A stretch of DNA of 64,000 nucleotides, taken from an uncultured Litoreibacter sp. GTDB lineage: Bacteria > Pseudomonadota > Alphaproteobacteria > Rhodobacterales > Rhodobacteraceae. Position numbers and translations under genes: made by a program. This document shows, piece after piece, positions 1 through 64,000 of this stretch. The stretch lies in contig CANLUY010000004.1 of NCBI GenBank assembly GCA_947494435.1, forward strand, positions 8,106 to 72,105. The letters run 5' to 3'. The notes beneath the pieces were generated by a model. It was not told the DNA's origin, ran no database searches, and worked only from the letters and a program-made list of their open reading frames with translations. Every line of letters starts with the position of its first letter. The stretch's first letter is position 1.

Positions 1-255
1 GCCGCCTGTTCGCTGCCCGCCCCCGCTAACGATGCTCATCTTTTTGCTTTGCATACGCTATTAATCCATGGGTCGCGGCAGGCGGACGAACTCAGCCAAT
101 TACTGCCAAACCCGTCGTTGACCGGCATTTGGCTGTCTTTGCAAGGCAACGGATTTGTCGATCTGAACGATGGGCAAGTTTCCTGCGCAATCAGAAGTTA
201 TCCTGACATCCGAAGTGAGCTTGGCGCAGCCGGCTTTAACCTGGATCGGCTTTAG
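1..255 (+). CDS. 3' end of a hypothetical protein running in from upstream of the window, directly before the first MscS gene
   Basis: Frame 1 is open from base 1 to TAG at 253-255 (...GIWLSLQGNGFVDLNDGQVSCAIRSYPDIRSELGAAGFNLDRL); next gene starts 8 nt later. Confidence 0.55.
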   Translation, partial: AACSLPAPANDAHLFALHTLLIHGSRQADELSQLLPNPSLTGIWLSLQGNGFVDLNDGQVSCAIRSYPDIRSELGAAGFNLDRL

Positions 256-263
256 CACACACC

Positions 264-1094
264 ATGGAAGAGCGCGCACAAAGAGTTTCAAACCTGTTTA
301 ACGACCTCAACGGCTGGGTGATTGCGGAGATAATTCTCAGCATTGTACTGGTCTGGGTGTTCATCAAAGCAACGCAAAAGATCCTGCCGTGGGTCAGTGA
401 GTTTCTACCGGCCAAGCTGCGAAATCTGTCATTGAATTCTGTACCGGTACTGCGGGTGCTGGCACTGCTGTTCCTTGTCATCTGGATCGTTCCGCTGGTT
501 TTCAACATCACCTTACAGAACTTTGTCTTTATCGCTGGCGCGATAAGCGTGGCAGTAGGTTTTGCTGTAAAAGACCTTGCCAGCAGTGTCATTGCAGGTT
601 TTGTCGCCCTTTTTGAAAAACCATATCGACTAGGGGACTGGATCAAGATCGGCGATGACTATGGTGAGGTCGTGACGATTGGAATGCGCGCGGTGCAAAT
701 CCGTACACCTGACGATAATGTTGTTACAATTTCACATGATCGCATTTGGACCGACAATGTCCTGAACGCCAATGATGGCTTTGGCACTTTGATGTGCGTG
801 GCCACCTTTCATGTCGCCCATAATCAAGACACAAGTGACATCGCTGAACTCCTTAGAATGGTAGGCAAAACCAGCCCCTACCTAAATCTCGACCGCGATG
901 TGATCGTCGTCGCCGAGAACGAGACATGCTGCACCGTCTACAAGCTCAAAGCCTATCCGTTTGAGCCGCGCAATCAGTTCGCATTCATCACAGACATGAC
1001 AGAACGCGGCAACGCCACACTGCGAAATGCCGGGATCCGTGCTGCAACCGTGTCAGATGAAATTATATCTGGAAGCGCTAAGTCGTCGAATTGA
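264..1094 (+). CDS. mscS: MscS-family small-conductance mechanosensitive channel
   Basis: TM helices then GFAVKDLASSVIAGF, PYRLGDWIKIG, GEVVTIGMRAVQIRTPD motifs. Confidence 0.88.
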   Translation: MEERAQRVSNLFNDLNGWVIAEIILSIVLVWVFIKATQKILPWVSEFLPAKLRNLSLNSVPVLRVLALLFLVIWIVPLVFNITLQNFVFIAGAISVAVGFAVKDLASSVIAGFVALFEKPYRLGDWIKIGDDYGEVVTIGMRAVQIRTPDDNVVTISHDRIWTDNVLNANDGFGTLMCVATFHVAHNQDTSDIAELLRMVGKTSPYLNLDRDVIVVAENETCCTVYKLKAYPFEPRNQFAFITDMTERGNATLRNAGIRAATVSDEIISGSAKSSN

Positions 1095-1128
1095 GGCGTC
1101 ATAGGCTGACAAACAGAGGTGCAATCTC

Positions 1129-1995
1129 GTGGAACCAATTGAAATTCTGATGACCCAACTACGCGAGATCGCGAGAGGGTCTATCGAATTGCTGCCACAG
1201 ATCGCAGTTGCTGTCGTGGTCCTGATCCTGACGGTAGCCCTCAATAAATTGATCGGTTTTTTGGTCAAACGCGTACTAGAGCGCACGAGACTGCGACCCA
1301 GCCTCAAGGAATTGTTCTCGCTTTTGGCCTCTATACTCGTTTGGATCCTTGGTTTGATGATTGCAGCGGTCATCGTTTTTCCAGGTCTCACACCCTCCAG
1401 CATTCTTGCAGGTCTCGGCATTGGGTCGGTAGCAATTGGTTTTGCATTCAAGGATGTTTTCGAGAACTTTCTGGCTGGCATCATCATCCTATTTCGGAGG
1501 GAGATGCGCATTGGCGACTTCATCGAATGTGAAGGTATTGAAGGCGAGGTTGACCACATCGCCATCCGCGAAAGCCACATCCAACAGACCGACGGTCAAT
1601 TGGTGATCGTGCCAAATTCAATCCTGTTCAAGAACCCAGTGATCATTCGCACACACCAAAAATCAAGGCGCATGACAGTGATCTGCGGTGTCGCCTACGA
1701 CGTTGACGTAGATGAGGCCCGTGACGTGATTTATAGCGCGGTTCAGACCTGCGAAAGCGTCATTCAGGACGACAAACCCATCCAGATATTCGCGCAAGAG
1801 TTTGCCTCCTCTTCCATCAATTTCGAGGTCACTTGGTGGTGCGGTTCCAAACCAGTGGACGTGCGCAAATCGCGGGACGAGGTTGTGGCAACGGTAAAAC
1901 GCGCACTCGATGATGCAAACATCGAGATACCGTTCCCTTACCGTACCCTGACATTCAAGGAACCACTGCCGGTTGCGCAGACGCAAGACAGCTAA
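1129..1995 (+). CDS. mscS: MscS-family mechanosensitive channel
   Basis: GLGIGSVAIGFAFKDVFENFLAG, IGDFIE, TDGQLVIVPNS, IEIPFP motifs. Confidence 0.92.
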   Translation: MEPIEILMTQLREIARGSIELLPQIAVAVVVLILTVALNKLIGFLVKRVLERTRLRPSLKELFSLLASILVWILGLMIAAVIVFPGLTPSSILAGLGIGSVAIGFAFKDVFENFLAGIIILFRREMRIGDFIECEGIEGEVDHIAIRESHIQQTDGQLVIVPNSILFKNPVIIRTHQKSRRMTVICGVAYDVDVDEARDVIYSAVQTCESVIQDDKPIQIFAQEFASSSINFEVTWWCGSKPVDVRKSRDEVVATVKRALDDANIEIPFPYRTLTFKEPLPVAQTQDS

Positions 1996-2171
1996 ATGGC
2001 CAAAGCCTGGCGTCGTGTGACGCGCAAACACTCGAAAGACTAATCGAGTTTAAGACTTCCGTTCAGGCACGCCATGCTCAATTTGGTAGGCTTGTTCAAT
2101 CGTGGTGGCCACACGTCCATAGCTGGGTCAAATGACCACCCGATCGAGGCGTATTTGTAAGGATCGGTGCG

Positions 2172-3128
2172 ATGGATGAAGTTGATGCGAATGTAGGCCT
2201 GATTTTCACCAAGCTAGACAGTTGGCTAGACGGTCTCTTCAGGCTCCTTCCCAATATTTTCCTTGCGCTCATTGTTGCCGTCATCTTCTGGTTCGTTGGT
2301 CGTGGTGTTGGCAAGTTGATCAATCGCGCAGCCGATCAGCGCGGTCGTGACAGTCTTGGTGAAGTGGCAGGCTCATTGGTGAGATGGGCTATAGCGGTTG
2401 TAGGTTTTATGCTCGCCGTCACAATCATCGCACCGACTATCACACCTGGCGATTTGATTGCGGGTCTTGGCGTCAGTTCCGTAGCGATTGGCTTTGCTTT
2501 TAAGGACATACTTCAAAACATGCTGGCGGGCATTCTGATTTTGCTACGTCAACCTTTCGAAGTCGGCGATCAAATTGTCTCAGGCGGTCATGAAGGCACT
2601 GTCGAGAAAATTGAAACACGCGCAACTATGATCAAGACCTACGATGGTCGGCGCGTTGTTATTCCTAACTCTGACATCTACACAGACAGCGTTGTTGTGA
2701 ATACAGCCTTTGATGTGCGTCGTTCGGAGTATGATATCGGCGTCGGCTGTAACGATGATTGGTTCGCGGCCCGTCGTATCATCGCCGAGGCTTGTAGCGG
2801 CGTAGATGGTGTTGAAGAAGATCCCGCGCCTGAAACGATCCCGATCGAACTTGGCGATTCCGCGAATGTTGTGCGTCTCCGCTGGTGGACGAAATCAGAC
2901 CGCGCGTCGCAGATCCGAACTTTTGGAGAGGTATTGCAGGCCGTCTACATTGCGCTGGATGAGGAAGGTATCGACATGCCCTATCCCACCCAGGTGCATC
3001 TCTTTCACGATCAGACAGAAGAGACCGACGGCAATCGCAAGCTGCAACGCGAAGGCTGGCCTGCCGGTAAAGGCGACGTTCCGAAATCTCGGACTGAACT
3101 GACCGGACAAGGGGCAGAGAGCGCCTAA
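2172..3128 (+). CDS. mscS: MscS-family mechanosensitive channel
   Basis: GLGVSSVAIGFAFKDILQNMLAG, PFEVGDQI, TYDGRRVVIPNS, IDMPYP motifs. Confidence 0.92.
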   Translation: MDEVDANVGLIFTKLDSWLDGLFRLLPNIFLALIVAVIFWFVGRGVGKLINRAADQRGRDSLGEVAGSLVRWAIAVVGFMLAVTIIAPTITPGDLIAGLGVSSVAIGFAFKDILQNMLAGILILLRQPFEVGDQIVSGGHEGTVEKIETRATMIKTYDGRRVVIPNSDIYTDSVVVNTAFDVRRSEYDIGVGCNDDWFAARRIIAEACSGVDGVEEDPAPETIPIELGDSANVVRLRWWTKSDRASQIRTFGEVLQAVYIALDEEGIDMPYPTQVHLFHDQTEETDGNRKLQREGWPAGKGDVPKSRTELTGQGAESA

Positions 3129-3473
3129 ACTCCGCCTTTGACCGTTACAACGACGCGGCCTAAACGCTGTGTTGATCATCTGCAGTCTCGCTTGAATTTG
3201 GTTGTTTGCGCGCTTCGCGTCGCCGCCGTGCATGGTTCCATGAGACCATCTCAATGTCCCAGAACTTGTCTGAGATTAGTGATTGTCACCGCACCTCCCG
3301 CGCTCTGATTGATAGCTTTGTCCTAGGTCGATGAGGTCTTTGCAGGCCGATCTCTGCCCAACTCTCGTTGCTGACAAGCAGACGATCAGAACGCATTCTG
3401 TGCGACTTTTCGCAGTTTGATGGACGGACCGTTGATGTTGGCAACCCCAAAATAACCAATAAGGAAGATACAC

Positions 3474-4283
3474 ATGTCTCTCTCATCAAGAACACAAAAA
3501 GCAAGATTTACGACAGGGCTCCTTGCCTCCGCAGCAACTGCGCTGGTACTGGCAACAGCCGCAAATGCTGACGGTCACACGGCTGCGTTTATGGATCTTG
3601 AGTTCGACAACACGCAGAATCTGAACGCGTCCGAGTTGATCGGCGCACGTGTCTATGCATCTGAAGCTGATATAGCGAACGAACCATTGGCCGCTGACGG
3701 CGAAAAAGAATGGGACGATATCGGCGAGATTGACGAAATCGTTCTGTCGCGTTCCGGTGACATCACATCGGTGATCATCGGGGTTGGTGGATTCCTCGGC
3801 CTTGGTGAGAAATCTGTCGCCGTCGATTTGTCACAACTGACTTTCGTCTCTGATGGCGAAGATGCTGACGAATACTTCATCGTCGTCAAAGCAAGCGCCG
3901 CTGGCGTGAAAGACGCACCAGAGTATGTTTCGAATGTCGATACGATGGCTCAATCGGACCGTCAGATGCTGACAGCCCCAGCGATTGAACGTGAAGGTTA
4001 TGAACCGGTACAAACAGAACAACTTACTTCTGAGACGTTGACTGGCGCCCGTGTCTACGGGAGCAACGATGAAGATATCGGTGAGATCGATCGTCTGCTT
4101 CTGACTGATGCTGGCAAAATCGATCGTGCTGTCATTGATGTCGGTGGTTTTCTGGGTCTTGGCGAGAAACCAGTCGCTGTGACAATGGACGAGCTAACGA
4201 TCATGCAGAAAGACGGCGACGTTCGTGTTTACATCGATAGCACACAAGAAGCTTTGGAGGCGCAGCCCGCATATGAAGGCTAA
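3474..4283 (+). CDS. Secreted/periplasmic protein with two PRC-barrel domains
   Basis: Signal peptide; repeated IGEID...VIIGVGGFLGLGEK.VAV motif twice; RBS AAGGAAG. Confidence 0.88.
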   Translation: MSLSSRTQKARFTTGLLASAATALVLATAANADGHTAAFMDLEFDNTQNLNASELIGARVYASEADIANEPLAADGEKEWDDIGEIDEIVLSRSGDITSVIIGVGGFLGLGEKSVAVDLSQLTFVSDGEDADEYFIVVKASAAGVKDAPEYVSNVDTMAQSDRQMLTAPAIEREGYEPVQTEQLTSETLTGARVYGSNDEDIGEIDRLLLTDAGKIDRAVIDVGGFLGLGEKPVAVTMDELTIMQKDGDVRVYIDSTQEALEAQPAYEG

Positions 4284-4323
4284 GGCTAATACTTGGTAAA
4301 ATGAATTGTCGTTAAGTGTTCCT

Positions 4324-4353
4324 GCTGTCGCCCGGAAACGGGCGGCAGCTTTT
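4324..4353. terminator. Likely bidirectional intrinsic terminator
   Basis: GCTGTCGCCCG-gaaa-CGGGCGGCAGC followed by TTTT between convergent genes. Confidence 0.7.
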
Positions 4354-4364
4354 AAACTCTCTGG

Positions 4365-4772
4365 TCAACCTGCAGAAAGGCTTCGTTCAATGTCACCCAT
4401 CGGCGAATTGATGAGGGTCTTCGCCAATTCCAATGAAATCTTTTTTTTGACTTCTAGGTGCAGGATCGGTCGGATTTCACCCAACGTGTCGGGGTCTGCA
4501 ACAAGTACCAGATGCTCAAACTCGCCCTTGTGAGCTTTAGCATAGAGATGCTGAGCGAGCTGCTTGGCAAAGGTTGCCTCATCCGTCTCCTGGTTAGACG
4601 ACTCAGGTGGCCGGTTCCCCGAAGGACCATCGTCATCTAGGTTCTGCGGAGATAAGTTCCCAACGTGGGTCAAACTGATGTCGCGTGCCTTGCCATTGTT
4701 GACAAAGAACTTTGCCTCCGCCCCCGATGCGATGACGACAAATGCGTTTGGTGGGCATGTAGATGTGCTCAC
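4365..4772 (-). CDS. Host attachment protein family (AtsE-like / baeRF12-like)
   Basis: FVVIASGAEAKFF N-terminus, FAKQLAQHL, LVLVADPDTLGEIR, ELAKTL motifs; RBS AAGGAG before GTG. Confidence 0.75.
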   Translation of the reverse strand: MSTSTCPPNAFVVIASGAEAKFFVNNGKARDISLTHVGNLSPQNLDDDGPSGNRPPESSNQETDEATFAKQLAQHLYAKAHKGEFEHLVLVADPDTLGEIRPILHLEVKKKISLELAKTLINSPMGDIERSLSAG

Positions 4773-4872
4773 AGTCCAACTCCTTATATAATCAATGCCA
4801 GATGCCGGGTAGGCTCATGGCGATTTCTGCTGAGAATTTCGTTAGGCGCGAAGGGCGTGAAAAGAGTATCGC

Positions 4873-5034
4873 CTACTTGGTATCTGACTTCTTCTCGCTT
4901 TGATCTTCATTGATCTCTGCGAGAACCGAATTTCCCGTCTTGTGATCTTGTTGATCAGAGGTTTCCTCAACGTCCGAATTGATCTTGGACAACACGGAAC
5001 CGTCTTTGCTTTCTTTGTTTGACTTAGAAGGCAT
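4873..5034 (-). CDS. 53-aa hydrophilic small protein (below ORF-track cut-off)
   Basis: MPSKSNKESKDGSVLSKINSDVEETSDQQDHKTGNSVLAEINEDQSEKKSDTK; RBS GGAG upstream. Confidence 0.55.
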   Translation of the reverse strand: MPSKSNKESKDGSVLSKINSDVEETSDQQDHKTGNSVLAEINEDQSEKKSDTK

Positions 5035-5094
5035 CAATCACTCCTTTTTTGTAACTGCACAATGCGAGCAGATATTCGAACTCTCGGCGGGCGA

Positions 5095-5562
5095 TTAGTT
5101 CCCTTGGAAAAGCGGCACGGTCGAAACTGACATTTTTGCGGACCCGTTCTGCACATCTCGCGCATGAGATATGTAGATCAGGGTCTGATTGGCCTCATCG
5201 AAGATCCGTTTGACCTGCACGGACTTCCAGATGATCGATCGGCTCTCTGAAAAGACGTTTTCGCCTTCGTCGCTCCGGTCGATATCTCCGACGGTAATCT
5301 CACCGGTCTGACGGCAGGCAATCGATGAATTTGAAGGATCTTCGAACCAATCACCTTTTTGCAACCTGTCGATGAGCCCGCGCTCGAAGTAGGCCACGTG
5401 GCAGGTAACGCCGTCAACTTTTGGGTCGGCGAAAGCCTCGATGACAATATCATTGCCAAGCCAATCGACGTCGACGTTGCCTACCTGATCTGCGGTCGCG
5501 GACGTGTGGAACACAATCAAGATACAGCCGAGTGCGGCGGCTTTCCGCAGCAGGCGAACCAA
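5095..5562 (-). CDS. creA: CreA-family periplasmic protein (start approximate)
   Basis: IVIEAFADPKVDGVTCHVA, EDPSNSSIACRQTG, DEANQTLIY, SVSTVP motifs. Confidence 0.85.
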   Translation of the reverse strand: MVRLLRKAAALGCILIVFHTSATADQVGNVDVDWLGNDIVIEAFADPKVDGVTCHVAYFERGLIDRLQKGDWFEDPSNSSIACRQTGEITVGDIDRSDEGENVFSESRSIIWKSVQVKRIFDEANQTLIYISHARDVQNGSAKMSVSTVPLFQGN

Positions 5563-5566
5563 TGCT

Positions 5567-5641
5567 CTAACGCAACCCAAGAAACGACAAAACGGCAATC
5601 ACGACGACAACGACACCGATAATATAAATAACGCGGTTCAT
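5567..5641 (-). CDS. 24-aa single-TM microprotein
   Basis: MNRVIYIIGVVVVVIAVLSFLGLR; strong RBS ACAGGAGA; not in ORF track. Confidence 0.7.
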   Translation of the reverse strand: MNRVIYIIGVVVVVIAVLSFLGLR

Positions 5642-5892
5642 AGACTTTCTCCTGTGTAAAACAACGAGCAATGAGGGCTCGTTTCGATGCGAGTTGTAGA
5701 TGACCTAACGGTCGATACATCACTCACGATCAGCATCTAACCTGCCCGGTGGCCATCCTTGTGTCTCGGTTGTTTTCTTAAACTCGGACAACAATACTGC
5801 TGTTTTCTCGATCAAAAGCAGCGTGCAGGAGACGGGTCAGCTTGCGTAAGCGGACCTTTCTCCCAGTGTTAGGTGACCAAAGCATCATTGTT

Positions 5893-6255
5893 CTAGAGTC
5901 TCGCTGTTGTCTGTGACCGTTGCGACAGATCTTGCCGTAGTAACGTGAAGTTGCGATTGTTCGCTTTGAAAACAAGATCAAAGACGTCGCCAAGGATTGG
6001 CACTGCGCCGATAACGAAGTCCAACCCGGTGTTCGCGATCATACGCACGATCGTGCGGTTACGCGCACCCAGCCTGTGCCCCTTGTAAATGAGATAAGCC
6101 GACGGCCCGAGCGATGCGAGGTCGCCCGCACCGGGGATCAGCCCCATTAGAGAGTCCCACCCGAACCGGATTGGCGTGCCCGGTATCTGAAAGCGGTTGT
6201 CAAGAAGGGTGGACAAGCGGTCAAGTTTTTCAAGCTCGGAGGCAGGTGACGCCAT
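5893..6255 (-). CDS. DUF4112-family membrane protein
   Basis: LLDNRFQIPGTPIRFGWDSLMGLIPGAGD and GAVPILGDVFDLVFKANNRN motifs; ATG overlaps upstream TGA. Confidence 0.8.
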   Translation of the reverse strand: MASPASELEKLDRLSTLLDNRFQIPGTPIRFGWDSLMGLIPGAGDLASLGPSAYLIYKGHRLGARNRTIVRMIANTGLDFVIGAVPILGDVFDLVFKANNRNFTLLRQDLSQRSQTTARL

Positions 6256-6413
6256 CACTTGCGGGAGATGATGTAAACCGCGTGAACCAAGCCCGGAATG
6301 TAACCAAGCAAAGTCAGCAGAATGTTCAGCCAAAAGTGCTTGCCAATCCCAACCTGCAAGAAAACCCCAAGAGGCGGGATGATGACGGAGAGGATGATGC
6401 GGATGAGATCCAT
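6255..6413 (-). CDS. yqaE: YqaE/Pmp3 (UPF0057) stress membrane proteolipid, 52 aa
   Basis: MDLIRIILSVIIPPLGVFLQVGIGKHFWLNILLTLLGYIPGLVHAVYIISRK; not in ORF track. Confidence 0.88.
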   Translation of the reverse strand: MDLIRIILSVIIPPLGVFLQVGIGKHFWLNILLTLLGYIPGLVHAVYIISRK

Positions 6414-6514
6414 GGCTGGTCTTCCTTGCGATGATAATAGTGCTTTCCCTGACCTATCGCATGTCGTTCTCAGATAAGCGACGTCATCCCCCTTAAACTG
6501 TGTTAACTTTACGT

Positions 6515-7300
6515 ATGTCAGAAGAATACCAAAGCTGCCTTGTCAGTCGCCTTTCACGTTTCGTGTCCCTTACAGATCACGAATGTAGCTTCATTGCAGA
6601 TATGGAAAAGGACGAGCATCCACGCAAAAAAGGCCGACCTGTGGTCAGTGTCGGTGACAAAACCGAGGGCATTATGGTCCTGAAGTCTGGATGGGCGGTG
6701 GTCAAAGCCGATAGTTCGGATGGTCGCAGTCAGATCCTGCGTGTTTATCTGCCTGGAGAAGTTATGGGGTTGGCAGAGATTGGGTCGTCCCATGCGAGTC
6801 ATCGTGTGATGATGCAGACTGATGGTGTAATTTGCCCATTCCCCCGTGGTGGGCTTGCGCCGCTTTATAGTGATTATCCCCGGCTTGGCGCTTTGCTTAC
6901 CGCTGTCGGCAGTCTGGATCAGATCGCGCTACGGCATCATGCCAGCAGTCTCGGATCGATGGATGCAGCGGGTAAGCTGAAATTTTGGCTGTTGCAGCTC
7001 CGTTCGCGGCTCGAAGTCGCCAACATCGGTCTTGGAAACCGGTTCCAGGTGCCATTCAGCCAGGTCGAGGTTGGACAGGCGGTCGGGCTTACTTCAATTT
7101 ACGTGAACAAGTTGCTGCGACGGTTTGTTGAAAGCGGAGACATGGAGATTGAACGCCCCTACGTCAGGCTACTCAAGCGCGACGAATGGGAAAAGGACTG
7201 TGAGTTCGTCAATGCATTTGTAGATATGGATACGTCGTGGTTCCCACCCGCGATAGGTGCGGAAACGACCGGCTCAGCAGATCTGGCCAAGCCGGCTTGA
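6515..7300 (+). CDS. Crp/Fnr-family transcriptional regulator (no FNR-type N-terminal Fe-S Cys cluster seen)
   Basis: cNMP-binding-like domain (GRSQILRVYLPGEVMG) and C-terminal HTH PFSQVEVGQAVGLTSIYVNKLL. Confidence 0.88.
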   Translation: MSEEYQSCLVSRLSRFVSLTDHECSFIADMEKDEHPRKKGRPVVSVGDKTEGIMVLKSGWAVVKADSSDGRSQILRVYLPGEVMGLAEIGSSHASHRVMMQTDGVICPFPRGGLAPLYSDYPRLGALLTAVGSLDQIALRHHASSLGSMDAAGKLKFWLLQLRSRLEVANIGLGNRFQVPFSQVEVGQAVGLTSIYVNKLLRRFVESGDMEIERPYVRLLKRDEWEKDCEFVNAFVDMDTSWFPPAIGAETTGSADLAKPA

Positions 7301-7303
7301 GCC

Positions 7304-7801
7304 TTAGCCAGCTGCCGCTTTGTTAACGCCGCCTGTAGCAAGCTCGGTCATGGTTCGATCACCTGCGTAGGCGGCATCGAGGCAGTTCTTCAGCGCTACC
7401 AAATCATCATCCAGCTCCAAACGATCGGCGAAAGCGGCAAGAGATCCGTACCCAGCAATCGCATAATGAGTAAGGCGTTGGTACTGCGTGATGATCATTG
7501 CATCTTTGGTCGCATCCTCACCAAAAGATTCTTCCAGGGCATGCGCACGGGCCTCCTTCACAAGACCTTCCATCCCTTTGCAGTGTTCGCCGTTTGGCTC
7601 TTCGTCATGTCCAGCCGAAATCTTCTCAATCGCATTGATGCCGTCTTGAATGCCGCTGGCACCTGCTTGAAGTGCATCGCAAAGGCCGGCGTCGTGCGCA
7701 GCCTTCGCCATGTCCTGAGTGACTTCAAGCGCCTGCTTATTGGCACTGTAGATATCTTTGATCTGTTCGAGATAAAGGTCTTCCAGCGTGTCGATACTCA
7801 T
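7304..7801 (-). CDS. DUF892/YciF ferritin-like stress protein
   Basis: LEDLYLEQIKDIYSA, CKGMEGLVKE, QRLTHYAIAGYGSL motifs. Confidence 0.82.
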   Translation of the reverse strand: MSIDTLEDLYLEQIKDIYSANKQALEVTQDMAKAAHDAGLCDALQAGASGIQDGINAIEKISAGHDEEPNGEHCKGMEGLVKEARAHALEESFGEDATKDAMIITQYQRLTHYAIAGYGSLAAFADRLELDDDLVALKNCLDAAYAGDRTMTELATGGVNKAAAG

Positions 7802-7995
7802 GTTCGATCCTTTCAAGATGAGCCCCCACGCTAACGCGTTTGGGCCACTGAGACAGAGACGATGTAGGTGGAGCCTCAGCTGATTGGCCGAATGCTAAAC
7901 CAGATTAGCGTCTGCGACCCGCATCCAAAAATTCCAGCGCCTAAGCTGACCTCAGCAGGGATGACATTCGTCATGCCCAACAGGAGGAGTCACCT

Positions 7996-8064
7996 ATGCA
8001 CAACGTCTTTTACCTCATTGGACTGATTGTCGTCGTCTTGGCCGTCATCCGTCTAGCGTTCTGA
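7996..8064 (+). CDS. 22-aa single-TM microprotein
   Basis: MHNVFYLIGLIVVVLAVIRLAF; strong RBS AGGAGG; resembles 5567..5641 product. Confidence 0.65.
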   Translation: MHNVFYLIGLIVVVLAVIRLAF

Positions 8065-8083
8065 ACCTGAATTGGAGAGAAAC

Positions 8084-8566
8084 ATGTCGACACCAAAAAA
8101 CTCGGGCCCTATGCCCATCCAATCCACAACATCGCAGGCCAAGCAGAAGGCTGGAGAGTTGGCGGATCAGGCAACCACCGCAGCGCGTGATGCTGCGCAA
8201 AACGCAGCGTCTGCTGCAAAGGATCAAGCGGAAACCGCGAAGTCTTCAGTTGCCGATGAGATGTCAGGCGTCGCTGCCGCTCTACGCACAGCAGCAGAAG
8301 AAATGCGCAGCGGCTCACCCCAAGAACGCACATTCGGTCAGATCGCGGAAGGACTGGCCGATGCGTCAGAGTCCATGCGCAACAAAGACCTCAGCGAAAT
8401 GGTGCAGGACGTCAGCGCCTTCGCGCGCAAGAACCCTTTGGTGTTCCTTGGCGGCGCTGCCCTCGTTGGGTTCGCGGCAACACGCTTCGCAAAAGCGTCT
8501 CGTCCGGATGACGTGCGTGCTACGCTCTCGGTGCCAGGAACCGAAACACATGGAGATTTCTCATGA
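8084..8566 (+). CDS. Ala-rich helical protein with C-terminal membrane anchor (DUF883/ElaB-like)
   Basis: FARKNPLVFLGGAALVGFAATRFAKAS tail; first gene of a coupled trio. Confidence 0.7.
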   Translation: MSTPKNSGPMPIQSTTSQAKQKAGELADQATTAARDAAQNAASAAKDQAETAKSSVADEMSGVAAALRTAAEEMRSGSPQERTFGQIAEGLADASESMRNKDLSEMVQDVSAFARKNPLVFLGGAALVGFAATRFAKASRPDDVRATLSVPGTETHGDFS

Positions 8567-8964
8567 GCGGCGGTAACGCAGACAAAAGCGCTGGTAATCT
8601 TCTCACAGAAGCGATGAGCAATGTCAGCGGCTTGGTGCGAAGCGAGGTCGATCTTGCGCGTGCTGAAATCAGCGAGAATATCACCAAAGCAGGTGTTGCG
8701 ATTGGCATGATTGCAGGAGCCGCAATCATTGCACTTGTCGCATTAAATGTTTTGGCGGCCGCGCTCGTCGCAGCGCTTACCGAGGTCGGGCTGGACGCTG
8801 GGTGGGCTGCCCTCATTGTTGGGGCTGCTCTCGGCATCATCGCCTTCGTATTAATCGGTAAAGGCGTCAACGACCTCAAACTCTCAAGCCTCGCACCGAC
8901 AAGGACCGTGAAAAATGTCCAACGCGATGCCGCAGCCGTGAAGGAAGCCTACGATGACAAATGA
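8563..8964 (+). CDS. Phage-holin-family (holin-X/DUF1469-like) membrane protein
   Basis: SGLVRSEVDLARAE, two TM helices, LAPTRTVKNVQRD tail. Confidence 0.8.
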   Translation: MSGGNADKSAGNLLTEAMSNVSGLVRSEVDLARAEISENITKAGVAIGMIAGAAIIALVALNVLAAALVAALTEVGLDAGWAALIVGAALGIIAFVLIGKGVNDLKLSSLAPTRTVKNVQRDAAAVKEAYDDK

Positions 8965-10105
8965 GACACGCAGCCCAAAAGAGATCGAACGCGAGATTGA
9001 AGAGCAGCGATCGGATCTAACCTCCAATCTGGAGGATTTGCAGGATAAGTTCTCCCTCGACACAGTCGTACGTCAAATCAGTGACCAGTTCCGCGAACAC
9101 GGTGGCGATATGGGGCGCTCGATCTCCAATCAGGTGAAAGCCAACCCAATCCCACTGGCATTGACCGGCATCGGTTTGGCATGGCTGATGTTCGGGAGTT
9201 CTCAGCGGCCCCAGTCCGAGCCGCGAACCTCTGATGCGTTCGATTACGACAGGTACAGTGACGTTGAGCGCGATTTCCAACGTGACCGCAAGGCACGCGG
9301 GCTGCCAGACACTGCGCCAACCGCATACGGCTCACCGACGTCTTCAATGCCGTCTTGGGCACAGGACGACAACTTGGACAATGGCTCAACAGTCAGTCAG
9401 AAGCTGGCCACCGGGGTGGAGACCGCAAAAACCAAGGCATCGGATGGCGTTGATGCCGCCAGAGACGGCATGGCAGCCGCAAGCGCATCTGCGCGCGATG
9501 CTGCATCTTCTGCCGGGGCAAAGATTGGAGATGCGGCCACTTCTGTGAAGTCTGCTGTTGGGACAGCCTCGCAATCTGCGAAGGAAAGCTTGTCTTCTGC
9601 TGGCAACCGCATCGCAGAGGGGACTGAAGCCCTGACCGAAGAGGGTCGGCAACGCGTCATTGCAGCGCGCCAAAAGGCATTGGCGTTGCGCCGCTCGGCC
9701 GCACGGTCAGTTAACGAGGGAACGGATGCCGCTGCTGACTTCTATGATCGGCAGCCGCTTGTCGTTGGCGCGCTCGCTCTGGCAGTCGGTGCGGCCCTGG
9801 GCGGTGCGTTACCTCGCACCAAGAGAGAGGACGATCTGATGGGATCTCAGAGTGACAACCTGTTCGATCAGGCTGAGCGCATCTTTGAGGAAGAGAAGGC
9901 CAAAGCGCTTTCTGTGGCCGGCACTGTAAAAGATGAAGTCAAGGACATTGCAGCTGAGACACGGGCCGACTTGGACAGTGGTGCGCCCAGTGACAAGTCT
10001 GCGGTTGAGGCAATTGGCGATATGGCCAAAGACACAGCAACGCGCGTGTCAGACAAAGCAAAGTCAGAGGCCCAGGAAAAAAATCTTGGCAAGCCAAGCC
10101 CCTGA
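8954..10105 (+). CDS. DUF3618-domain protein with LEA-like Ala/Ser/Lys-rich repeats
   Basis: RSPKEIEREIEEQRSDL N-terminus, ANPIPLALTGIGLAWLM, QPLVVGALALAVGAALG, LPRTKRED. Confidence 0.8.
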   Translation: MTNETRSPKEIEREIEEQRSDLTSNLEDLQDKFSLDTVVRQISDQFREHGGDMGRSISNQVKANPIPLALTGIGLAWLMFGSSQRPQSEPRTSDAFDYDRYSDVERDFQRDRKARGLPDTAPTAYGSPTSSMPSWAQDDNLDNGSTVSQKLATGVETAKTKASDGVDAARDGMAAASASARDAASSAGAKIGDAATSVKSAVGTASQSAKESLSSAGNRIAEGTEALTEEGRQRVIAARQKALALRRSAARSVNEGTDAAADFYDRQPLVVGALALAVGAALGGALPRTKREDDLMGSQSDNLFDQAERIFEEEKAKALSVAGTVKDEVKDIAAETRADLDSGAPSDKSAVEAIGDMAKDTATRVSDKAKSEAQEKNLGKPSP

Positions 10106-10112
10106 ACCGAGC

Positions 10113-10146
10113 GGGAGGGAACGACCAGTCCCCTCCCCCTTTTCTT
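10113..10146 (+). terminator. Possible intrinsic terminator
   Basis: GGGAGGG...CCCTCCC stem then T-rich run after the DUF3618 stop. Confidence 0.5.
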
Positions 10147-10170
10147 GTCTCTGATGTCTGAGGATAAGCC

Positions 10171-11115
10171 ATGTCACGTGGACGCAACGCCGAGACCCCG
10201 ACTGATATCCCGGCGCCCGGCTGGAAAGACATCGCCTTTCGCGTGAAGGACGAGATCGCCGCTGACCGGGTTGGCCTGATCGCTGCGGGTGTGGCTTTCT
10301 ATGGGTTATTGGCGCTCTTCCCTGCCATCACGGCCCTTATCGCGATCAGTGGTCTGCTGGTCGAACCGAGCCAAATCGTCGACCAGTTGGAAAGTCTTTC
10401 AGGACTTATGCCAGAGGAAGTAATTGCAATCGTGACAACCCAAGCGACGTCAGTGGCTGGGTCACGCGAAGGCGGCCTTGGTCTGGCTGCAGTGTTTGGG
10501 ATCTTGATCGCGCTCTATTCTGCATCGAAAGGAATGGCGAGCCTTATTGACGGGACCAACGTCGCATATGATGAGGAAGAAAAGCGCGGCTTTATCCGGC
10601 TCAAACTGGTTACTTTTGGACTAACGCTCTTTCTTATGGTCGGGCTGCTGATCGCGCTGATGGCAACGCTTGGGCTGCCTACGCTTCTCACTATTTTCGA
10701 ACTTGGTTTTGTGTTTGAGTTCCTGATGACGGCCGGTCTTTGGGTCGGGCTTTTTTGTCTGACCGTGTGTGGGCTATCCGTCCTCTATCGCTATGCACCA
10801 TCGCGTGCTGCGCCAGAATGGACATGGGCCTCTCCGGGAGCTGTTGTTGCGTGCCTTATCTGGGTGATCGCGTCAGCGGGTTTCGCGTTCTACGTTGGCA
10901 ACTTTGGATCCTACAATGAAAGTTTCGGAACGCTAGCCGGCGTGATCGTCCTCCTGATGTGGTTTTGGATTTCGTCCTTCATTATCCTTCTGGGAGCAGA
11001 ACTGAATGCGGAAATTGAGGCTCAGACCCGGGTCGATACGACGATTGGTCCAGATGAACCCATGGGGTCGCGCAATGCAGTGAAAGCCGATACCCTCGGC
11101 GCGACAAAGACATAG
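10171..11115 (+). CDS. YihY/virulence factor BrkB family inner membrane protein
   Basis: AAGVAFYGLLALFP, LYRYAP, YVGNFGSYNESFGTLAGVIVLLMWFW, GAELNA motifs. Confidence 0.9.
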   Translation: MSRGRNAETPTDIPAPGWKDIAFRVKDEIAADRVGLIAAGVAFYGLLALFPAITALIAISGLLVEPSQIVDQLESLSGLMPEEVIAIVTTQATSVAGSREGGLGLAAVFGILIALYSASKGMASLIDGTNVAYDEEEKRGFIRLKLVTFGLTLFLMVGLLIALMATLGLPTLLTIFELGFVFEFLMTAGLWVGLFCLTVCGLSVLYRYAPSRAAPEWTWASPGAVVACLIWVIASAGFAFYVGNFGSYNESFGTLAGVIVLLMWFWISSFIILLGAELNAEIEAQTRVDTTIGPDEPMGSRNAVKADTLGATKT

Positions 11116-11133
11116 TGAACTGAGGAATATTTA

Positions 11134-12108
11134 TTGCTGAATTGGATATTTTGGGGTGTCACACTCGCCGTTGTCCTGACAACGCTCCTGCCGTTGACGA
11201 ATAGCGTCGTCTGGTGGGTACGCATGTGGGACTTCCCCCGCCTGCACATCGCTGGCATCGCATTGTTGGCACTTCTGGCAAGTACGATGTTTGCGATTCA
11301 CCTGAAGCCAGTTCTTGCGACTACCTTAGCGAGCGTTCTCATTTACCAAAGTCTGCTGATTTTCCCATACACCCCGCTTGCGCGTACCGAGATCGACCTG
11401 ACGACCGCGCAAAACGCATCCGATACGTTTTACTTGTTGTCCGTCAATCTGTTGATGGAGAATTCGCGACATGAAGACTTGATCGCGATCATCGAGCGTG
11501 AAGACCCAGACGTCTTGCTTTTGATGGAAACCGATGAAATTTGGAATGACGCTCTGTCAGGGGTTCTCAGCCAGTATCCTACGATAAAGTCTCACATTGC
11601 ATCTGATCATTATGGACTGATTTTCGCCACAAGGTTGCAGACAGCAAAAGCTGATCTGCTTTGGCCAGCCGCCGACGACACACCCGCCATACGCGCTGTG
11701 CTGACTTCTCCAAATGGAACACAGTTTAACTTCATCGGCCTGCATCCGCGCCCTCCTGTCCCTGGCAACACAACAGCTGTGCGGGACAAACAGATCAAGG
11801 ACGCAGCCTTGATGACCCAATCATCCGAAAGACCTACTATCGTCATGGGCGATTTTAATGACGTGGCCTGGTCTTGGACGACACGAAGGTTCAAACGCTT
11901 CGGCAATCTGCTTGAACCGCGCGTCGGACGCGGGATGATCTCAAGCTTTGATGCGCGCTACTGGTTTATGCGGCTTCCGATTGACCAAATTTTTGTGACA
12001 GAAAATGTTGGGTTGGTGTCCTTCAGCCGACTGGAAAGCTTCGGATCCGATCACTTTCCGATGGCTGCGACAGTTTACATCAATGATGGGCGTTTGAGTG
12101 ATGGATAG
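11134..12108 (+). CDS. Membrane-anchored endonuclease/exonuclease/phosphatase (EEP) family protein
   Basis: N-terminal TMs, LSVN, PDVLLLME, LHPRPP, MGDFND, PIDQIF, GSDHFP motifs. Confidence 0.85.
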   Translation: MLNWIFWGVTLAVVLTTLLPLTNSVVWWVRMWDFPRLHIAGIALLALLASTMFAIHLKPVLATTLASVLIYQSLLIFPYTPLARTEIDLTTAQNASDTFYLLSVNLLMENSRHEDLIAIIEREDPDVLLLMETDEIWNDALSGVLSQYPTIKSHIASDHYGLIFATRLQTAKADLLWPAADDTPAIRAVLTSPNGTQFNFIGLHPRPPVPGNTTAVRDKQIKDAALMTQSSERPTIVMGDFNDVAWSWTTRRFKRFGNLLEPRVGRGMISSFDARYWFMRLPIDQIFVTENVGLVSFSRLESFGSDHFPMAATVYINDGRLSDG

Positions 12109-13237
12109 CGAAGAAAATCAGTCCGTGGTCGCGGAGTGCGACATCAGTCAAAAAGACGCTTTGTTGACGCGGCTTGAAGTGCCGGTTTTTGGCATCTTTT
12201 GCCTTCTCCTTTTGCAAGCAATGGTTTGGGCCAGCGACTTCTTGATACCGGTCACCGCCGCTTGTCTGGGATATTTTGTTTTAAACAAACCACGCCGCTT
12301 GTTAGCCAAGGTGGGCGTAGCGCCAGTCTTTTCAGCAGCTATTTTTACGGCGATGGTGACAGCCTTGATTGTGTTTCTACTGGTGCAACTGAGTGCGCCA
12401 ACAGCACAATTCATCGAAGACCTTCCTTCCCTCATGGACGAAATAAAGGAAAAATTATCTGCAGCAGGCGGCACGCTGGAGGCGATTAAAGATGCCACAG
12501 TCGCCGCGGAAGAGATCATCGAAGATCAAGACGCCGAAACTGTGGAGGTTGAGGTCGTTTCAAACACCGGGATAGCGGCAACGATTTTCAGTATGGCACC
12601 CGGCTTTCTCAGCCGTATTCTTTTTGCACTGATCTTGTTGTTCTTTTTGATTGCATCCGGTGACATGTTCTTGACCAAGACCGTCCAGAGCTTTGATCGC
12701 TTTGCTGACAAAAGGCGCGCGGTTGAAGTCGTGCACTCGATAGAAGAGAGACTCGGATACTATCTGGGCGGCATATCTCTTATCAATGCCGGGCTTGGCG
12801 TCGCAGTAGCCATCGCGATGTACATATGGGGGCTGCCGAGCCCAATTCTCTTCGGGTTCATGGCCTTTGGCCTCAACTTTGTCCCATTTCTTGGCGGTCT
12901 TTTGGGGGCAACTATCGCGGCGGCCATTGCATTTGTCAGTCTTGATGGAACGTGGGCAGCTGCTGGCGTGTTTGCGACTTATGTCGTCCTCACATCTATT
13001 GAAGGGCAGTTCATTACACCGCTCGTCATCTCGCGAAGGATGCGCTTAAACACAACAGTCGTTTTCTTGTTCGTTGCGTTCTTCGCATGGATTTGGTCGA
13101 TCATTGGAATGATCGTAGCGCTTCCAATCTTGATCGTGGTCAAGATCGCTTGCGACGAAACGAAATCATTGCGAACCCTAGCCCGGTTCCTCGGCGACAT
13201 GGATGATGACGCCGCCGGTACCTCTATAACAGAGTAG
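12098..13237 (+). CDS. AI-2E family transporter
   Basis: LNFVPFLG, IEGQFITPLVISRRMRLN, WIWSIIGMIVALPILIVVK motifs. Confidence 0.88.
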   Translation: MMDSEENQSVVAECDISQKDALLTRLEVPVFGIFCLLLLQAMVWASDFLIPVTAACLGYFVLNKPRRLLAKVGVAPVFSAAIFTAMVTALIVFLLVQLSAPTAQFIEDLPSLMDEIKEKLSAAGGTLEAIKDATVAAEEIIEDQDAETVEVEVVSNTGIAATIFSMAPGFLSRILFALILLFFLIASGDMFLTKTVQSFDRFADKRRAVEVVHSIEERLGYYLGGISLINAGLGVAVAIAMYIWGLPSPILFGFMAFGLNFVPFLGGLLGATIAAAIAFVSLDGTWAAAGVFATYVVLTSIEGQFITPLVISRRMRLNTTVVFLFVAFFAWIWSIIGMIVALPILIVVKIACDETKSLRTLARFLGDMDDDAAGTSITE

Positions 13238-13275
13238 CAAATTGGCGGCGATTTGAGCCACCAGCTTACTTGAAA

Positions 13276-13530
13276 CTAAGCTTTACGTCGTACAAGGCGA
13301 GCCACGTAGATTAAGAGACACGCACCAGCAGCAGCCACGATCAGCTGGCCGATCCATCCACCAAGTGTTGTTCCGACAATCGCGATCAGCAACCAATTCA
13401 GGACCAGCGCGCCAGCGATGCCGATCAGAATATTCATCAGCAGTCCTTGATCTGACTTCATGATTTTCTCTGCAATCCAGCCTGCAAGCGCACCGATGAT
13501 CAGCGAACCGATCCAACCAATTCCAGTCAT
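13276..13530 (-). CDS. GlsB/YeaQ/YmgE family stress-response membrane protein (84 aa)
   Basis: MTGIGWIGSLIIGALAGWIAEKIMK...GLLMNILIGIAGAL; true gene is the 3' part of the 359-aa track ORF. Confidence 0.88.
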   Translation of the reverse strand: MTGIGWIGSLIIGALAGWIAEKIMKSDQGLLMNILIGIAGALVLNWLLIAIVGTTLGGWIGQLIVAAAGACLLIYVARLVRRKA

Positions 13531-14267
13531 TTGGGTAATCTTATTTTTCTGTTGAGCGCTCCTGCGGACGGCAAGGCAGCGCTCATATGTTCCATGTCTG
13601 CATCCGAACGGATAACTGCCGCCGGGGGACACCAGCGGCAGGGAAATCGTTACCCACAGCGAAGAAGGGGGAAGTCTTTTTCGCGTTGTTCTACCCGCAT
13701 TTGAGGCAGGGGTATCCCAATGCCAGCAAGGTATCATGCGCCATAGGTGTTCGTGGGGGACATTTCTTAATCTGGAATAGTATTTGCCGACTTTCTGAGC
13801 CCCGCAAATCAAAGCGACAGGATTGCTCGCTGCGTGCGCACCCAGCACTTCTGCGATTGGATTATCGTGCTGTTCTCTGCAAGCGCCGCGAAAGGCCGCT
13901 CCGTGAAGTGAGGGTAATGATACTTCTCGGTTATCGTTACTAAGCCAAGGGGGCGGCGGCTGACCGATGTTCTTTTTGCTGAAATTTAGCTGCCTCTTTG
14001 TTGAATCGGTTTGTAAGATGCAGCGAGAATGGCCCTGTGCGACGTTTGAGATCCTGCGTGGTAAATTGATTGGGAGAGCGGAATTTTGGGTAGGAGACGA
14101 GACAGTTATGCCTCGATTAACGCCAATGAGATGCGTGAATTTCAGGATCAGGTTGTGATGCCGCACTGAGTAGGCTCCAACCGGTTCCCCATGATCAAAT
14201 TGGCGTACCAAATAGATATCTGACCCAGATCGCTCGTGACAACAGTCACAATTCTCTTTGCTGTGAA

Positions 14268-14672
14268 ATGCGACTGAGCTTCGCGTTGACAATCGGAGCA
14301 GCTTTCGAGCGAAACCTACGGTTGTGGCCGGTACTGAGATCGGATGTCTCAGCAAGCAGAATTGAACAAGCCAACCGTCAGGTCTTGCTCAAGTATGTCA
14401 GCGATTTAAGAGGCTCGAGAGTTGCGGCAACGCAGGATGTATGTCTTTTGGAGCTATGGGAACTCGTCCGCGTCGCCAGGCATGGAGATGGACCAGCTGC
14501 AAAGCGGCTCAGAGCGTTGAACGCCGAGTTATGGGCTCATCAGAGTGCCGAAATGCAGGCCGTATCTGACAAAGTAGGGTTAAGAGCATCGAGCATGCGC
14601 GTTCAAGACCGAGACTTGAGCAGGTATTTTGCAGCTGTCGTGACTTTTTGGGAAGCTGTCAGTTGCGGGTGA
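14268..14672 (+). CDS. Hypothetical protein (uncertain)
   Basis: 134-aa ORF in otherwise unexplained DNA; no recognisable motif or clear RBS. Confidence 0.3.
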   Translation: MRLSFALTIGAAFERNLRLWPVLRSDVSASRIEQANRQVLLKYVSDLRGSRVAATQDVCLLELWELVRVARHGDGPAAKRLRALNAELWAHQSAEMQAVSDKVGLRASSMRVQDRDLSRYFAAVVTFWEAVSCG

Positions 14673-14720
14673 TACTCAACCAGGAGGGCGGAAGTATTGT
14701 ATAATACACCTTACAAACCG

Positions 14721-15476
14721 TCAGTAATTGACCTGTTCGAAGCCGTAGTTCCCATCGTAGTCACGCCAATCAACGAAGACCGATCGATGGTAAATGCTCG
14801 GGCAATTGTACCCCCATCGTTCAAGACCAGTATGCGCTTCGGGTAGAGCTGTTGGAGCAGATCGAGCCCATGAAAACTCTCCCTGGGTTCCGTAGGTTCC
14901 GAGGTAAACAGTTGCGGATCGGTTACAATCTCCGTCACGGCCAGACTCGTTTTGGCGTGCGTATCGGACATCATAGACGCGGATTGAGCGTACAAAGTTG
15001 AATTCGGGGCCGCTTATATCGATGTCGGCGCGGTCTTGGACCAACTGGAGCGCAAATCCTTCCGGAAGTAGGTGAGGGTTTGGTTCTGCAAGATTCACAA
15101 CGGCATTTTCAGTAGGCAGAGGTTCGACGGCGGGCGAAAAGAGCGGCCGCGGGCGATCTCGCTGATAGAACAGAATTTCGTAGAGACGACTTCGGTCATC
15201 CGATGGCATTACAGGGAGATAGGAAGTGCCCATCGGGCACCGCCAGATCTGTAGTGGCGGTTCCACGGGCCAAGGCGTGATCCGGCGGATGAATTCGGCA
15301 CGTGCGCGGGCGCATGGAACTGATGTAGGCCAGCCACCAGATAGGCACAGCAGAATTGCACAGTCGATCTGGTATGTTTGAGCCTGCACACGATTAGCGG
15401 TGCCAATGAACGAGCCGACCAATACAAGTGTGAACAAAGTTGTGTATGTTCGGATTGTGCGAAGCATTTGAAGCAT
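14721..15476 (-). CDS. Secreted protein with TrbM/KikA-like N-terminal Cys motif
   Basis: Signal peptide then IDCAILLCLSGGWPTSVPC, resembling the C..ILCL...P..C motif of TrbM/KikA. Confidence 0.6.
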   Translation of the reverse strand: MLQMLRTIRTYTTLFTLVLVGSFIGTANRVQAQTYQIDCAILLCLSGGWPTSVPCARARAEFIRRITPWPVEPPLQIWRCPMGTSYLPVMPSDDRSRLYEILFYQRDRPRPLFSPAVEPLPTENAVVNLAEPNPHLLPEGFALQLVQDRADIDISGPEFNFVRSIRVYDVRYARQNESGRDGDCNRSATVYLGTYGTQGEFSWARSAPTALPEAHTGLERWGYNCPSIYHRSVFVDWRDYDGNYGFEQVNY

Positions 15477-15511
15477 CTCAGTGGGGAGGGTGCAAACAGT
15501 ATGGCTCCGTT

Positions 15512-15539
15512 AGTATATTATTGCAACACTAGATATATC
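15512..15539. promoter_or_regulatory. Conjugation-associated AT-rich motif copy 1, overlapping a possible minus-strand TTGCAA-N17-CATACT promoter
   Basis: AGTATATTATTG...ATATATC matches sites at 25251-25277 and 47575-47601. Confidence 0.6.
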
Positions 15540-15677
15540 TTTGATCTTTGCCGCGTAAGGTTTATTATGTAAAGTGAATCAGTAATGCTGACCTAAAAAC
15601 ACTTTCAGACATGCCCTCAGATGAGTGTCATGCTTTCAATAGATGAGTTTCCGCTCAACCGGGTGATCGCACCCAAT

Positions 15678-16280
15678 TCAAAGGCATCCGTACCTACGCA
15701 GCGCGGTCCTTAGTGCATCCGCTGTCAGAAACTGATGTGCTTGAAATCCTATTTTTACGGCTGCGTCGCAGTTCGTCTTTTTGTCGTCAACGAATAGCGT
15801 TTCATTCGGGTCGAGTTCGAATGTGTCGATGGTCAATCTGTAGATTTCGGGATCAGGCTTAATCACAGCGACATCACCGGACACAATCACGCCTTCAAGT
15901 TCATCGAGGGCCGAGGCAGATACGCGTGCAGCATCAAATGCTTCGCGACATGCGTTCGTGAGACCATACATCGGGATATTGGCTTTCTTCAGGTCCAAAA
16001 TGATTGCTTCAATCTCGATCAAACTATGTGAGTGCGCCAAATCAATATGGTCGCGATATGCTTCAAAGACAAAGTAATGATCAGGGTAGTCGGCTTTTGC
16101 GATCCGCATGGCCTCGCCCCACGAGCGGCCTCGATCCAGTTCGAGGTTCCACGCTGCAAAGTTGCAGGCTTTGAGCAAGCGTAACGCCGAATCTCGCGAT
16201 CCGGTCAGGTGTGAAAGCGCGTTCTCGGGCTCCCATTTGACGACGACATTCCCGACATCGAAGACCACTGCTTTTATCAT
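15678..16280 (-). CDS. HAD-superfamily phosphatase
   Basis: AVVFDVGNVV, LTN, IKPDPEIY, FVDD motifs. Confidence 0.9.
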   Translation of the reverse strand: MIKAVVFDVGNVVVKWEPENALSHLTGSRDSALRLLKACNFAAWNLELDRGRSWGEAMRIAKADYPDHYFVFEAYRDHIDLAHSHSLIEIEAIILDLKKANIPMYGLTNACREAFDAARVSASALDELEGVIVSGDVAVIKPDPEIYRLTIDTFELDPNETLFVDDKKTNCDAAVKIGFQAHQFLTADALRTALRRYGCL

Positions 16281-16406
16281 TCTGATCCGCCTCAGTTTAG
16301 CTCATTTGAAGCTGTTTTTTCTATTTCTATGCCTGTGAAAACAAGCGGTGACGCCATGCTTATTGATGCGCTTCGCTCTGTAACATGAAGGTTTTTACAC
16401 GAGGCT

Positions 16407-16429
16407 ATTGATTAAAACAAATGATTTGC
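16407..16429. promoter_or_regulatory. Putative ROK-regulator operator
   Basis: ATTGATTAAAACAAATGATTTGC is 19/23 identical to the reverse complement of 22178-22200. Confidence 0.65.
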
Positions 16430-16566
16430 GTAAATAGAGACATCACGGCAGGATCCTGCCCTCTCCCAAGTGGGATGATGTCGTGACGGAAGGCCGATGG
16501 CGGGGGACGACCGCCGCCTTCGGGTAAATTGCGCATGAGACGCAGAAACCAACAGGAGGATGACCC

Positions 16567-17829
16567 ATGGGTCTGAAAACTACTACTTTAAGCGTATCAG
16601 CCGCTATGCTGATGACCGCGGCGTCGAGCGTTTCTGCGCAAGACGTCACACTAGACTACTGGGTGTATGCGGATTTCGCGACCGGCGCTGCCGGTGATCT
16701 TCAGGAAGCATTTATCTCGGAGTTCGAGGAAGCCAATCCAGGGGTGACCATCAACATGACAGGTCGCGCCGGTGGCGATCTGACGGCGGGCACGATTGCC
16801 GGTGCTGCCAGCGGCGACATCCCTGACATCTTCATGAACACCACCGCTGTCGGTGCGCAACTCGATCAGGCTGGCGCTCTGGCGAACATCTATCCCTACT
16901 GGTCCGCCCTGCCACAGGACGTGCGCGACCAGTTCAACCCTGAGCTGATCGACCTATGCACACCGCGTCCAGAAACGATGCTCTGCATTCCTTACACCGG
17001 CTACGGCTCGTTCATGTATCGCAATCTTGGCGTTCTGGAAGAAGCTGGGATCGACCCCGATGCACCTATCGAGACGTGGGACCAGTGGCTCGCTCAAATG
17101 GAGCAGATCGACGCTGCCGGAAAAACCGCCGTGCCTGACATGTCTCTTATCTGGTTCTCGATCCTCGCCGTCTACGCGGGTCTCGTTGACGAAAGCGCAT
17201 GGGGCATCGACTGGGAAACCAAAACGACACTGATTCAGCCGGAACCCTATGCCCGTGCGCTTGAAGTGATCGCACAGATGGAGCCCTACTCCAGCGGAAC
17301 ATCGCTCTGGGATCAGGCCACCAACGACCTTTTCACCAGTGGTGAGCTGGCCTTTTCCCTGAACGGCCCTTGGGCGAACCCAGGCTACGAGAAGGCCGCA
17401 GAAGCCAACTCCGACTTCCGTTATGACTGGGTTTTGGTTCCTGGACCCGAAGCTGGTTCTTCAGGCGGAGTTCAAGGTTATGAAATGATTGGGATTGCGC
17501 CGGGCGAGAATGCAGAGATTGCCTTCAACTTCGTCATGCACGTCGTCGAGAAAGAACAAATGGTTCGCTGGGCCAGCGAGCTTGGTCGCTATAACTCGAA
17601 CCAAGCTGCGCTGGATGCTGTCGGCGAAAACTCTCTTCTTGAGATCACGGCCGCTGCCATTCCAGGTTCGCTCTATAACCGCCCTCCATTCTTCGAAGGC
17701 GTCTATCCTGCTGATTACTACCAGACGATGGTGGATTTCGCGCAAGAGGTCGTCGGCGGTGATATGACTGCGGAAGAAGCCGCCGCCGCGACGGTCGAAG
17801 CCCTAAACGAATTGCTGCAAGACGGCTAA
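16567..17829 (+). CDS. Carbohydrate ABC transporter substrate-binding protein (CUT1)
   Basis: Signal peptide, FEEANPGVTI, PDIF, LMYRN-like and NGPW motifs; heads the ABC operon. Confidence 0.9.
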   Translation: MGLKTTTLSVSAAMLMTAASSVSAQDVTLDYWVYADFATGAAGDLQEAFISEFEEANPGVTINMTGRAGGDLTAGTIAGAASGDIPDIFMNTTAVGAQLDQAGALANIYPYWSALPQDVRDQFNPELIDLCTPRPETMLCIPYTGYGSFMYRNLGVLEEAGIDPDAPIETWDQWLAQMEQIDAAGKTAVPDMSLIWFSILAVYAGLVDESAWGIDWETKTTLIQPEPYARALEVIAQMEPYSSGTSLWDQATNDLFTSGELAFSLNGPWANPGYEKAAEANSDFRYDWVLVPGPEAGSSGGVQGYEMIGIAPGENAEIAFNFVMHVVEKEQMVRWASELGRYNSNQAALDAVGENSLLEITAAAIPGSLYNRPPFFEGVYPADYYQTMVDFAQEVVGGDMTAEEAAAATVEALNELLQDG

Positions 17830-17847
17830 TCTCGTTCTCTCCCCTTT

Positions 17848-17874
17848 GGGCGGCGGTTCTTCCTGCCGCCGCCC
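17848..17874 (+). other. Stem-loop after the substrate-binding gene (mRNA-stabilising or partial terminator)
   Basis: GGGCGGCGG-N9-CCGCCGCCC perfect 9-bp stem. Confidence 0.55.
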
Positions 17875-17895
17875 ATTGCTTCCAAAGGATTTCAG

Positions 17896-18783
17896 ATGAC
17901 TCGCTCCCTCAGAACACTTGCGCCGCATTACGTGATGCTGCTGCCGTTCTTCGCGCTTTTTGTGGTGTTCTTCCTCTACCCAATCGGGAGTGGCTTTTAT
18001 TACAGCTTCTTTCAGTGGGACGCGATCAACGAACCGACCTATGTGGGTGTCGAGAATTACAGCGACATCATGGGTTCGCGAAAATTCGAAAAAGGCATCA
18101 CCAACATCCTGACCTACGTGGCGATTACAGTGCCGCTTGGGATTACAGTGGCCTTCTTGCTGGCCGTTCTCGTTGATAGCTTCAACGGCTTCTGGTCGAA
18201 GGTGTTCCGATCTGCTTACTTTGTACCCGTCATGATGCCGCTCTTTCTTGCAGCGACGCTCTGGCGGTGGATTTACGCACCAAACTTTGGGATTCTTAAC
18301 ACGTTTCTTGGATGGTTTGGCATCGACTCGATCAACTTTCTAAACAACACCGATACGATGCTCCTGGCAATGATTGCCGTCGACGTTTGGGTTTCGGCGG
18401 GATTCAATATGGTCATCATTCTGGCCGGTCTAAAAAATGTGCCGCAACATCTCTACGAGGCCGCGCGGCTCGACGGGGCAAACAAGCTTCAAGAAATCCG
18501 CTATGTGACGATCCCGATGATCGCGCCAGTGCTGTTCTTCGTCGTCACTTACGGTTTCATCTCCGCGTTGCAGGTTTTCGACGTCCCGTGGCTTCTGACC
18601 ACATCCGAGTTCACCAGTTACGGTGGTCGTAGACAAACGCTTCTTTTCCCCGTCATGGATATGATCGGACGCGGTTTTGGAGCTCTGAAGTTCGGCGAGG
18701 CAGCTGCCTATGGCTTTATCTTGACGGTCATTATCATGACCGTAACCGCAACCCTATTCCTGATCCGCCGGAGAATAAAATGA
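17896..18783 (+). CDS. Carbohydrate ABC transporter permease
   Basis: EAA motif LYEAARLDGAN; six TM segments. Confidence 0.92.
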   Translation: MTRSLRTLAPHYVMLLPFFALFVVFFLYPIGSGFYYSFFQWDAINEPTYVGVENYSDIMGSRKFEKGITNILTYVAITVPLGITVAFLLAVLVDSFNGFWSKVFRSAYFVPVMMPLFLAATLWRWIYAPNFGILNTFLGWFGIDSINFLNNTDTMLLAMIAVDVWVSAGFNMVIILAGLKNVPQHLYEAARLDGANKLQEIRYVTIPMIAPVLFFVVTYGFISALQVFDVPWLLTTSEFTSYGGRRQTLLFPVMDMIGRGFGALKFGEAAAYGFILTVIIMTVTATLFLIRRRIK

Positions 18784-19664
18784 CCGACGCTATCGCTAGC
18801 CCTTCGGCCCTTGCCTCGAACCGTCGAAAGATCAAAGTGCCGTCCCTCTGGACCGTCCTGAAATGGATCGCCGCCATCTCGGTGGCAGTAGTAGCACTCT
18901 TCCCGCTCTGGTGGATGTTCAGCGTTGTGTTCGCGGAAGCCGGTGTGCCGGTCGCGGTCAACCCGCGGCTCTACCCGACATCCTTTACAGACGGGTTTGC
19001 GAAAATCTGGGAAGTCTTTGAGGAGACTGGTTATCTACGCGCCTACTACGTTTCGATCATGTATACGATCCTGACCATTGCAGGCGTCCTGCTGATCAGC
19101 TCGATGGCAGCGTTCGAGTTCGCGCTGTTCGATTTTCCGGGAAAGAACGCGCTCTTCGCTGTCGTGATGCTGTCACTGATGGTTCCGCTTGCCGTTACGC
19201 TGATCCCGACCTATCTGCTGGTCGCGCAACTTGGCTGGGTAAACACGATGCAGGGCCTTGTTGTGCCGGGTCTTGCTTCAGCCTTTGGTCTCTTCATGAT
19301 GACGCAATTCATGCAAAGCATCCCTAAAGAGACGCTAGAGGCTGGCCGACTCGAAGGTGCGAACCACTTCCAACTTTATTGGTATATCGCCCTGCCCCTT
19401 TCGAAGAACGCACTGATTACGCTTGCGATCCTGACGTTCATGAAAACCTGGGGCAACTTCATCTGGCCGCTCGTCGTCTCGAATACGCGCGAGGTCTACA
19501 CGGTCAGTCAGGTCATTAACCAATTCAACTCGCCCTTCTCGCATACCACGGTTGATGTCGTCATGACGGCAAACTTCCTTGCAGCGATCCCACCCATTCT
19601 CTTCTTCGTCTTCTTCCAGCGATGGATCATCGAAGGTGTCCAGATGTCAGGCTCCAAGGGCTGA
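18780..19664 (+). CDS. Carbohydrate ABC transporter permease
   Basis: EAGRLEGAN, WGNFIWPL motifs. Confidence 0.92.
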   Translation: MTDAIASPSALASNRRKIKVPSLWTVLKWIAAISVAVVALFPLWWMFSVVFAEAGVPVAVNPRLYPTSFTDGFAKIWEVFEETGYLRAYYVSIMYTILTIAGVLLISSMAAFEFALFDFPGKNALFAVVMLSLMVPLAVTLIPTYLLVAQLGWVNTMQGLVVPGLASAFGLFMMTQFMQSIPKETLEAGRLEGANHFQLYWYIALPLSKNALITLAILTFMKTWGNFIWPLVVSNTREVYTVSQVINQFNSPFSHTTVDVVMTANFLAAIPPILFFVFFQRWIIEGVQMSGSKG

Positions 19665-19703
19665 CTCAGGACGAAGACGGAAAAAACCTAAGAAAGAACG
19701 CCA

Positions 19704-20801
19704 ATGTCTGACCTCCAGATCAAAGACGCCGTAAAGAGCTACGGCAACGTGGATGTCCTCCACAACATCAATCTCGACATCGAGTCCGGCGAGTTCGTCG
19801 TTCTGGTCGGCCCTTCTGGTTGCGGCAAGTCGACCTTGCTTCGTATGATCTCCGGACTGGAAGATATTTCTGGTGGTGAGATGTTCATTGACGGAGAACT
19901 GGTGAACGATGTCGATGCTGCCAAACGCGGAATCGCCATGGTATTCCAGTCCTACGCGCTCTTCCCACACATGACTGTCGCGGAAAACATGGGGTTCAGC
20001 CTCAAGCTGGCGAAGGCTCACAAGTCCGAGATCAACGAAAAGGTGCGCCGCGCGGCGGAAATCCTGCAATTGGAAAAGCTGTTGGAACGCAAGCCCAGTC
20101 AGCTTTCGGGCGGGCAGAAACAGCGTGTCGCCATCGGCCGTGCCATCGTGCGCAACCCGAAGGTATTCCTTTTCGATGAACCGCTTTCGAACCTCGATGC
20201 GGAGCTGCGGATCGAAATGCGGGCGGAACTGATCCAACTCCATAAACAGCTCAAGACAACGATGATCTACGTGACCCACGATCAAGTTGAAGCCATGACG
20301 CTGGCCGACAAGATGGTCGTTCTCGAAGGCGGCCAAGTCCAACAAGTCGGAAAGCCGCTCGAACTCTATGATGACCCATCCAACATGTTCGTCGCCGGAT
20401 TTGTCGGCACGCCGCGTATGAACTTTTTACCCGCCGAGGTTGTCGATGTGTCCAACACAACATCGACACTGCGCTTCGCCGCCGAGAATGGCGCACCGGA
20501 AGTCGTACTGCCCATGACAGACGGAAAACTCGCGATCGGCTCGAAGGTCAGCGTCGGGATCCGCCCCGATCATCTGCACTTCAGCCCCGCGCAGTCCGGT
20601 GATCTGGCGATCCCCATCGACGTGGCCTTTGTCGAAGAACTGGGTGATCTCACCTACGTCTATGTCGACACAAAAGCCGGAACGCGGCTTTCGTCGCAGA
20701 AAAAAGATGGGCGGCACAATCACGGAACGACAGGTTATGCCGTTGCCGACACTACTTCGATGTTCATCTTCGACGCAGACGGTCATCGCGTCCGCGCCTG
20801 A
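19704..20801 (+). CDS. Carbohydrate ABC transporter ATP-binding protein (MsmK/UgpC-like)
   Basis: Walker A GPSGCGKST, LSGGQKQR, FLFDEP, VTHDQ; TOBE-like tail. Confidence 0.95.
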   Translation: MSDLQIKDAVKSYGNVDVLHNINLDIESGEFVVLVGPSGCGKSTLLRMISGLEDISGGEMFIDGELVNDVDAAKRGIAMVFQSYALFPHMTVAENMGFSLKLAKAHKSEINEKVRRAAEILQLEKLLERKPSQLSGGQKQRVAIGRAIVRNPKVFLFDEPLSNLDAELRIEMRAELIQLHKQLKTTMIYVTHDQVEAMTLADKMVVLEGGQVQQVGKPLELYDDPSNMFVAGFVGTPRMNFLPAEVVDVSNTTSTLRFAAENGAPEVVLPMTDGKLAIGSKVSVGIRPDHLHFSPAQSGDLAIPIDVAFVEELGDLTYVYVDTKAGTRLSSQKKDGRHNHGTTGYAVADTTSMFIFDADGHRVRA

Positions 20802-20816
20802 CGAACCGCAGTTTGG

Positions 20817-22058
20817 CTAGGTTCCGGTCAGAAGGTTGTAGAGGCTGTTGTCCTCTTCGGGCCGGACATAGCCGATGCCGGTGTGTTGATGGTTCTGTGG
20901 CGGGTTGATCAGCACCGATAGTGGAAGTGCCGCCGCACCCCGCGCCACGTCACCGGACGCGAGCCGCAAATCAGGCATAGGAATGTGTCCCCGCGTCGGC
21001 TTCACATGGTTCAGCTCGGTCTCGGTCATCCTGACCAACTCTTCTAATAGTCCGTGCGGCAACTGGCCGCCGAAAAATACCATTTGCGGGTCCATAGTAT
21101 GCGTAACGCTACGAACCGCCGTTGCGAGGTGAGGTGCTGAGTCTTGCAGCCACTCCCGCATCTTCGGATCGTTGCTCTCATACGCGGCAGCAATGCGTCC
21201 GGGTGGAACCGACGTGAACTCCTCCCCTGATCCCACGATCGCCTGATAGGCAGCAAGCCTGGACACGTATCGCTCAAGACAGCCTGACGCGCCGCACGGG
21301 CAGTCCCGACCGCCTGGCTCGACCAAGATATGGCCGAACTCGCCTGTTCGGCTATGCGCCCCGGTAACAGGTTTGCCTTCGACAAAGACACACCCGCCGA
21401 GGCCCAGACCAAAGTAGAAATAGAGGAACGATCCGATGTTGCGCGCGTCGCCGAAGAGATTCTCGCCAATTGCAGCCGCTGTAGCATCATTCTCCACAAA
21501 AACTGGTAGGCCAAAGGCTTCGGAAAATGCGTCGGCGACCGGATAGCCGTCCCATTCCTGCATAGAAAAAGTAGCTCCAGAGAAAAACCGCTTTTCCCGG
21601 AACAGACCCGGCATGGCTACACCGACCCCGATCAGTTTGCTGCGCACGGTTGGATGCTCGGCGCACAGCTGCTCGATGAGGGTCCGCGCGAGGGCCTTCA
21701 CATCGTCTGGACGCTGTTCGGCCAGCTCATGACGCGCTTCCGACATGACCGTGCCATTGCCGTTCGTCAGTGATCCAATGATCCGGTGCTGGTCAATGTG
21801 CAGACCGATGGAAGCGAACCCGTCGTAATCGACCAGAAACTCGCGGGCGGGCTTGCCCTTCTTACCTGTATGGATGCTGCGCTCGATGATGATCCCGAAC
21901 GGCATCAGTTCGGCCACGATGTTGGAAACGGTCTGGGGCGTCAGCCGCGTTTGCTCGGCGATATCGGTTCGGGAGATCGGTCCATGACGCAGAATGGATT
22001 CGAGTGCGACCCGCCTGTTGAGGCCTTTAGCAAATTCAGAATTGGCCCCTTTGAGCAT
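20817..22058 (-). CDS. ROK-family transcriptional regulator
   Basis: N-terminal HTH (ISRTDIAEQTRLTPQTVS), VENDATAAAIGE, GEFGH, CPCGASGCLE. Confidence 0.92.
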   Translation of the reverse strand: MLKGANSEFAKGLNRRVALESILRHGPISRTDIAEQTRLTPQTVSNIVAELMPFGIIIERSIHTGKKGKPAREFLVDYDGFASIGLHIDQHRIIGSLTNGNGTVMSEARHELAEQRPDDVKALARTLIEQLCAEHPTVRSKLIGVGVAMPGLFREKRFFSGATFSMQEWDGYPVADAFSEAFGLPVFVENDATAAAIGENLFGDARNIGSFLYFYFGLGLGGCVFVEGKPVTGAHSRTGEFGHILVEPGGRDCPCGASGCLERYVSRLAAYQAIVGSGEEFTSVPPGRIAAAYESNDPKMREWLQDSAPHLATAVRSVTHTMDPQMVFFGGQLPHGLLEELVRMTETELNHVKPTRGHIPMPDLRLASGDVARGAAALPLSVLINPPQNHQHTGIGYVRPEEDNSLYNLLTGT

Positions 22059-22177
22059 ACCGGTCTCTCCTTAACCCTTGCCCATACAGGCCCCTGTTCG
22101 ATGCTGCGTCTCGGCGGTTTATAGCTTGCAAACACGGGCAATTACATCCCCCACCCTACAATGGTTGCTTGAATATT

Positions 22178-22200
22178 ACTAATCATTTGTGTTAATCAGT
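22178..22200. promoter_or_regulatory. Putative ROK-regulator operator
   Basis: ACTAATCATTTGTGTTAATCAGT, imperfect palindrome between divergent ROK regulator and SIS genes; matches 16407-16429. Confidence 0.65.
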
Positions 22201-22235
22201 CACACAGGTAAATTGGAATCGAAGGCAGGACAATC

Positions 22236-23282
22236 ATGCTCGTTAAAGACTACATTCAGGAGCAGCCCGAGATGGCAGCACAGATGATCCGCGAGCTGCC
22301 GGATACTTATGCTGCGCTACTGCCCGCGTCACAGCCCGAAGCAATCTTGCTCGTTGGCACCGGCAGCTCAATGAATGCGCTGATGACTGCCCTGCCCGTC
22401 TTTCGCAAAACCGGCGCGGCAGTGGTGTTGGTTAGCCCGCAGGAGTGTCTAGAAAGCCTCGCAGACATGCCCACCGACAAAACTCTCGCCATCGTTGTCT
22501 CCCAGTCCGGTGAAAGTATCGACACGCTGCACGCCACCGAGGCGCTTTTGAAGCGTGATACATCTGTAATCGTGCTGACCGGCAACCCGGACAGTCCGTT
22601 GGCGCAAACCGGAGCCGCAGTCGCGGCCATGCCGGTTGCCGATGAACAGATCGGGCCGAAAACGAAGGGCTACTCGGCAACAGCGCTCGCGCTGCAAATC
22701 CTGGGTCATGCGCTGACGGGTCACGACTTGCCAGACGATACCGCCAGTGTGGTCTCAAATATGGAAACCTTCTCACTTCAGTCAGAGCGATGGGCCATCA
22801 ACTTCGCCATGCGCGCAGCCAAGGCGGATGTGCTGGTTGTTCTCGGTCAAAAGCAACATGTCGGGACCGCCAGCGAGGGATCGTTGAAAATCGCGGAGAT
22901 GAGCGGTCTTCCCAGCTTCGGCGAGGAAACCGAAGAGATGTCGCACGGTCGCTTCCATGGGCTAACGGAACGCTCGCTCGTGTGCTTCATTACCGCGATC
23001 GATGCCGAGTATGACTTCGCCTGCCGGATGAAAGCCGCGCTGAAAAACTTCTCTATCCAAGCGGAGATCGTGGACGTCCGCCCGTCTCTCCAAGCCGCCG
23101 AAGAGGCCGGTTTGAAATGGCCAGGAAAATCCAGCAACACCCTCCTCGCGCCGATCATCGCCGCGCTACCGTTTCAGTATCTTGCGGTGCATACCGCACT
23201 CGTGAAAGGTATTGATCCTGAAAAGATGCGCTACCCGACCATGGGCAAGTATCTCAAAATCAAGGTTGGGACCGCAGCCTGA
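22236..23282 (+). CDS. Double-SIS-domain sugar-phosphate isomerase/deaminase/deglycase (GlmS-C/FrlB/AgaS-like)
   Basis: EQPE, GTGSS, SQSGES, KTKGYSAT, EGSLKIAE, EEMSHG motifs; no glutaminase domain. Confidence 0.85.
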   Translation: MLVKDYIQEQPEMAAQMIRELPDTYAALLPASQPEAILLVGTGSSMNALMTALPVFRKTGAAVVLVSPQECLESLADMPTDKTLAIVVSQSGESIDTLHATEALLKRDTSVIVLTGNPDSPLAQTGAAVAAMPVADEQIGPKTKGYSATALALQILGHALTGHDLPDDTASVVSNMETFSLQSERWAINFAMRAAKADVLVVLGQKQHVGTASEGSLKIAEMSGLPSFGEETEEMSHGRFHGLTERSLVCFITAIDAEYDFACRMKAALKNFSIQAEIVDVRPSLQAAEEAGLKWPGKSSNTLLAPIIAALPFQYLAVHTALVKGIDPEKMRYPTMGKYLKIKVGTAA

Positions 23283-24223
23283 TGAACAAATTTGCATACG
23301 CCGTCGACATCGGTGGCACGTCGATCAAACTCGGCATCATTTCCGAATCCGGCGAAATTCTGATGCGGTCCTCTCTGAAGACCGCCAAGGACATGCCGCT
23401 TCCGACGCTGGTCAAGAAGATCGGTCTACAACTTAACGAAATCGCCGCAATGGCCGGTGTGAAGCCCGCCAGCGTCGGTATTTGCGCCCCTGGCTATCCT
23501 GATCCAAAGACCGGCGTTTTGATCGATGGATCTGGTGCCGTTCCTAGCCTGAAAACCGGCTCAATCTCACGGGCGCTCTCCACGTTCCTTGGCGTTCCCG
23601 CCGGTATCGGAAACGATGGTACATGCGCCGCGCACGGCGAGCGTCAGTTCGGCGCAGGTAAGAACCACCGCTCTTTCATCTATATATGCATCGGAACCGG
23701 AATCGGTGGAGCCATCGTGCATGAAGGCCGCGTCCTCGAAGGACCTAACGGGGAACCGCCCGAGTTCGGAGCGATCTGTGTGCGACCCGGGCAGGGCGAA
23801 TCAAGACGTGGCTTGAAAGGGTCAATTGAGGATCTAGCTGGGGGTCGCGCCTTGGTTGAGACCTACAAAAGCGAAACCGGCTGGGGTGACGAGCCACTGG
23901 CTGTAAACGATTTACGGGAGAAAGCCATATCCGGCGACAGGGCTGCTATCAGGCTTTTCGATGATGCGACCGACCAGCTTGCCCAGACCATTGGCGGGCT
24001 GATCAACGCAAGCTGCGTTACCGAGTGCATCATCGGTGGCGGACTGTCGAAAGCAGGCAGTTTCCTCATTGATCCTATCCAGAGGAAAATCGTCCAATAC
24101 ACTTGGAAAATGTTCGCGGATCAGGCGCGCGTTCACGCAAGTAAACTAGGCAATGACGCTGGCATGCTAGGAACTTTGGCGTTGCTCCAAAAGCCTGAGG
24201 AGCTTCGGACATATGGAGCCTAA
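23282..24223 (+). CDS. ROK-family sugar kinase
   Basis: AVDIGGTSIK, GNDGTCAAHGE, IGTGIGG, EFG, IIGGG motifs; no HTH. Confidence 0.9.
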   Translation: MNKFAYAVDIGGTSIKLGIISESGEILMRSSLKTAKDMPLPTLVKKIGLQLNEIAAMAGVKPASVGICAPGYPDPKTGVLIDGSGAVPSLKTGSISRALSTFLGVPAGIGNDGTCAAHGERQFGAGKNHRSFIYICIGTGIGGAIVHEGRVLEGPNGEPPEFGAICVRPGQGESRRGLKGSIEDLAGGRALVETYKSETGWGDEPLAVNDLREKAISGDRAAIRLFDDATDQLAQTIGGLINASCVTECIIGGGLSKAGSFLIDPIQRKIVQYTWKMFADQARVHASKLGNDAGMLGTLALLQKPEELRTYGA

Positions 24224-24278
24224 TCGAAGCAGAACTGCTTAATCTCGCGGAAAAACAAAGTATGTGCGAGTATCTCAA

Positions 24279-24476
24279 ATGAGTGATTCAGATAGGTTTG
24301 AAGCACATCAAGTAGCTTTGTTGAAACACCCAAAGAGCGGCGAACTCGTCGGCAGACTATATCTTTGGGAAAATGGCGAGGTCGATCCAATGTGGTTTGG
24401 TGAAGAAGTCATTGATGCAATCGCTGATCCTCTCCCAGGTGAGTCCCCAAATTGGGCAAGCTGGCCCTTGACTTAA
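24279..24476 (+). CDS. Small hypothetical protein
   Basis: MSDSDRFEAHQVALLKHPKSGELVGRLYLWENGEVDPMW; protein-like composition. Confidence 0.55.
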   Translation: MSDSDRFEAHQVALLKHPKSGELVGRLYLWENGEVDPMWFGEEVIDAIADPLPGESPNWASWPLT

Positions 24477-24505
24477 CGCTCAGAGTTCAGCGTTTGTGTG
24501 TCGAT

Positions 24506-24763
24506 TTAGATCCGATGATCCAATTCCGTATGCTCTTCCGCTAACGATACAAGTTCTCGAACGTCTGTCCCGATCGAACGAGCGAGCACAATCAACTCAA
24601 TCACATCAACCCGGCGCTCCCCGCTTTCGATTCTCGCGACAAACGACTGATGACACTTTAGTTTCTTGGCGAGGTCAGACTGCGTCATGCCAGCCGCTTT
24701 CCTTGCTGCGATCAGAGCTTCGCGCAACGCCTCATGTCCTGAGCTTCTGATTGTTTTTGTCAC
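24506..24763 (-). CDS. XRE/HTH_3 transcriptional regulator
   Basis: ARKAAGMTQSDLAKKLKCHQSFVARIESGERRVD. Confidence 0.9.
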   Translation of the reverse strand: MTKTIRSSGHEALREALIAARKAAGMTQSDLAKKLKCHQSFVARIESGERRVDVIELIVLARSIGTDVRELVSLAEEHTELDHRI

Positions 24764-24789
24764 GCGTCACAAACCTCTTGTGACTGCGC

Positions 24790-24823
24790 TAATCTAGAAT
24801 ATAGATTATCTAAAATTTAGATA
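24790..24823. promoter_or_regulatory. Tandem palindromic operators ATCTA-N5-TAGAT
   Basis: TAATCTA-gaata-TAGATTA and TATCTAAA-a-TTTAGATA just upstream of the XRE gene. Confidence 0.65.
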
Positions 24824-24882
24824 TTGTGGATACTGGAAGCTGCGCGGTGCTTACTGACGTTAACTTTGAAGAAAAATGCGGC

Positions 24883-25182
24883 CTATTGGGATGTATCCTC
24901 CAAAAATTGTCCATACAGCTCGCTTACCTCTCGAGCCTCTTCGAACGCACGCGCACGCTCAGAGTCCAAGCATCGAAAGTATTCCTGAATGTCTGCAATA
25001 TAATCTTCAAAATCCTGTTTGATCAGATCCTCAAATTCGAGTTGGGCTGCGAGATCGTCAGGAACAAAGGGAACGCGTGGTGGGTAGCAGGTCTTTGCGC
25101 TAGCTGTCGTTGCGAGAAAAGACCAAATGATCAGCGCCGGGATGACGCAATTTCGGCACAACCTAAGGTTCAGAAATCCCAT
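24883..25182 (-). CDS. Secreted hypothetical protein adjacent to the T4SS operon
   Basis: Signal peptide, CYPPRVPFVP, YFRCLDSERARAF. Confidence 0.7.
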   Translation of the reverse strand: MGFLNLRLCRNCVIPALIIWSFLATTASAKTCYPPRVPFVPDDLAAQLEFEDLIKQDFEDYIADIQEYFRCLDSERARAFEEAREVSELYGQFLEDTSQ

Positions 25183-25250
25183 AAAAACTTGATATTATGC
25201 TGTGCGCATGCCTATTGGATGTGTGACTACACTGTAGCCGCACATGGTTA

Positions 25251-25287
25251 AATATACCTTGCGGACAATTATATACTATCGTAACTT
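25251..25287 (+). promoter_or_regulatory. Candidate virB operon promoter (TTGCGG-N17-TAACTT) overlapped by conjugation motif copy 2
   Basis: AATATAC-N8-CAATTATATACT at 25251-25277. Confidence 0.55.
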
Positions 25288-25344
25288 TGGGCTTCAAGTA
25301 GGAATGCCTGAGGCTGCGTCTTTGAAGAAAGCGCGAACCGGGCC

Positions 25345-25698
25345 ATGAACTGGGACATCGAAGCACCAAATGTGGTTACGGAAGCACGTTTCCGCGAACT
25401 CGTGGAAAGTGGCGACAGCGCTGAAATCCTCTGCCAGGAATCGGCACATAAGAAGGGCCCCAGCTACTACGGGGTCTGGATCATGCGCGTCGTCTCTGAC
25501 GAGGGCGTGGAAAAGCTACTGGTCACGGCCCGTACCCGCACGACCTACAACGATATCAAGATCCGCGAGTTCAAAACCATCACGGGCGTGGTGTCCTTCC
25601 TCATGGGGATCGGTTTCTCTCATGCCGATGTCCCGCTCGAAGAAGGCCAGCGAACAACGCACAAGCTGGCCGCGACTGACAAAGGCGGCGGCAAGTAA
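25345..25698 (+). CDS. Hypothetical protein, first gene of the virB operon
   Basis: 117-aa ORF with T4SS-like codon usage, overlapping the transglycosylase start region. Confidence 0.7.
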
Positions 25699-26356
25699 CC
25701 TTCTCCTTGTCTGGTATCTCGCGGGTCCCGCCACTGCTCAGATGGTATTGGTCATGGAGAGCGACGGTTCTCTGACCCCGTCCCACTCCCAGGACAGCTT
25801 TGCCCGCAACTATAACGACGGTATCGGTCAGGGGTTCGCTGCTGATGAGCTGGCGATCCTTGGCGACCGAGAAACTGAACAAGAAGACATTCAATTGGCG
25901 GCCCTCTCGCGGCCCGCTCCTCTACCCCGCGCTGATGTTCTGGCGGCCATCGAGGCCACCGCCCTTCGCTACGCCGGTCATCCCGGGTTGCGGCGCACGG
26001 ATCTCTCGGTTCGTGATTGGCTGACGCTCTACCGTGCCAATATCGAAGTCGAGAGTGCCTACCGACAGGATGCGGTCTCGAGCGCTGGTGCAATTGGCCT
26101 CGGGCAGTTGATGCCTGCAACGGCGCGCGATCTAGGTGTAGACCCGCATGATCCGTTGCAGAACCTCGATGGCTCCGCCCGCTATCTCGCGATGATGCTG
26201 GAGGCGTTCGGCGATCCGCGCCTGGCGCTCGCGGCATACAACGCTGGCCCGGATGCGGTCCGCCAGTATGGTGGCATTCCCCCCTACCGAGAAACCCAGA
26301 ACCACGTGGCCAGTGTCATGGCCGTCGTGGCCCGATTGGAAGGATCAAATTCATGA
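25676..26356 (+). CDS. virB1: VirB1-like lytic transglycosylase (start approximate)
   Basis: SLT motifs [27 protein letters not shown]; signal-peptide-like segment ending AGPATAQ. Confidence 0.85.
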
Positions 26357-26646
26357 GACAGATTTCAAACCTATTCGTCGCCTCACTGGCGCTCTTCCTG
26401 CTCCTCGCAGAGCCGGCCCTTGCTCAAAGCATCGATCTCTCTCCGATCCAAAGCCTGTTGCAGGGTATCGTCGATGCGCTGACCGGCCCGCTTGGCGTTG
26501 TCATCGCGACGCTCGCTGTTCTCGGCGTTTTTTTGAGCTGGTTCTTCAATATCATCGATCTCCGCCAGGCGCTTTGGGTGCTTGTCGGCATTGCAGGTGT
26601 CGCTGCCGCTCCCACCATCGTTGCCGCGGTCTTTGCCGGTGGCTGA
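26353..26646 (+). CDS. virB2: VirB2/TrbC pilin
   Basis: Signal peptide, two hydrophobic helices, position before virB3/virB4. Confidence 0.88.
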
Positions 26647-26917
26647 GCGCGCGCCCCTCTTTCTGGGTCTTGTGCGCCCGCCCAAGCTTCTGGGCCTGCC
26701 CATCATGTACGCAATGGTCTGGCTCTTCGGCTCGGTGCTTCTCTTCGTCTGGGTCCAACACATCGCCGTGCTGGGCGTGACCGCCCTGCTTTATCCCGTG
26801 CTTTGGAAGGCGGCGGACTGGGACCCGCGCTTCATCGACGTGATGATGACGGCGCTGCAGGAGACACCGCCGACGCGGAACCGCAGCATTCACGGCGGGG
26901 ACAGCTATGCCCCGTGA
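26639..26917 (+). CDS. virB3: VirB3
   Basis: PLFLGLVRPPKLLGLP, two TMs, DPRF; GTG start. Confidence 0.88.
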   Translation: MAERAPLFLGLVRPPKLLGLPIMYAMVWLFGSVLLFVWVQHIAVLGVTALLYPVLWKAADWDPRFIDVMMTALQETPPTRNRSIHGGDSYAP

Positions 26918-29270
26918 CGAAGCGGTCGATCTCCGCACGATGACGCCAGACTGGTATGCCCGCGAAACCCGCCTCGCGCATATGCTGCCGTACGTCAGCC
27001 TGGTCGATGACCGCACTGTGCGGACGCGGGTGAACGAGCTTTTCCAGTGCATCCGGCTCGACGGGGTCAACAGCTACACGACGGATGATGACTATCTCGA
27101 CAAGGTGACGGCGCTCTTTGCCCGGATCATCGCGCAGCTCGGGCCGGAGTTCAGCTACTACGTCCACAAAGTCTCAAAAGCAATCACGCCGGATCTCGAA
27201 CCAGTGCGCGAGGACAGTTTTGCAGGAGAAGTCGACCGGCTCTGGCGCGCGAAACTCGAAACCAGCGGCCTGCGCGACAAGACCTTGACCCTCACGGTCA
27301 TTCACCGCCCGCCCCCGAAAAGCATTCTGCCCTTCCTCAATCGCAGCGCCCCGAACCGGCTTAAGGAGGCAACGGAGAAGCGCCTACGCCGTCTGGGCGA
27401 GGCCGTGAATGTCTTCCTCTCTGGCCTGACAGAGCTGAACCCGCGCGTACTAACCGCCAAGAGTGGTGAGTTGATCGGCTTTCTGGGTGCCCTCAACACC
27501 GGCCAGGAATTGCCGCTCTATCCGGCAAACACCTACGGCTTTCTGTCATTCAACGTGGCCAACACTCGCGTAACGTTTCAAGGCGATCACTTCGAGCTCA
27601 CCGAAGGCGTCGTGGGCCATCGCTACGGCAAGAGCTTCACCATCGGGGAATACTCCGAAGCCACCTCCTGCACCATGTTCGACATGCTGAACCTGCCCGT
27701 CGATATGATCGTCACGCATTCCTTCACGCCGATCAATTCGAACCTCATGGCGGGTCGGATCAAGCGGCAAAAGCGCCAGATGCAGGCCAGCCAGGACGCG
27801 GCGCTCTCACTCATGGAAGCGCTCGACATCGCGGCCGATGATCTGGAGGCCAAGCGCCAAAGCTTCGGCGAGCACCACATGGTCGTGACAATCTTCTGTG
27901 ACACGCTCGACGAGCTACAGACACTGAGCGCCGAGATCGTCAACGCGGCCGCCGCCGAAGGTGTAAAGATGATCGGCGAGCGGGTCGCGGCCAAGGCACA
28001 TTACCTGAGCCAGCATCCCGGCAACCAGCCCAAGCGCGTGCGTGCCAGCGCGATCACCAATCGCAACTTCGCGGATTTCGCGGCGTTTCATCGGACCCAG
28101 CTCGGCAAACCAGCGGAGAAAACGCCTTGGGGCAAGATCATCACCTACCTGCCCACGCCCGAGCAGAGCGCGTACCGATTCTCTTACCACGAGCAAGGCA
28201 GCCCCAAGAAAGAACCGACCAGCGGGCATACACTGATCATGGGGCGGCCCGGGTCTGGCAAATCGGTGCTCTCAGCATTCCTCATGACACAAGCTCGTCG
28301 AGCAGGGGCGCGGATCTTCGTCTTCGATTACCGTCTCGGTATGGAGATGGCGGTCCGCGCCAATGGCGGGCGCTACGCGTCTTTGAAAGCCGGACAGCCC
28401 ACAGGCCTTAACCCGCTCTGGACCGAGACTGATGCGCGCGGCACAGCATGGCTCTCGGATTGGCTCGCCACCCTGCTTTATCGTGCCGACAAGCCGCTCA
28501 CGCCGGCGCAGACCAACCGCATCCAGGAGGTCGTGCGCCAGAACGCGCAAGCCACAAACCCGGCCCTGCGGAACTGGCGGGATTTTGCGTCGCTGTTCGT
28601 GTCGACCGATGATGGCGGCGATCTGCACCAGCGCCTGTTTGAGTGGACCGAAGAGGGCCGCTACGGCTGGATCTTCGGGCAGACGCTGGAAGACACCTTC
28701 TCGCTGAAGGGCGATGTGGTGGGCTTCGATCTGACCGGCATTCTCGACAGCGAGGGAGAGAAGGAGCGGATGGCCGTCCTTTCCTATCTCTTTCGCCGGG
28801 TCGAGCGCGAGATCGAGGATCGTCGTCCCACGATCATCGTCATCGACGAGGCATGGAAGGCGCTCGACAATGCGTATTTCGCAGAGCGGCTCTCAAACTG
28901 GCTGGTGACCGCACGCAAACAAAACACCGTCGCGGTGATGATGACACAATATGCTAGCCAGCTCGAGCGCACCCGAACCGGCAAGACCATCGTCGAGGCC
29001 GTGCCGACGCAAATCCTCCTCCCGAACATCCGCGCCCATGCTGCCGATTATGCGATGTTGAACCTCTATGAGAAGGAACTCGACGTGCTTCTCAATACCG
29101 GCAGCGACAGCCGCCTCGCCCTCATCCGCGATGATCAGGGCTCCATCGTCGTCGATACCGATCTGAGCGCCCTTGGGCCAAATCTCACCATCCTCGGCGG
29201 CATGGAGAAAGGCGAGGCGCTGGTCGGTGCCGGTTACCGCGACCGCCCAGACTTTTGGAGGCTTTCATGA
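26907..29270 (+). CDS. virB4: VirB4 ATPase
   Basis: Walker A GRPGSGKS, Walker B IIVIDEAW, ARKQN, MTQY. Confidence 0.95.
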   Translation: MPRDEAVDLRTMTPDWYARETRLAHMLPYVSLVDDRTVRTRVNELFQCIRLDGVNSYTTDDDYLDKVTALFARIIAQLGPEFSYYVHKVSKAITPDLEPVREDSFAGEVDRLWRAKLETSGLRDKTLTLTVIHRPPPKSILPFLNRSAPNRLKEATEKRLRRLGEAVNVFLSGLTELNPRVLTAKSGELIGFLGALNTGQELPLYPANTYGFLSFNVANTRVTFQGDHFELTEGVVGHRYGKSFTIGEYSEATSCTMFDMLNLPVDMIVTHSFTPINSNLMAGRIKRQKRQMQASQDAALSLMEALDIAADDLEAKRQSFGEHHMVVTIFCDTLDELQTLSAEIVNAAAAEGVKMIGERVAAKAHYLSQHPGNQPKRVRASAITNRNFADFAAFHRTQLGKPAEKTPWGKIITYLPTPEQSAYRFSYHEQGSPKKEPTSGHTLIMGRPGSGKSVLSAFLMTQARRAGARIFVFDYRLGMEMAVRANGGRYASLKAGQPTGLNPLWTETDARGTAWLSDWLATLLYRADKPLTPAQTNRIQEVVRQNAQATNPALRNWRDFASLFVSTDDGGDLHQRLFEWTEEGRYGWIFGQTLEDTFSLKGDVVGFDLTGILDSEGEKERMAVLSYLFRRVEREIEDRRPTIIVIDEAWKALDNAYFAERLSNWLVTARKQNTVAVMMTQYASQLERTRTGKTIVEAVPTQILLPNIRAHAADYAMLNLYEKELDVLLNTGSDSRLALIRDDQGSIVVDTDLSALGPNLTILGGMEKGEALVGAGYRDRPDFWRLS

Positions 29271-29434
29271 TTCGTACCCTGTTTCTTCTCACCGCGCTCG
29301 GCGCTTTGGCCTCCTGCGCCCAGTACCGGGCACCGCAAGCCAACTGCTTCACCTTTCTTGCCGCAGTGGCACCGGTTGCGCCGGATTGCACGTTCACGCC
29401 CCTTGGTGCACCGGAGGGTGACATTGAGGTCTAA
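29267..29434 (+). CDS. 55-aa lipoprotein (VirB7-like or entry-exclusion candidate)
   Basis: MIRTLFLLTALGALASCAQYRAPQANC...; lipobox LASC; ATGA overlap with virB4 stop; not in ORF track. Confidence 0.7.
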   Translation: MIRTLFLLTALGALASCAQYRAPQANCFTFLAAVAPVAPDCTFTPLGAPEGDIEV

Positions 29435-30578
29435 GTTGCCCCATATCCTGACGCTTTGCCTGCTCCCCAGTCTCGCCCTGTCCCAAGGTGTGCCAACTAA
29501 TGACGGCGGGCTGACCGCGCGCGATATCGTCGAGACTGGAGATAGGGAGGTCGACCTCGCGGTCCAGGCCGACAAGCTTGCCGTGCGCGAACTCATCGCC
29601 GAGATCGAACGGGAGCAGCTGGAAACCCTGCAACGCATTCTCGATGCCCAAACCAGCTTCGGCGGTCAGGGCTTGCCGGCCATGGTCTCTGGGCTCGAAA
29701 GCGGCAGCGGCGATCCGGACCGCTCCGTTGAGGCGGTCTACGGAAGTGCCGAAATCGATCCCAACCCCGGCGGCGCGCAGATGTTCGGTGATGCGGCGGA
29801 AAACATCGAGCAACTCATCATCCGCGTGGCTCAAGAGACCAGCGGGTTTGCGGGCGTAGGTCGCGCGGGCCTCTCCCCAGTTCAGTGGCGGGCCCTTCTG
29901 CAGGCGCTCATCTGGCAGGAAAGCCGTTTCACCATCGGTGCCCGCTCGCCGGTAGGGGCCTTCGGCCTCACCCAGATTATGCCGGGCACCGCCAGCGATC
30001 TCGGCATCAACCCGGAATATTATGACAGCCCCTATCTGCAGGTGCATGGCGGCGCACGCTATCTCGCAACGCAACTCAACACCTTCGATGGCAACATCAT
30101 CAACGCGCTCGCAGCTTATAATGCCGGCCCCGGTCGCGTGTTCGAATACGGCGGTGTCCCGCCCTTCCGCGAGACCCAGCACTACGTCCAGGCCATCCCC
30201 GAACGCTACAATCTTTACCTAAGTCGCATCGGCGGGATTGAAGCGCTCGGCACGATCGACCCCGCGCTTCTCGCCAATGCTAACCTCTCGATCACCGGGC
30301 ACAGCGCAGCTTTCTATGGCAACAACTCGCCCGCCGCGATCCGACAGGCCGCCTTGCGCATCGCGGACATCGTCGAGCGGATTTCCGAGACGGAAGACGT
30401 GCAGGAAAGCATCGCGCTCAACACCTATGCCCGCGCCGAACTCGTCCGCCTCGTCGCCGCGCGTATTCGACTTCAGGCGGCGCGTACCCGCGTTCTCTCC
30501 GCCGAGGAATTGGCACAAGCCAGCGCCCGCATGGCCGAGCGGGCGTTCATGGAATTCACGATCAGGGAGATTGATTGA
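29424..30578 (+). CDS. VirB5-like protein with inserted lytic transglycosylase (SLT) domain
   Basis: Central [28 protein letters not shown]; termini align with neighbouring VirB5; TTG start after GGAGG. Confidence 0.8.
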   Translation: MRSKLPHILTLCLLPSLALSQGVPTNDGGLTARDIVETGDREVDLAVQADKLAVRELIAEIEREQLETLQRILDAQTSFGGQGLPAMVSGLESGSGDPDRSVEAVYGSAEIDPNPGGAQMFGDAAENIEQLIIRVAQETSGFAGVGRAGLSPVQWRALLQALIWQESRFTIGARSPVGAFGLTQIMPGTASDLGINPEYYDSPYLQVHGGARYLATQLNTFDGNIINALAAYNAGPGRVFEYGGVPPFRETQHYVQAIPERYNLYLSRIGGIEALGTIDPALLANANLSITGHSAAFYGNNSPAAIRQAALRIADIVERISETEDVQESIALNTYARAELVRLVAARIRLQAARTRVLSAEELAQASARMAERAFMEFTIREID

Positions 30579-31387
30579 TGGGACATTTACTCATGAGAAC
30601 GGCCTTGGCGACGACGCTTGGGATTGGCCTGCATCTTGGCACCCTGTCCCCCGCCCTGGCGCAAGGCGTGCCCGTCGTCGATACCCAGAACATCGCCCAA
30701 AATATCCAGCAGCTCCGGCAGATGATCGAAGACGAGATCCTGCAAAACGAGCAGCTGACGCAGCTCCGCGAACAGCTTGCCACACTCACGGAACAACTTG
30801 GCGAATTGCAACGCACCTATGAGGCGCTGACCCGTCTCGCCGAACTTCCAGAAATCATCCGCACTGAGATGGAGGATGAGCTGAACGGCCTGCTCGACCA
30901 AGAGTTCGGGGACATCCTCGCCACGATCGAGGCCATCAAGACCGGAGACTTCTCTGGCCTCTCCGGCTCCGGCGCGGGCGAGATCGAAACCCAAATGGAT
31001 CGGGTCTTGGCCGATCTCGGCTTTGACGATGACACGCTCTCGGAAATGGCCAACAGCGGCAATCCCGGGGCCAACCGCGTGGCCACGCAAGCCACGACCG
31101 GCGCGCTCGTCTCGGCTGCGGCCCAGAACAGTTACGAGGATGCCGGGCAATCGCTCGAACGGGTCGACCGACTGATCGGGCTGATCGACGACATGGACGA
31201 GCTCAAGGAAAGCGTGGATCTCAATACACGCGTCACAGCGGAACTGGCGATTGCGCTCGTCGCAATGTGGCAGCTCGAAGCGGTGCAAACCGTGGGCGAC
31301 GGCACCGGTGGCGTGATCGATGCCGCCACCATCGCCGAAGAGCAGCGCTTCATGGATTTCACCCTGCCTGAACTCAGTGCAGATTGA
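30578..31387 (+). CDS. virB5: VirB5 minor pilin/tip protein
   Basis: AQGVPVVD, QLTQLREQL coiled coil, KESVDLNTR. Confidence 0.85.
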   Translation: MGHLLMRTALATTLGIGLHLGTLSPALAQGVPVVDTQNIAQNIQQLRQMIEDEILQNEQLTQLREQLATLTEQLGELQRTYEALTRLAELPEIIRTEMEDELNGLLDQEFGDILATIEAIKTGDFSGLSGSGAGEIETQMDRVLADLGFDDDTLSEMANSGNPGANRVATQATTGALVSAAAQNSYEDAGQSLERVDRLIGLIDDMDELKESVDLNTRVTAELAIALVAMWQLEAVQTVGDGTGGVIDAATIAEEQRFMDFTLPELSAD

Positions 31388-31402
31388 TCTGAGGTGTGAC
31401 GC

Positions 31403-32056
31403 GTGGCGAGTGAACAGGACATCATTGAAGAAGAGCTGGTCTATGGTGCCCTGCGCCGTGAACGGCTCTGGCAGCGCCTTGGGCTCATCGGGCTCATCTT
31501 CGGCATTCTCGGATGCCTGAGCGCAGCGGCTATCGCAATTCTCGATGTCGATCCGCCACCTGTGGTCGTGCCCTATGATCCCGCCACCGGCTTTGCCCTG
31601 CCCGAGGCGTCTGTGGGCGCGACGTCGGTCACAGCCAACCAGGCGGTCATCGAGGCGGAGGTCTTCCGCTATGTGACTGACCGCGAGGTCTACAACCAGC
31701 TCGACAATGATCTGCGGATCCGCAGCGTCTTGCGCCGCTCGGACGGGGCGGCCGAGAGCGGGTTACGCCAGATCTGGAACAGCGCAAATGAGAACTACCC
31801 GCCGACGGTCTATGGCCTCAATGCCCGGCTTGATGTGGAAATCCTCAGCATCAACCGCATCGGCACCAATCGCGCCACGGTCCGCCTGCGCAAGCGTCTG
31901 ACATCCATAAATGGCGTCCAGACCGGGCTCTTCACCGCCACGCTTCTTTTCGAGTTCCGCCCTGAGACCCGCCGCTCCATTGATGAGGTATGGACCAATC
32001 CCTTCGGCTTTACCGTGCTCGAATATTCCATCCGCTCCGACAGATTGGAGAACTAG
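31403..32056 (+). CDS. virB8: VirB8
   Basis: Single TM, RYVTDREVY, NPFGFTVLEY. Confidence 0.9.
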   Translation: MASEQDIIEEELVYGALRRERLWQRLGLIGLIFGILGCLSAAAIAILDVDPPPVVVPYDPATGFALPEASVGATSVTANQAVIEAEVFRYVTDREVYNQLDNDLRIRSVLRRSDGAAESGLRQIWNSANENYPPTVYGLNARLDVEILSINRIGTNRATVRLRKRLTSINGVQTGLFTATLLFEFRPETRRSIDEVWTNPFGFTVLEYSIRSDRLEN

Positions 32057-32057
32057 T

Positions 32058-32753
32058 TTGATCAGTAAGTTCTATGTCGCTGGCCTATTTGCCCTATTGC
32101 CCGGCCTCGCCTTCGCCGAAGCCATTCCGCGCGGTGGCCCCAATGACAGCCGCGTACGCTTGGCCACCTACCAGGAGGGCCAGGTCTATCGCCTCAGCGT
32201 GTCGCTCACCCATGTGACCACCATCGAGTTCGGCGAGGGCGAAAGCATCCGCTCGATCATCGCGGGGGACACGGAAGGTTTCGAGATCGACGGCGTTCCG
32301 GGTGGCCAAGCCTTCGCAATCAAGCCCGTCGCACGCGGCGTCCATACCAACGTGACCGTCTATACCAACAGTCGCAGCTACTACTTCAACGTCCAAGAGA
32401 CCGGCAGCTCGACCTTTTACGTGGTCCAGTTCCGCTACCCCGAAGACAATGCGCGGCCCACACGTGCCATTGCGGCACAGGCGCCGAACTACAATTACGG
32501 TGCCAGCGCGCGCGCCGAGTTCACCCCGACCCGCGTCTGGGATGACGGGGCGTTTACGTATTTTGAATTCCCGCGGAACGCGCCGGTGCCTGCGATCTTT
32601 CGCTACACGAATGGTCGCGAGCGGACGGTCAACACACAAGCCACCGAGGACGGCGTGATCCGGGTCTCGGGGGTGAACAGGCACTGGGTCCTGCGGATCG
32701 GAGACGAGTTAGTCTGTATCGAGGCCACACCGCCTGCAGAGGTAGGATCATGA
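32058..32753 (+). CDS. virB9: VirB9/TrbG
   Basis: DSRVR..Y, TTIEFGEGE, TNVTVYTNSRSYYF, VWDDGAFTYFEF. Confidence 0.9.
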   Translation: MISKFYVAGLFALLPGLAFAEAIPRGGPNDSRVRLATYQEGQVYRLSVSLTHVTTIEFGEGESIRSIIAGDTEGFEIDGVPGGQAFAIKPVARGVHTNVTVYTNSRSYYFNVQETGSSTFYVVQFRYPEDNARPTRAIAAQAPNYNYGASARAEFTPTRVWDDGAFTYFEFPRNAPVPAIFRYTNGRERTVNTQATEDGVIRVSGVNRHWVLRIGDELVCIEATPPAEVGS

Positions 32754-34129
32754 GCGACACCGGAAACGCGGACCTCGAGAAACGTCTCGCCGCCCTCGAA
32801 CAGGGCAAAGGCTTGAGCTCGCCCCCTGCCCCACGGCGCTCACCGCTGCTCGCTTTGGTCGTCGTCCTCGTGATCGGCGCAGGCGGCGCTCTACTCTATC
32901 TGCTTTCCCAACCCGAGGAAGAGGAAGCCCTTCCCACGGCCACGCCGGACGTGTTCCAAAGCGAAGGCGACGGGTTCGGAGCCATCGAAACTCTCCCCCC
33001 GCCTGAACCCGAGGTCGTGCTGGTCGCACCAGACCCGGTGGAACCGAATGCCGAGCTTCTGGCGCAGCTTGCAGCCCTTCAGGCTCAAATCGAGGAGTTG
33101 CGCAACGCGTCCGAACCGGTGGTCGAAGAAGATACCGCTGCCGCCGAAGCCATCGATGCGCTGACCGCCCAGATCGCGGCGCTGCAATCCGCGTCGGAAA
33201 CCGCGCAACAGCAGTTTCGCGATGAGCTCACGGCGCGTGATCGCGAGCTGGAGCAACTCCGCATGGACCTCGAACTTGCCCAACTCGAGGCCAACCGGCC
33301 CCTTCCGGCACCCATCGGCCCCACCGAGGACGAATTGCGCACGCGGGAAGAAGAGCGGCTGCGCCGCGAGGAAGAGGCACGGCGGCTGGCGGAACTTGAA
33401 CGCCGCGCGGCTGAGGAACGCGCGTTTCAGGAGCGCCGCATTACCTCGCCTACAATCGCTTTTGGCGGCACCTCCGGCGCGAATGAGACGGCCCTAACCG
33501 AACGGACTTTTGGCGAAGTGACGGATTTCGTGCTGAACGGCGCGCTGCCCACGTCCGTGACGCAAGCGGAAGTTATTGCCAATCCGTCAAACACAATTGT
33601 CCAGGGAACGATGATCCAGGCCGTCATGGAAACCGCTCTCGACAGCTCCCTGCCCGGCCAGACCCGCGCTGTGGTCTCCGAAGACGTGTTCAGTTTCGAT
33701 GGCTCCCGCCTTCTGATCCCTCGCGGATCCCGTCTCATCGGGCGCTATCGCTCCGGTGTCGATATCGCGCAGCGTCGGGTCACCATCGCCTGGGACCGGA
33801 TCATCCTGCCCGACAACCAGACCGTCCAAATCAGCTCCTTCGGGGGCGATGAACTTGGCCGCTCCGGCGTCACAGGCTTTGTCGACACCCGGTTCGATGA
33901 ACGCTTTGGCTCGGCGGCGCTGATTTCTCTGATCTCCGCCGCGCCAAGCGCCGCCGCGGCAAACGTACAGGACGAGACCAACGCAGACGTGCTCGAAGAC
34001 GTGGGCGATGATCTCGCCGATGCCACGGACAGCGTGATTGAGGACTACCTCTCCATCGGCCCCGTTATCTATGTCGACCAGGGTGCCCGCGTCACAGTCA
34101 TGGTCGACCGCGATCTGGAGATATTCTGA
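32750..34129 (+). CDS. virB10: VirB10/TrbI with long N-terminal coiled coil
   Basis: GTMIQAVMETALDS, LIPRGSRLIGRY, GFVDTRFDERFG, DQGARVTVMVDRDL. Confidence 0.93.
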   Translation: MSDTGNADLEKRLAALEQGKGLSSPPAPRRSPLLALVVVLVIGAGGALLYLLSQPEEEEALPTATPDVFQSEGDGFGAIETLPPPEPEVVLVAPDPVEPNAELLAQLAALQAQIEELRNASEPVVEEDTAAAEAIDALTAQIAALQSASETAQQQFRDELTARDRELEQLRMDLELAQLEANRPLPAPIGPTEDELRTREEERLRREEEARRLAELERRAAEERAFQERRITSPTIAFGGTSGANETALTERTFGEVTDFVLNGALPTSVTQAEVIANPSNTIVQGTMIQAVMETALDSSLPGQTRAVVSEDVFSFDGSRLLIPRGSRLIGRYRSGVDIAQRRVTIAWDRIILPDNQTVQISSFGGDELGRSGVTGFVDTRFDERFGSAALISLISAAPSAAAANVQDETNADVLEDVGDDLADATDSVIEDYLSIGPVIYVDQGARVTVMVDRDLEIF

Positions 34130-34133
34130 GCCC

Positions 34134-35120
34134 ATGTCGCTGAGCTATCTCCAGACCTCGCTTGATCGGATCGACGCCGCCGCCCGCGACGATGTCATCG
34201 AGATCTGCATCAACCCCGATGGCAGCTGTTGGGGAGAATTCCTGGGCGATCACTTCATGCGAAAACTGGACCAGAAGTTGACCGCAACAGAAGTGAAGGA
34301 CCTCGGCAACCAGATCGCCTCCTCCGCCAATACCACGATGAGCAAGGATCGTCCCATCGTGTCGGTCTCGATCACCTACAAGGGTCGACCGATCCGGGCG
34401 CAGGTCATCACTCCGCCCGCCGTGCTCTCCGCCATGTCAATCAGCCTTCGGTTCTTCTCGAACCTGCCGCTCGCCGGGATCGCGCTTGATTTTCTCTACG
34501 GCAAAGAACGCAAGCTTGAAGAACTCCGCCTCGAGAAAACCCGCGAACTCCGCGAGGTGGTGGCCGCTGGCGTCATCGACGATGCCCTGGCCTTCTGCGT
34601 CGACAACAAGCTCAACATGATCGTCTCGGGTGGCACCTCCACTGGCAAGACCGTCGCCGCGCGCAAGATCCTCTCTCATGTGCCTGCGGAAGAACGCATC
34701 GTCACCATCGAGGAAGCCGCCGAGCTTCTGCCGACCCAGCCGAATGCTGTGACCCTGATCGCCAATCGTGATGCGGAGTTCCAGACAGCCGATGTGCTGC
34801 TCACCGCGACGCTGCGCATGCGCCCCGACCGGATCATCCTCGGCGAGGTGCGCGGCAAGGAGGCCATGACTTTCCTCGAGGCGATTAACACGGGCCATGG
34901 CGGCTCCATGACCACCCTCCATGCCGAAACCCCGCAACTCGCCGTGCAACGCCTGGCTATCGCTGCGCTCAAAACCGAGATCCCGATGACCTATGCCGAC
35001 ATGATCCGGTACATCGAAAATTCCATCGATGTGATCATCCAGGCCGGACGGCACGACGGGAAGCGCGGCATCACAGAATTCTACCTCCCCGGAATAACAG
35101 AGATCGGAGTTTTCCAATGA
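34134..35120 (+). CDS. virB11: VirB11 ATPase
   Basis: GGTSTGKT, TIEEAAEL, LRMRPDRIILGEVR, NTGHGGSMTTLHA. Confidence 0.95.
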   Translation: MSLSYLQTSLDRIDAAARDDVIEICINPDGSCWGEFLGDHFMRKLDQKLTATEVKDLGNQIASSANTTMSKDRPIVSVSITYKGRPIRAQVITPPAVLSAMSISLRFFSNLPLAGIALDFLYGKERKLEELRLEKTRELREVVAAGVIDDALAFCVDNKLNMIVSGGTSTGKTVAARKILSHVPAEERIVTIEEAAELLPTQPNAVTLIANRDAEFQTADVLLTATLRMRPDRIILGEVRGKEAMTFLEAINTGHGGSMTTLHAETPQLAVQRLAIAALKTEIPMTYADMIRYIENSIDVIIQAGRHDGKRGITEFYLPGITEIGVFQ

Positions 35121-35320
35121 AGACCTTCGAATATGAAATCCTCTCTTTTCCGATGGACCGCAAAACAGCGCTCATCGAGATGCAGGCCACCCTCAACAAC
35201 AAAGGCGCAGATGGCTGGGACGTTGTTTCGATCAGCAGCTCTGAGTTCGCCAACATCGGACATACCGCGTTTTTGAAGCGTGAGATCACAAGCAAACAGC
35301 CTTCAAAGACCGCCTTATGA
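35117..35320 (+). CDS. DUF4177-like small protein
   Basis: FEYEIL...LNNKGADGWDVVS motif. Confidence 0.7.
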   Translation: MKTFEYEILSFPMDRKTALIEMQATLNNKGADGWDVVSISSSEFANIGHTAFLKREITSKQPSKTAL

Positions 35321-35730
35321 TGCGTTTCAGATCCCAAACTATCGTCGCTGCGCTGTTGCTGGGTTTAATTGTCCAACCTTCATCTGCGGAGAATGATCTC
35401 ATCCCAAGCATGGAACGAGACTACGACATCTGCCCAAATCGACCGCTTGAACCTGAGTGGATGCAGCAAATCCCGCTCCGCGAGGTCTACCAACGTGTTC
35501 TGGTACAAGACATTTATCGTGCGCAGAGCATGGAAAGGATTGTTGCGACGGGCGAGTGCGCCTGCGCCATTCGCTTTCCGGCTTGGGATGAAGCCGTAAC
35601 CACGTTTCATGACAATTACGCGGATGCGGAACGGTGGGACATGTTGGAAGCCTCAGACACCTACAACCGACGCGCCAACGACCTACGCCCAGAGGCAATG
35701 GAGATCTGCGAAGCTGCGAGCAATTGGTGA
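35317..35730 (+). CDS. Secreted Cys-containing hypothetical protein in the virB operon
   Basis: Signal peptide, four Cys incl. CAC; coupled to neighbours. Confidence 0.7.
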   Translation: MMRFRSQTIVAALLLGLIVQPSSAENDLIPSMERDYDICPNRPLEPEWMQQIPLREVYQRVLVQDIYRAQSMERIVATGECACAIRFPAWDEAVTTFHDNYADAERWDMLEASDTYNRRANDLRPEAMEICEAASNW

Positions 35731-35742
35731 GGTATTTGAGAG

Positions 35743-36819
35743 ATGAGCGTCGTTACGTATTTCGTTGAAACATCTCAGGGTTACCTCGACACTGCCGCCG
35801 AGACTCAGTTCGGTTCGGTGGCAGCGACAGTCGGCACCCTGCTCGTGCTTGGAACGACGCTGGTTGTGATTTTCGTCTTCCTGAATATGATTTATCAGTA
35901 CAAGGCGATGGACGGGCGCACCGCCTTTTGGCTCGCGGTGAAGATCGGTTTGATAGGAATATTTGCGACCAACTGGGTTCAGTTCAACGCCCTCTCTTCT
36001 GCCATTCTAAACGGGATCGACAGCATCGCTGGAGCGCTTGTGGCCTCCGTCGGCGGCGGTGCTCCGGGCCCATCCGGCACCTTCGCGGAAGAATTTGATC
36101 GGCTCATCTCGGAACTCGGTGAATACCTCAATGCGGCGGGGTCAGAGCTCAACTGGATGGCCGGGGCGATGCTCGACATCGTTGGAGTCTTGATGCTTTC
36201 AATCCTGGGTGGTCTGGCAGCATTCATCCTAGTCGCCTCGCGCTTGATGATTGCCCTGCTGATCGGAATCGCGCCCGTGATGATCTTTCTGACGCTCTTT
36301 GATGTCACCAAGGACTACTTTGCCCGCTGGCTATCCGCGTTGGTGTCTTTTGCGATCTACCCGATCGTGGTCGCGGGCGTGTTCGCGACAATCACGGGCG
36401 TGTCATCCGCGCTCATCGGCGAACTCGGTGATCCCGAAGGAGCCACGAATATTGGTGCGCTTATCCCCTTCTTCATGATGGTCCTCATGGCGAAGGGCTT
36501 TATCATCGCGACGCCATTTATCGTTCGCGCAATCTCCGGGAACATCATGATGCCGGCGTTGTCGGGAGGGCTCGCTGGCAGTTATGGCTTCGCCCGTGCT
36601 GCCATGGGAAGCCAGCAGGCCTACAATCGCTTTCTTGTCGGTGGCGCAAGTGGGGCAGAATACGCCGCTCTTCGTGCAAGGCAATTCATCGGGGCACAAC
36701 AGATGCCTCAGCGACCGGGCATGGCGCAGGTTTCGCCCGCCGCGAATAATCCATCCACAGGAACGGGGTCGCGAATGCTGGCGCAGTTGGCAAGGTTGGG
36801 CAGACTAGGGAGGCGATAG
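35743..36819 (+). CDS. virB6: VirB6/TrbL
   Basis: Multi-TM with IAPVMIFLTLFDVTKDYFARW motif; located after virB11. Confidence 0.88.
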   Translation: MSVVTYFVETSQGYLDTAAETQFGSVAATVGTLLVLGTTLVVIFVFLNMIYQYKAMDGRTAFWLAVKIGLIGIFATNWVQFNALSSAILNGIDSIAGALVASVGGGAPGPSGTFAEEFDRLISELGEYLNAAGSELNWMAGAMLDIVGVLMLSILGGLAAFILVASRLMIALLIGIAPVMIFLTLFDVTKDYFARWLSALVSFAIYPIVVAGVFATITGVSSALIGELGDPEGATNIGALIPFFMMVLMAKGFIIATPFIVRAISGNIMMPALSGGLAGSYGFARAAMGSQQAYNRFLVGGASGAEYAALRARQFIGAQQMPQRPGMAQVSPAANNPSTGTGSRMLAQLARLGRLGRR

Positions 36820-36821
36820 AG

Positions 36822-37127
36822 ATGAATGATCCAACTACATCATGGGTTAAGTTTGAAGACCGCGCACCGACCAACGAGGAACTCCAGTCCGATAGAGTGG
36901 TTGGCTATTTCAGGATCAAGAACCTCTCTGGCGAAGTGACAACGGACTATTTTGGCAAGTTGCTTTGGGTGGAAGAAGCGCAAATTTGGGCGATTGAGGT
37001 ATTCAGCAATGCGTTATGCCTAACTGCTCCGGGCCAATTCAACTATGAGCCTGTCAAGCCGAGCCATTGGTGTTTGGTGCCAGCTCCGCCTGATCATCCA
37101 GATATCAATGGGTTTCCTGAGGCTTAA
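36822..37127 (+). CDS. Hypothetical protein with DUF551-like terminal motifs
   Basis: WVKFEDRAP near N-terminus and SHWCLVPAPP near C-terminus. Confidence 0.6.
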   Translation: MNDPTTSWVKFEDRAPTNEELQSDRVVGYFRIKNLSGEVTTDYFGKLLWVEEAQIWAIEVFSNALCLTAPGQFNYEPVKPSHWCLVPAPPDHPDINGFPEA

Positions 37128-37169
37128 GGTGCTTTCGCATCAACACAAAAACACTATGAGCGGGCGTTC

Positions 37170-37390
37170 ATTCTCGGACAAGCCGTGTCAGCTTTGCGGG
37201 ACAAACCGGACTTGTGCGCCTGCGGCTATTGCTGACGCAGCATTTGCTCGCAGACGCAGCGCCCGGATCGCTGCTTCGCAGCGCGTATTGTCAAAGCAGT
37301 CATTGAAAACGGCGATTGGACCCCGATCCGAAACTGTACATTCGCCTCAGACAATGCCAACACGAAGGATGCGGACTTTGCTGTCACTGG
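37170..37390. repeat. Degenerate GC-rich interspersed repeat fragments at cargo boundary
   Basis: GCAGTCATTG, GCGGACTTT and TGCTGACGCAGCATTTG resemble segments at 43.0, 49.3 and 56.8 kb. Confidence 0.4.
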
Positions 37391-37487
37391 GCCGTAGCGT
37401 CGCGATGCGGGGTTGCAAATTGTGCTGAACTTGGTGGCCCCCGGCCGGAGATTTCAGCCAGAGGCCATTCTTTCAAGCTGTCGAGGG

Positions 37488-37661
37488 TTAGTCAGTTGCG
37501 GGCAAAGTCTGCTCGATCACTGGCCCTTCCTCGCCGGAAGTCTCGGCGCCGAACCATTCGAAACCGTAGCCAAGAGCTCCAGTCAAGACAATTACGGCCA
37601 CCAAAGCTCCACCCCAAACCAGCCAGTTAGTCGATTTGAATGTTTGTAGGTTTACAGCCAT
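37488..37661 (-). CDS. 57-aa single-TM protein
   Basis: MAVNLQTFKSTNWLVWGGALVAVIVLTGALGYGFEWFGAETSGEEGPVIEQTLPATD; RBS GGAG; not in ORF track. Confidence 0.65.
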   Translation of the reverse strand: MAVNLQTFKSTNWLVWGGALVAVIVLTGALGYGFEWFGAETSGEEGPVIEQTLPATD

Positions 37662-37706
37662 TTCTCCAGTCCTTTGATTGAATGCGGAGAAAGCTGACCG
37701 AGCAAG

Positions 37707-37952
37707 TTACTCGGCCGGCTCTTCAATTAGGCCAGCTTCAAGAGCGGCGGAAAGTTCCGCTTCGTCCACAAGGCTGTCGGCGTTTGTGTCTACCCCGGCG
37801 AAGGCTTCTTCGGTAAGGTCGGGGTATGCAATTGCCATTTCGGCAAAGGAAACCAAACTATCGCCATCGGTATCGACGTCCGAAACCGTGAGGGCGAAAG
37901 CCGGGGCCGCTGTCAGAGCGGCAATCATAGTACCAACTGCTGTACGACGCAT
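37707..37952 (-). CDS. Secreted EF-hand calcium-binding protein
   Basis: Signal peptide; two loops DTDGDSLVSFAE and DTNADSLVDEAE. Confidence 0.85.
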   Translation of the reverse strand: MRRTAVGTMIAALTAAPAFALTVSDVDTDGDSLVSFAEMAIAYPDLTEEAFAGVDTNADSLVDEAELSAALEAGLIEEPAE

Positions 37953-38232
37953 ATTTGTATTCTCCATTTGAAAAAGCCGAAGGAATTATTCCCGCGAGCA
38001 TGACTGAAGTCGGCATTCCCAAACCATTGTTCAAGTGCTAGCGAGGGTGCTTGGCAACGAATGCACCGGTCGTGGCTTGGCCTGCGCTGCATTCCGCTCA
38101 ACGACGCCTCCTTAGAAGGATATCTGCCACTAATTGTTGGCCCTTCCATTAGTAGATTGCACATTTGCAAACCTAGGAGAACCCGACGACGTGAACGGGG
38201 GAAGCGAGCAATTTTCAAATTCTGGAGACGTC

Positions 38233-38455
38233 TGTTGTTGAATGTCACTGAGAACTGACCCGGTATTGTCACCGAGATTTGACCCGCTCTTAGTTATGTA
38301 TCGGCGGCTATGCTTTGGTCAATATAATGGCCTCCTTTGTGGTTTTCTTTGCCGCCTCTGAACTGGCTTTGAAGCGGTAGCTGTCGTTGCCAGTCTCGAG
38401 GATGTGACAGCGGTGGGTGAGCCGATCGAGCAGCGCTGTTGTCATCTTTGCGTGC
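38233..38455 (-). mobile_element. istB: IS21-family right end with istB C-terminal remnant
   Basis: [27 protein letters not shown] (stop at 38308); terminal TGT at 38233 and 19-bp repeats at 38243-38261 and 38267-38285. Confidence 0.85.
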
Positions 38456-38501
38456 ATCAAATCCTCGCGTTCATTTGGTCCCTGAAATTGCGTTGTGGAC
38501 A

Positions 38502-39011
38502 TCATACGGAAACGGATGACGTGCGCGGTCGGCACGGCATCCCTTCATTCTCGGCGTCATGAATGTCAGGAGCGTCCCGCGCTGTTGCGTTTTCGGCCTC
38601 AGTGTCCGCGTCATTCCTGTCAGTCTGTGTCGTCCCCGATCCCGAGTAGAGATGGCGCAATTGAGCCTCGGATACCCCGTCGGCCTGCATGACGAGTTGC
38701 ACCATCGGATCGGCCAGCATTTCTTCGAGAAAGACCTGTGACAGGTCCTTGCCGGACAGTTTGTCTCTCGCACGGGCACGGTCAAGATCGAGAAGTGACA
38801 CAGTCAGGCTCCGCGTTAATCCCGGATGGGACAGGCGTGGATGCAGATGGACCACGACAGAGGCCTTCCAGGCTTGAGGGTCCCTGTGATCAGGTGGTGA
38901 GGCGAATTCTGTCTCGATATCATACTCACCGGCAGGAAGCGTTTCGTCGAAGCCGGGAAGTTTGAAAGGCCGTTCAAAAACCGCGACGGTCTTGGTTGTT
39001 TGGTGGTCCAT
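38502..39011 (-). CDS. Hypothetical protein, paralogous to 40198..40512, with extra C-terminal domain
   Basis: [24 protein letters not shown]; second part [20 protein letters not shown]. Confidence 0.72.
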
Positions 39012-39081
39012 TGCGTTTGATCCTTTCACTTGAGCAGTCTTCCACGACATGGCGCAAAACCCGCCCCTTCCGTTGCATGCT

Positions 39082-39219
39082 TCAGGTTTTCTTCAGACCC
39101 GGAGTTTCCTGTTTCGCGGCAGTGTCCGGTGCCTTGATTGCCGGTTCTTTTTTCGGCGATTCCGCAGGTTTGGCTTTCAGCATGGCGGCAGCTTTGGTGG
39201 TCAGGTCTTTGAAAGACAT
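39082..39219 (-). CDS. 45-aa Lys/Ala-rich small protein
   Basis: MSFKDLTTKAAAMLKAKPAESPKKEPAIKAPDTAAKQETPGLKKT; purine-rich RBS. Confidence 0.55.
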   Translation of the reverse strand: MSFKDLTTKAAAMLKAKPAESPKKEPAIKAPDTAAKQETPGLKKT

Positions 39220-39393
39220 GCTCTTCATCCTTTTTGGGTTTTCCGCTGGAATTTCCGGGCCTCGATCAGGCACCAATTCTCGAGTGTGGCTTATCGGTAT
39301 ATGTGTATTGACAGGCCCTTTTACCATGGCGCGGTGTGGGACTAGTCGGGGAGGTATGGTCTTCATAGGCCCCGCCGACGACCATTATGGACG

Positions 39394-39858
39394 TCATACC
39401 GAGGTCAGGAAGGGGTGGGCCTCGCGGTCCTTTGCACTTCGGTTCATCTTTTGCTTGCCATGAACAACCTTGGCGAAATCTGGGGTACTCATCGCCCGTA
39501 TGACGGAGTTGTAGTTCATGCTCATTTTCATCTCGGAGCCAACGGGCACAGCGGCTTTGGCTGAGTCGACAACGGTGTGGTCGCTGATCGCGCCAATAAA
39601 CGCCGTTCCCGGCGGAAACATAAGACCGCTTGCGTCGGTGTCCTGTTGCCCGACAGCAAGGATGGTTCGGGCCCGGAGGTCATAATTTCGAACCAAATTG
39701 AGCATCCCAAGCTCCGGAGCAATTGACATGGTCGGCACCGGGCTTGGTTTGCGGCTTGTTTCGATCACTTCGGCAAAAAGGGACAAAGGCCTCCTTGCAA
39801 GCATACTTGCGATTCTCTTAGGCGAAACGTGCGACAGATTGAGGCCGTTATGATGCAT
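39394..39858 (-). pseudogene. C-terminal remnant of an alanine/ornithine-racemase-family PLP enzyme
   Basis: RTILAVGQQDTD, IGAISDH, MNYNSVIRAMSTP; N-terminal PLP-binding barrel absent. Confidence 0.7.
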
Positions 39859-40201
39859 CTAGGTCGAGACCTTCGATACGTGCCTGCGCCAGATCGCGGT
39901 TCGGGCCAGCTGATCCGGGCATTGTCGCCCAGCCTGTTTCCATGACAGCGTCGCGCCGCTTGAACGATGATGCTTCGCGGATCGTAGCGAGCTTGGCTAC
40001 GCGTTCATTGTCGGTTCGGGACATGTCGAGACAGAAGGGCACGAGCGCCGCGATTACTCTGTCCTCCGCCGTCTTGCCTGCCAACTTCTCGGCGCTGCTT
40101 CCGGTCACCCATCCTCCCCACGAGAATCCAACGATGCCGACGAACGCCGCGCCAAGGAGCGCGCCGTAAATGCCGGGTTTCAGCCATTCGGGTGTCGTCA
40201 T
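39848..40201 (-). CDS. Hypothetical membrane-anchored protein
   Basis: WLKPGIYGALLGAAFVGIVGFSWGGWVTG, VIAALVPFC; RBS GGAGG. Confidence 0.75.
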   Translation of the reverse strand: MTTPEWLKPGIYGALLGAAFVGIVGFSWGGWVTGSSAEKLAGKTAEDRVIAALVPFCLDMSRTDNERVAKLATIREASSFKRRDAVMETGWATMPGSAGPNRDLAQARIEGLDLDAS

Positions 40202-40512
40202 GTCTTGTCCTCCCGCGGGGAAAGCGCCGCTTCGCTGTCATTGATAGTTTCTGAAAGGGCCTGATCACATGCAATTGCGTGCTCCAGGTCCTCCTTTGTG
40301 GTCAATTGCATGGTCGTTTGACCCGTGTTGCTCCGTCGCCCCCGGACCATCAGGTATGTCGCAGTGCGCCGGTAAGCCTCGAAACTTATGCCTTGTAGAA
40401 GCTCTTCCTCGACAAGGATTTCATATGTGCCGGGCGGAAGCTCCCACTGGCTGTCGCCAATCATGAAGTCGTTGGAAAACGTCACCATTGATCTGGTCGA
40501 ACGCGTGAGCAT
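40198..40512 (-). CDS. Hypothetical protein, paralogous to 38502..39011
   Basis: TRSTRSMVTFSNDF, LPPGTYEILVEEELLQGISFEAYRRTAT; RBS GGAG. Confidence 0.75.
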   Translation of the reverse strand: MLTRSTRSMVTFSNDFMIGDSQWELPPGTYEILVEEELLQGISFEAYRRTATYLMVRGRRSNTGQTTMQLTTKEDLEHAIACDQALSETINDSEAALSPREDKT

Positions 40513-40753
40513 CCCAGGTCTCCATTGAACAGAATGTTAAACTTTCCGCAGCTGCCATTGTGGCAAGCGCCAAGAGAACGCCTCGCCACGGCAAGACAGT
40601 TGAGTGCACATTAATCCAACTTTGCTGGGGCGATGCTGATCGAGGTTAGCCCCCGTCCGGGCCCTTGCGGTCAGGGTAATAGACAAAGCCGTTCCGCGGC
40701 TTCGGACCATTGTGTTCAAGTCTCTGTCTCAGTTTCACGCCGAAAGGAAACCA

Positions 40754-41164
40754 ATGTCCGCCTCAGACGTCCTTCATCCGGATGGCAGCGACTACGATGC
40801 CTTCCTCTTCGCGGAATTGGGCGAGGACAGAACCGGTGCAGCCGTTACGGTCTTGTCAGCGCTTGCGCGCCTAGACCTCGAGCCTTGGACCGAGGCGAGT
40901 GAGCTTTCACGTCTGGGCCGGGAGGGCGCGAAAGTACGACTGACGACGCATTTTGAAGCGATTACCTACATTCCTGCGCTGGCAAGCGAGAGCAGAGCGG
41001 CAAAGCTCATTTTATTGCTACCGAAGCGCGCACCGCTTCGCGTTTCGAATTCACTTGAAGCTGCCACCAGCAATTTTCCGATATTATCGATGTCTTGGAC
41101 GACGATGGCCCTCGTTGCGGTCGTGGTTCTGGCGTGGTTCTTATATCTGGTCCAGACGGGCTAA
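40754..41164 (+). CDS. Hypothetical protein with C-terminal TM anchor
   Basis: YDAFLFAELGED, VTVLSALARLDLEPW; RBS AAAGGA. Confidence 0.72.
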   Translation: MSASDVLHPDGSDYDAFLFAELGEDRTGAAVTVLSALARLDLEPWTEASELSRLGREGAKVRLTTHFEAITYIPALASESRAAKLILLLPKRAPLRVSNSLEAATSNFPILSMSWTTMALVAVVVLAWFLYLVQTG

Positions 41165-41263
41165 TCTACGTCAGTGCGGAGACGCGATTGAACCGGCTAG
41201 ATGATGAATGTCTACCGCGTATTGGGTGGGCATTTTTTTCCGAGTATATTAGGGGCGTGGGGC

Positions 41264-41292
41264 GCATGCAGTTCCTCAAAAGAACTGCATGC
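41264..41292. promoter_or_regulatory. Perfect inverted repeat upstream of the 41339 gene
   Basis: GCATGCAGTTC-N7-GAACTGCATGC. Confidence 0.5.
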
Positions 41293-41338
41293 ATTTTGCG
41301 CCTCTTGTTACTCGGAAAGTCCAGGAAAGGACATTTCG

Positions 41339-41539
41339 ATGAATGAAGATAGCCAGAGCCAGGAAAACCAGACAGCGAAGCATATGGCCTCGGTCAAGGC
41401 CGCTTGGGACAAAGCGCCCGAAGGCCCCAAGAAAGCCACAGCTTTGAAGCACTACCAAGCCGCCGAGAAGGCGCATGAGGCCGAAAACGACGAAGAGGCC
41501 CACAAGGAACTCAAGGAAGCAAGCCGCGCGTTGATGTGA
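41339..41539 (+). CDS. 66-aa helical hydrophilic protein
   Basis: HMASVKAAWDKAPEGPKKATALKHYQAAEKAH; RBS AAGGA; downstream GGCCGCCC...GGGCGGCC hairpin. Confidence 0.7.
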   Translation: MNEDSQSQENQTAKHMASVKAAWDKAPEGPKKATALKHYQAAEKAHEAENDEEAHKELKEASRALM

Positions 41540-41599
41540 TGTCGGCCTCCATGTGACAAGACCGCAGGGCCGCCCACAGCCTGACTGAGGGCGGCCGTT

Positions 41600-42331
41600 T
41601 CACGGCAACAAAGGCCGTGATTGATCGAGATAGGCCGGATCGAAATCCGCCAATGCAACCAGCCCCTCGTAGTCATCGAAGGTTACTAGCCCGCCCTGAA
41701 ACGTGACGAGCCCTCGTTCGCGGAGTTTGCGAAGGACGCGGTTGACGTGGATGGCACTTAACCCCAACGCATCTGCCAGATGATACTGTGTGAGCGGACA
41801 GGCATAGCCTTCCCTGCTCCCCATACCGACGAGTGACAGTCTCACGCCAAGCTCCAGCAGAAAATGCGCCATGCGCGCATCCGCATCGCGCCGCCCGAGC
41901 CCAACAAGATGCTCGACAACCATCGCTTCGTCCCGCGACACGGCCCAGAGAATGGCCGTGGCCAGCCGTGGTGTCTCTGCGAAGGCTTGCAGAAGATCGC
42001 TCACTAGAACCTCCGCCGCCTCGATATCGACGATGGGTTCGATCCCATGATCGGATGTGTGCAACAGGACGCTGCGCAGGCCCAAAAAGTCCCCCGGTAT
42101 CTGGAAATCAACGATCTGCCGCGACCCGTCAGCCTGGATCTTGTAAGAAACGACCCAACCTGCCGCCAGGATGTAAGCAGCCTGTTCCAATTGACCCTGG
42201 TGAACCAAGTCTCGCCCTGAAGAGAAAGACTTCCTCCGCTGATGCAAGCGCTCCAGAACCACCAGTTCCGTCTCCGAAAGAGCAACAAACGCAGAGAGCT
42301 TTTGGGTAAGTGGGCTGGCTTTGATGTTCAT
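41600..42331 (-). CDS. Crp/Fnr-family transcriptional regulator
   Basis: DGSRQIVDFQIPGDFLG; HTH PLTQYHLADALGLSAIHVNRVLRKL. Confidence 0.92.
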   Translation of the reverse strand: MNIKASPLTQKLSAFVALSETELVVLERLHQRRKSFSSGRDLVHQGQLEQAAYILAAGWVVSYKIQADGSRQIVDFQIPGDFLGLRSVLLHTSDHGIEPIVDIEAAEVLVSDLLQAFAETPRLATAILWAVSRDEAMVVEHLVGLGRRDADARMAHFLLELGVRLSLVGMGSREGYACPLTQYHLADALGLSAIHVNRVLRKLRERGLVTFQGGLVTFDDYEGLVALADFDPAYLDQSRPLLP

Positions 42332-42484
42332 TACCGGTCCCTCCCGAACCGCGCATACTCCCGTAAGAAATCGGCGCTGAGACTGCTTTCGATCAGTACG
42401 GACTACCTAAATTATTGAGATGTTGGTCAATACTATCACGACCTCGCCCGGTTGCGTGGCAAGAAAGGAAGAGGATTGTCCCCA

Positions 42485-42721
42485 ATGTCAGATCAACGAG
42501 ACCCTTCAGGGATGGCCGCCTTCTCCATTTGCGAGGCCCTCCTACTTGCCCTGCAAGATCGCAAGCTGCTGCCGGAAGGCGAGATTCTGGGAATTCTTCG
42601 GGATGCGGCAGCGACCCACGAGAATGCCAGAGGTCCAGAAACCGAACAAGAAATGCATATGGCAACCGCCAAACTGATCAATGAGATCATCGTTGGCGGC
42701 AACATTTCGCGACGCCCGTAG
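42485..42721 (+). CDS. 78-aa hypothetical protein divergent from the Crp/Fnr gene
   Basis: GMAAFSICEALLLAL, LRDAAATHENA; RBS GAGGA. Confidence 0.7.
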   Translation: MSDQRDPSGMAAFSICEALLLALQDRKLLPEGEILGILRDAAATHENARGPETEQEMHMATAKLINEIIVGGNISRRP

Positions 42722-43015
42722 CGTTAATCCGCCCCTTGTTCCAGGCGTTACGTTTCGGGGTGACAGCAGGAAGTTGGACTCTAGGCAAAATTTGTCCTCA
42801 TTGCCGCCCTCCGAACCCAAGCATCAGCACCGCGCTGATGTAGAAATGCTACTCGCAAACCTGATTGCATCCGACCTGCCACCCGTGAGTTTTTGCTCCA
42901 GACCTAACAGCAGCCCGAATGAAAGGCCGGTTTCACCGCCGCGTAGCCGCGCCGAAGATCTTGCATGCGCAGAAATTCTTTCGCGGCGAGCGCGCGCAGC
43001 AAAAATTTGACTCTT

Positions 43016-43062
43016 CGGCAATGGGCTCATTCAGAACCTTTGCTGCGCCTAGCCCCAATGAC
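43016..43062 (-). repeat. Degenerate interspersed repeat unit at cargo boundary
   Basis: Reverse complement GAAGTCATTG-N9-GCAGCAAAGGTTCTGAATGAGCCCA aligns with 49278-49321. Confidence 0.45.
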
Positions 43063-43065
43063 TTC

Positions 43066-45090
43066 TTAGCCAACACTGACGCTTTCACTTGCCGTGTTCC
43101 CGCCCTCCGCCATCTTAGTAACTTTGCCTTCTAACTGCTCGAGATCGCTTAGAGCGAGTTCGACCTGACTCACGTCTTCTGCGGACGGATTGTCGAACTC
43201 CAAGTGCGCCTGCGCGTCGAAATCCATCTCGATTTGCCGCTGATGGTCTGCAATCACTGCCGCGCAAACTTGCGGCTGTTTACGTAGTCCTTCCATCGTT
43301 GTCGTAGCTGGTCTGTCGCGCCGTGACAGGGCCTCGCCAGCTTTTGCGTCAAATGAACCATGAGACCCTGCGCTGCTTGGCGCCGCCGTTCTTTCACCTT
43401 TTGCGGCATCACCTCTCGGTCTGTCCTTTGAGCCAACGGGAAAAGGCATCTCCCCATTCTGCGCCGCATGAATCCTCTTGAAAAACGGATCATCGAAATA
43501 CTGTATCCGCTTGGCCCTCACCGGCATCTGCGCGTCCACGACCACTACAATCTCATCAAGCGGCAACCGGCGCGCCTCATCCTCAGGCAACAATGACGTT
43601 TCCTCCGTCCGCGTCGATTGGCTCCTGCCCTCAAAGGGATTCTTACCGATTGACCGCGACTTGGTGACAACGGTCTTCGTGGTCTTACCAACCGCCTTGC
43701 TGAGTTCCTCGACCGTCTTTTCATCTGACGGTGTGAGATACAGCTTCACGCCCGCGTTCCCTTGCAGCGCCCGGCGGGTGTTCTCCCCGTATATTTCATC
43801 GATGGCTGGGATGGTTTGTGTGACTACGGCGAGATGCCCCCGATAGTGCCGCAGCACCTCAATGCTCTCGGCCACGATCGGCATTTTTCCCAGTCGGTTG
43901 AACTCGTCGAGCATGATCATCACTGGCCATGGCTCATCTGGACCCGGCTCTTTGTCTTGCAGGGCAGACAACAGGTCAGAAAACAGTAGCCGGATGAGTG
44001 GTGCGAGTGGTTTCACCATCAGGGGCTGAACGACCAGATAGACGCTGAACGGCTTCTTGCGGATTGTGCGGAAATCAAAATCTGACACTGCCGTTGCCTC
44101 GTCAATCGCCGGGTTCTGCCATTGATCCAAGCCTGACGTCATCAGGAGCGATACATAGGACGTCAGCGTATCGTTGTTTGTAGAGGCCAGCCGTGTAAAT
44201 ATCAGCTTCGCGGCTTTGTTCTCGATCTCGTGAGACCGCGCCAGATATTCCTTCTGCTTGTTCCCGCCTGAAGCCGCGATGCGATAGATTTCACCTAAGG
44301 TCGGTCTCTTGCGCTGGAACGCCAGCAACCCGGCTGCCACGAACAGATCAATACCGCCCTTCAGAAGGCCTTGGACACGGTCATTGTCGTTCTGCAGAAA
44401 CAGCGTTGCCAAGAGTTGCAACTCCATCTGCTGTCGCGCTGGATCCCTCAGATCATTAATGCGCAGCAGCGGGTTATAGCGATGGGTTCGATGGCCGTCC
44501 CAATCTGTCGGCGCAACCCGGTAAACCTTGTCACCCTGTGCCACCCGATGGCGCGCTGTCGCCTCATAGCATTCACCTTTCACGTCCAGCGTCACAGCTG
44601 ACCCTTGCCATGTCAGCAGGTTCGGGATGACAAATCCTGTCGTCTTACCCCGTCCCGTCGGGGCCACGATCAGGGCATGGGGAAAGGTCGTTGAGCAAAG
44701 AAACGGTGCCTTGGACTTTGGCTTTCCAAGTTTGCCGATTACAAAGCCGGTTCCCGGTTTTCCGAAGAACCCATTGCGCTTTAACTCGCGACGCGTCTGC
44801 CAATGCGTGTATCCAAAGCGGGTGAGCGCTGAGCCAGACATTGCAAGGCTCATCATAAGGCCCGCCACCCCTGCCCCGCCCATGATGAGGTTAACCAGTT
44901 GGAAATCATCCGGCCGGAACGCCCGCAGGCTCCAATAGTTCTTGGCGATGTAAAAGAAGTCGATCTCCGCCCCGAAGCCTATGTCCCGGTACGTCAGCAC
45001 CGCCGAAGCGATGACATAGCCGATGGCAATCGCGACGAGCGTGACCAAGACCACCCCGATCGCGAGCCGAGTTTTGCCCATGGTCCCCAT
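43066..45090 (-). CDS. virD4: VirD4/TraG type IV coupling protein
   Basis: N-terminal TMs, APTGRGKT, LDVKGE, MLDEFNRLG, VTQTIP. Confidence 0.95.
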   Translation of the reverse strand: MGTMGKTRLAIGVVLVTLVAIAIGYVIASAVLTYRDIGFGAEIDFFYIAKNYWSLRAFRPDDFQLVNLIMGGAGVAGLMMSLAMSGSALTRFGYTHWQTRRELKRNGFFGKPGTGFVIGKLGKPKSKAPFLCSTTFPHALIVAPTGRGKTTGFVIPNLLTWQGSAVTLDVKGECYEATARHRVAQGDKVYRVAPTDWDGHRTHRYNPLLRINDLRDPARQQMELQLLATLFLQNDNDRVQGLLKGGIDLFVAAGLLAFQRKRPTLGEIYRIAASGGNKQKEYLARSHEIENKAAKLIFTRLASTNNDTLTSYVSLLMTSGLDQWQNPAIDEATAVSDFDFRTIRKKPFSVYLVVQPLMVKPLAPLIRLLFSDLLSALQDKEPGPDEPWPVMIMLDEFNRLGKMPIVAESIEVLRHYRGHLAVVTQTIPAIDEIYGENTRRALQGNAGVKLYLTPSDEKTVEELSKAVGKTTKTVVTKSRSIGKNPFEGRSQSTRTEETSLLPEDEARRLPLDEIVVVVDAQMPVRAKRIQYFDDPFFKRIHAAQNGEMPFPVGSKDRPRGDAAKGERTAAPSSAGSHGSFDAKAGEALSRRDRPATTTMEGLRKQPQVCAAVIADHQRQIEMDFDAQAHLEFDNPSAEDVSQVELALSDLEQLEGKVTKMAEGGNTASESVSVG

Positions 45091-46952
45091 CAGTGTGTCT
45101 GGCCGCGGTCGGTTTCACCGTCGACAAGATCTGCGCGGTCGCGTTCATATTCCCTGTCCGCGATTTCTTCGACAACGGTTCGCGCGGCTTCGCTGTTGGC
45201 CGTCGCCGCGTCTGATTGCAGATAGGCTTTTGCTGCATAGAGACGATCAAGGCGATCTTCGATCTGGGCTTTGAAAACATCCGCATCGCCGTTTCGCAAT
45301 GCAGCTACTTGCGCGTCATCCAACTCCCGCTCAACCGCGTCACGGTAATTCTGGCGTGCGTCGTCATCGGCGAAGGGAGACGAAAGATTGCCGTCCCTCT
45401 CGTGTGCAATGACACGTTGAACTTCCTCATTGGCATTGGGTCCGCCTGCGGTCTCCCACCCGACCTCTCGTGCCGTGACGCTGTTGCGATCAAACAAGTC
45501 CTCGCGGAACTCTTCGATCACCCCGTCTTCGCGCAAGACCTGCTCGCGCTCTAGAGTGATCCCCAACTGAACATGGACGCGATTCAGGGTTTCTCGCGCC
45601 TGCTCAAGATCCGCACGGCGTTCCAGATTGAGCCCATCCGTTTCAGCAACCCGCACCAGATCATCCGCGATCCACTGGCGCTCGAGCGCTGCATTTTGCG
45701 CACCTGCCTCCATTCGAGCCACGACGACACCAGTGCTGATCCCGGTGCCGCGCAGGGCCGTATCGACTTGTGCTCGTACATCCGGGTCTTGCAAGCGATC
45801 CAGTTGCTGGCGTTCGATGTTGTCCTCAGAATAGACCCCGCCTTCTGATGGTCGCTCTGTCAGGGTCACAGACCGCAGCCCCAGTGGCTGCATATGTGCC
45901 AGACGCGCCTGAATCTCGTTCAGGCTCTTCTCCAATTTCGGACGCTGAACCTCTGGTGTCTCTGCAATCATACCTTGGATCCGCGCAACCTGATCCGCAT
46001 AGCGGGTCTTTAGATCGTCAAAGCTCTGCTCTTCGGCCATATAGATGCCTCCTTCCAAGTTGAGCCGCCCGCCCTGCGCCAACATTTCGCCGGCGCGGAA
46101 CAACGCATCGGCAATATCATCCCGGTTCTCGCGCGACGCCTCGGCCGCCAGTGACTGGTAAATCTCACGGGTGTTTGCGATCTCGGCCAAGGCGCGCTCC
46201 AAGTCAGCACCGACGCGCTCTCGTTGCTCCGCCTCGCGCCCCTCGTTCTTGGCGGCATAAACCTCGCGCGTCCTCGGCGAGTAATGAACCACACCACGAT
46301 CAATGCGGCGGGTGGCTTCTAGACGGACACCGTATTTCTCGGCTTCCTCGACCATCGCCAGCCGAAAGTCGTCGTAGTTGAACCGATGGTTCCGCGCCAA
46401 ATAGAAGAATTCTCCCTCCTGCGACCGGCGGTTCAGGACGATATGGGCATGGGGGTGATCGCGGTCTTCATGAACAGCGATGATGTAGTCAAAGTGCCCG
46501 TCGTCATTCTGAAAAAACCGCTCAGCAACGTCTGAAGCGATGTCGCGTACATCCCCTCCATCCGTTCCAATCGGAAATGACATCAGCATATGTGTGGTCT
46601 GTCCGAGCTTGGGTTTGAACCCCGCGCTCCACCGTTTGGCAAAGCGCTCAGTCAGGTCTTTGATCTCGCGATTGTCCAGCTTGGATTTTCCATCCAGGAA
46701 CCCGCTGCTATCGACGATATGGGTAGACTTGGTGGTCAGATATCCAAGTTGGTTCGACAGTTCTGATTTGGAGTTTGTGCCTCCACCTCGGATCGCTTTG
46801 AAGACCGCCGCCCGGTGCCCGGCAGCGGCCCGAACAAGCTGCCGCTGCTTGGACACGTGCAGCCCTTGCATCGAGCCCCGGATGCGGCTCCAGCCATCCT
46901 GGAAGACTTCACCGGTAACCGCGTCGACGGCATCATTCAGCCGCATGCGCAA
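45090..46952 (-). CDS. virD2: VirD2-like MOBP relaxase
   Basis: AVFKAIRGGG..LGYL (motif I Tyr), THMLMSFP, AVHEDRDHPHAHIVLNR (HUH). Confidence 0.92.
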   Translation of the reverse strand: MRMRLNDAVDAVTGEVFQDGWSRIRGSMQGLHVSKQRQLVRAAAGHRAAVFKAIRGGGTNSKSELSNQLGYLTTKSTHIVDSSGFLDGKSKLDNREIKDLTERFAKRWSAGFKPKLGQTTHMLMSFPIGTDGGDVRDIASDVAERFFQNDDGHFDYIIAVHEDRDHPHAHIVLNRRSQEGEFFYLARNHRFNYDDFRLAMVEEAEKYGVRLEATRRIDRGVVHYSPRTREVYAAKNEGREAEQRERVGADLERALAEIANTREIYQSLAAEASRENRDDIADALFRAGEMLAQGGRLNLEGGIYMAEEQSFDDLKTRYADQVARIQGMIAETPEVQRPKLEKSLNEIQARLAHMQPLGLRSVTLTERPSEGGVYSEDNIERQQLDRLQDPDVRAQVDTALRGTGISTGVVVARMEAGAQNAALERQWIADDLVRVAETDGLNLERRADLEQARETLNRVHVQLGITLEREQVLREDGVIEEFREDLFDRNSVTAREVGWETAGGPNANEEVQRVIAHERDGNLSSPFADDDARQNYRDAVERELDDAQVAALRNGDADVFKAQIEDRLDRLYAAKAYLQSDAATANSEAARTVVEEIADREYERDRADLVDGETDRGQTH

Positions 46953-47514
46953 ACTCCCTCAACGCGGCAGTGGCCACGAGTTGCATCGCGTCTCGACGGC
47001 GGCGGACAAGCAAATCGATCTCATCCGCGCTGTCGAGAATGAAGCGTGCCAGCCCGCGCATCTGGGCGAGACGGAGCTCGGAGAACTCAGGGCCAGCCCC
47101 CTGCCCTATCCGGTTCGCTTGCGTCATCTGCTTTGCGATCTGCGCGACACCATTCCCAACCTCATGCAGAGACGCCCGATAGCGCGCCATCTCAGCAGCC
47201 AATTGGACGTCCGGAACAAAGGTCCCGCCCGCCGCTTGGATGAGCCTCCGAAGCCCTTCCGAGCGCGTCTCGATCCCCGCTGACGCCAGCACCGCATCGA
47301 AGGCTTGAAGTTCTTCAGGCGTGAGCTTCACGGTGACGGCAGAAGTCGCGACACCCGTATCCTTCTGGCGCTCCGCATCCGCTTTCACAACGTAGCGCAC
47401 GGCCCGCGATGTTACTCCGAACCTCTCCGCCAACAAGGATGATGAGACACCATCCGCAGCCTCGCGCACGATCTCCATCTTCTCGAGCTCAGTAAGTCGT
47501 TTCGCCTGTGACAT
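46933..47514 (-). CDS. MobC-like relaxosome accessory protein with N-terminal HTH
   Basis: LAERFGVTSRAVRYV HTH, RHH-like RSEGLRRLI, LHEVGNGVAQIAK; overlaps relaxase start. Confidence 0.7.
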   Translation of the reverse strand: MSQAKRLTELEKMEIVREAADGVSSSLLAERFGVTSRAVRYVVKADAERQKDTGVATSAVTVKLTPEELQAFDAVLASAGIETRSEGLRRLIQAAGGTFVPDVQLAAEMARYRASLHEVGNGVAQIAKQMTQANRIGQGAGPEFSELRLAQMRGLARFILDSADEIDLLVRRRRDAMQLVATAALREFAHAAE

Positions 47515-47700
47515 GCGGAAGAAAGCCCCCCTATTTCCTGCCACCTTCATACAAGGCCGCAATTATCATACGAGAATATACATAGCTGTCAATAATATAC
47601 TTATGGGGATTTGGTGAATGTGGCCTTGTATTCCGCTTCTCGCCGAGCACCGCAGGTGCGAGGTCGCACCCGAAAGGGCGCTCAGAATGCATTTTGTTGC
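47515..47700. other. Candidate oriT region
   Basis: Non-coding DNA upstream of mobC-relaxase; TATTTCCTG/CCA at 47532-47543 resembles MOBP nic sites; overlapping hairpins 47645-47683. Confidence 0.5.
47565..47601 (-). promoter_or_regulatory. mobC-virD2-virD4 promoter (TTGACA-N16-TATGAT) overlapped by conjugation motif copy 3
   Basis: -35 at 47592-47587, -10 at 47570-47565; AATATAC-N8-CAATAATATACT at 47575-47601. Confidence 0.65.
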
Positions 47701-47900
47701 GGAGATCACTAAATATTCGCGAGGTGACCAATCATGACCATGCAGGGCCAATCTAACTTGGATCGCAGTTCTGCGCGGACACTTCAAAAGGCCGCATAAA
47801 TGCGTCCAGAAAAGCAGTGAAAGCTCCATGGCCTTAGTTGTGAGCACGGAAATAAAGAAGCAAACGCCATGGCTGGCGACTGCTTAGATTTCAAGCCATT

Positions 47901-48128
47901 TCAGGCAGCGTTGCCATTGTGATCCGTAAGAGACATTGCATCTGTGACGCTGACGAACAGTGGAGTGATTAAGTACTCACCACCTGGCGCATTTGGCGGT
48001 GTGACAGCAACGATGGCGGAGACAGGTTCACCATCTAGAAAGCACGAGAACAACGCAAAGTTATCATGGTCTCCTGATGTCAGCGCCTCGAAGGCGCTGA
48101 CATGTATGGGGCGAATATTTGTACTCAT
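47901..48128 (-). CDS. Small hypothetical leading-region protein
   Basis: FEALTSGDHDNFALFSCFLDGEPVSAIVAV, ITPLFVSV; coupled to DUF2958 gene. Confidence 0.7.
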   Translation of the reverse strand: MSTNIRPIHVSAFEALTSGDHDNFALFSCFLDGEPVSAIVAVTPPNAPGGEYLITPLFVSVTDAMSLTDHNGNAA

Positions 48129-48484
48129 GCCAGGATCCTTCCGGCATCGCGGGCACGTTCGGCGTATACGCTGAGAGGGGCATCTGCTTGGAAGTGCAAG
48201 TCGCGTTCGATCGGCAAGCCAAGGCGACCGCGATGAGCCAAAAGTACACTGATCCGGACAGAGCCAAGTTCGGGAAATCCAAGGCCGAGATCACAAAGAC
48301 CAAACGCGATATCTGGATCATCAGGTTCGGTCTCAGAGAGGAGCCAGGTCGCGCCTCCGTCAGGTGTGAAGATTTTGACCACTGGCACGTGGTCAATGGT
48401 GTCTTCGCCGGCTTGGATGCGAGTGAAGTTTGCTTGGCCATTGGCGGCAAGTTGATCGAGAATTTTCTGTGGCAAGAGGTTCAT
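48125..48484 (-). CDS. DUF2958-domain protein
   Basis: PVVKIFTPDGGATWLLSE, AFGLCDLGLGFPELGSV, IERDLHF. Confidence 0.85.
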   Translation of the reverse strand: MNLLPQKILDQLAANGQANFTRIQAGEDTIDHVPVVKIFTPDGGATWLLSETEPDDPDIAFGLCDLGLGFPELGSVRISVLLAHRGRLGLPIERDLHFQADAPLSVYAERARDAGRILA

Positions 48485-48552
48485 ACGACTGTCCTTCAGG
48501 AATTTGGTTGTGAAGTTCGAGAGGGCCACCTGCCCTCCCGCGAGGTGGGCGT

Positions 48553-48753
48553 TCACTCGACGACCGGTGCATCGTCGGGGTCCGCCTTCGGCTCGAAGAG
48601 GACCAATTCGCCGTTGATCGGATTTGCAAAGAGCTGGATGGTCATGAAAGACTTGGCACCTTCGTTTTGAGGGAAGGCGACGCCAACTTTGTGAAAGCGC
48701 GTCTTGCCGTCTTTGCCGGTGTCGGGGGTTGTGACTGTGTAATATTTGGTCAT
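48553..48753 (-). CDS. 66-aa plasmid protein with acidic tail (possible ssDNA-binding)
   Basis: KDGKTRFHKVGVAFP, GELVLFEPKADPDD; RBS AAAGGA. Confidence 0.7.
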   Translation of the reverse strand: MTKYYTVTTPDTGKDGKTRFHKVGVAFPQNEGAKSFMTIQLFANPINGELVLFEPKADPDDAPVVE

Positions 48754-48794
48754 GTCGGTTTCCTTTCGTTTTCGATGCAAACGAGAAACCGGGA

Positions 48795-48889
48795 CCGGTC
48801 GGACTGGCTGTCACGCAGAACTTTGCTCCGCGCGGAATGGACGCGCAGCGGACAGGGGAAAGTTCTGCTTGAAGGGAGCCTGCGACCGG
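48795..48889. promoter_or_regulatory. Long imperfect hairpin, candidate single-stranded-DNA promoter (Frpo/ssi-like)
   Basis: CCGGTCG/CGACCGG outer and GCAGAACTTT/AAAGTTCTGC inner stems; homologous to 63417-63557. Confidence 0.6.
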
Positions 48890-49277
48890 CAGACAGGTCA
48901 GGTCACGGAGATTGCATCAGGAAGAAGACGAGAGGAAACCGACTGAGCAAGTTATGGCCACGACAACACCCGATTGACATGATGGTTTGAGCGTGGTTCA
49001 TAATGGCGATCGTTCATCTGCGAATTGTGCCTGTCAGGAATGAAATCCCTACCCGCCATCTGGCTTTTTGGTAGATGTTTGAGCGCAGATCCGTTGGCGA
49101 GCGCCGATTTGTACAGGACAAGACTTCTAGCCAGCAGAATGGTCGGGCCTGAATAACATCCTGCGAAGACGGCAGACCCCAAGCAACCAGTGACCCGGCA
49201 AGTGGCGAGATCAATATCATTGGCGCTCATTTCAAGTGGACTGTTCTAGTAAGTGGCTGGGTGCTTCGTTTGAGGAG

Positions 49278-49390
49278 GCAGCCGTTCATACAATGAGCCG
49301 CGAACGGCAGGAGAGAGCCCAAAGTGCAAAATGCTGCACCTTGCAACAAGGACCGAGATCTGCGGAAAGCCGTCTTTGATCTTAGCCAAA
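49278..49390 (+). repeat. Degenerate ~45-bp modular repeat units at cargo boundary
   Basis: GCAGCCGTTC...GCGAACGGCAGG...GAGCCCAAAG; 12-mer GCGAACGGCAGG recurs at 56873. Confidence 0.5.
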
Positions 49391-49510
49391 CCGGCCCATC
49401 GGTGACATTTGCCGGTTGGTAGAAACCTTTAAGAAGTTCTGCCTATTGTTCTTTCTAGAAAAGAAATCTCGGACTACGCCCCAGAACAACTACACGACGG
49501 TTGGCCAATT

Positions 49511-50191
49511 CTATGCCGCTGAAGTGTTCAATTTCCCTTCAAAAAGCGCGTTGACCTTCTCAGCTATTGCTTTCCCAAGATCTCGATTGTTTTCCGCCGT
49601 GAAATGGATCCCATCGACTCCGTCAGTGCTGATGTGATCACCGGCGTTTAAGAAATGCACTTTCATGAAGTCCGCGAGATCGCCGTAGAGCTTGGCAAAC
49701 TCCTGAGATTTCTCATGGGCGCCTCCGAACAGTGACTGGAAATAGGCGTGCGGCATGGGCGTCAGCGGTGGCGGTGCTATGATCAGAACCTCAGGTGCCG
49801 GATAGGTCGTACCAACCCCACCGGCAGACCCGAGAACCTGACCCACGAGTTTTGACATGCCAGCAGCGATCTCGAACGGGGTGCGGTGGAAGTAGGCTTT
49901 TGTGTCGTTGGTTCCCAACATCACAATGACCAAATCCAAAGGCAAATGACTTGCCAATGCGGATGGCAAATAAGCGCTGCCGTCAAGTCTGGGATCTGTT
50001 GGATCGTCCAGCATAGTAGTTCGAGCGCTCAACCCCTCTTCAATGATGGTGTAGCCGTTGCCGAGTTCCGACTGGAGCACACCCGTCCAACGTACATCGG
50101 CGGGATAGCGCGTTGTTGGAACACCCTCTTCGACGGGGATCCAGCCCCAGGTCAGGGAGTCCCCGAAGCACATGATGCGTTTGTCTGACAT
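49511..50191 (-). CDS. SGNH hydrolase, MsAcT-like aryl esterase/acyltransferase
   Basis: CFGDSLTWGW, EEGLSARTT, MLGTND, SAGGVGTTYPAP, DGIH. Confidence 0.9.
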   Translation of the reverse strand: MSDKRIMCFGDSLTWGWIPVEEGVPTTRYPADVRWTGVLQSELGNGYTIIEEGLSARTTMLDDPTDPRLDGSAYLPSALASHLPLDLVIVMLGTNDTKAYFHRTPFEIAAGMSKLVGQVLGSAGGVGTTYPAPEVLIIAPPPLTPMPHAYFQSLFGGAHEKSQEFAKLYGDLADFMKVHFLNAGDHISTDGVDGIHFTAENNRDLGKAIAEKVNALFEGKLNTSAA

Positions 50192-50215
50192 GGAGCGTAC
50201 CTCTCTAAAACAGTT

Positions 50216-51154
50216 TTAAGATTTGCGGGTGTTGAGACCGTAGAAGACCGCGGCCAAAAGGATGATCAGGCCACGCGCGATCTGTTTTCCGGGTTCGGGG
50301 ACGCCAAAACTTGTCATCACAACAAAGAGCAGTGCAAAGCACATGACGCCGAAAAACGGCCCCCAGACACCGCCATCTCCTCGTCCAAAGACGACGCCGC
50401 CCAGGATCGTTGCAGCAACAGCATCGATCGGCATTTCGAGGCCAAGACGTAGACTGCCCACAGCAACCGACGCGGATTGAACGATCGCCGCGACACCTGC
50501 GAAGAAACCAGCCAGAACGTGTGCGACAAGCACCGTGCGCTCGACCGGGACCCCGCTGAAATGGGAGGCGGTTGGGTTTTCGCCCACTGCCATGACAAAA
50601 CGACCGTAGACAAAGCGTGACAGGAAGACCGCCATCGTCATTGTCAGAACGGTCCAAACAATAACGGGCAGCGGGATCGGCCCCAGCTTCATTTTGTATA
50701 TGTCATTCATGAGTTCCGGCATGTTGCCCGGTGGTTTTCCGCTGGCGAGGAACTGGACAAAGCCAGTGATAATGACTGTCACGGCCAATGTTGCAATGAC
50801 GGCTGAGACACGACGCATTGCAACGAGATAACCGTTAAACAACCCCACTGCGCAGCCGATCGCTAAAGAAAGGATGATGATCAGGGTAAGTGGCATGTCA
50901 CCCAGTAGGCCCGATGCAATCAGATAGTTGATGAGCAGCAACACCCCCGCACCCGACAGATCAATGGAGCGGACACGCATAACAAGCATTTGCCCAAGAA
51001 CGAGGATGCCCAAGGGCGCAACTTGTCGGATAAAGATACCCATCACGTTGAGGTTCATCAGCTGCGGCTTCGTAAGCCAAAGCGTCGCCAATAGAGCCGC
51101 GAAGACGAAGTAAGCAGGTGGTATGCGGCTCGCTGATTTAAGAAACGAGGCCAT
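50216..51154 (-). CDS. Sugar ABC transporter permease (RbsC-like, CUT2)
   Basis: IDLSG, AVGENPTASHFSGV, DAVAATILGG. Confidence 0.9.
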   Translation of the reverse strand: MASFLKSASRIPPAYFVFAALLATLWLTKPQLMNLNVMGIFIRQVAPLGILVLGQMLVMRVRSIDLSGAGVLLLINYLIASGLLGDMPLTLIIILSLAIGCAVGLFNGYLVAMRRVSAVIATLAVTVIITGFVQFLASGKPPGNMPELMNDIYKMKLGPIPLPVIVWTVLTMTMAVFLSRFVYGRFVMAVGENPTASHFSGVPVERTVLVAHVLAGFFAGVAAIVQSASVAVGSLRLGLEMPIDAVAATILGGVVFGRGDGGVWGPFFGVMCFALLFVVMTSFGVPEPGKQIARGLIILLAAVFYGLNTRKS

Positions 51155-51156
51155 CC

Positions 51157-52143
51157 TTACAGCCCCATCTTCTTGCGCGATTGCATGGCCACGACCAATA
51201 GAAGGATGACGCCCTTGATCGCCCCTTGGAGGAATGCGGACAGGCCGGCGAGGTTCATGCCATTGGCCAAGAGCGCCATAAGAACAGCGCCAAGAATGCT
51301 ACCATGCAACCCGCCAACGCCACCGGACAATTGGGTGCCACCGATTGCGACGGCTGTGATGGAATCTAATGCAAACTGCGAGCCCACACCGGGATCTCCA
51401 GATGCGATCCTGCCAGCAATGAAGGTCCCTGCTAGCGCCGCAAAAAGGGCGCTGAAAACATAAGCGATTATGATACTGCGTCCGTCTTTTAGGCCAAAGT
51501 TGTGCGCTGTATCGTCTTGGCCCGATGCAACCCCACCCCCTATCGCGAAGAGATACAGTCCAAAGCGGGATCCATGTAGGATCTTCCAGCCGAGTGCCAC
51601 GACAAAGATCGCCCAAAAGACGGGAGCTGGAACCCCAAAGACCGAACCCGTCACTAGACTGACTACGAGATCAGGGACTGATCCTCCTGCCACTGGACGC
51701 AAAATTTGGGCGATGCCCAATACAATGAACTGCATCGAAAGGGTCGCAATAATTGGGTGGACGTTGAGCCTGACAATCGCCACGCCATTCACAATACCAA
51801 TGAGAACGGCCGCCAAGAACACGAGAGGGATTAACACGAGGGGCGATCCGTCAAGCGCCAGGATGGCGGTAGTCAAGCTCATGACGGAGCCAACCGATAA
51901 ATCCATACCGGCGAGTACGATCACGATCATTTGCCCAATCGCCACGATGATCAAAGGCATTGCCTGCGCAAGGAGATTGTTGGCATTCTGTGGTGTCGCG
52001 AAGTCATCCGTTGTCGCGAGGAGGATCAACACCGTCGTTACGATCAGGAGAAGCGCTGCCCACCAGTTACCTTGTCGTGAGTTCTTGCCAAGCCAACGAT
52101 TTGGTTTGGTGCCCGGGAGATTGTGTGTTTTGGAAGTGCTCAT
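51157..52143 (-). CDS. Sugar ABC transporter permease (RbsC-like, CUT2)
   Basis: GMDLSVGS, DSITAVAIGGTQLSGGVG. Confidence 0.9.
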   Translation of the reverse strand: MSTSKTHNLPGTKPNRWLGKNSRQGNWWAALLLIVTTVLILLATTDDFATPQNANNLLAQAMPLIIVAIGQMIVIVLAGMDLSVGSVMSLTTAILALDGSPLVLIPLVFLAAVLIGIVNGVAIVRLNVHPIIATLSMQFIVLGIAQILRPVAGGSVPDLVVSLVTGSVFGVPAPVFWAIFVVALGWKILHGSRFGLYLFAIGGGVASGQDDTAHNFGLKDGRSIIIAYVFSALFAALAGTFIAGRIASGDPGVGSQFALDSITAVAIGGTQLSGGVGGLHGSILGAVLMALLANGMNLAGLSAFLQGAIKGVILLLVVAMQSRKKMGL

Positions 52144-53633
52144 GTCTTCAGTGCCGCATTGAGGATGGCGTGTTCTGTTGCTTCGCAACCCAGCATCTTG
52201 GCGACGATCTTCCTGTCATGAACAACGAGAATGTTGTCACACAGACCGATCAGTTCGACGGTTTCGCGGGATAGCACGATGATGGCTTTACCTTGCTCTG
52301 CAAGGTCTCGAAGCAGTCGATAAATCTCGGCCTTGGCACCAATGTCGACGCCGCGCGTTGGCTCTTCGATAATGAGAATATCCATATCCGATGCGAGGTA
52401 ACGACCGAGGAGAACCTTTTGTTGGTTACCTCCTGACAGGGCACCGACCGGCATATTGGGACTTTCTGCTTTGACCCGCATCTCTTTCATGATTCGAATT
52501 ACAGTCTCCCGAAGGCGGATCAGCGGCTTAAATCCCGGGCGGGCCGACTGAAGAGAGATACCGATGTTTTCGGAGATTGGCGCCCCCAACAGAAGGCCTT
52601 CCTCTTTTCGATCTTCCGGCACGAACCCGACACGTTGGCGCTGCATTGAACGAACGCCGACCTGGCGCGCGAGGGGCAGCTTCACCGGAGTATTATTGAC
52701 AGAAAGTGCTCCGTGGGTTCCTGGAACCTGACCAATAAATGATCGAACAATCTCGCTTTGGCCTTGCCCTTCCAGACCAGCGATGCCCAATATCTCACCT
52801 GCGTGGAGGTCAAAGCTGAGAGGTTCTGTGCCCGCTGGCAGAACCAAATCCCTGCAAGACAAGACGACATGACCCAGATTGGTTGCGCGGCACGGGAACA
52901 AATCTTCAAGATCACGACCAACCATGAGAGCGATAAGCGCGTCCGGTGTAAGTGTATTAAGCGGTTGAGTTGAGACGTGTCGACCGTCTTTCATGACCGT
53001 CACGTCATCACACATGGCGAAAATCTCATCCATACGATGAGAGATGTAGATGATCGCTTTGCCTGCAGCTTTGAGTTTACGGATTTGCGCATTCAGAACC
53101 TCGACATCGGCCGCGTTCAGCGCTGCGGTCGGTTCATCGAGAATGAAAACTTGAGCGTCTGCCTTGATACCATGGGCGATCTCTACGAATTGACGTTCAG
53201 CAATGCTGAGTTCTGAAACGAGCGTATTGGGATCAATTGTCATTCCCAGCTCTGCCAAGGCATCGCTGGTACGTGCTGTCATTGCGGCACGGACTGGGAT
53301 GCCGAATTGTCCCACGATCTCTTTGCCAAGAAACATATTTTCCGCGATTGTCAGGTTGGGCAGAAGGGACAGCTCTTGAAAGACTGTCGAAATCCCTGCC
53401 GCGAGTGCTTGGCGTGGGTCCGCGAATGTGACGACCTGCCCCGCAATCCTGATTTCGCCGCTGTCTGGTCGATGCACGCCAGCGAGCATCTTCATCAACG
53501 TCGATTTGCCTGCGCCATTCTCGCCCATCAAGGCGTGGACACGGCCGGGCGAGATTTCAAAGGACACGTCATCGACAGCAAGTGTCGACCCGAATGCTTT
53601 GGTTACGCCCTTCATGGATACTGCTGGCAGCAT
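52140..53633 (-). CDS. Sugar ABC transporter double-domain ATP-binding protein (RbsA-like)
   Basis: GENGAGKST, ILDEPT, LSGGNQQK, EEPTRGVDIGAK. Confidence 0.95.
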   Translation of the reverse strand: MLPAVSMKGVTKAFGSTLAVDDVSFEISPGRVHALMGENGAGKSTLMKMLAGVHRPDSGEIRIAGQVVTFADPRQALAAGISTVFQELSLLPNLTIAENMFLGKEIVGQFGIPVRAAMTARTSDALAELGMTIDPNTLVSELSIAERQFVEIAHGIKADAQVFILDEPTAALNAADVEVLNAQIRKLKAAGKAIIYISHRMDEIFAMCDDVTVMKDGRHVSTQPLNTLTPDALIALMVGRDLEDLFPCRATNLGHVVLSCRDLVLPAGTEPLSFDLHAGEILGIAGLEGQGQSEIVRSFIGQVPGTHGALSVNNTPVKLPLARQVGVRSMQRQRVGFVPEDRKEEGLLLGAPISENIGISLQSARPGFKPLIRLRETVIRIMKEMRVKAESPNMPVGALSGGNQQKVLLGRYLASDMDILIIEEPTRGVDIGAKAEIYRLLRDLAEQGKAIIVLSRETVELIGLCDNILVVHDRKIVAKMLGCEATEHAILNAALKT

Positions 53634-53708
53634 GAAATTGAACCTTGGTGAAAGAAAGGGCGCTCCCGCGGAGTAAACTCCGTGAGAGCAAGTCTGACAG
53701 GGAGGGTG

Positions 53709-54773
53709 TCAGTTACCGTAGAGTTCCTGGAGGGTCTCTTCCGGCAATTCAGTTGGCCACCAGACGTTGGCGGAGAGATCATCGCGATAATACTCGGCGG
53801 CCTTTTCCGCGTTCCAGCCCTCGGGTTCGTAGATGTAGTGCTTGTGCAAAGCCTCACCTTCCAAAAGAGCGACAGCTGCGCGCACCCCTGCAGCAGCTTG
53901 TGAAGGGCTGTATTCCGCGACAATTGACGGGTACCCCAGCTCAAGCCATTGCCCAAAGAAGCCGTTGTTTCCCTCACCTGTGATTGGCGGGATGTCGGCT
54001 CCGAACTCTGTCAGCACATCAACGCAAGCACGGGTCATGTCCGCACCAGACGACCAGATTGCGTCGACCTGTGGGTCATTGAGATAGAAGGTTTCGCACA
54101 GGCTCTTGCCCAGGTCATAGACCCAGTTGCCGTAGTCCTCCTGAGTGATATCGATGTTGGTCCCTTCCAAGGCCTGCATCAACCCATTGTAGCGGTTGAT
54201 GTCTTCTGGATGGGACGGCAATCCACGAAGTACCCAGATTTTGCCCTCGCCACCAAGTTGCTCGACAAGAAAGTCGCCCATGACGCGGCCAAAGTTCTCC
54301 GCACCGCCTTGAATATCGACAGTGAAGTTCTGGTTTTCAGTGCGGCCAGTGTGAACGACAACAGGAATGCCAGCATCAATCGCCATTTGAATGCCTGCAT
54401 CTGCCGAAGTGGGTGTCACGGGCATGACAATCAGAACGTCAGGATCCTGAGCAATCAGATCTTCAATGTCGGCGACCTGCTTTGCTTGATCGAAGTTCGC
54501 GTCGAGCATGATGAAGTTTTCAATGCGGGCATCGCCATCTGCAATACCTTTCGCTTCGTGCGCCGTCTGGACCGTCCAAGTGTTCGCGTTTACGCCAAAG
54601 TGGCTCATTGCGATTGTCCAAGGCGCCTCTGTCTGAAAGGCGCCGGCCTCAACAATAGAATTCCCTTCCGGGCGCGGTTCGACTCCGTCCATCAGGTTTA
54701 CGTCTTGCGCGAGCGCAGACGATGCGAGCAGTGCTGCGCACACGGACAGTGTTGTCAGGCGAATGGTGGTCAT
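53709..54773 (-). CDS. Sugar ABC transporter periplasmic binding protein
   Basis: Signal peptide after RBS GGAGG; KQVADIEDLIAQDPDVLI, AGIPVV. Confidence 0.9.
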   Translation of the reverse strand: MTTIRLTTLSVCAALLASSALAQDVNLMDGVEPRPEGNSIVEAGAFQTEAPWTIAMSHFGVNANTWTVQTAHEAKGIADGDARIENFIMLDANFDQAKQVADIEDLIAQDPDVLIVMPVTPTSADAGIQMAIDAGIPVVVHTGRTENQNFTVDIQGGAENFGRVMGDFLVEQLGGEGKIWVLRGLPSHPEDINRYNGLMQALEGTNIDITQEDYGNWVYDLGKSLCETFYLNDPQVDAIWSSGADMTRACVDVLTEFGADIPPITGEGNNGFFGQWLELGYPSIVAEYSPSQAAAGVRAAVALLEGEALHKHYIYEPEGWNAEKAAEYYRDDLSANVWWPTELPEETLQELYGN

Positions 54774-54923
54774 TTTTGGGTCTCCTCCCCTATTGCGATC
54801 ATGCCTTTCCCTGCCCCAAACCGCTGTTTTGAGCGGCTGGGTCTCTGCTTGCGAAAAGCAGGTTTTGGAAAGGCGATGAGTCTCCTCCTGCGCTCGTTTC
54901 AAACAGTCTGACGGTGCCGTGTC

Positions 54924-55004
54924 AATACTTATTCAGTATGAATGAATAAGTATTTGATTGCGCACTCGTGCTTCCCCTGACACATTCATCTTAACTGAAT
55001 AAGT
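54924..55004. promoter_or_regulatory. Two ROK-type operators
   Basis: AATACTTATTCA-N7-TGAATAAGTATT (54924-54954) and ATTCA-N7-TGAATAAGT (54984-55004) between divergent operons. Confidence 0.7.
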
Positions 55005-55049
55005 CGGAGCGCATTCGAAAAGCCCGCGAAAAATGCGAGAAAAAATGAC

Positions 55050-55694
55050 ATGAAAACAGTGCTTTGCTTCGGAGACTCCAATACGCACGGACAGATACCC
55101 GGCGGCACGCCGCTCGATCGCTTTGGCCACACTGAACGTTGGCCCGGAGTATTTGGTCAGGTCTTGGGAAAAGAGTGGCACGTGATTGAAGAAGGTCTTA
55201 GCGGACGCACAACCGTTTATGATGACCCCATCGAAGGGGACATAAAGAACGGGAAGACTTACTTGCGGCCCTGCCTGATGAGCCATGCACCGCTTGATCT
55301 TATCATTTTGATGCTTGGAACGAACGACCTGAAAGCGCGCTTTAATCAACCTGCGTCGGAGATTGCGATGGGTATTGGATGTCTCATCCACGACATACGA
55401 GAGCTTTGTCCTGGCCCCGGTGGCCACTGCCCTGAAATACTTGTGGTGGCCCCACCACCTATGCTTGACGATATTGGGGAATGGGAAGGCATATTCTCCG
55501 GTGCCCAACCTAAAAGCCATCAACTGGCTCACGCCTTCGAGGTTATTGCAGATTCACTGGAGGTTCATTTCTTCGATGCCGGCACGGTGATCCCATCAGA
55601 TCCAGCGGACGGCTTTCATCTTAGCCTTGAGGCCCACGCGGTTCTGGGACGAGCACTCGCACAAGAAGTCCTCAATATAGGGTGGTCTGACTAA
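55050..55694 (+). CDS. Second SGNH/GDSL hydrolase
   Basis: CFGDSNTHG, EEGLSGRTT, MLGTND, DGFH. Confidence 0.9.
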   Translation: MKTVLCFGDSNTHGQIPGGTPLDRFGHTERWPGVFGQVLGKEWHVIEEGLSGRTTVYDDPIEGDIKNGKTYLRPCLMSHAPLDLIILMLGTNDLKARFNQPASEIAMGIGCLIHDIRELCPGPGGHCPEILVVAPPPMLDDIGEWEGIFSGAQPKSHQLAHAFEVIADSLEVHFFDAGTVIPSDPADGFHLSLEAHAVLGRALAQEVLNIGWSD

Positions 55695-56800
55695 TGCCCG
55701 ACATGCGCTTTGCCCCGCCCAACCCAATCCGTATTGCCGATCGCGCCAGCGGGATGAACGCTGTGAGCGTGCGCAGCTACAACGAGCGCCTCGTCTTGTC
55801 ATTGTTGCTTCAAAATGAGGGGCTTTCTCGCATGGAGATCGGGACGCGGACGGGCCTTTCGGCGCAGACCGTTTCAGTGATTGTCAGATCGCTAGAACAG
55901 GAAGGGTTGGTTTCCAAGGGCGAGGCAGTCAAGGGACGCATGGGGCCGCCGACCATCCCACTCTCGCTTAATCCGGAGGGGGCCTATTCTGTTGGGATTA
56001 GTCTGGGGCATCTGCACACCGACGTTGTGATGATCGATTTCGTAGGACAAGTGAAGTTTTATACGTCATTGCCGATCCCAAGCGACAGTGAGACTACAAA
56101 TCATTCCAAGCTCGTTGAAACGGTTAGGCAGGCCTTGGATGCCCTGCCCGACAAACAGGCGGGCCGTCTGGCCGGTATCGGGATCGCCATGCCCGAAGAT
56201 CAGGACGAACTGGCACTTGGGCCGATTGGAATGGCTGACCGTTTCGAAGCCCTCGGGAAAGAAATCGAAGATGCGATGGGCATCGAGGTCTACGTTCAGA
56301 ACGATATTACTGCCGCCGCTGCGGGTGAAAGCATGTTTGGAGCGGCGAAAACACTTGATGACTACATTTTCTTTTACATCGGCGCGCGCTTACACCACAG
56401 ACTGGTCTTAAACCATCAGATTTTCCAAAGCAGGGTCCAGGAAAGTAAACCTGTTGGCCTCCTGAACCTCGAAGAGAGGATTTCAAAGACTACCCAATCC
56501 CCACAAGCGCTTTGGCAACGAGGGCAGGATTGGCCTGATTATGGTTCAGAAAAGGATCGATGGGTTGCCGATTGCGTGAATTCCTTAAGGGAGTCGCTCG
56601 ATGCCGCTTCACAGTTTTTACCTGTCAGCACGGTCATCGTCTCGTCTTATGCGCCGTCTGATGTTTGTATAGAGATTGCGGACAAACTCTCGAGTTGCAC
56701 CCAAGATGTCGAAGTTGCTGCAGGCCACCTCCAACTCTCCCCTAAAGCGCTCGGCGCTGCAAGTTTGCCATTTAGCTCAAAGTTCACCGTCGAAAGGTGA
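55694..56800 (+). CDS. ROK-family transcriptional regulator
   Basis: HTH LSRMEIGTRTGLSAQTVSVIV, GRMGPP, VQNDITAAAAGE. Confidence 0.9.
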   Translation: MPDMRFAPPNPIRIADRASGMNAVSVRSYNERLVLSLLLQNEGLSRMEIGTRTGLSAQTVSVIVRSLEQEGLVSKGEAVKGRMGPPTIPLSLNPEGAYSVGISLGHLHTDVVMIDFVGQVKFYTSLPIPSDSETTNHSKLVETVRQALDALPDKQAGRLAGIGIAMPEDQDELALGPIGMADRFEALGKEIEDAMGIEVYVQNDITAAAAGESMFGAAKTLDDYIFFYIGARLHHRLVLNHQIFQSRVQESKPVGLLNLEERISKTTQSPQALWQRGQDWPDYGSEKDRWVADCVNSLRESLDAASQFLPVSTVIVSSYAPSDVCIEIADKLSSCTQDVEVAAGHLQLSPKALGAASLPFSSKFTVER

Positions 56801-56804
56801 AATG

Positions 56805-56884
56805 GCGGACTTTCGAGATGCAATGATCGAGGATAGCAAGGTCTCGCGTTTTATTGGTTCGCACATCGTGCAGCGAACGGCAGG
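56805..56884 (+). repeat. Degenerate interspersed repeat at cargo boundary
   Basis: GCGGACTTT (also near 37.37 kb) and GTTCGC-N10-GCGAACGGCAGG. Confidence 0.45.
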
Positions 56885-56940
56885 TGTACGGATGGGTTTT
56901 CAGGGCAAATGCATTGCCTTGCCCGCTTCCGGAGCGTTAC

Positions 56941-58173
56941 CTACAAGCCGAGCGCTGTCTCCATTCTCTCATGTTCAAATGCGGGTGCGCACCGCCTCAA
57001 TGCAGCGCCGGTTATGCCATGCTGGCGGAGTGTTTCGCCCCAGATTGTTGCAATCGTGTTGGCCATGTTTTTCGCCATATCCCTGGCATCGGCATCTGAG
57101 ATGTCAAAGAATGGCGCGGCATCAATCACCGCTTCCACGGAGGGTTCAAAGCCGTGAACGTCACTTATCCCGGTTTCGAGAGTAGGTTGCCTGCGTGGCT
57201 GCGGATTGACGTCAAACATCGGTGACAGACGCCAGCGGTTGTCACGGACATAGAGAAGACCATGATTTTTGAGATGGTCATCAGTGTTTGTGATCAGCAC
57301 GGTGAACAACAGGCGTTGCCACAGTTCCCGAATGTCCTTTTCCGGCAAGACGGACATTTGCCGCAAAGCATCCACGATGTCGGTATAGTAGCCGTGGGCG
57401 GACCCTTTCTTGCCCAAGGCCGTCCGGGCCGACATGTAGGGCAAGCGGCCACCCTCACGACGATCAAAGCGCTTGATGAGGCCAACTGGATGCTGGCTGG
57501 CGGCCAGTTCGAGCCGCGCTTCCGGTGTCCGAATACCTACCGCGCTGGCCATTGCAAGTGTGGCGATTTCCAACCGCTCTACTGGCCATGTGTCATCAAT
57601 TGAGGTGAACTTTGCGATCCAGAGGTTCTCACCATCCTCGACATTGGCTTTTGGACGCGCACCACCAAGGGAACCTGCCGCGCCGACAAGATCACGCGCT
57701 TCGGCTTCCGCGCCTTCCGGATCCCGTTCATACCGCACTGCGATCGCGCGCAGTTCTTCGATGTTGGCCAAGCGTGGCACAGGAGGTTGCTCCGGATGGA
57801 ACAACTCTCCTTTCTCGTTAAAGAACCGCAATGCCCCGTGGCGGGCCTTGTCATCGGCCGCAACCAGATAGTCGAATTCCGTGACCCCCTCGCCATGCAC
57901 GCGACGAATAAGCTTACGTCCCCAGCTATCAGGCGATGTATCCGTAAAGGGCCCCGCCAAGACATCTCGACGTCGGCTTTCGCGCCCCTCTGCAGAGAAA
58001 TGAAATGGCGCACGGCTGCGCGGCATGTCAGGGGCAAGATCAAATCCTATCGGGTCTTCAAGCCATCTCTCGTCATAGATGAAAGTGGAATGTGACCGCC
58101 GACCATCGGTTTCAAAAATTAAGCGCCCAACAGGGATACAGGCATTCCCAAGGACCACAGAAGCTTCAGACAT
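56941..58173 (-). CDS. hipA: HipA-family kinase toxin
   Basis: HipA N-terminal couple domain (PDSWGRKLI), GSLGGARPKA, NTDDHLKNH, LSPMFD. Confidence 0.9.
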   Translation of the reverse strand: MSEASVVLGNACIPVGRLIFETDGRRSHSTFIYDERWLEDPIGFDLAPDMPRSRAPFHFSAEGRESRRRDVLAGPFTDTSPDSWGRKLIRRVHGEGVTEFDYLVAADDKARHGALRFFNEKGELFHPEQPPVPRLANIEELRAIAVRYERDPEGAEAEARDLVGAAGSLGGARPKANVEDGENLWIAKFTSIDDTWPVERLEIATLAMASAVGIRTPEARLELAASQHPVGLIKRFDRREGGRLPYMSARTALGKKGSAHGYYTDIVDALRQMSVLPEKDIRELWQRLLFTVLITNTDDHLKNHGLLYVRDNRWRLSPMFDVNPQPRRQPTLETGISDVHGFEPSVEAVIDAAPFFDISDADARDMAKNMANTIATIWGETLRQHGITGAALRRCAPAFEHERMETALGL

Positions 58174-58577
58174 CAGAATGCTGTCCCTTCATCGTCATCA
58201 AGCCCGGTTGACCCTTTTGAAGAGCCTCTCAGGTGATCGGGAATGGTCTCTGTTCCCTTACTAGTCCGCATGGATGCCGATGAGCCGCGCTGTCGGATGC
58301 GCTCCGGGAGTTTCTCACGGTCCAGTCCGATGCCAGTCGAATCTGAGGCTGGATCGGCGATCTCAGCCAAACGGTCCAGCATGCCCAAAGCCAGAAGCGC
58401 CATGGCAAAGGTCTCAAGCCGGACACCACCATCACCCCGCTCAAGCTTCGCAAGGGTCTTATCGCTGACGCCAATTCGGCTACAGAAATCCGCAACCGAC
58501 ATGCGGCGCCTTTTGCGCGCGGTTTGGATATCGCGACCAAGCAGCGACAAAGCGGATTTAACTTGCAATGAGCTCAC
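58173..58577 (-). CDS. XRE/HTH antitoxin (HipB-like)
   Basis: ARKRRRMSVADFCSRIGVSDKTLAKLERGD; stop overlaps hipA ATG; probable GTG start after GGAGAG. Confidence 0.85.
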   Translation of the reverse strand: MSSLQVKSALSLLGRDIQTARKRRRMSVADFCSRIGVSDKTLAKLERGDGGVRLETFAMALLALGMLDRLAEIADPASDSTGIGLDREKLPERIRQRGSSASMRTSKGTETIPDHLRGSSKGSTGLDDDEGTAF

Positions 58578-58596
58578 AACACTCTCCAAGGTTACA

Positions 58597-58766
58597 TCGG
58601 ATATTTGTCCGGTTTAAAATCATTAGACCGGACTTTTCTCCGACATAAAGCCCAGCCTTCCAAAAAGCAAGGTTTTACACGCTAACACACTCAAACCTCC
58701 GACTTAACGCACATAAGCAGAGTTATTATCCGACTTAGAAACTCCATCTTACTAATACCCGACAGA
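58597..58766. repeat. Two YCGGA-N6-TCCGR palindromes and a ~30-bp-periodic CCG-core repeat series
   Basis: Palindromes 58597-58612 and 58628-58643; TCCG(A/G)(C/T)(A/T)TA at 58608, 58639, 58698, 58729, weaker at 58758. Confidence 0.55.
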
Positions 58767-58904
58767 CATAAGCCTCATTCCCTGCCCAATGATCTACCGC
58801 ATAGCCCTCGAACAGGTTATCGACTAGCACCGCCCCAAATTCACGAAATCCTGCAGATTCACTCTTCAGCACAACTGCGAACATCGACTGGCCGACCACC
58901 GGTA

Positions 58905-60185
58905 TCATGCCGCAACTCCGCTCAATCGACCAAAGAAACTGCGCTCGAGATGCAACTCCCCTGCCCCGGCCTTCTCGACCATACCGCGCAGATATCCACC
59001 TGGTGAGGTGACTTCACCCGTGCTGTGTTTCTCAAAAACCAACACCAAAGCGGCCGTTGCCACCTGTTTGCCCAGCATTTCCTGCGCAGTGTTCCACGCA
59101 TGCTCAGAAATACCAATCATAGGCCTGAGTTGCCCAGCAACCCGGTGCAAATCGCCCCAATCCTTCAGGAATCCGCCCATACTCCGCGCCCAGGACGCAA
59201 ATTCAGGACAAGCTTGCATGATCGTTGGCAGGTCAACTGCTGTCCGCTTCTTGCGAACCTCAACAACCCAGTCTTCTAACGCGCTATCAAAACGCTCCTC
59301 CGGTGGCGCATTGGGCACCACGTCCGCCGCTTCCTCTTTTTCTGAGGAATTACTAATTACAGAACTGAGTTGTTTTGTAACTAGTATATGAGGGTCGGAA
59401 TTGACCTCCCTGGGGTTCATTTGTTGAGTCTTCTGTGAAACTTGTTCGACAGTCACAGCGGTGTTTTCCACAACTTCTTCCGGCTGGACTGCTTTGAGGT
59501 AAGCAGTTTCCACACGCCCCTGAAGCTCTTTGAACCATGTCAGCAGGCCCATAAGCCGGTCCGATCCTTCGTTTCGGCGTGGCAGACGGCCAAGTAGGTC
59601 CTCGAACAGACCCGTAAACTGCACCCACGGGCCGCTGAGCGCCCCGCTGACGGCTGCTTCGATCCGTGCGCGGATCATGCGCCGTGCGACCGTGATTTGC
59701 CGCTTCAGTCGCTGGCACAGCTCTCGTTCCGCCTGCAACTGGGCGTGCAACTGCTCAAATTCGTCCACACGGGCCGACAATGGTGACAGGTCGAAGCCAT
59801 AGGCCTCGATGATAACGCCCTCAGCGTCTCTCTTGCCCCATCGCTTCCCATTGGGGCTGTCTTTGAAGGCAATGGCCCCTGCCTCCGCTAAACGCCGTGC
59901 ATGGCGCTTCAGAGCGGAAAGCGAGAAACCTGTCTGTTCCATCAGATAGGCGTTGGACGCCCAAACGATGGGCCGTCTGCCCTCTTCCCAGTCTTGAGCC
60001 TGTGTGAAGGCTCCCAGCGTGTCCAGAAGCATCATGTCGCCAGCCTTGAGACCGATATGTGCTCCAACGCGCTTTACCGCAACAAATGCTCTTGTTTTGG
60101 GTACAGCTACCCGTTCACCGGCTTGGGCAAGTTGCTCTGCAACCCCAAGACCCGGTGTCGGCTTGCGCCAACCTGTGTTCTTCAT
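58905..60185 (-). CDS. repC: RepC replication initiator of a RepABC replicon
   Basis: DSPNGKRWGKR, AYGFDLSPL, ACPEF, SPGGYLRGM..KA..GEL; AT-rich internal segment ~59340-59400 (candidate oriV). Confidence 0.95.
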   Translation of the reverse strand: MKNTGWRKPTPGLGVAEQLAQAGERVAVPKTRAFVAVKRVGAHIGLKAGDMMLLDTLGAFTQAQDWEEGRRPIVWASNAYLMEQTGFSLSALKRHARRLAEAGAIAFKDSPNGKRWGKRDAEGVIIEAYGFDLSPLSARVDEFEQLHAQLQAERELCQRLKRQITVARRMIRARIEAAVSGALSGPWVQFTGLFEDLLGRLPRRNEGSDRLMGLLTWFKELQGRVETAYLKAVQPEEVVENTAVTVEQVSQKTQQMNPREVNSDPHILVTKQLSSVISNSSEKEEAADVVPNAPPEERFDSALEDWVVEVRKKRTAVDLPTIMQACPEFASWARSMGGFLKDWGDLHRVAGQLRPMIGISEHAWNTAQEMLGKQVATAALVLVFEKHSTGEVTSPGGYLRGMVEKAGAGELHLERSFFGRLSGVAA

Positions 60186-60252
60186 GAGTTTTTCTTCGCC
60201 TCCTCTGCTTGACTGGAGACAAAAGAAATCCGTTCACCGAATCGGTGTTTCG

Positions 60253-60339
60253 TTGACAACGATTTGCGTGGAGTGCTACCTATCAGTTGCAACACAGATA
60301 GAATGGCTCTCTTACCGCAAGGTGGAGGGCTTTTCTTTT
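60253..60339 (+). ncRNA. repABC counter-transcribed RNA (ctRNA) with its promoter
   Basis: TTGACA at 60253 in repB-repC gap, antisense to repC mRNA; terminator hairpin 60306-60330 plus TTTTCTTTT; RNA roughly 60288-60339. Confidence 0.8.
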
Positions 60340-60419
60340 GCCGTTAAATCACTTCATACATGATCCTATTTCTTGCCTCATTTGGGTTCGAAGAGCACCG
60401 TCTTCGCGGCTCCTGCCTC

Positions 60420-61457
60420 TTACTTCGAACCATGTTTCTCTAAGAACTCCGCTATGACGTCTCCCAATCCATTGAGGACATCCTGATCCAGTGCCAAGCC
60501 GGTAGCAGCAACAGATAGCCGCCCCCCCTGCCCTGTAACGCTGAGATTTCGCGATCCAATCTTACGTTTAACTGTCAGCTTTTTAGGTTTAGTCAGTTTC
60601 TTTTTTGCCGCCTTATCAGGCTTGCCAGTGAGGTCATTGAGGACCTTTTCTAAGTCGCGGTGACTGAGTTCGTAGACATTTTTGCACGTGTGCAAAATCT
60701 GATCTTTCGCCGCAAAAACAGCCCTACCCCGCGACACAGCGCTGTTGTGAACGCCAACTCGTCGCGAAAACTCAGTAGCTGAAAGCTTCCCATCGGGTGT
60801 CGTGCCTTGAAGTTGATCAAACATCTCCCCAATGGAAACAAGACGCTCGAATGCGCTGAGGTTTTCACGCTCTTCGTTCTCGCGAAAGCGCATAAACAGC
60901 ATTTCAAACTGTTCTTCCTTCGAGCCACGTTGTGATTGAGGGACAAGCAACGCCCGCACAGGCAAGCCGAGCGCTGACAAGATAGCGTGACGGCGGCGTC
61001 CAACGATCAATTGAAACTTTACACCCTCAACGTTCTCCGGCTCACGTTCGTCTGGACGCCAATTAGGGTCTGCAGGCCAAACATGGATTGGTGTATCCTG
61101 GCCATTCTTGGCAATACTGTCCTTTAGCGCCTCAAAAGCATCTTGGTCGCGCCAGTCATCTCGGCGGTCCGTCCCAATCACGTCAATGATTTGAGATGGG
61201 TCAATACGCAACTCCTGACGGCCAGAAAGAATTCGCTCAACGACCCGCGCACGTTCGGTCTGCAATATCTGTTCTGCGTCCGACAACGCACCCGCTTTCC
61301 ATGCACTGCCAGAACCGCCTAGACGCGGCTTCACTCCAGCAACAACGGGAGACGCACCTACAGCAGTGCTTGCAAGATCAATTTCGTCCTTGTCTTCGAC
61401 CACTGCCTCATCAACTCTCTTTTTCTTGAGGACCGAGCTGCTCAATGTTCTCTTCAT
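60420..61457 (-). CDS. repB: RepB/ParB partition protein
   Basis: SIAKNGQDTPIHV, LIVGRRR, ENEERENLSAFER, HTH-like FSRRVGVHNSAVSR. Confidence 0.9.
   Translation of the reverse strand: MKRTLSSSVLKKKRVDEAVVEDKDEIDLASTAVGASPVVAGVKPRLGGSGSAWKAGALSDAEQILQTERARVVERILSGRQELRIDPSQIIDVIGTDRRDDWRDQDAFEALKDSIAKNGQDTPIHVWPADPNWRPDEREPENVEGVKFQLIVGRRRHAILSALGLPVRALLVPQSQRGSKEEQFEMLFMRFRENEERENLSAFERLVSIGEMFDQLQGTTPDGKLSATEFSRRVGVHNSAVSRGRAVFAAKDQILHTCKNVYELSHRDLEKVLNDLTGKPDKAAKKKLTKPKKLTVKRKIGSRNLSVTGQGGRLSVAATGLALDQDVLNGLGDVIAEFLEKHGSK
60680..60697. promoter_or_regulatory. parS-like palindrome inside repB
   Basis: TTTTGCACGTGTGCAAAA, near copy of 62969-62990. Confidence 0.6.
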
Positions 61458-62809
61458 TCAGTTTCCTCCTCAAAATCATAGAAATTCTTCATCCACGCAT
61501 CCGCGTAGCCCCGTTCGAGACTCGGCCATAAACGTGAGACAATGGCGTCGTTGACGGCATCAGCGTTTTCTATGAAACGGTTGATACCCTTCTTCTTGCC
61601 GGGAGTATCTGGCTCGTACTCATAGACAGACTGATAAACATCCGAAGCATTTGAGATTGCATCGGAGCGCAAATAGAAGACAGGGAGAACCTCATCCGGG
61701 CAGTTTTCAAGCAAGTTTCCGACTTGCGTGAGATCCTGCTCATTTGTGCGCTGTACAATAGTCGGAAGGAGCATATGAGCCGCACCGCCCATATCAATAC
61801 GATCAGTCACAAAAATATGGCGCAACATTGTTAGTAGACCGGTTACGAAGGTCGACAGCGTCGCGATGTCAAAGCCCTTCATCGTCTGAGGAATAATCAG
61901 TGATGTAGACGCCATCACGTTATTTAGCTGGAAGAGAGTCAAGGCAGGCTGATAATCAATGATTATACAGTCTAACGTCTCATTTAGAGCCTGATCCAAC
62001 TTCGCTCGATCGACTCTATTGTCTACCACCAGCTCATTTGGTCGCGTGACTGGAAGATTGCCTTCTTTCCAGCGATCAATGGAGTCCCGTAAGAACCTAT
62101 AGAACCGTTTCTCAGGCGTCCCGGCACGTAAAAGACGGGCAATCTGGATCTCGCCCTCAGAGGTCTCACCATGTGCAGGAACCAGCCTTACGCCCGGCCA
62201 CGACGTCTTCTTGAAGAAGCCGTCTAAAGTCTCAGCGTCATAGTCAGTGTAAGGAATGGTTTCATCCGTTTGAAACAAGCCAGCAAAGTCGACCATGGTT
62301 GGTGTTTCTGCGTCAGGCAAAGTCGGCATCTCTTCGCCGCCAACAAAGTAGAGCGTAATTGTACTTTGTGGGTCAGCATCCATGACACCAACCCGCATTC
62401 CGTAGTTGAGGCTCAAATACTGCGCAAAGTGAGCCGCGCTCAATGATTTCGCAGTTCCGCCTTTCTGGCTCGCAAAGGAGATAACCGGCAAAGGGTCGTC
62501 TGGCTTGCGCCATGCTAGGAAGTGCTCCGGCCGTTTGGCAGAGGCTGCCATAAGTGCGCGGATATGCATCAGTTCAGTGAGCGTGAAGACACGTTCACGA
62601 CCAACATGTTTGCCCGCCGGAAAATCTTCATTGTCCTTGGCAAACTTTGTTAGATGCTGATGGCTGATATCAAGGAAGCGTGCACATTGGCGCATTGACC
62701 AAGAGCGCTTGATGCGCTCTCTCATCGTGAGTTCCTTGTTGACCGAAACCATGGTCCGGCCAAGGCCTCGCTCGAGTTCCTGAAGGAATTGTTCTATGCT
62801 GCCGCTCAT
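61454..62809 (-). CDS. repA: RepA/ParA partition ATPase
   Basis: N-terminal HTH, deviant Walker A QKGGTAKS, DADPQ, IIIDYQP; start MSGSIEQ after GAGGA. Confidence 0.92.
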   Translation of the reverse strand: MSGSIEQFLQELERGLGRTMVSVNKELTMRERIKRSWSMRQCARFLDISHQHLTKFAKDNEDFPAGKHVGRERVFTLTELMHIRALMAASAKRPEHFLAWRKPDDPLPVISFASQKGGTAKSLSAAHFAQYLSLNYGMRVGVMDADPQSTITLYFVGGEEMPTLPDAETPTMVDFAGLFQTDETIPYTDYDAETLDGFFKKTSWPGVRLVPAHGETSEGEIQIARLLRAGTPEKRFYRFLRDSIDRWKEGNLPVTRPNELVVDNRVDRAKLDQALNETLDCIIIDYQPALTLFQLNNVMASTSLIIPQTMKGFDIATLSTFVTGLLTMLRHIFVTDRIDMGGAAHMLLPTIVQRTNEQDLTQVGNLLENCPDEVLPVFYLRSDAISNASDVYQSVYEYEPDTPGKKKGINRFIENADAVNDAIVSRLWPSLERGYADAWMKNFYDFEEETE

Positions 62810-62968
62810 AACACCGTCCTCATTCGATTCTCTTGTGGAACCGATTCCGCAATTTAATAGCACGGTTTTGAAGGTTTTGTATAGATATTGTACGCCTACC
62901 AGATATCTAACGCACAATATGGACCACACTAATAGGAAAAGCGAACAACGTTCGGCAACGGCCTCAGA

Positions 62969-62990
62969 CTTTTTGCACGCGTGCAAAAAG
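62969..62990. promoter_or_regulatory. parS-like perfect 22-bp palindrome upstream of repA
   Basis: CTTTTTGCACGCGTGCAAAAAG. Confidence 0.7.
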
Positions 62991-63003
62991 CCAAGATGTA
63001 AGT

Positions 63004-63031
63004 GTTGCTGGCCGGAGAGCCGGCCAGCAAC
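63004..63031 (-). terminator. Hairpin after DUF736 gene
   Basis: GTTGCTGGCCGG-agag-CCGGCCAGCAAC perfect 12-bp stem; weak U-tract. Confidence 0.6.
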
Positions 63032-63036
63032 TGGGC

Positions 63037-63375
63037 TTACGAAACTTCTTTCGGACCCCAAGGAATGATCGCTTGCAGCGCATCATCGTCCTGGTTCGCG
63101 GCCTTGCCGAGGTTCGCATTGAATGCATAGTCCCGGACCGTCAGCGAAAAGTAGTCTGCGCCGGTGTCGCGGTTCTGTTTCTTCCAGATGCCGCCACACT
63201 CAACGAGGCGACCACGTGGTGAGCGGCCAAGGACACGGTGGGTCGGTGCCATCGGGTTATCGCTGATGATGGGCTCCACGGTGATATCGAGGTCGAAGGT
63301 CAAAGTTGAAATTGAGCCGGACCCTTTGGCGGTCTCGATATCGGTGCTTTCGAATTTGATGCAGTTGGTGGTCAT
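63037..63375 (-). CDS. DUF736-family protein
   Basis: GSISTLTFDLDITVEP, APTHRV, GGIWKK, DYFSLT; RBS AAAGGAG. Confidence 0.85.
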   Translation of the reverse strand: MTTNCIKFESTDIETAKGSGSISTLTFDLDITVEPIISDNPMAPTHRVLGRSPRGRLVECGGIWKKQNRDTGADYFSLTVRDYAFNANLGKAANQDDDALQAIIPWGPKEVS

Positions 63376-63416
63376 TGCTTTGCTCCTTTGGTTGGTGTTG
63401 CAATGATGGTCACCTT

Positions 63417-63557
63417 GCAGAGGCTTAAGAGCCGAACACACCGAAGGCGCAGCGAAGCGGAGAAGGGAAGGGGGGACAGAATTTTGCCGCGCGAGGAATG
63501 CCCAATGGGCAGGGGACAATTCTGGCAAACGCCCTTTGTGTTCGGGTTGGCCTCTGC
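63417..63557. promoter_or_regulatory. Long imperfect hairpin, candidate ssDNA promoter (Frpo/ssi-like)
   Basis: GCAGAGGC/GCCTCTGC, CCGAACACA/TGTGTTCGG, CAGAATT/AATTCTG stems; core homologous to 48815-48868. Confidence 0.6.
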
Positions 63558-63810
63558 GACCAGCATGTCATGCAACTCCGACGCAAGGTGCAATTCGGAC
63601 CGCGCAGCAACTTCGAACTCCGGCATTGAGTCCCAAGGCAGATATCATGAGAGGCTTTGACGCTGAACTTTGGGCACCGCTCATAAGCCTGTAAAAAGAC
63701 AAACTTGGGGCCGTCGTTATACTGCCGGCGCCATAGACCTGAGCTCTCAAGGAAGAGGCCGATGGCAAAACACCACCGGCCTCATTGATGCTTACCCTGT
63801 CAGACGGTTT

Positions 63811-64000
63811 CTATGCAGAACCAGCATGTTCATCGGATGCATCCTCGAGCCACCACGCAGAACTGAAGATATCCATCGGCGAAGCACTACAGTGAGGGCA
63901 GTGCCAAAGATTTGCAGCGACAGACTTGGCGGGTGATCTTTCATCGCAATGCAGACAGAACCATGTGTCGCTCGAACTGCCATTGATCGGATGAACCGCG
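63811..64000 (-). CDS. 3' end of a hypothetical Zn-ribbon-like protein entering from beyond the window
   Basis: Open frame ...WFCLHCDERSPAKSVAANLWHCPHCSASPMDIFSSAWW... ending at TAG 63813-63811; two CxxC motifs. Confidence 0.6.
   Translation of the reverse strand, partial: AVHPINGSSSDTWFCLHCDERSPAKSVAANLWHCPHCSASPMDIFSSAWWLEDASDEHAGSA

Follow-up and report, generated by a model that had tools for sequence, protein, structure and literature searches.

The stretch of DNA analysed here (64 kb, hereafter the window) carries three copies of a short paired element, one at each of three transfer promoters, and the best reading of the sequence data is that this element is a conserved cis-element marking these promoters in a large Rhodobacterales VirB/VirD4 plasmid family. 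The motif is non-random; it is restricted to three promoter contexts, in all of which it is conserved, and it overlaps predicted promoters. It is composed of two RTATAY cores that lie 19-20 bp apart, and therefore on the same face of the helix, with a -35-like hexamer between them; the proximal core has the longer form RTATAY-TWTCG-TA and reaches up to or into the predicted -10. That the three copies are a shared operator of the transfer promoters, read by a predicted protein of the conserved plasmid backbone, is the explanation that we favour, with a probability of about 55%. The genes concerned are located in the window as follows.

14721..15476 (-), T4SS-linked Cys-containing protein of 251 aa
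24264..25182 (unstranded), variable three-gene regulatory cassette to the left of the virB site
24264-24476 (+), 70-aa LVGxxYxW-type protein
24506-24763 (-), 85-aa XRE protein
24883-25182 (-), 99-aa putative secreted protein
25345..36819 (+), mating-pair-formation operon (from the ORF list and the annotation of syntenic plasmids), in the order orf117, VirB1-like to VirB11, two small ORFs, VirB6/TrbL
25345-25698 (+), orf117, first gene of the virB operon, 117 aa
35743-36819 (+), VirB6/TrbL, with a TrbL/VirB6 Pfam match
43066..47517 (-), DNA-transfer operon: MobC-position protein, relaxase and coupling protein
46933-47517 (-), MobC-position HTH/RHH-like protein (predicted domains)
45090-46952 (-), VirD2/MOBP relaxase, with VirD2 and MobP1 matches
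43066-45090 (-), VirD4 coupling protein

The two exact copies of AATATAC-N8-CAATWATATACT that an earlier note had reported at 25251-25277 (+) and 47575-47601 (+) are both present, against 0.01 expected in the 64-kb window, and two or more exact matches were reached in 0 of 100 dinucleotide shuffles. The third copy, GATATATCTAGTGTTGCAATAATATACT at 15512-15539 (-), is indeed a close variant, with 2 mismatches and a gap of 9 nt instead of 8 nt. A spacing of 19 bp between repeats holds at the 25251 and 47575 sites but not at the 15512 site, where it is 20 bp. The plus-strand reading at 47575 is antisense to mobC, a minus-strand gene; the motif is legible on both strands because the ATATA cores are palindromic. 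The consensus first proposed (CAATW...) turned out to be specific to the window; in relatives, conservation is seen at both TATA cores, at the -35-like TTG and at TWTCGTA. When the 64-kb window was scanned with a position matrix built from the proximal boxes of orthologous sites, only the three sites scored above threshold. Their components are as follows.

25251..25287 (+), virB-operon site containing the exact motif, conserved upstream of an orf117 homologue in 83 loci
25253-25257 (+), its distal core TATAC
25259-25264 (+), its -35-like TTGCGG
25272-25276 (+), its proximal core TATAC, inside the near-palindrome ATTATATACTAT (25268-25279)
25279-25283 (+), its TCGTA
25282-25287 (+), TAACTT, or 25272-25277 (+), TATACT, possible virB -10
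25268..25297 (-), leftward promoter (consensus scan, 10/12) of the operon for the 99-aa protein and the XRE, TTGAAG-18-TATAAT, with the -35 at 25297-25292 and the -10, at 25273-25268, on the proximal box; CTTCAAG and the box show conservation within the main family
25238-25242 and 25260-25264 (unstranded), inverted repeat CCGCA/TGCGG enclosing the distal box, with compensatory variants TGCAG/CTGCA (6), TGCGA/TCGCA (3) and TGTAG/CTACA (1) and loops of 7-16 nt; it probably forms a hairpin at the 5' end of the leftward mRNA
47565..47601 (-), site at the mobC-relaxase-T4CP promoter (consensus scan), conserved in 43 metagenome loci and in L002 and L053
47601-47593 (-), its distal box AGTATATTA
47592-47587 (-), its -35 TTGACA
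47582-47571 (-), its proximal box TGTATATTCTCG
47570-47565 (-), its -10 TATGAT
47549-47558 and 47622-47631 (unstranded), 10-nt inverted repeat ATACAAGGCC/GGCCTTGTAT flanking the entire mobC promoter
15498..15539 (-), site before the 251-aa protein gene, with orthologous sites in about 27 loci
15539-15532 (-), its distal box GATATATC
15526-15521 (-), its -35-like TTGCAA
15519-15512 (-), its proximal box AATATACT
15503-15498 (-), its possible -10 CATACT, by eye and below the scan threshold

The claim that every copy overlaps a plausible sigma70 promoter was borne out in the consensus scan for mobC (TTGACA-16-TATGAT, 11/12, 47592-47565 on the minus strand) but not for the rightward virB and the 251-aa-gene promoters, which were read by eye only because they fall below the scan threshold. 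The register of the boxes relative to the -35 and -10 differs among the three promoters, the 251-aa-gene site being shifted by up to 4 nt depending on the -35 chosen, and the orientation of the boxes is ambiguous since they are short, AT-rich and largely palindromic. Among public RNA runs, the best matched 0.17 of the sampled words and none had this plasmid; the runs that share words correspond to assembled contigs running through the promoter and yielded no start sites.

The absence of the motif from orthologous promoters, which according to the earlier note would refute its inference, is clearly not what was found. The element is conserved upstream of the first virB-operon gene in 83 loci, of mobC-relaxase-T4CP in at least 43 loci and of the T4SS-linked putative secreted protein in about 27 loci (consensus tTATAcTTagtGTTGCgATAGTATAtTaTcGta). 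A strict pattern, TATAY-N14-15-TATAYT, gave 144 matches in 1.49 Mb from 83 related sequences versus 0-3 (about 2) in shuffles and, once merged, 99 of 101 sites fell in the three promoter contexts (68 upstream of orf117, 28 of the 251-aa gene and 3 of mobC, with 2 elsewhere). In each context the box positions have the highest information content, equal to or above that of the -35/-10 hexamers. The site is kept even where the virB leader is otherwise unrelated (e.g. L062 and L068), and it is at the motif, at about 25251-25253, that the T4SS module begins to share DNA homology with about 100 plasmids. It is also present in the virB promoter of Dinoroseobacter shibae pDSHI01, whose T4SS is AHL-inducible (PMC4886583). 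Conservation at orthologous promoters together with near absence elsewhere is as expected for a cis-element shared by a transfer regulon, and a box pair common to three transfer promoters and conserved in well over 100 related sequences makes it most likely that these form one co-regulated unit.

The third member of this putative unit was labelled TrbM/KikA-like in the earlier note, a label without HMM support, as searches of Pfam and NCBIfam up to E = 10 placed the 251-aa protein in no family. Its N-terminal hydrophobic segment looks like a signal peptide, and homologues occur 1-10 kb upstream of virB in 44 loci.

Under the favoured explanation, the regulated units would be orf117-virB1...virB6 (Mpf), mobC-virD2-virD4 (Dtr) and the monocistronic gene of the putative secreted protein. 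One sequence-specific protein encoded in the conserved transfer backbone would bind both boxes as two cooperating units and occlude the -35/spacer region, thereby repressing Mpf, Dtr and the accessory gene together, and it would also control its own operon. Such an arrangement has parallels in the transfer regulatory networks of IncW R388 and IncN pKM101 (KorA, ArdK, StbA, TrwA) and of IncP RK2 (KorA, KorB, TrbA), in which one short operator overlaps the promoters of several transfer operons and coordinated negative feedback acts on Mpf and Dtr genes through small plasmid-encoded regulators, often the product of the first gene of the repressed operon or a relaxosome accessory protein. As in these plasmids, copies of a short motif overlap several transfer-operon promoters here; unlike them, the family is marine and alphaproteobacterial, the operator sequence and the proteins are unrelated, and in place of a single palindrome there are paired TATA cores separated by two helical turns. 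No description of the motif was found in the literature searched, which on VirB/VirD4 regulation goes no further than AHL dependence and names neither a promoter element nor a regulator.

Candidate binders were ranked with the MobC-position protein first, the orf117 product second and the neighbouring XRE protein as least likely. The first alone combines universal presence with predicted DNA-binding modules (an HTH, an RHH-like beta-alpha-alpha unit and long helices, which could support oligomerisation). Its gene lies directly upstream of the relaxase gene, and it shares 33-35% identity over 96% of its length with the products of genes annotated as mobC (tblastn). No Pfam or NCBIfam MobC model was matched above cut-off; Pfam returned HTH_28 and related HTH models only, all below cut-offs, and NCBIfam a weak match to the NikR RHH region (residues 61-95, E about 0.07-0.09). 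An AF2 model of moderate confidence shows an HTH (9-51), a beta-alpha-alpha unit (60-94) and two long helices; no sequence match in the PDB and no significant whole-chain fold match of the model were found.

The mobC promoters bear on how the boxes are read. Their two boxes form an 11-nt direct repeat, RTATAKWATYG, 19 bp apart, and occur as TATAT/TATAT in 20 cases, TATAG/TATAG in 8 and mixed pairs in 9 (Fisher p = 0.002, ignoring phylogeny); this concerted change is evidence for one reader recognising both boxes. Both arms of the 10-nt inverted repeat around the promoter also co-vary among the 43 loci. No clean covariation was seen between the predicted beta-strand of MobC and the TATAT/TATAG variants, and in a search for mobC plasmids devoid of T4SS that might carry the motif, the 4.4-kb pSG4 proved to have a distant MobC and no TATA pair. 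Relaxosome accessory proteins of the RHH type (TrwA, TraY, NikA, MobC-type) autoregulate the relaxase operon, and NikR-type tetramers bind half-sites two turns apart. The MobC-position protein resembles them in that its gene precedes that of the relaxase, in its predicted beta-alpha-alpha unit and long helices, and in that the mobC promoter itself carries two direct repeats 19 bp apart. It differs from TrwA-type proteins by an extra N-terminal HTH, its RHH being deduced from the weak match and the AF2 model, and by the occurrence of the same boxes at two further promoters, a situation in which TrwA-type proteins are not known.

The orf117 product, encoded by an orphan gene family, shows 86-98% identity among 82 loci from different genera. 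Neither Pfam nor NCBIfam has a family for it, its AF2 model (pLDDT 83) has no structural neighbour in the PDB at E < 0.4, and neither search revealed a recognisable DNA-binding fold or domain. A profile search gave 161 clusters, nearly all of stand-alone proteins of about 110-130 aa, and no informative fusion, since the longer members have no Pfam domains. We regard it as improbable that this product is the transfer master regulator, binding the paired TATA cores and autoregulating its own operon; if true, orf117 would represent a previously unrecognised DNA-binding fold.

The XRE protein encoded at 24506, another candidate of the earlier note, is disfavoured. A switch of the lambda or controller-protein type, with dimers of the 85-aa XRE bound to both boxes at the divergent virB/XRE promoters and at the other two copies, is unlikely although several features speak for it. 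The XRE operon is divergent from the virB site and its predicted -10 lies on the proximal box, so that autoregulation would follow naturally. The 51 of 82 loci that have this XRE share an invariant recognition helix, HQSFVARxESGxRR, and among proteins of known structure the XRE is similar to small XREs and restriction-modification controllers (3f6w, 5e-16; C.BclI, 3e-6; C.AhdI, 1e-3). The proximal 12-mer is self-complementary at 10-12 of 12 positions in 35/60 virB sites and 14/26 251-aa-gene sites, but at 8 or fewer at mobC. An objection comes from about 25 loci that encode instead a 70-aa or 92-aa XRE, a 310-aa HTH fusion or no XRE and keep the same site. The 70-aa and 92-aa XREs are on the other strand and have a different recognition helix, yet L072 (70-aa XRE) and L067 (85-aa XRE) have identical motifs. 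Likewise, the distant T4SS family keeps a TATA pair, with no annotated XRE adjoining the virB-type operon of its 57-kb Phaeobacter inhibens plasmid. In common with cI/Cro and C-protein switches, a small XRE gene here diverges from the operon that would be controlled, the two promoters overlap back to back, and two TATA-centred putative operators lie side by side; unlike in those switches, the XRE is not retained wherever the site is, unlinked promoters have copies too, and the spacing is 19-20 bp as against ca. 15 bp for C-boxes. Another palindrome, to the left of the virB site (reading AGATAC-AGCC-GTATCT in relatives and, in the window, CTACA-C-TGTAG, at 25227-25237), was also considered as an XRE operator and rejected, since its variants do not follow the XRE subtypes: in L010 and L042 the XREs are near-identical but the left palindromes differ.

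Equally doubtful is that the boxes are read by a host protein, whether a silencer recognising AT tracts or TA steps (H-NS-like or Ros/MucR-like) or the chromosomal quorum-sensing output that induces the D. shibae T4SS. There are precedents, as H-NS silences tra promoters of F-like plasmids and the Agrobacterium Ros box at virC/virD, bound by the chromosomal zinc-finger protein Ros, consists of a TATA-rich, roughly 25-bp dyad that overlies divergent promoters. The likeness to the latter lies in an alphaproteobacterial VirD2-type transfer system and a TATA-rich element of similar span. A host reader would also be in line with a motif nearly invariant across many genera next to variable plasmid regulators, and with the dependence of D. 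shibae T4SS expression on chromosomal AHL signalling, independently of CtrA (PMC4886583, PMC6473078). Against it, conservation of sequence and spacing is much tighter than usual for silencers, and a half-site spacing of 19-20 bp is too wide for a LuxR-type dimer. Furthermore, altered boxes occur in the divergent T4SS type of a P. inhibens strain (pP70_f) and a Roseovarius plasmid (TTATAATGTCGTA at virB and TTATARCG.. twice, spaced 20, before a 260-aa gene), and P. inhibens strains also host main-type plasmids; this is evidence for a plasmid-borne over a host factor. Two distant-family plasmids, on the other hand, have no TATA boxes in the mobC promoter, a point against the favoured explanation.

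Slightly less probable still is that no dedicated factor is involved, the boxes being common promoter architecture inherited by duplication, as flexible TA steps or -10-like TATACT/TATATT, and possibly serving overlapping divergent promoters. TATAYT matches TATAAT at 5/6 positions, and the virB proximal box coincides with the -10 of a strong leftward promoter. In addition, a covarying leader hairpin suggests that the proximal TATACT may be the virB -10 and not a spacer operator. At mobC, however, the proximal box lies 6 nt after a perfect, conserved TTGACA and therefore cannot be the -10 of that promoter, and neither a divergent promoter nor a divergent gene is found. The distal box has no sigma-70 role and yet is conserved and co-varies with the proximal one, and 19-20 bp misfits the -35/-10 geometry.

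Finally, compared by eye with known motifs, CtrA (TTAA-N7-TTAA), alphaproteobacterial LexA (GTTC-N7-GTTC), FNR/CRP, IHF and the RpoH, ECF, sigma-28 and sigma-54 geometries do not fit all three sites, and the half-site spacing is too wide for LuxR/TraR boxes.

The VirB/VirD4 module is found on hundreds of Roseobacter-group plasmids, by which marine bacteria exchange traits that include algal killing, photosynthesis and antibiotic synthesis. A conserved box pair at all three transfer promoters provides a direct experimental handle on this module and on how quorum sensing reaches the plasmid, and offers a cheap signature with which the promoters of this T4SS family and the limits of its modules can be annotated in genomes and metagenomes.

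The window is part of a conjugative plasmid of the Roseobacter group (Rhodobacterales). Its region 24400-36000 matched 167 plasmids by megablast at ca. 83-88% identity, with hosts among Phaeobacter, Sulfitobacter, Pseudosulfitobacter, Roseovarius, Dinoroseobacter and others; the matching plasmids whose typing was looked up are MOBP / MPF_T. The genes concerned are the following.

Genes next to the transfer promoters (window positions)
14721-15476, minus strand: 251-aa Cys-containing protein, N-terminal hydrophobic segment, signal-peptide-like by appearance
24264-24476, plus strand: 70-aa protein, small LVGxxYxW type
24506-24763, minus strand: 85-aa XRE regulator
24883-25182, minus strand: 99-aa putative secreted protein
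25345-25698, plus strand: orf117, 117 aa, opening the virB1-virB11/virB6 operon (operon end 36819)
43066-47517, minus strand: mobC-position gene, VirD2-type relaxase and VirD4 coupling protein

A Crp/Fnr-family regulator gene (41600-42331, minus strand) is located between the Mpf and Dtr modules, and a DUF2958 protein gene (48125-48814, minus strand) upstream of the mobC region. The 251-aa gene, which in most relatives lies 1-7 kb upstream of virB and in the same orientation, is inverted here and ca. 9.9 kb away. The interval (15678-24223) is occupied by a HAD hydrolase, a sugar ABC transporter (16567-20801) and a ROK-type kinase-like gene (23282-24223), a situation that suggests an insertion or inversion.

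A motif of the form AATATAC-N8-... had been proposed as the operator of a transfer regulator. Exact matches do occur at 25251-25277 (virB) and 47575-47601 (mobC), with 0.01 expected and two matches reached in no shuffle. The third copy, at 15512-15539 (minus strand) before the 251-aa gene, is present as a variant, with two mismatches and a gap one base longer. The alignment itself had paired the virB site in sense with the mobC site in antisense, since mobC runs on the minus strand; the palindromic cores allow TATAY-N14-15-TATAYT to be read on both strands at these two sites. When the 64 kb were scanned with a matrix of the proximal box, only the three sites scored.

Conservation was assessed in 80 genomic loci collected by homology to the 117-aa protein, 47 metagenomic loci collected by homology to the MobC-position protein, and several annotated plasmids.

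Promoter consensus sequences, in gene direction
virB: AttatAtCTTGCgGttaaTaaTATACTATCGTAaCTcTGGGCTTC
251-aa gene: tTATAcTTagtGTTGCgATAGTATAtTaTcGtaTgtATgcTG
mobC: ACGtAAGTATAtaATTGACAG.ttggTATAtTaTCGTAaGGT

The three promoter sets have a common anatomy, namely a distal TATAY, a -35-like TTGNNN, a proximal RTATAY, then TWTCG and then TA...., with the TATA cores spaced by 19 bp at virB and mobC and by 20 bp before the 251-aa gene. The strict pattern was found 144 times in 1.49 Mb versus 0-3 times in block shuffles, and the merged sites fall upstream of orf117 (68), the 251-aa gene (28) or mobC (3), with only 2 located elsewhere. The virB promoter of D. shibae pDSHI01 carries the site as well. According to the earlier note, the proposal would fall if the motif were not conserved in orthologous promoters; the promoter sets, the pattern counts and the pDSHI01 site show clearly that it is conserved in all three contexts. 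With most plasmids, DNA homology of the T4SS module starts at ca. 25251-25253, that is at the motif. The promoter of the 251-aa gene has a second conserved element, TTAACATAAACTTCATTATGCG (TTTACATAATAAACCTTACGCGGC in the window, 15550-15573, minus strand), which is shared by related loci and precedes the distal box by ca. 5-10 nt.

The box pair of mobC promoters is an 11-nt direct repeat, RTATAKWATYG, whose units agree per position at 0.68-1.0 in 9 of 11 positions. The fifth base varies in concert (T/T 20, G/G 8, T/G 8, G/T 1; Fisher p = 0.002, treating sequences as independent despite shared ancestry). The repeat and this concerted change are proposed as evidence that one putative reader recognises both mobC boxes. 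At the other two promoters the proximal 12-mer is, in many sites, a near-perfect palindrome, ATARTATAYTAT, so that no orientation can be assigned to the box.

A promoter scan placed a predicted mobC promoter at 47592-47565 (TTGACA-16-TATGAT, 11/12). Among 41 distinct mobC-promoter sequences TTGACA is absent in only 2, and the hexamer downstream of it fits TAnnnT in every one. On this basis, one mobC box lies just upstream of the -35 and the other within the spacer. The best sigma-70 match at the virB site points leftward (TTGAAG-18-TATAAT, 25297-25268), its -10 falling on the proximal box, and would drive the operon of the 99-aa protein and the XRE regulator. If mobC is taken as the model, virB would be driven rightward from TTGCGG-17-TAACTT (25259-25287), a weak match whose second hexamer is TAACTC in most relatives. 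The virB leader also contains a 6-bp stem (25287-25292 / 25306-25311, TTGGGC/GCCTGA, 13-nt loop) that is kept in relatives by compensatory and wobble changes (CTAGGC/GCCTAG, CTGGGC/GCCCAG, CCGGGC/GCCCGG) and has the leftward promoter's -35 in its loop. If this stem is transcribed, the virB start would be upstream of 25287 and the invariant TATACT (25272-25277) would then be the virB -10. RNA runs examined for virB 5' ends were uninformative on which -10 is used. The boxes are constant in form, but their register relative to the -35 and -10 may not be; a putative binding site therefore accounts for them better than a role in the core promoter.

Other repeats occur in the vicinity. Left of the virB site is a palindrome, CTACA-C-TGTAG (25227-25237), replaced in most relatives by AGATAC-AGCC-GTATCT; among relatives it did not track the XRE subtype. 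The distal box is enclosed by an inverted repeat, CCGCA/TGCGG (25238-25242 / 25260-25264), with the -35-like hexamer as its 3' arm, that shows compensatory changes in relatives (TGCAG/CTGCA, TGCGA/TCGCA, TGTAG/CTACA; loops of 7-16 nt) and appears to be a hairpin at the 5' end of the leftward mRNA, not a site for a protein. The entire mobC promoter is flanked by a 10-nt inverted repeat, ATACAAGGCC/GGCCTTGTAT (47549-47558 / 47622-47631, 63 nt apart), followed by GC-rich hairpins at 47640-47680. Its arms change together in 43 related loci (e.g. ACACCAAGGCTGCC/GGCAGCCTTGGTG), and its possible roles are a T-strand hairpin or a site for a relaxosome or oriT protein.

Three proteins had been put forward as binders. 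Among the module's proteins, the product of orf117, which opens the virB operon, is the best conserved (86-98% identity across genera), and it also occurs in the distant family. Its orphan family comprises about 161 clusters at 50% identity, and its AF2 model is a confident alpha/beta one; no Pfam/NCBIfam family, no PDB neighbour of this model and no informative fusions among family members were found. The MobC-position protein (72-88% identity among relatives, 33-35% to annotated MobC) has a predicted N-terminal HTH and a weak NikR-RHH match at residues 61-95, and its AF2 model (pLDDT 74) comprises the HTH, a beta-alpha-alpha unit and two long helices. These predicted features would fit a dimer-of-dimers reading two repeats two turns apart. 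Its predicted beta-strand did not track the box variants, and the mobC promoter of two plasmids of the distant family (L133 and L135) is without TATA boxes, which counts against this protein. The third candidate, the 85-aa XRE, is encoded divergently from virB, has a recognition helix that is invariant in 51 loci and is similar to small XRE/controller proteins whose structures are known. It is disfavoured because the same site is kept in ca. 25 loci with another arrangement, namely a 70-aa XRE (plus strand) with a different helix, a 92-aa XRE (plus strand), a 310-aa HTH fusion or nothing, and because the distant type (57-kb P. inhibens and 51-kb Roseovarius plasmids) keeps TATA pairs with no XRE annotation adjoining its virB-type operon. 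Loci L072 (70-aa XRE) and L067 (85-aa XRE), for instance, share an identical site. The cassette left of the 99-aa gene (24264-24763; loci L058-L082) is swapped among plasmids, with the 85-aa XRE (minus strand), the 70-aa or 92-aa XRE (plus strand), the 310-aa HTH fusion or none, and the small LVGxxYxW-type protein (24264-24476) recurs next to it. Finally, a host factor reading the boxes is less likely, as the boxes differ in a divergent T4SS type, one of whose host species also carries main-type plasmids.

IncP backbones use multi-promoter operators bound by KorA, KorB and TrbA, as do IncW/IncN plasmids with KorA, ArdK, StbA and TrwA, and RHH accessory proteins autoregulate relaxase operons; as a putative operator, the box pair would resemble both situations in logic. 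For Roseobacter conjugation, T4SS expression is reported to be AHL-dependent and CtrA-independent, and virB-promoter reporters have been used (PMC4886583, PMC6473078, PMC11481893). No motif or regulator for this T4SS is described in the papers searched.

Overall, the three transfer promoters have in common a real, strongly conserved and promoter-embedded box pair. It is most probably the operator of a backbone-encoded regulator, for which there are several candidates, the XRE being disfavoured. The box pair is a convenient starting point for experiments on a marine conjugation module that is very widespread.

What the first reader, a model, noticed from the sequence alone, without database searches (positions are those of the whole stretch)
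29424..31387. VirB5 paralogue with an inserted lytic transglycosylase: a possible pilus-tip peptidoglycan hydrolase
Seen: the termini of the 29424 protein align with adjacent VirB5 (N-term QGVPTND vs QGVPVVD; C-term RIADIVERISETEDVQESIALNTYARAEL...FMEFT vs RVDRLIGLIDDMDELKESVDLNTRVTAEL...FMDFT). The middle is an intact SLT domain (QES, GLTQIMP, AAYNAGPG, ETQHYV). A separate VirB1-like SLT already exists at 25676. Established: VirB5 is the pilus-tip protein. Inference: the second muramidase may be carried on the pilus tip to open the recipient cell wall; I do not know of this being described.
Basis: partly seen in the sequence, partly recalled or inferred. Interest (0 to 1): 0.8.

Follow-up and report, generated by a model that had tools for sequence, protein, structure and literature searches.

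The report
VirB5 paralogue carrying a cell-wall-cutting enzyme
A conjugation (type IV secretion) operon of marine Rhodobacterales plasmids encodes, next to its normal pilus-tip protein VirB5, a second VirB5 copy with a complete peptidoglycan-cutting enzyme domain spliced into its middle; this conserved, apparently undescribed chimera could show how the transfer machine gets through a cell wall.

Summary
Window 29424-30578 (+) encodes a 384-aa exported protein. Its residues 21-127 and 269-384 together form a full-length VirB5 paralogue. With the SLT domain removed, the family aligns end to end with the co-encoded VirB5 family (hhalign 99.7%, E 2.7e-25; reversed or shuffled controls E 0.02-0.85). 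Residues 128-268 are an intact family-1 lytic transglycosylase domain, 45% identical to the operon's own VirB1.

The chimera is not a one-off. The order VirB4, small lipoprotein, chimera, VirB5 recurs in every related locus examined, down to 37% identity. A separate VirB1 is present in all 25 loci that reach far enough upstream. The protein occurs on 165 PLSDB plasmids, mostly Rhodobacterales with a few Hyphomicrobiales. Databases call it only "lytic transglycosylase domain-containing protein", and I found no paper describing the architecture.

My best-supported reading is that the VirB5 scaffold docks the enzyme on the VirB5/VirB6 stalk. There it would cut the donor's own peptidoglycan on the machine axis, much as FlgJ does for the flagellar rod. 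Travel to the pilus tip remains possible.

Verdict: a new variant of known kinds, with moderately high interest.

The parts
25676..26356 (+). VirB1-like lytic transglycosylase, the operon's separate SLT protein
   Evidence: Pfam SLT E 3.9e-18. It is 45% identical over 136 aa to the SLT inserted in the chimera. It is conserved upstream of virB2 in all 25 loci that extend that far.
26353..29270 (+). virB2 (26353-26646), virB3 (26582-26917) and virB4 (26907-29270)
   Evidence: Pfam TrbC/VirB2 E 2.7e-21 and VirB3 E 9.6e-25. The VirB4 ORF is, and its homologues are annotated CagE_TrbE_VirB in related loci.
29267..29434 (+). 55-aa lipoprotein ORF, a candidate VirB7-like protein. Its start overlaps the virB4 stop and its end overlaps the chimera's start.
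   Evidence: MIRTLFLLTALGALASC has a lipobox. Lipobox ORFs occupy the same position in L001, L002, L003 and L005. No Pfam hit. It corresponds to the 55-aa Dshi_3642 listed in PMC8831719.
29424..29483 (+). Chimera, signal peptide (residues 1-20, predicted cleavage ALS|QG)
   Evidence: Read from the sequence. It aligns with the signal peptides of VirB5 and TrwJ.
29484..29804 (+). Chimera, N-terminal VirB5-like part (residues 21-127): QGVPxxD motif, long helix 28-78, short linker helices
   Evidence: P24 and D27 are invariant across the family. TrwJ hit E 1.1e-7. hhalign columns align with the VirB5 N-terminus. AF2 predicts helix 28-78.
29805..30227 (+). Chimera, inserted VirB1-type SLT (family-1 lytic transglycosylase) domain, residues 128-268
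   Evidence: Pfam SLT E 1.8e-20. E166, S167, G181, Q184, Y232, N233, G235 and Y254 are invariant. AF2 pLDDT is mostly above 90 (87-98 per 10-residue block). Foldseek top hits are Slt, LtgA, MltF and MltD. BLASTP E 1e-28 to the operon's VirB1.
30228..30578 (+). Chimera, C-terminal VirB5-like part (residues 269-384; two long helices 280-322 and 326-376; DLNTYARAE-type motif; F-x-x-F end) plus stop codon
   Evidence: BLASTP E 7e-7 to VirB5 170-267. PF07996 profile positions 132-195. TraC 105-199 at E 0.14. hhalign. AF2 helices.
30578..31387 (+). Canonical virB5. The ATG overlaps the chimera's TGA (TGATG), with AGGGAG upstream; the ORF finder's first start is TTG 30575.
   Evidence: PF07996 E 1.6e-19. 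TIGR02791 E 5.4e-14. TrwJ E 1.9e-6. Sequence.
31403..36819 (+). virB8 (31403-32056), virB9 (ORF 31911-32753, true start probably near 32050), virB10 (32750-34129), virB11 (about 34131-35120), two small ORFs (35117-35320, 35317-35730) and a displaced virB6 (35743-36819)
   Evidence: Pfam VirB8 E 2.5e-50 and TrbL/VirB6 E 7.9e-36. ORFs. Homologues identified by tblastn in related loci.
43066..46952 (-). virD4 coupling protein (43066-45090) and VirD2-like relaxase (45090-46952), showing that the system is conjugative
   Evidence: Pfam T4SS-DNA_transf E 4.8e-86 and Relaxase E 1.1e-13.

Best explanation
Shown: the gene at 29424-30578 encodes a Sec-exported chimera. A full-length VirB5 paralogue carries, in its middle region (the stretch between the N-terminal helix and the two C-terminal helices, where VirB5 has its globular part), a complete VirB1-type SLT lytic transglycosylase domain with all catalytic motifs. 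It is translationally coupled to a small lipoprotein gene upstream and to the canonical virB5 downstream. It is a fixed component of a lineage of alphaproteobacterial conjugative T4SSs, always alongside a separate VirB1 and a normal VirB5. Inferred: the VirB5-like helices act as a targeting and assembly module. They would place the enzyme on the VirB5/VirB6 stalk, either as a subunit mixed into the VirB5 pentamer or bound to it or to VirB6. Peptidoglycan would then be cleaved exactly on the central axis, where the stalk and later the growing pilus must cross the donor's wall. This parallels FlgJ, the flagellar rod cap with a fused muramidase. VirB1 would make the wider opening for the outer-membrane core complex. 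If the chimera stays in the tip complex as the pilus grows, it would also reach the recipient, but that is a further, untested step.
For: Architecture: hhalign end-to-end match of the SLT-deleted family to VirB5 (E 2.7e-25; controls). PF07996 hits in 10-11 of 16 members. TrwJ is the top non-SLT PDB hit. AF2 predicts one long N-terminal and two long C-terminal helices around a confident SLT core. SLT motifs are invariant, and the domain is 45% identical to the operon's VirB1. Core-component status: the order VirB4, lipoprotein, chimera, VirB5 holds in loci down to 37% identity. VirB1 and the chimera co-occur in 25 of 25 loci that extend upstream. The chimera scaffold and VirB5 form two clades with the same internal groupings of loci (L003+L004, L001+L002), which indicates one old duplication followed by co-inheritance. 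Gene overlaps imply coupled translation. Retention of the mature N-terminal QGVPxxD motif shared with VirB5 and TrwJ suggests the same kind of assembly as VirB5. Mechanistic context from the literature: the VirB5 pentamer sits on VirB6 in the donor periplasm and is pushed outward as the pilus grows (PMC9259494). VirB1 opens peptidoglycan for assembly, and its C-terminal product VirB1* is needed for T-pilus formation (PMC12624023; PMC3202754). The FlgJ rod-cap and muramidase precedent is from my own knowledge.
Against: There is no experimental or structural evidence that the chimera contacts VirB5 or VirB6. The fold-level test of the termini failed: Foldseek on the full model returns only SLT enzymes, and the SLT-deleted single-sequence model had pLDDT 44.9. 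AF2 confidence for the N-terminal helix is only 60-68. The window protein alone scores below Pfam's PF07996 threshold (18.1 vs 24.7 bits). Nothing here distinguishes donor-side from recipient-side action. VirB1 is dispensable in several T4SSs (PMC12857230), so a second transglycosylase might add little.
Confidence: 0.5

Rival explanations
1. One reading: the chimera is a subunit of the pilus-tip complex, leaves the donor on the growing pilus, and its SLT domain cuts the recipient's peptidoglycan to open a path for DNA transfer. This would be a T4SS counterpart of the phage tail-tip lysozymes and of the V. cholerae VgrG-3 spike.
For: The scaffold is a full VirB5 paralogue that keeps the N-terminal motif. 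VirB5 is at the pilus tip, and whether it is a pore former or a 'cell wall-piercing device' remains open (PMC12624023). A separate VirB1 is always present and could cover the donor-side job. The scaffold parts evolve fast, like VirB5, VirB6 and VirB9 (for example L014: N 46%, C 60%, VirB5 53%, against SLT 78% and VirB11 74%), as expected for exposed or interacting parts. SLT domains fused to injected phage proteins (T7 gp16, a tape-measure protein) appear among the PDB hits.
Against: There are no localisation data. To reach recipient peptidoglycan the tip would first have to cross the recipient's outer membrane. Five added domains of about 15 kDa each on a pentamer that must pass the arches, I-layer and O-layer channel (PMC9259494) may not fit unless the stoichiometry is low. 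The same architecture is equally explained by donor-side action.
Confidence: 0.2
2. It is simply a second periplasmic VirB1-type transglycosylase. The VirB5-derived arms serve only for stability, oligomerisation or auto-inhibition and do not place it in the stalk or the pilus.
For: The SLT domain is the most conserved part (75-79% where the arms are 41-62%). Other T4SSs use two peptidoglycan hydrolases (Neisseria gonorrhoeae AtlA and LtgX, from my own knowledge). All databases annotate it only as a lytic transglycosylase.
Against: The arms are retained at full VirB5 length, with VirB5's N-terminal and C-terminal motifs, across lineages as divergent as 37% identity. The gene always sits directly before virB5 and is translationally coupled to it. 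A purely vestigial scaffold would be expected to decay or be lost.
Confidence: 0.2
3. The SLT domain acts mainly as a peptidoglycan-binding anchor or adhesin rather than as an enzyme, fixing the stalk to the wall or the tip to a target.
For: Inactive VirB1 homologues have been proposed as adhesins in Gram-positive systems (PMC12857230).
Against: The catalytic Glu-Ser and the other family-1 motifs are invariant in all 16 diverse members. That argues for retained catalysis.
Confidence: 0.05

Closest known systems
VirB5 / TraC (pKM101, PDB 1R8I) / TrwJ (R388, PDB 7O3V)
   Same: It has a signal peptide followed by Q-G-[IV]-P-x-x-D, one long N-terminal and two long C-terminal helices, a DLNT-type motif and an aromatic C-terminal end. 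It sits in the virB operon after virB4. The profile alignment is end to end.
   Different: It carries a 141-residue enzyme domain in the middle region. It is a second copy beside a normal VirB5, and it falls below Pfam's threshold as a single sequence. Pentamer formation and tip location are unknown.
VirB1 (T4SS lytic transglycosylase; the 'GAMMA' class of Gram-negative systems)
   Same: It has the same SLT family-1 domain, 45% identical to the operon's own VirB1, with the same YGG[IV]PP[FY].ETQ tail motif. It is exported to the periplasm.
   Different: The domain is embedded inside a VirB5 scaffold instead of being a free soluble protein. It is encoded after virB4 rather than at the start of the operon, and it co-exists with VirB1 in every locus.
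FlgJ (flagellar rod cap fused to a muramidase) with the FlgJ/SltF pair of Rhodobacter, and EtgA-EscI in the T3SS (my own knowledge; sltF is listed in Rhodobacterales flagellar clusters, PMC12363192)
   Same: A peptidoglycan-cleaving domain is physically joined, or recruited, to the distal cap of an axial structure that has to grow through the cell's own wall.
   Different: The scaffold protein is unrelated and the machine is different. Here the link to the axial structure is inferred from homology only.
Spike- or tip-borne wall hydrolases: V. cholerae VgrG-3, phage T4 gp5, T7 gp16, SLT-bearing tape-measure proteins
   Same: A cell-puncturing tip or ejected protein is fused to a peptidoglycan hydrolase that acts on the target cell. 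T7 gp16 and a tape-measure protein share the SLT domain.
   Different: Those act on the target's wall, which has been demonstrated. No delivery to recipients is shown here, and conjugation should not kill the recipient.
VirB1* of Agrobacterium (secreted C-terminal fragment of VirB1 needed for T-pilus formation)
   Same: It is a precedent for a functional link between the T4SS transglycosylase gene product and pilus (VirB2/VirB5) biogenesis (PMC3202754).
   Different: VirB1* is not the enzyme domain and is not homologous to VirB5. In the window's VirB1 the SLT domain lies near the C-terminus (118-208 of 226), so no VirB1*-like tail is evident.

Membership tests
VirB5/TrbJ family (Pfam PF07996, TIGR02791) | Significant sequence match to the family model | tested here: inconclusive
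   The window protein alone scores 18.1 bits, E 0.0036, below the 24.7-bit cut-off, and only the C-terminal third of the profile matches. However, 10 of 16 diverse homologues hit PF07996 (best E 5.8e-9), and 11 of 16 do so after the SLT is deleted.
VirB5/TrbJ family (Pfam PF07996, TIGR02791) | Colinear homology over the whole VirB5 length (N-terminal helix, middle region, two C-terminal helices) | tested here: met
   hhalign of the SLT-deleted family against six VirB5s gives 99.7%, E 2.7e-25, query 3-237 of 238 and template 8-266 of 269. Controls are 0.022 to 0.85, and the result is 6.3e-18 without the signal peptide and N-terminal motif.
VirB5/TrbJ family (Pfam PF07996, TIGR02791) | Signal peptide followed by the conserved mature N-terminus Q-G-[IV]-P-x-x-D | tested here: met
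   The window protein has ALS|QGVPTND. P24 and D27 are invariant in 16 members. The motif aligns to TrwJ AQGIPVFD at E 1.1e-7.
VirB5/TrbJ family (Pfam PF07996, TIGR02791) | Three-long-helix bundle fold as in TraC (1R8I) and TrwJ (7O3V) | tested here: inconclusive
   AF2 (pLDDT 77.8, pTM 0.64) predicts helices 28-78, 280-322 and 326-376. Foldseek returned only SLT enzymes.
VirB5/TrbJ family (Pfam PF07996, TIGR02791) | Pentamer on VirB6 in the stalk, and location at the pilus tip | not testable with these tools
   This needs multimer modelling, cryo-EM or cryo-ET, or immunolabelling.
Family-1 lytic transglycosylases / VirB1 (Pfam PF01464 SLT) | SLT domain above the curated threshold | tested here: met
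   73.1 bits against a 21.3-bit cut-off, E 1.8e-20, residues 155-250. PDB sequence hits to LtgA, Slt and Slt70 at E about 1e-10. Foldseek probability 1.00 to Slt and LtgA.
Family-1 lytic transglycosylases / VirB1 (Pfam PF01464 SLT) | Catalytic Glu-Ser and motifs G-L-x-Q, A-Y-N-x-G and the conserved Tyr | tested here: met
   E166, S167, G181, Q184, Y232, N233, G235 and Y254 are invariant across 16 members at 32-50% identity. QESRF aligns to QESRF of LtgA.
Family-1 lytic transglycosylases / VirB1 (Pfam PF01464 SLT) | Enzymatic formation of 1,6-anhydro-muropeptides | not testable with these tools
   This needs a biochemical assay.
Minimised VirB/VirD4-type conjugative T4SS (MPF-T) | Operon with VirB1-B4, B5, B6, B8-B11 plus a coupling protein and a relaxase | tested here: met
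   Pfam hits and ORFs. Of the 106 PLSDB plasmids sharing this DNA, 102 are typed as conjugative. Conjugation by the closely related D. shibae plasmids has been shown experimentally (PMC4886583).

The most novel reading that the evidence does not exclude
The chimera is a genuine subunit of the VirB5 tip pentamer and is carried out on the conjugative pilus. That would make it the first enzymatic pilus tip in conjugation: a T4SS 'drill head' that cuts peptidoglycan first in the donor and then in the recipient, giving direct molecular support to the idea that VirB5 tips are cell-wall-piercing devices.
Probability: 0.2. Interest if true: 0.85.

Novelty: new variant of a known kind. Interest (0 to 1): 0.65.

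Why it matters
How a T4SS stalk and pilus get through the donor's peptidoglycan is an acknowledged open question. So is how the tip deals with the recipient's envelope (PMC12624023). VirB1 is usually a free, often dispensable enzyme whose site of action is inferred rather than seen. Here evolution has covalently joined the enzyme to the protein that caps the stalk and pilus, and has kept the arrangement beside a normal VirB1 and a normal VirB5 across deep divergence. That argues for a distinct, position-specific job.

The system is experimentally tractable. It sits on plasmids of Dinoroseobacter shibae and Phaeobacter inhibens, which already have conjugation assays and transposon libraries. 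A few mutants and one localisation experiment would show where a VirB5-family protein places a wall-cutting activity.

The finding also exposes annotation problems. The protein is filed only as a generic lytic transglycosylase, and many RefSeq models start 22 codons too late and lose the signal peptide.

Tried and rejected
- **Foldseek on the full-length AF2 model against the PDB.** The top 50 hits were all SLT enzymes, so the VirB5 fold of the arms could not be tested this way.
- **AF2 on the SLT-deleted family alignment.** The SLT-deleted window sequence alone was accepted but gave pLDDT 44.9. Its Foldseek hits are meaningless (best E 0.45).
- **L005 and a missing VirB1.** From the called genes I first thought locus L005 lacked a VirB1, which would have made the chimera the only transglycosylase there. 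tblastn found a VirB1-like SLT stretch at L005:6485-6781 that the gene caller had missed, so I dropped this inference.
- **Partial matches in the genome scan.** Matches outside Rhodobacterales (L073, L052, L034, L050, L064) turned out to be ordinary SLT proteins without VirB5-like arms.
- **Remote proteins in the same operon slot.** These come from Sinorhizobium (P0191) and a metagenome (P0227). Their N-terminal QVPVLD matches their own VirB5 (E 0.004). The C-terminal homology is only suggestive (hhalign E 4e-4, probability 35%), so membership is left open.
- **NCBIfam.** It has no specific family for this protein, only sub-threshold generic transglycosylase models.
- **Literature.** Full-text searches for VirB5 combined with transglycosylase, fusion or chimeric found no description of the architecture. 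Roseobacter papers call the gene 'lytic glycosylase' (PMC9426580).
- **Toxin or effector reading.** I considered and rejected it. The gene is a fixed, translationally coupled structural-operon member, and no candidate immunity gene was noticed beside it in the gene listings, though I did not search for one.
Full report
**What is at the coordinates.** The finding lies inside a complete VirB/VirD4-type conjugation system.
- On the + strand the order is VirB1-like SLT (25676-26356), VirB2, VirB3, VirB4 (to 29270), a 55-aa lipoprotein ORF (29267-29434), the gene in question (29424-30578), VirB5 (30578-31387), VirB8, VirB9, VirB10, VirB11, two small ORFs, and a displaced VirB6 (35743-36819).
- The VirD4 coupling protein and a VirD2-like relaxase lie at 43-47 kb on the other strand.
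- The DNA is 87-88% identical to conjugative plasmids of Roseivivax, Sulfitobacter, Roseovarius, Dinoroseobacter and Phaeobacter. 106 PLSDB plasmids match, and 102 of them are typed conjugative.
It gives a 384-aa protein with a typical signal peptide ending ALS|QG.

- Pfam places an SLT domain at residues 155-250 (E 1.8e-20). It also gives a weak VirB5/TrbJ (PF07996) hit at residues 304-367 against the C-terminal end of that profile.
- BLASTP of the protein against its downstream neighbour aligns 286-383 with 170-267 (E 7e-7) and 1-79 with 7-88 (E 0.002).
- The neighbour is a clear VirB5: PF07996 E 1.6e-19, and R388 TrwJ E 1.9e-6.

**Test at family level.** An exhaustive search of cluster representatives gave full-length homologues down to 37% identity.
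- In an alignment of 16 of them, P24 and D27 of the QGVPxxD motif are invariant, and so are the SLT residues E166, S167, G181, Q184, Y232, N233, G235 and Y254.
- Ten of the 16 hit PF07996 individually, best E 5.8e-9.
- The family profile's best non-SLT hit in the PDB is TrwJ (E 2.7e-5). TraC is matched at 105-199 by the C-terminal part (E 0.14).
- I cut out residues 128-268 and joined the two arms (243 residues, the size of an ordinary VirB5). The resulting profile hits TrwJ as the top PDB sequence (E 1.1e-7).
- By hhalign, that profile aligns with six VirB5 proteins encoded next to family members at 99.7% probability, E 2.7e-25, over 231 columns. This covers essentially both profiles end to end.
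- Reversing the VirB5 alignment gives E 0.022 and five column shuffles give 0.26-0.85. Removing the signal peptide and the N-terminal motif from both sides still gives E 6.3e-18. The similarity is homology, not composition.

**The inserted domain.**
- Residues 123-258 are 45% identical (E 1e-28) to the catalytic domain of the VirB1 encoded at the head of the same operon. The identity includes the YGG[IV]PP[FY]RETQ tail.
- The AF2 model (34-sequence alignment, mean pLDDT 77.8, pTM 0.64) shows one long helix (28-78), a few short helices, a very confident SLT core (pLDDT mostly above 90), and then two long helices (280-322, 326-376).
- This is the one-plus-two long-helix layout known for TraC and TrwJ (my recollection of Yeo et al. 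2003, plus PMC9259494), with the enzyme in the middle region.
- The fold of the arms could not be confirmed by structure search. Foldseek on the full model returns only Slt, LtgA, MltF, MltD and MltE. The arms-only single sequence folded too poorly to use.

**Conservation and context.**
- The protein family is large: the best 120 database clusters are all at least 69% identical (most 80% or more), and some stand for hundreds of sequences. It is named only 'lytic transglycosylase domain-containing protein', with rare exceptions such as 'Type IV system transglycosylase'.
- The C-terminal VirB5-like arm alone finds 165 PLSDB plasmids. Nearly all are Rhodobacterales, but they include Brucella (Ochrobactrum) pituitosa pOAAA2, which has the same operon.
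- In one-genome-per-species contigs, the full-length matches are all Rhodobacterales apart from one MAG labelled only Pseudomonadota.
- In metagenomic loci whose chimera is only 37-46% identical, the order VirB4, small lipoprotein, chimera, VirB5 is kept, whether VirB6 follows VirB5 or sits after VirB11.
- A tblastn survey of 32 loci found a VirB1-like SLT upstream of virB2 in all 25 loci that carry the chimera and extend that far. This corrected an earlier impression that one locus lacked VirB1.
- A distance tree separates chimera scaffolds from VirB5s into two clades with the same internal groupings of loci (L003+L004, L001+L002). One old duplication and insertion was therefore followed by co-inheritance.
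- Gene overlaps (ATGA at virB4/lipoprotein, 11 nt at lipoprotein/chimera, TGATG at chimera/virB5) indicate coupled translation.
- More remote proteins in the same slot occur in Sinorhizobium and in a metagenome. They share the N-terminal motif with their own VirB5, but their C-terminal homology is only suggestive.

**How it most likely works.**
- What is shown: an exported protein with an apparently active lytic transglycosylase domain, held between the arms of a VirB5 paralogue. It is maintained beside both VirB1 and VirB5 and is therefore probably not redundant with either.
- What is established elsewhere: VirB5 forms a pentamer mounted on the VirB6 pentamer, the periplasmic stalk. The growing pilus pushes it out through the arches and the outer-membrane complex, and it ends up at the pilus tip (PMC9259494; PMC12624023). 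VirB1 opens peptidoglycan for assembly, and in Agrobacterium its C-terminal product is needed for T-pilus formation.
- My inference (confidence about 0.5): the VirB5-like arms dock the enzyme into or onto the VirB5/VirB6 stalk. The wall is then cut precisely on the axis that the stalk and pilus must cross. This is the logic of FlgJ, where the flagellar rod cap carries the muramidase (own knowledge).
It has analogues in VgrG-3, T4 gp5 and T7 gp16. It faces an unresolved steric question, because five extra domains would have to pass the outer-membrane channel, and it has no supporting data.
- A free second VirB1-like enzyme with a merely stabilising scaffold (about 0.2) and a non-catalytic anchor (about 0.05) are the remaining rivals. 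The first is weakened by full-length conservation of the scaffold and its motifs. The second is weakened by the invariant catalytic residues.

**Comparison with known families and novelty.**
- By sequence the protein belongs both to the VirB5 lineage (profile level met, single-sequence Pfam threshold not met, fold and oligomeric state untested) and to family-1 lytic transglycosylases (met).
- Reviews describe Gram-negative VirB1 proteins as soluble periplasmic enzymes, and multi-domain, membrane-anchored hydrolases only for Gram-positive systems (PMC12857230).
- Four full-text searches and the Roseobacter plasmid papers found no description of a VirB5-SLT chimera. NCBIfam has no dedicated model.
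- I rate it a new variant of known kinds, not a new kind of system.
- It matters because it offers a natural, genetically tractable handle on where and when peptidoglycan is breached during T4SS and pilus biogenesis, and possibly during recipient entry.

Noticed in passing
window 29267-29434 (+); also L001 9805-10032, L002 about 4240-4365, L003 4734-4913, L005 9813-10001: A conserved small ORF of about 41-75 aa lies between virB4 and the chimera. It has a lipoprotein signal (window: LLTALGALASC) and two further conserved Cys, and it overlaps both neighbouring genes. It is a candidate VirB7-like lipoprotein for a T4SS lineage in which no VirB7 is annotated. It has no Pfam hit and corresponds to Dshi_3642 in D. 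shibae.
   Followed up: partly
window 29424-29492; proteins P0007, P0009, P0012-P0015 and others: Many RefSeq/PGAP models of this protein are 362 aa and start at the GTG for V23 ('MPTND...'). That start removes the signal peptide and splits the QGVPxxD motif. The TTG at 29424 with a GGAGG Shine-Dalgarno sequence gives the 384-aa form, which most metagenomic gene calls use.
   Followed up: partly
protein P0039 (435 aa, ENA contig of 3881 nt): One homologue carries a tandem duplication of about 51 residues covering the linker and the first helix of the SLT domain (…GDAAEN[VI]EQLIIRVA.ET.G… occurs twice). This suggests the N-terminal junction of the insertion tolerates length changes.
   Followed up: no
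window 35117-35320 and 35317-35730 (+): Two small ORFs lie between virB11 and the displaced virB6. One is 67 aa with a weak DUF4177 match. The other is 137 aa with a signal peptide and several Cys and has no Pfam hit. Their roles in this T4SS are unknown.
   Followed up: no
window 25345-25698 (+): A 117-aa ORF lies just upstream of, and overlapping, the VirB1 gene and has no Pfam hit. It corresponds to the D. shibae protein listed as 'virB family protein' (Dshi_3637), whose transposon mutant grew slowly in PMC8831719.
   Followed up: no
L086 (Sinorhizobium medicae contig) 8205-9293 and L087 10001-11191: SLT proteins of 362-396 aa occupy the same slot (after virB4, before virB5) in Sinorhizobium and related T4SS loci. 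They start with Q[VI]PV.D like their own VirB5 and have a D.NtG.R motif where VirB5 has DLNTR. They may be a second, more diverged branch of VirB5-SLT chimeras.
   Followed up: partly
window 26000-34000 compared with the flanks: The virB operon has 61-63% G+C, against 50-58% in the surrounding 64-kb window. This is consistent with a mobile module of different origin from the neighbouring sugar-uptake and regulatory genes.
   Followed up: no
L005 6485-6781 (+): A VirB1-like SLT coding stretch was missed by the public gene call, which placed a 76-aa gene on the opposite strand. In L003 the VirB1 gene is called at only 116 aa. VirB1 genes in this lineage therefore seem prone to mis-calling or to N-terminal variability.
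   Followed up: partly

Follow-up and report, generated by a model that had tools for sequence, protein, structure and literature searches.

The locus analyzed here raises the question of why two homologous long hairpins stand just upstream of two minus-strand genes within one 64-kb stretch of DNA (the window). The sequence-only reading took them for promoters that act on single-stranded DNA (ssDNA) in the recipient of a conjugative transfer. The answer reached below, which has about an even chance of being right, is that both hairpins belong to a widespread structured element whose folded transferred strand launches early RNA synthesis. The features of the locus are listed in Table 1.

Table 1. 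Features of the hairpin locus in window coordinates
Feature	Position	Strand	Remarks
HTH/RHH accessory protein, VirD2-like relaxase and VirD4 coupling protein	43066..47562	-	presumed lagging end
Canonical sigma-70 promoter, TTGACA-16-TATGAT	47565..47592	-	11/12; serves the accessory-relaxase-VirD4 operon
Candidate oriT region	47593..47864		intergenic; inverted repeat GGTGCGA-gg-TCGCACC at 47655-47670
Terminator-like hairpin with T-run	47865..47878	-	closes the mini-operon ahead of the oriT-like region
75-aa gene	47901..48128	-	third gene of the site 1 mini-operon
DUF2958 gene	48125..48490	-	second gene of the site 1 mini-operon; E 2.4e-39
66-aa gene	48553..48753	-	directly downstream of site 1
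Site 1 hairpin	48754..48943	+	folds on the strand that is template for the 66-aa gene; placed by arms and fold
Site 1 core	48808..48872	+	58.4 bits, E 2.5e-12
Site 1 P1 helix	48816-48824 paired with 48859-48867		
Site 1 10-nt bulge, CCGCGCGGAA	48828..48837	+	5' arm, which would be the template
repA-repB-repC operon	58905..63061	-	downstream of DUF736; order the same in relatives
DUF736 gene	63037..63375	-	directly downstream of site 2; PF05284, E 2.7e-10
Site 2 hairpin	~63380..63593	+	folding strand is +; placed by fold and family alignment
Side hairpin, GGCGC-AGCGAA-GCGGAG	63446..63462	+ (template)	between the site 2 core and the DUF736 gene; consensus GGCCGnAGCGnAGCGGAGGAC
Site 2 core	63469..63529	+	P1, TTTGC, bulge, P2, CAGGGGA; 61.3 bits, E 4.5e-13
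Site 2 bulge, GCGCGAGGAA	63489-63498	+	within the site 2 core

The core motif first read from the letters, CAGAAYTTTGC..CGCG(A)GGAATG..CAGGGGA.A.TTCTG, is present on the plus strand at both sites. A core covariance model was built from 73 copies outside the window, and a scan of the full 64 kb with this model returned exactly these two sites, both on the plus strand; the next best match scored 12.5 bits. The site 1 core consists of P1, TTTGC, the conserved bulge, a P2 apical hairpin with a C(GCA)G triloop, and CAGGGGAAA. The long imperfect stems of the earlier reading are real, but the extents it gave (48795-48889 and 63417-63557) are too short. Both hairpins are imperfect and ~190-215 nt long, and the site 1 span follows from its outer arms (48754-48773 and 48924-48943), which are 20 nt long and 90% complementary. 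At site 1 the base of the hairpin is 1 nt from the complement of the 66-aa gene ATG, and the 5' arm is complementary to the 5' UTR with its Shine-Dalgarno sequence; at site 2 the base is separated by ~5 nt from the complement of the ATG of DUF736. Similarity between plasmids ends at the outer edge of each hairpin, with the site 2 limit at ~63575-63593, a pattern that fits a self-contained element. Folded as DNA, the plus strand reaches -57.4 kcal/mol (z = -8.2) at site 1 and -55.3 kcal/mol (z = -4.8) at site 2, and 0/200 shuffles were as good in either case. The minus strand z scores are -6.6 and -2.5, respectively.

Conservation of the pairing was measured across the family. On the folding strand the element is a long imperfect stem with a covarying P1 and the arrangement TTTGC-Y-N-CGCG-R-GGAA-TG [P2] CA-GGGG-AAA, in which ~10 nt (N-CGCG-R-GGAA) bulge out of the would-be template arm. 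The columns of the bulge are unpaired and invariant or nearly so. Stem positions are paired in 89.4% of cells in 73 diverse copies compared to 65.4% in shuffles, and slid controls are at most 56.5% paired. The covariation score of 0.567 compares to 0.170 for shuffles and was matched by none of 500. In the site 1 family the outer stem also covaries, with U.G pairs on the plus strand. A search of the whole window against Rfam gave no match, and both sites returned only noise at E values up to 10.

G.T wobbles, folding energies and loop sequences distinguish between the two strands. The core contains 88 wobbles that pair on the template strand and 16 that pair on the sense strand, and the whole hairpin contains 142 and 39; the ratio is 70 to 24 in 58 representatives at most 80% similar, the copies being related by phylogeny so that these counts are not independent events. 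Of 114 copies, 111 fold better as the template strand (mean energies of -118.7 kcal/mol for template and -103.7 kcal/mol for sense), and with composition controlled the template z score is -4.93 versus -3.60, the template being more negative in 49/58. The two strands do not differ in one ICE copy (-69.1 and -67.4 kcal/mol). C(GNA)G triloops, a feature of DNA rather than RNA, cap the template strand in 23 and the sense strand in 3 of 71 distinct P2 segments. Selection appears to maintain folding in a single strand, the one that is template for the next gene, and this strand-specific signature is hard to account for except by function in one strand. The folded form is presumably DNA and not RNA.

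The position of the hairpins relative to the transfer genes suggests which strand this is. Both downstream genes point toward the relaxase module, as originally described, and the candidate oriT region between them and that module has no gene annotated in relatives. A putative MOBQ-like nick motif is confined to the window and the relative nearest to it. The relaxase homologue is co-oriented and 1.2-3.5 kb downstream of the motif at all 24 loci carrying one, and VirD4 is co-oriented downstream at 18/20. The layout matches the F plasmid, in which a single direction is shared by the leading genes, oriT and the tra operon. From this geometry, the folding strand is most likely the strand transferred in conjugation.

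Alpha-, Beta- and Gammaproteobacteria all carry the core, which was found in at least 120 genome contigs and 133 plasmid records. The carriers, hundreds in all, are plasmids and ICEs of marine roseobacters, rhizobia and Burkholderiales, and Tn4371-like ICE modules on clinical enterobacterial and Pseudomonas plasmids also carry the element; the suggestion of an alphaproteobacterial variant does not survive this distribution. In the great majority of ~127 copies the element lies 70-210 nt 5' of a co-oriented gene start. The gene after the motif encodes DUF736 (~71 cases), ArdC (17), the 66-aa family (9) or SLOG (7), and also ArdA or ParD. These are classic establishment or anti-restriction families, and expression of ardC in the recipient is reported to be required (PMC7213743).

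The 66-aa gene followed by DUF2958 is one of the gene sets found behind the motif, and DUF2958 is co-oriented downstream in 15/15 loci. The 66-aa product has no Pfam match. The rep genes also follow in the same direction (repA at 12/12 and repC at 9/9 loci). Two or more copies often occur within a few kb, each ahead of a gene, and where a locus has multiple copies they are co-oriented in nine cases and opposed in one. Six related plasmids carry the two sites 9-16 kb apart, with orientation and order shared. By their sequence context, DUF736, DUF2958 and the 66-aa protein are candidate early-acting establishment factors. The consensus is well defined and would help to mark leading regions and transfer orientation in unannotated elements.

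The genes behind the hairpins have no detectable duplex sigma-70 promoter. No sigma-70 site of at least 9/12 lies within ~250-400 nt of either hairpin. The stems lack -35/-10 hexamers, as had been noted: the best match in either arm of 60 representatives averages 6.7/12 compared to 6.9 in shuffled sequences, and none reaches 9. Consensus duplex promoters are in use on this replicon, as the 11/12 promoter of the relaxase operon shows. The hairpins do not look like intrinsic terminators of the upstream gene, which would be GC-rich hairpins with a T/U run behind them: there is no T-run after either hairpin on either strand, and terminator scans gave nothing at the hairpin ends.

The hairpins probably turn on the first-entering genes, or prime DNA synthesis, before the double-stranded stage. 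The transferred strand would enter the recipient as ssDNA and fold into the hairpin, and a host enzyme, most plausibly RNA polymerase, would recognize the folded form and begin RNA synthesis toward the downstream gene. In this scheme the element would head the genes nearest oriT on the leading side, and early, transient expression would follow for the 66-aa, DUF2958 and 75-aa genes from site 1 and for DUF736 and then repABC from site 2. The RNA started at the hairpin might prime complementary-strand synthesis as well. A sense RNA would also fold and bury the Shine-Dalgarno sequence, a point against this scheme, as is the RNA coverage of a homologous hairpin described below.

The closest known systems are the Frpo/ssi elements of IncF and IncI1 plasmids (F, ColIb-P9, and pESBL classes 1-3). 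They share with this element a long imperfect hairpin in the template strand, and both recur in one orientation, in several copies, before establishment or anti-restriction genes that point at oriT, on the leading side in Frpo/ssi and probably so here. The element differs in that the -35/-10 stem hexamers that define Frpo/ssi are absent, its invariant core with the bulge is distinct, and its hosts include Alpha- and Betaproteobacteria and ICEs. The covariance model applied to F plasmid positions 44-70 kb gave a best score of 15.6 bits (E = 0.07) compared to 58-77 bits for members. The ssDNA promoter proposal is partly supported: it gains from the covariation, strand bias, downstream genes, relaxase geometry and F-like layout, and loses on the hexamers and the match to the F region. 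The best reading is a new family of single-strand-active leading-region signals with Frpo-like action that is not itself a member of Frpo, its output presumably being transcription. In the literature found, the only single-strand promoters with experimental proof are those of enterobacterial IncF/IncI1 plasmids, where sigma-70 hexamers define them, and no description of this hairpin element was found. The element is a searchable candidate for early anti-restriction and establishment expression in other conjugative elements during the first minutes in a host.

An unlikely alternative is that the element is a priming signal only, an ssi/sso-type site for a short primer RNA whose position before genes is incidental. 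The strand-specific evidence fits this explanation equally, and the hairpins resemble the ssoA sites of rolling-circle plasmids, ssDNA hairpins of 150-200 nt whose action depends on strand and orientation and which serve host RNA polymerase for RNA synthesis. The stem of an ssoA carries RSB and its terminal loop carries CS-6 (TAGCGT/A), where the primer RNA ends. The side-hairpin loop AGCGNA, kept across most families, contains AGCG and bears a tentative likeness to the CS-6 loop. The double role in transcription and priming reported for Frpo (PMC12672017) also leaves room for priming. Unlike ssoA, the element belongs to conjugative elements, where it immediately precedes genes and recurs in multiple copies. 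Its regular spacing to co-oriented gene starts argues against priming alone, and repeated copies each before a gene are a promoter pattern that priming does not need.

It is similarly improbable that the hairpin works as the leader of a sense RNA, a 5'-UTR structure that hides the Shine-Dalgarno sequence and start codon and tunes translation or stability of read-through mRNA. The minus strand does fold (-46.9 kcal/mol, z = -6.6 at site 1), the Shine-Dalgarno region is within the outer stem, and the DUF736 start codon could be paired within a local stem. In four (meta)transcriptomes, RNA-derived contigs span a homologous hairpin from end to end at a depth at least that of the gene, which indicates that the region exists as RNA in some cells, in data that do not resolve strand, DNA carry-over or copy number. 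Against a leader, the wobbles, energies and loops favor the opposite strand, and positions that are wobbles on the template strand become A.C mismatches in the sense RNA. Rfam contains no match. The conserved block starts at the hairpin, so the promoter of a full-length leader would fall in non-conserved DNA.

There is little likelihood that the hairpin is a protein-bound or protective ssDNA site, bound by an element-encoded protein (ArdC, DUF736, a ParB-like protein or the relaxase, for example) and serving protection, recircularization or recombination with no RNA synthesis. The invariant bulged core looks like a specific recognition site, and ArdC is described as an ssDNA-binding protein (PMC7213743). 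No one candidate protein family accompanies all copies, the fixed position ahead of gene starts is unexplained, and conservation from Alpha- to Gammaproteobacteria points instead to a universal host factor. A cis-encoded plus-strand antisense RNA that represses the gene, as FinP or Sok do, is highly improbable: it would account for the plus-strand G.U preference and the abundant RNA coverage of the hairpin, but such an RNA would need a promoter within the 5' parts of the unrelated DUF736, ArdC, ArdA, SLOG and 66-aa coding sequences, a promoter-like site was looked for and none was found, no plus-strand T-run follows either hairpin, and C(GNA)G triloops are a DNA feature.

Within the preferred reading of an ssDNA-active signal that starts early RNA synthesis, the bulged core suggests a more specific and tentative possibility. 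The core, TTTGC-Y-N-CGCG-R-GGAATG / CAGGGGAAA, could be a pre-opened entry site, and the element a hexamer-independent class of single-strand promoter or primer, although this is more doubtful than not. Host RNA polymerase or primase would then enter at the bulged core of the transferred-strand hairpin, and plasmids and ICEs of Alpha-, Beta- and Gammaproteobacteria would launch DUF736, ArdC, ArdA and, here, repABC while the DNA is single-stranded. If read-through mRNA hides the ribosome-binding site, translation in this version would come only from transcripts started on ssDNA. 6S RNA is a long duplex-like hairpin with a conserved asymmetric unpaired middle, and the likeness, a mechanistic analogy only, is to an unpaired middle that a polymerase might treat as an already opened promoter. 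6S acts as a regulatory RNA, in contrast to this gene-proximal DNA element, and the Rfam search of the window and sites gave no 6S match. The integron attC site is likewise an imperfect hairpin whose function relies on one folded strand delivered as ssDNA, and its recognition is strand-specific. The present element has no associated integrase and no R/L boxes, and it lies before establishment genes rather than around cassettes.

Two homologous hairpins, sites 1 and 2, are the only copies of the motif in the window according to a covariance model of the hairpin core built from 73 outside copies. The sequence-only reading had proposed them as single-stranded promoters for early expression in the recipient; the core it described is present at both sites and its hairpins are real, but they extend further than it had placed them. 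Also as proposed, each hairpin lies immediately upstream of a minus-strand gene; its base is within 1-5 nt of the complement of the start codon. Predicted DNA folding energies were -57.4 kcal/mol (z -8.2) for the + strand and -46.9 (z -6.6) for the minus strand at site 1, and -55.3 kcal/mol (z -4.8) versus -42.6 (z -2.5) at site 2. The 66-aa protein encoded after site 1 was considered as a short DUF736 protein and rejected, as no similarity was found. A mobile repeat or MITE is rejected, since the 64-kb window has just two copies, each at a gene head and with no target duplications, and their flanks are conserved within backbone modules.

Positions of the hairpins, neighboring genes and minor features (window coordinates unless a locus is named)
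Feature	Position	Strand	Remark
VirB-type type IV secretion system	about 25-37 kb
HTH accessory protein, VirD2-like relaxase and VirD4 module	43066-47562	minus
Near-consensus sigma-70 promoter	47565-47592	minus	11/12 matches; upstream of accessory-relaxase-VirD4 operon
93-aa ORF	47566-47847	minus	overlaps oriT-like region
Inverted repeat	47655-47670		in oriT-like region
Terminator-like hairpin	47865-47878	minus	ends 66-aa/DUF2958/75-aa three-gene unit
66-aa gene	48553-48753	minus	after site 1; then DUF2958, then 75-aa gene
Site 1 hairpin	48754-48943		outer arms 20 nt, 90% complementary
Cargo	49511-54902	minus	GDSL lipase gene and sugar-type ABC transporter operon
hipB-hipA toxin-antitoxin pair	56941-58589	minus	adjoins repC
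repA-repB-repC	58905-63061
19-nt palindromes	60679-60697; 62971-62989
DUF736 gene	63037-63375	minus	after site 2; then repABC
DUF736 leader	63373-63412	sense
Site 2 hairpin	about 63380-63593
Side hairpin	63446-63462	+	AGCGNA loop
Motif before DUF736, 299-kb E. coli plasmid	L126 6989-7049		Tn4371-like ICE module
Motif before DUF736, P. aeruginosa megaplasmids (420-470 kb)	L127 5989-6049		Tn4371-like ICE module
Sub-threshold matches, F plasmid	L128 14422-14466; 19811-19856; 9973-10049	minus	14.5-15.6 bits

The template-strand (window + strand) consensus reads P1a - TTTGC - Y - N - CGCG - R - GGAA - TG - [P2 hairpin] - CA - GGGG - AAA - P1b. The sequences of helices P1 and P2 vary among copies while complementarity is kept. 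Across 73 copies with at most 93% similarity, 89.4% of cells paired, compared to 65.4% in shuffles and at most 56.5% in slid controls, and the covariation score of 0.567 (0.170 in shuffles) was reached by none of 500 shuffles. RNAalifold independently predicted the same helices, and 11 of 17 pairs show compensatory changes. The outer stem of the site 1 family, which holds the Shine-Dalgarno complement, covaries too. Most families also have a side hairpin between core and gene (template-strand consensus GGCSG-N-AGCG-NAG-CGGAG in alignment A2) with a conserved AGCGNA loop.

Folding of the sense strand is expected of an mRNA leader, and folding of the template strand of either a transferred-strand element or an antisense RNA. 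G.T pairs, which distinguish the two, numbered 88 on the template strand and 16 on the sense strand in the core, 142 versus 39 over whole hairpins at positions whose register agrees between the strands, and 70 versus 24 in 58 representatives with at most 80% similarity. Of 114 copies, 111 fold better as the template strand, which also has the more negative composition-controlled z-score in 49 of the 58 representatives; one ICE copy folds alike on both strands. Among 71 distinct P2 segments, 23 have the apical triloop C(GNA)G, a classic extra-stable DNA mini-hairpin loop, on the template strand, and 3 show the mirror case. Transcription-coupled deamination would bias the G.T counts in the opposite direction. 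A cruciform in duplex DNA predicts no strand asymmetry and is rejected.

Both hairpins and their downstream genes are conserved (blastn, about 77-81% identity) on plasmids of Leisingera, Phaeobacter, Roseivivax, Dinoroseobacter, Sulfitobacter and others, and similarity between plasmids ends at the outer edge of each hairpin. Itself a conjugative repABC replicon from the Roseobacter group, the window is closest among public sequences to a contig of Yoonia sp. I 8.24, whose proteins are 92-96% identical. One-genome-per-species contigs were scanned with the sense-strand pattern CCCCTG N5-16 CATTCC N CGCG NN GCAAA, which gave at least 120 stretches against the 3 to 10 expected by chance from our own arithmetic. 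Hosts among the matches listed were Rhodobacterales, Hyphomonadaceae, Caulobacterales, Sphingomonadales and Hyphomicrobiales, together with Burkholderiales, Nitrosomonas and Gammaproteobacteria. A 48-nt pattern matched 133 plasmid records, mainly large conjugative plasmids of Enterobacteriaceae and Pseudomonas aeruginosa. The motif is not an alphaproteobacterial variant, which had been one suggestion. On those plasmids it sits in a Tn4371-like ICE module in the order radC, AAA ATPase, DUF932, ParB-like protein, motif, DUF736, HTH regulator and DUF2958, followed further along by repA, parA and relaxase; all are co-oriented except the AAA ATPase and the HTH regulator on the opposite strand.

The gene after the motif (127 copies) is DUF736 in about 71, ArdC in 17, the 66-aa family in 9 and a SLOG/YAcAr protein in 7, co-oriented and 70-210 nt away. 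The motif pairs with varied first genes, since ArdA (a Pseudomonadales MAG, L029 about 1129-1800), a ParD antitoxin and a glutaredoxin-like gene each follow it in single loci (L029/L123/L122). Homologues of the window relaxase lie 1.2-3.5 kb downstream and co-oriented in 24/24 loci, VirD4 is downstream and co-oriented in 18/20, and repA (12/12) and repC (9/9) come after DUF736-type copies. Six related plasmids carry the two sites 9-16 kb apart, co-oriented and in an unchanged order with respect to the relaxase. Extra diverged copies found with the covariance model share the orientation of the first in loci L011, L046, L073, L077, L080, L100, L118 and L122 and in the window; one, at L009, is opposed. 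The relaxase gene is normally the last to enter the recipient, and the 5' end of the DNA leads the transfer (PMC11541004), so the leading side should be toward higher coordinates and the transferred strand should be the + strand. We infer that the transferred strand is the better-folding one. A MOBQ-like nick motif, AAGGGCGC, was rejected as a nick locator because it is confined to the window and its closest relative and is not conserved. These results identify a conserved, covarying, strand-specific element that heads putative leading-region genes across many conjugative elements of proteobacteria; the sequence-only finding is real and more general than supposed.

The lack of sigma-70 hexamers in the stems was confirmed, with none above chance on either hairpin arm, and no duplex promoter-like site was found for either hairpin-led unit. 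By eye, the outer arm of several families has a -35-like TTGACC, TTGAAG or TTGCGG with no consistent -10 after it, and sigma-54, sigma-32 and ECF-type spacings did not fit. Published ssDNA promoters (Frpo, ssi and pESBL classes 1-3) have as their defining feature stem-borne -35/-10 boxes, which the window hairpins lack. The layout is the same as in F, running in one direction from motif through small genes and an intergenic oriT-like region to the relaxase operon; in F, ssb, psiB, an antirestriction gene and a methylase face oriT, and traM onward run in the same direction. The covariance model found no match in the F leading region. Its sub-threshold hits there lie on the template strand just upstream of ssb, a hypothetical gene after hok (hok-DUF932 interval) and the methylase gene, presumably the expected places of Frpo-type hairpins, and appear to be generic hairpin matches rather than homologues. 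The element may work like Frpo, but the absence of stem boxes and of an F match places it outside the Frpo family. Rfam 15 contains nothing that matches it at either gathering or permissive thresholds, and full-text literature searches covering the core sequence, DUF736/DUF2958, ardC promoters and ssDNA promoters in ICEs turned up no account of it.

The most likely function of the element, at about even odds, is to signal the start of early expression and/or priming while the DNA is single-stranded. Whatever drives expression of the hairpin-led units should be inside the hairpin because conservation begins there. Priming only is one rival; we take the side-hairpin loop to resemble the CS-6 loop of ssoA origins. 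An antisense RNA, another rival, would share the template-strand fold. A protein-binding site is a further rival: the N-CGCG-R-GGAA stretch (about 10 nt) is invariant and bulges out of the 5' arm. The remaining rival, a sense-RNA leader, runs against the strand asymmetry. Four public RNA libraries yielded contigs that span a homologous DUF736 gene plus its entire hairpin, with the hairpin at least as deeply covered as the gene; mapping stops where homologues diverge, the contigs are unstranded and DNA carry-over is possible. The hairpin is represented in RNA libraries, and it may have RNA-level roles. In a sense RNA the full hairpin would be predicted to bury the ribosome-binding site; speculatively, read-through transcripts would be silent and hairpin-started ones translatable. 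In the DUF736 leader and its homologues, an invariant UCAUUGC could pair with the start-codon-containing GCAAUGA, which would put the Shine-Dalgarno in a loop as a possible local translational switch.

The oriT-like intergenic region is flanked by the sigma-70 promoter and the terminator-like hairpin. The 93-aa ORF overlapping it is unannotated in related plasmids and is probably not a gene. The cargo lies between two conserved backbone modules, a position that holds other cargo in related plasmids. Two near-identical palindromes, TTTTGCACG(T/C)GTGCAAAA, one within repB and the other between DUF736 and repA, resemble parS sites or operators belonging to the repABC system.
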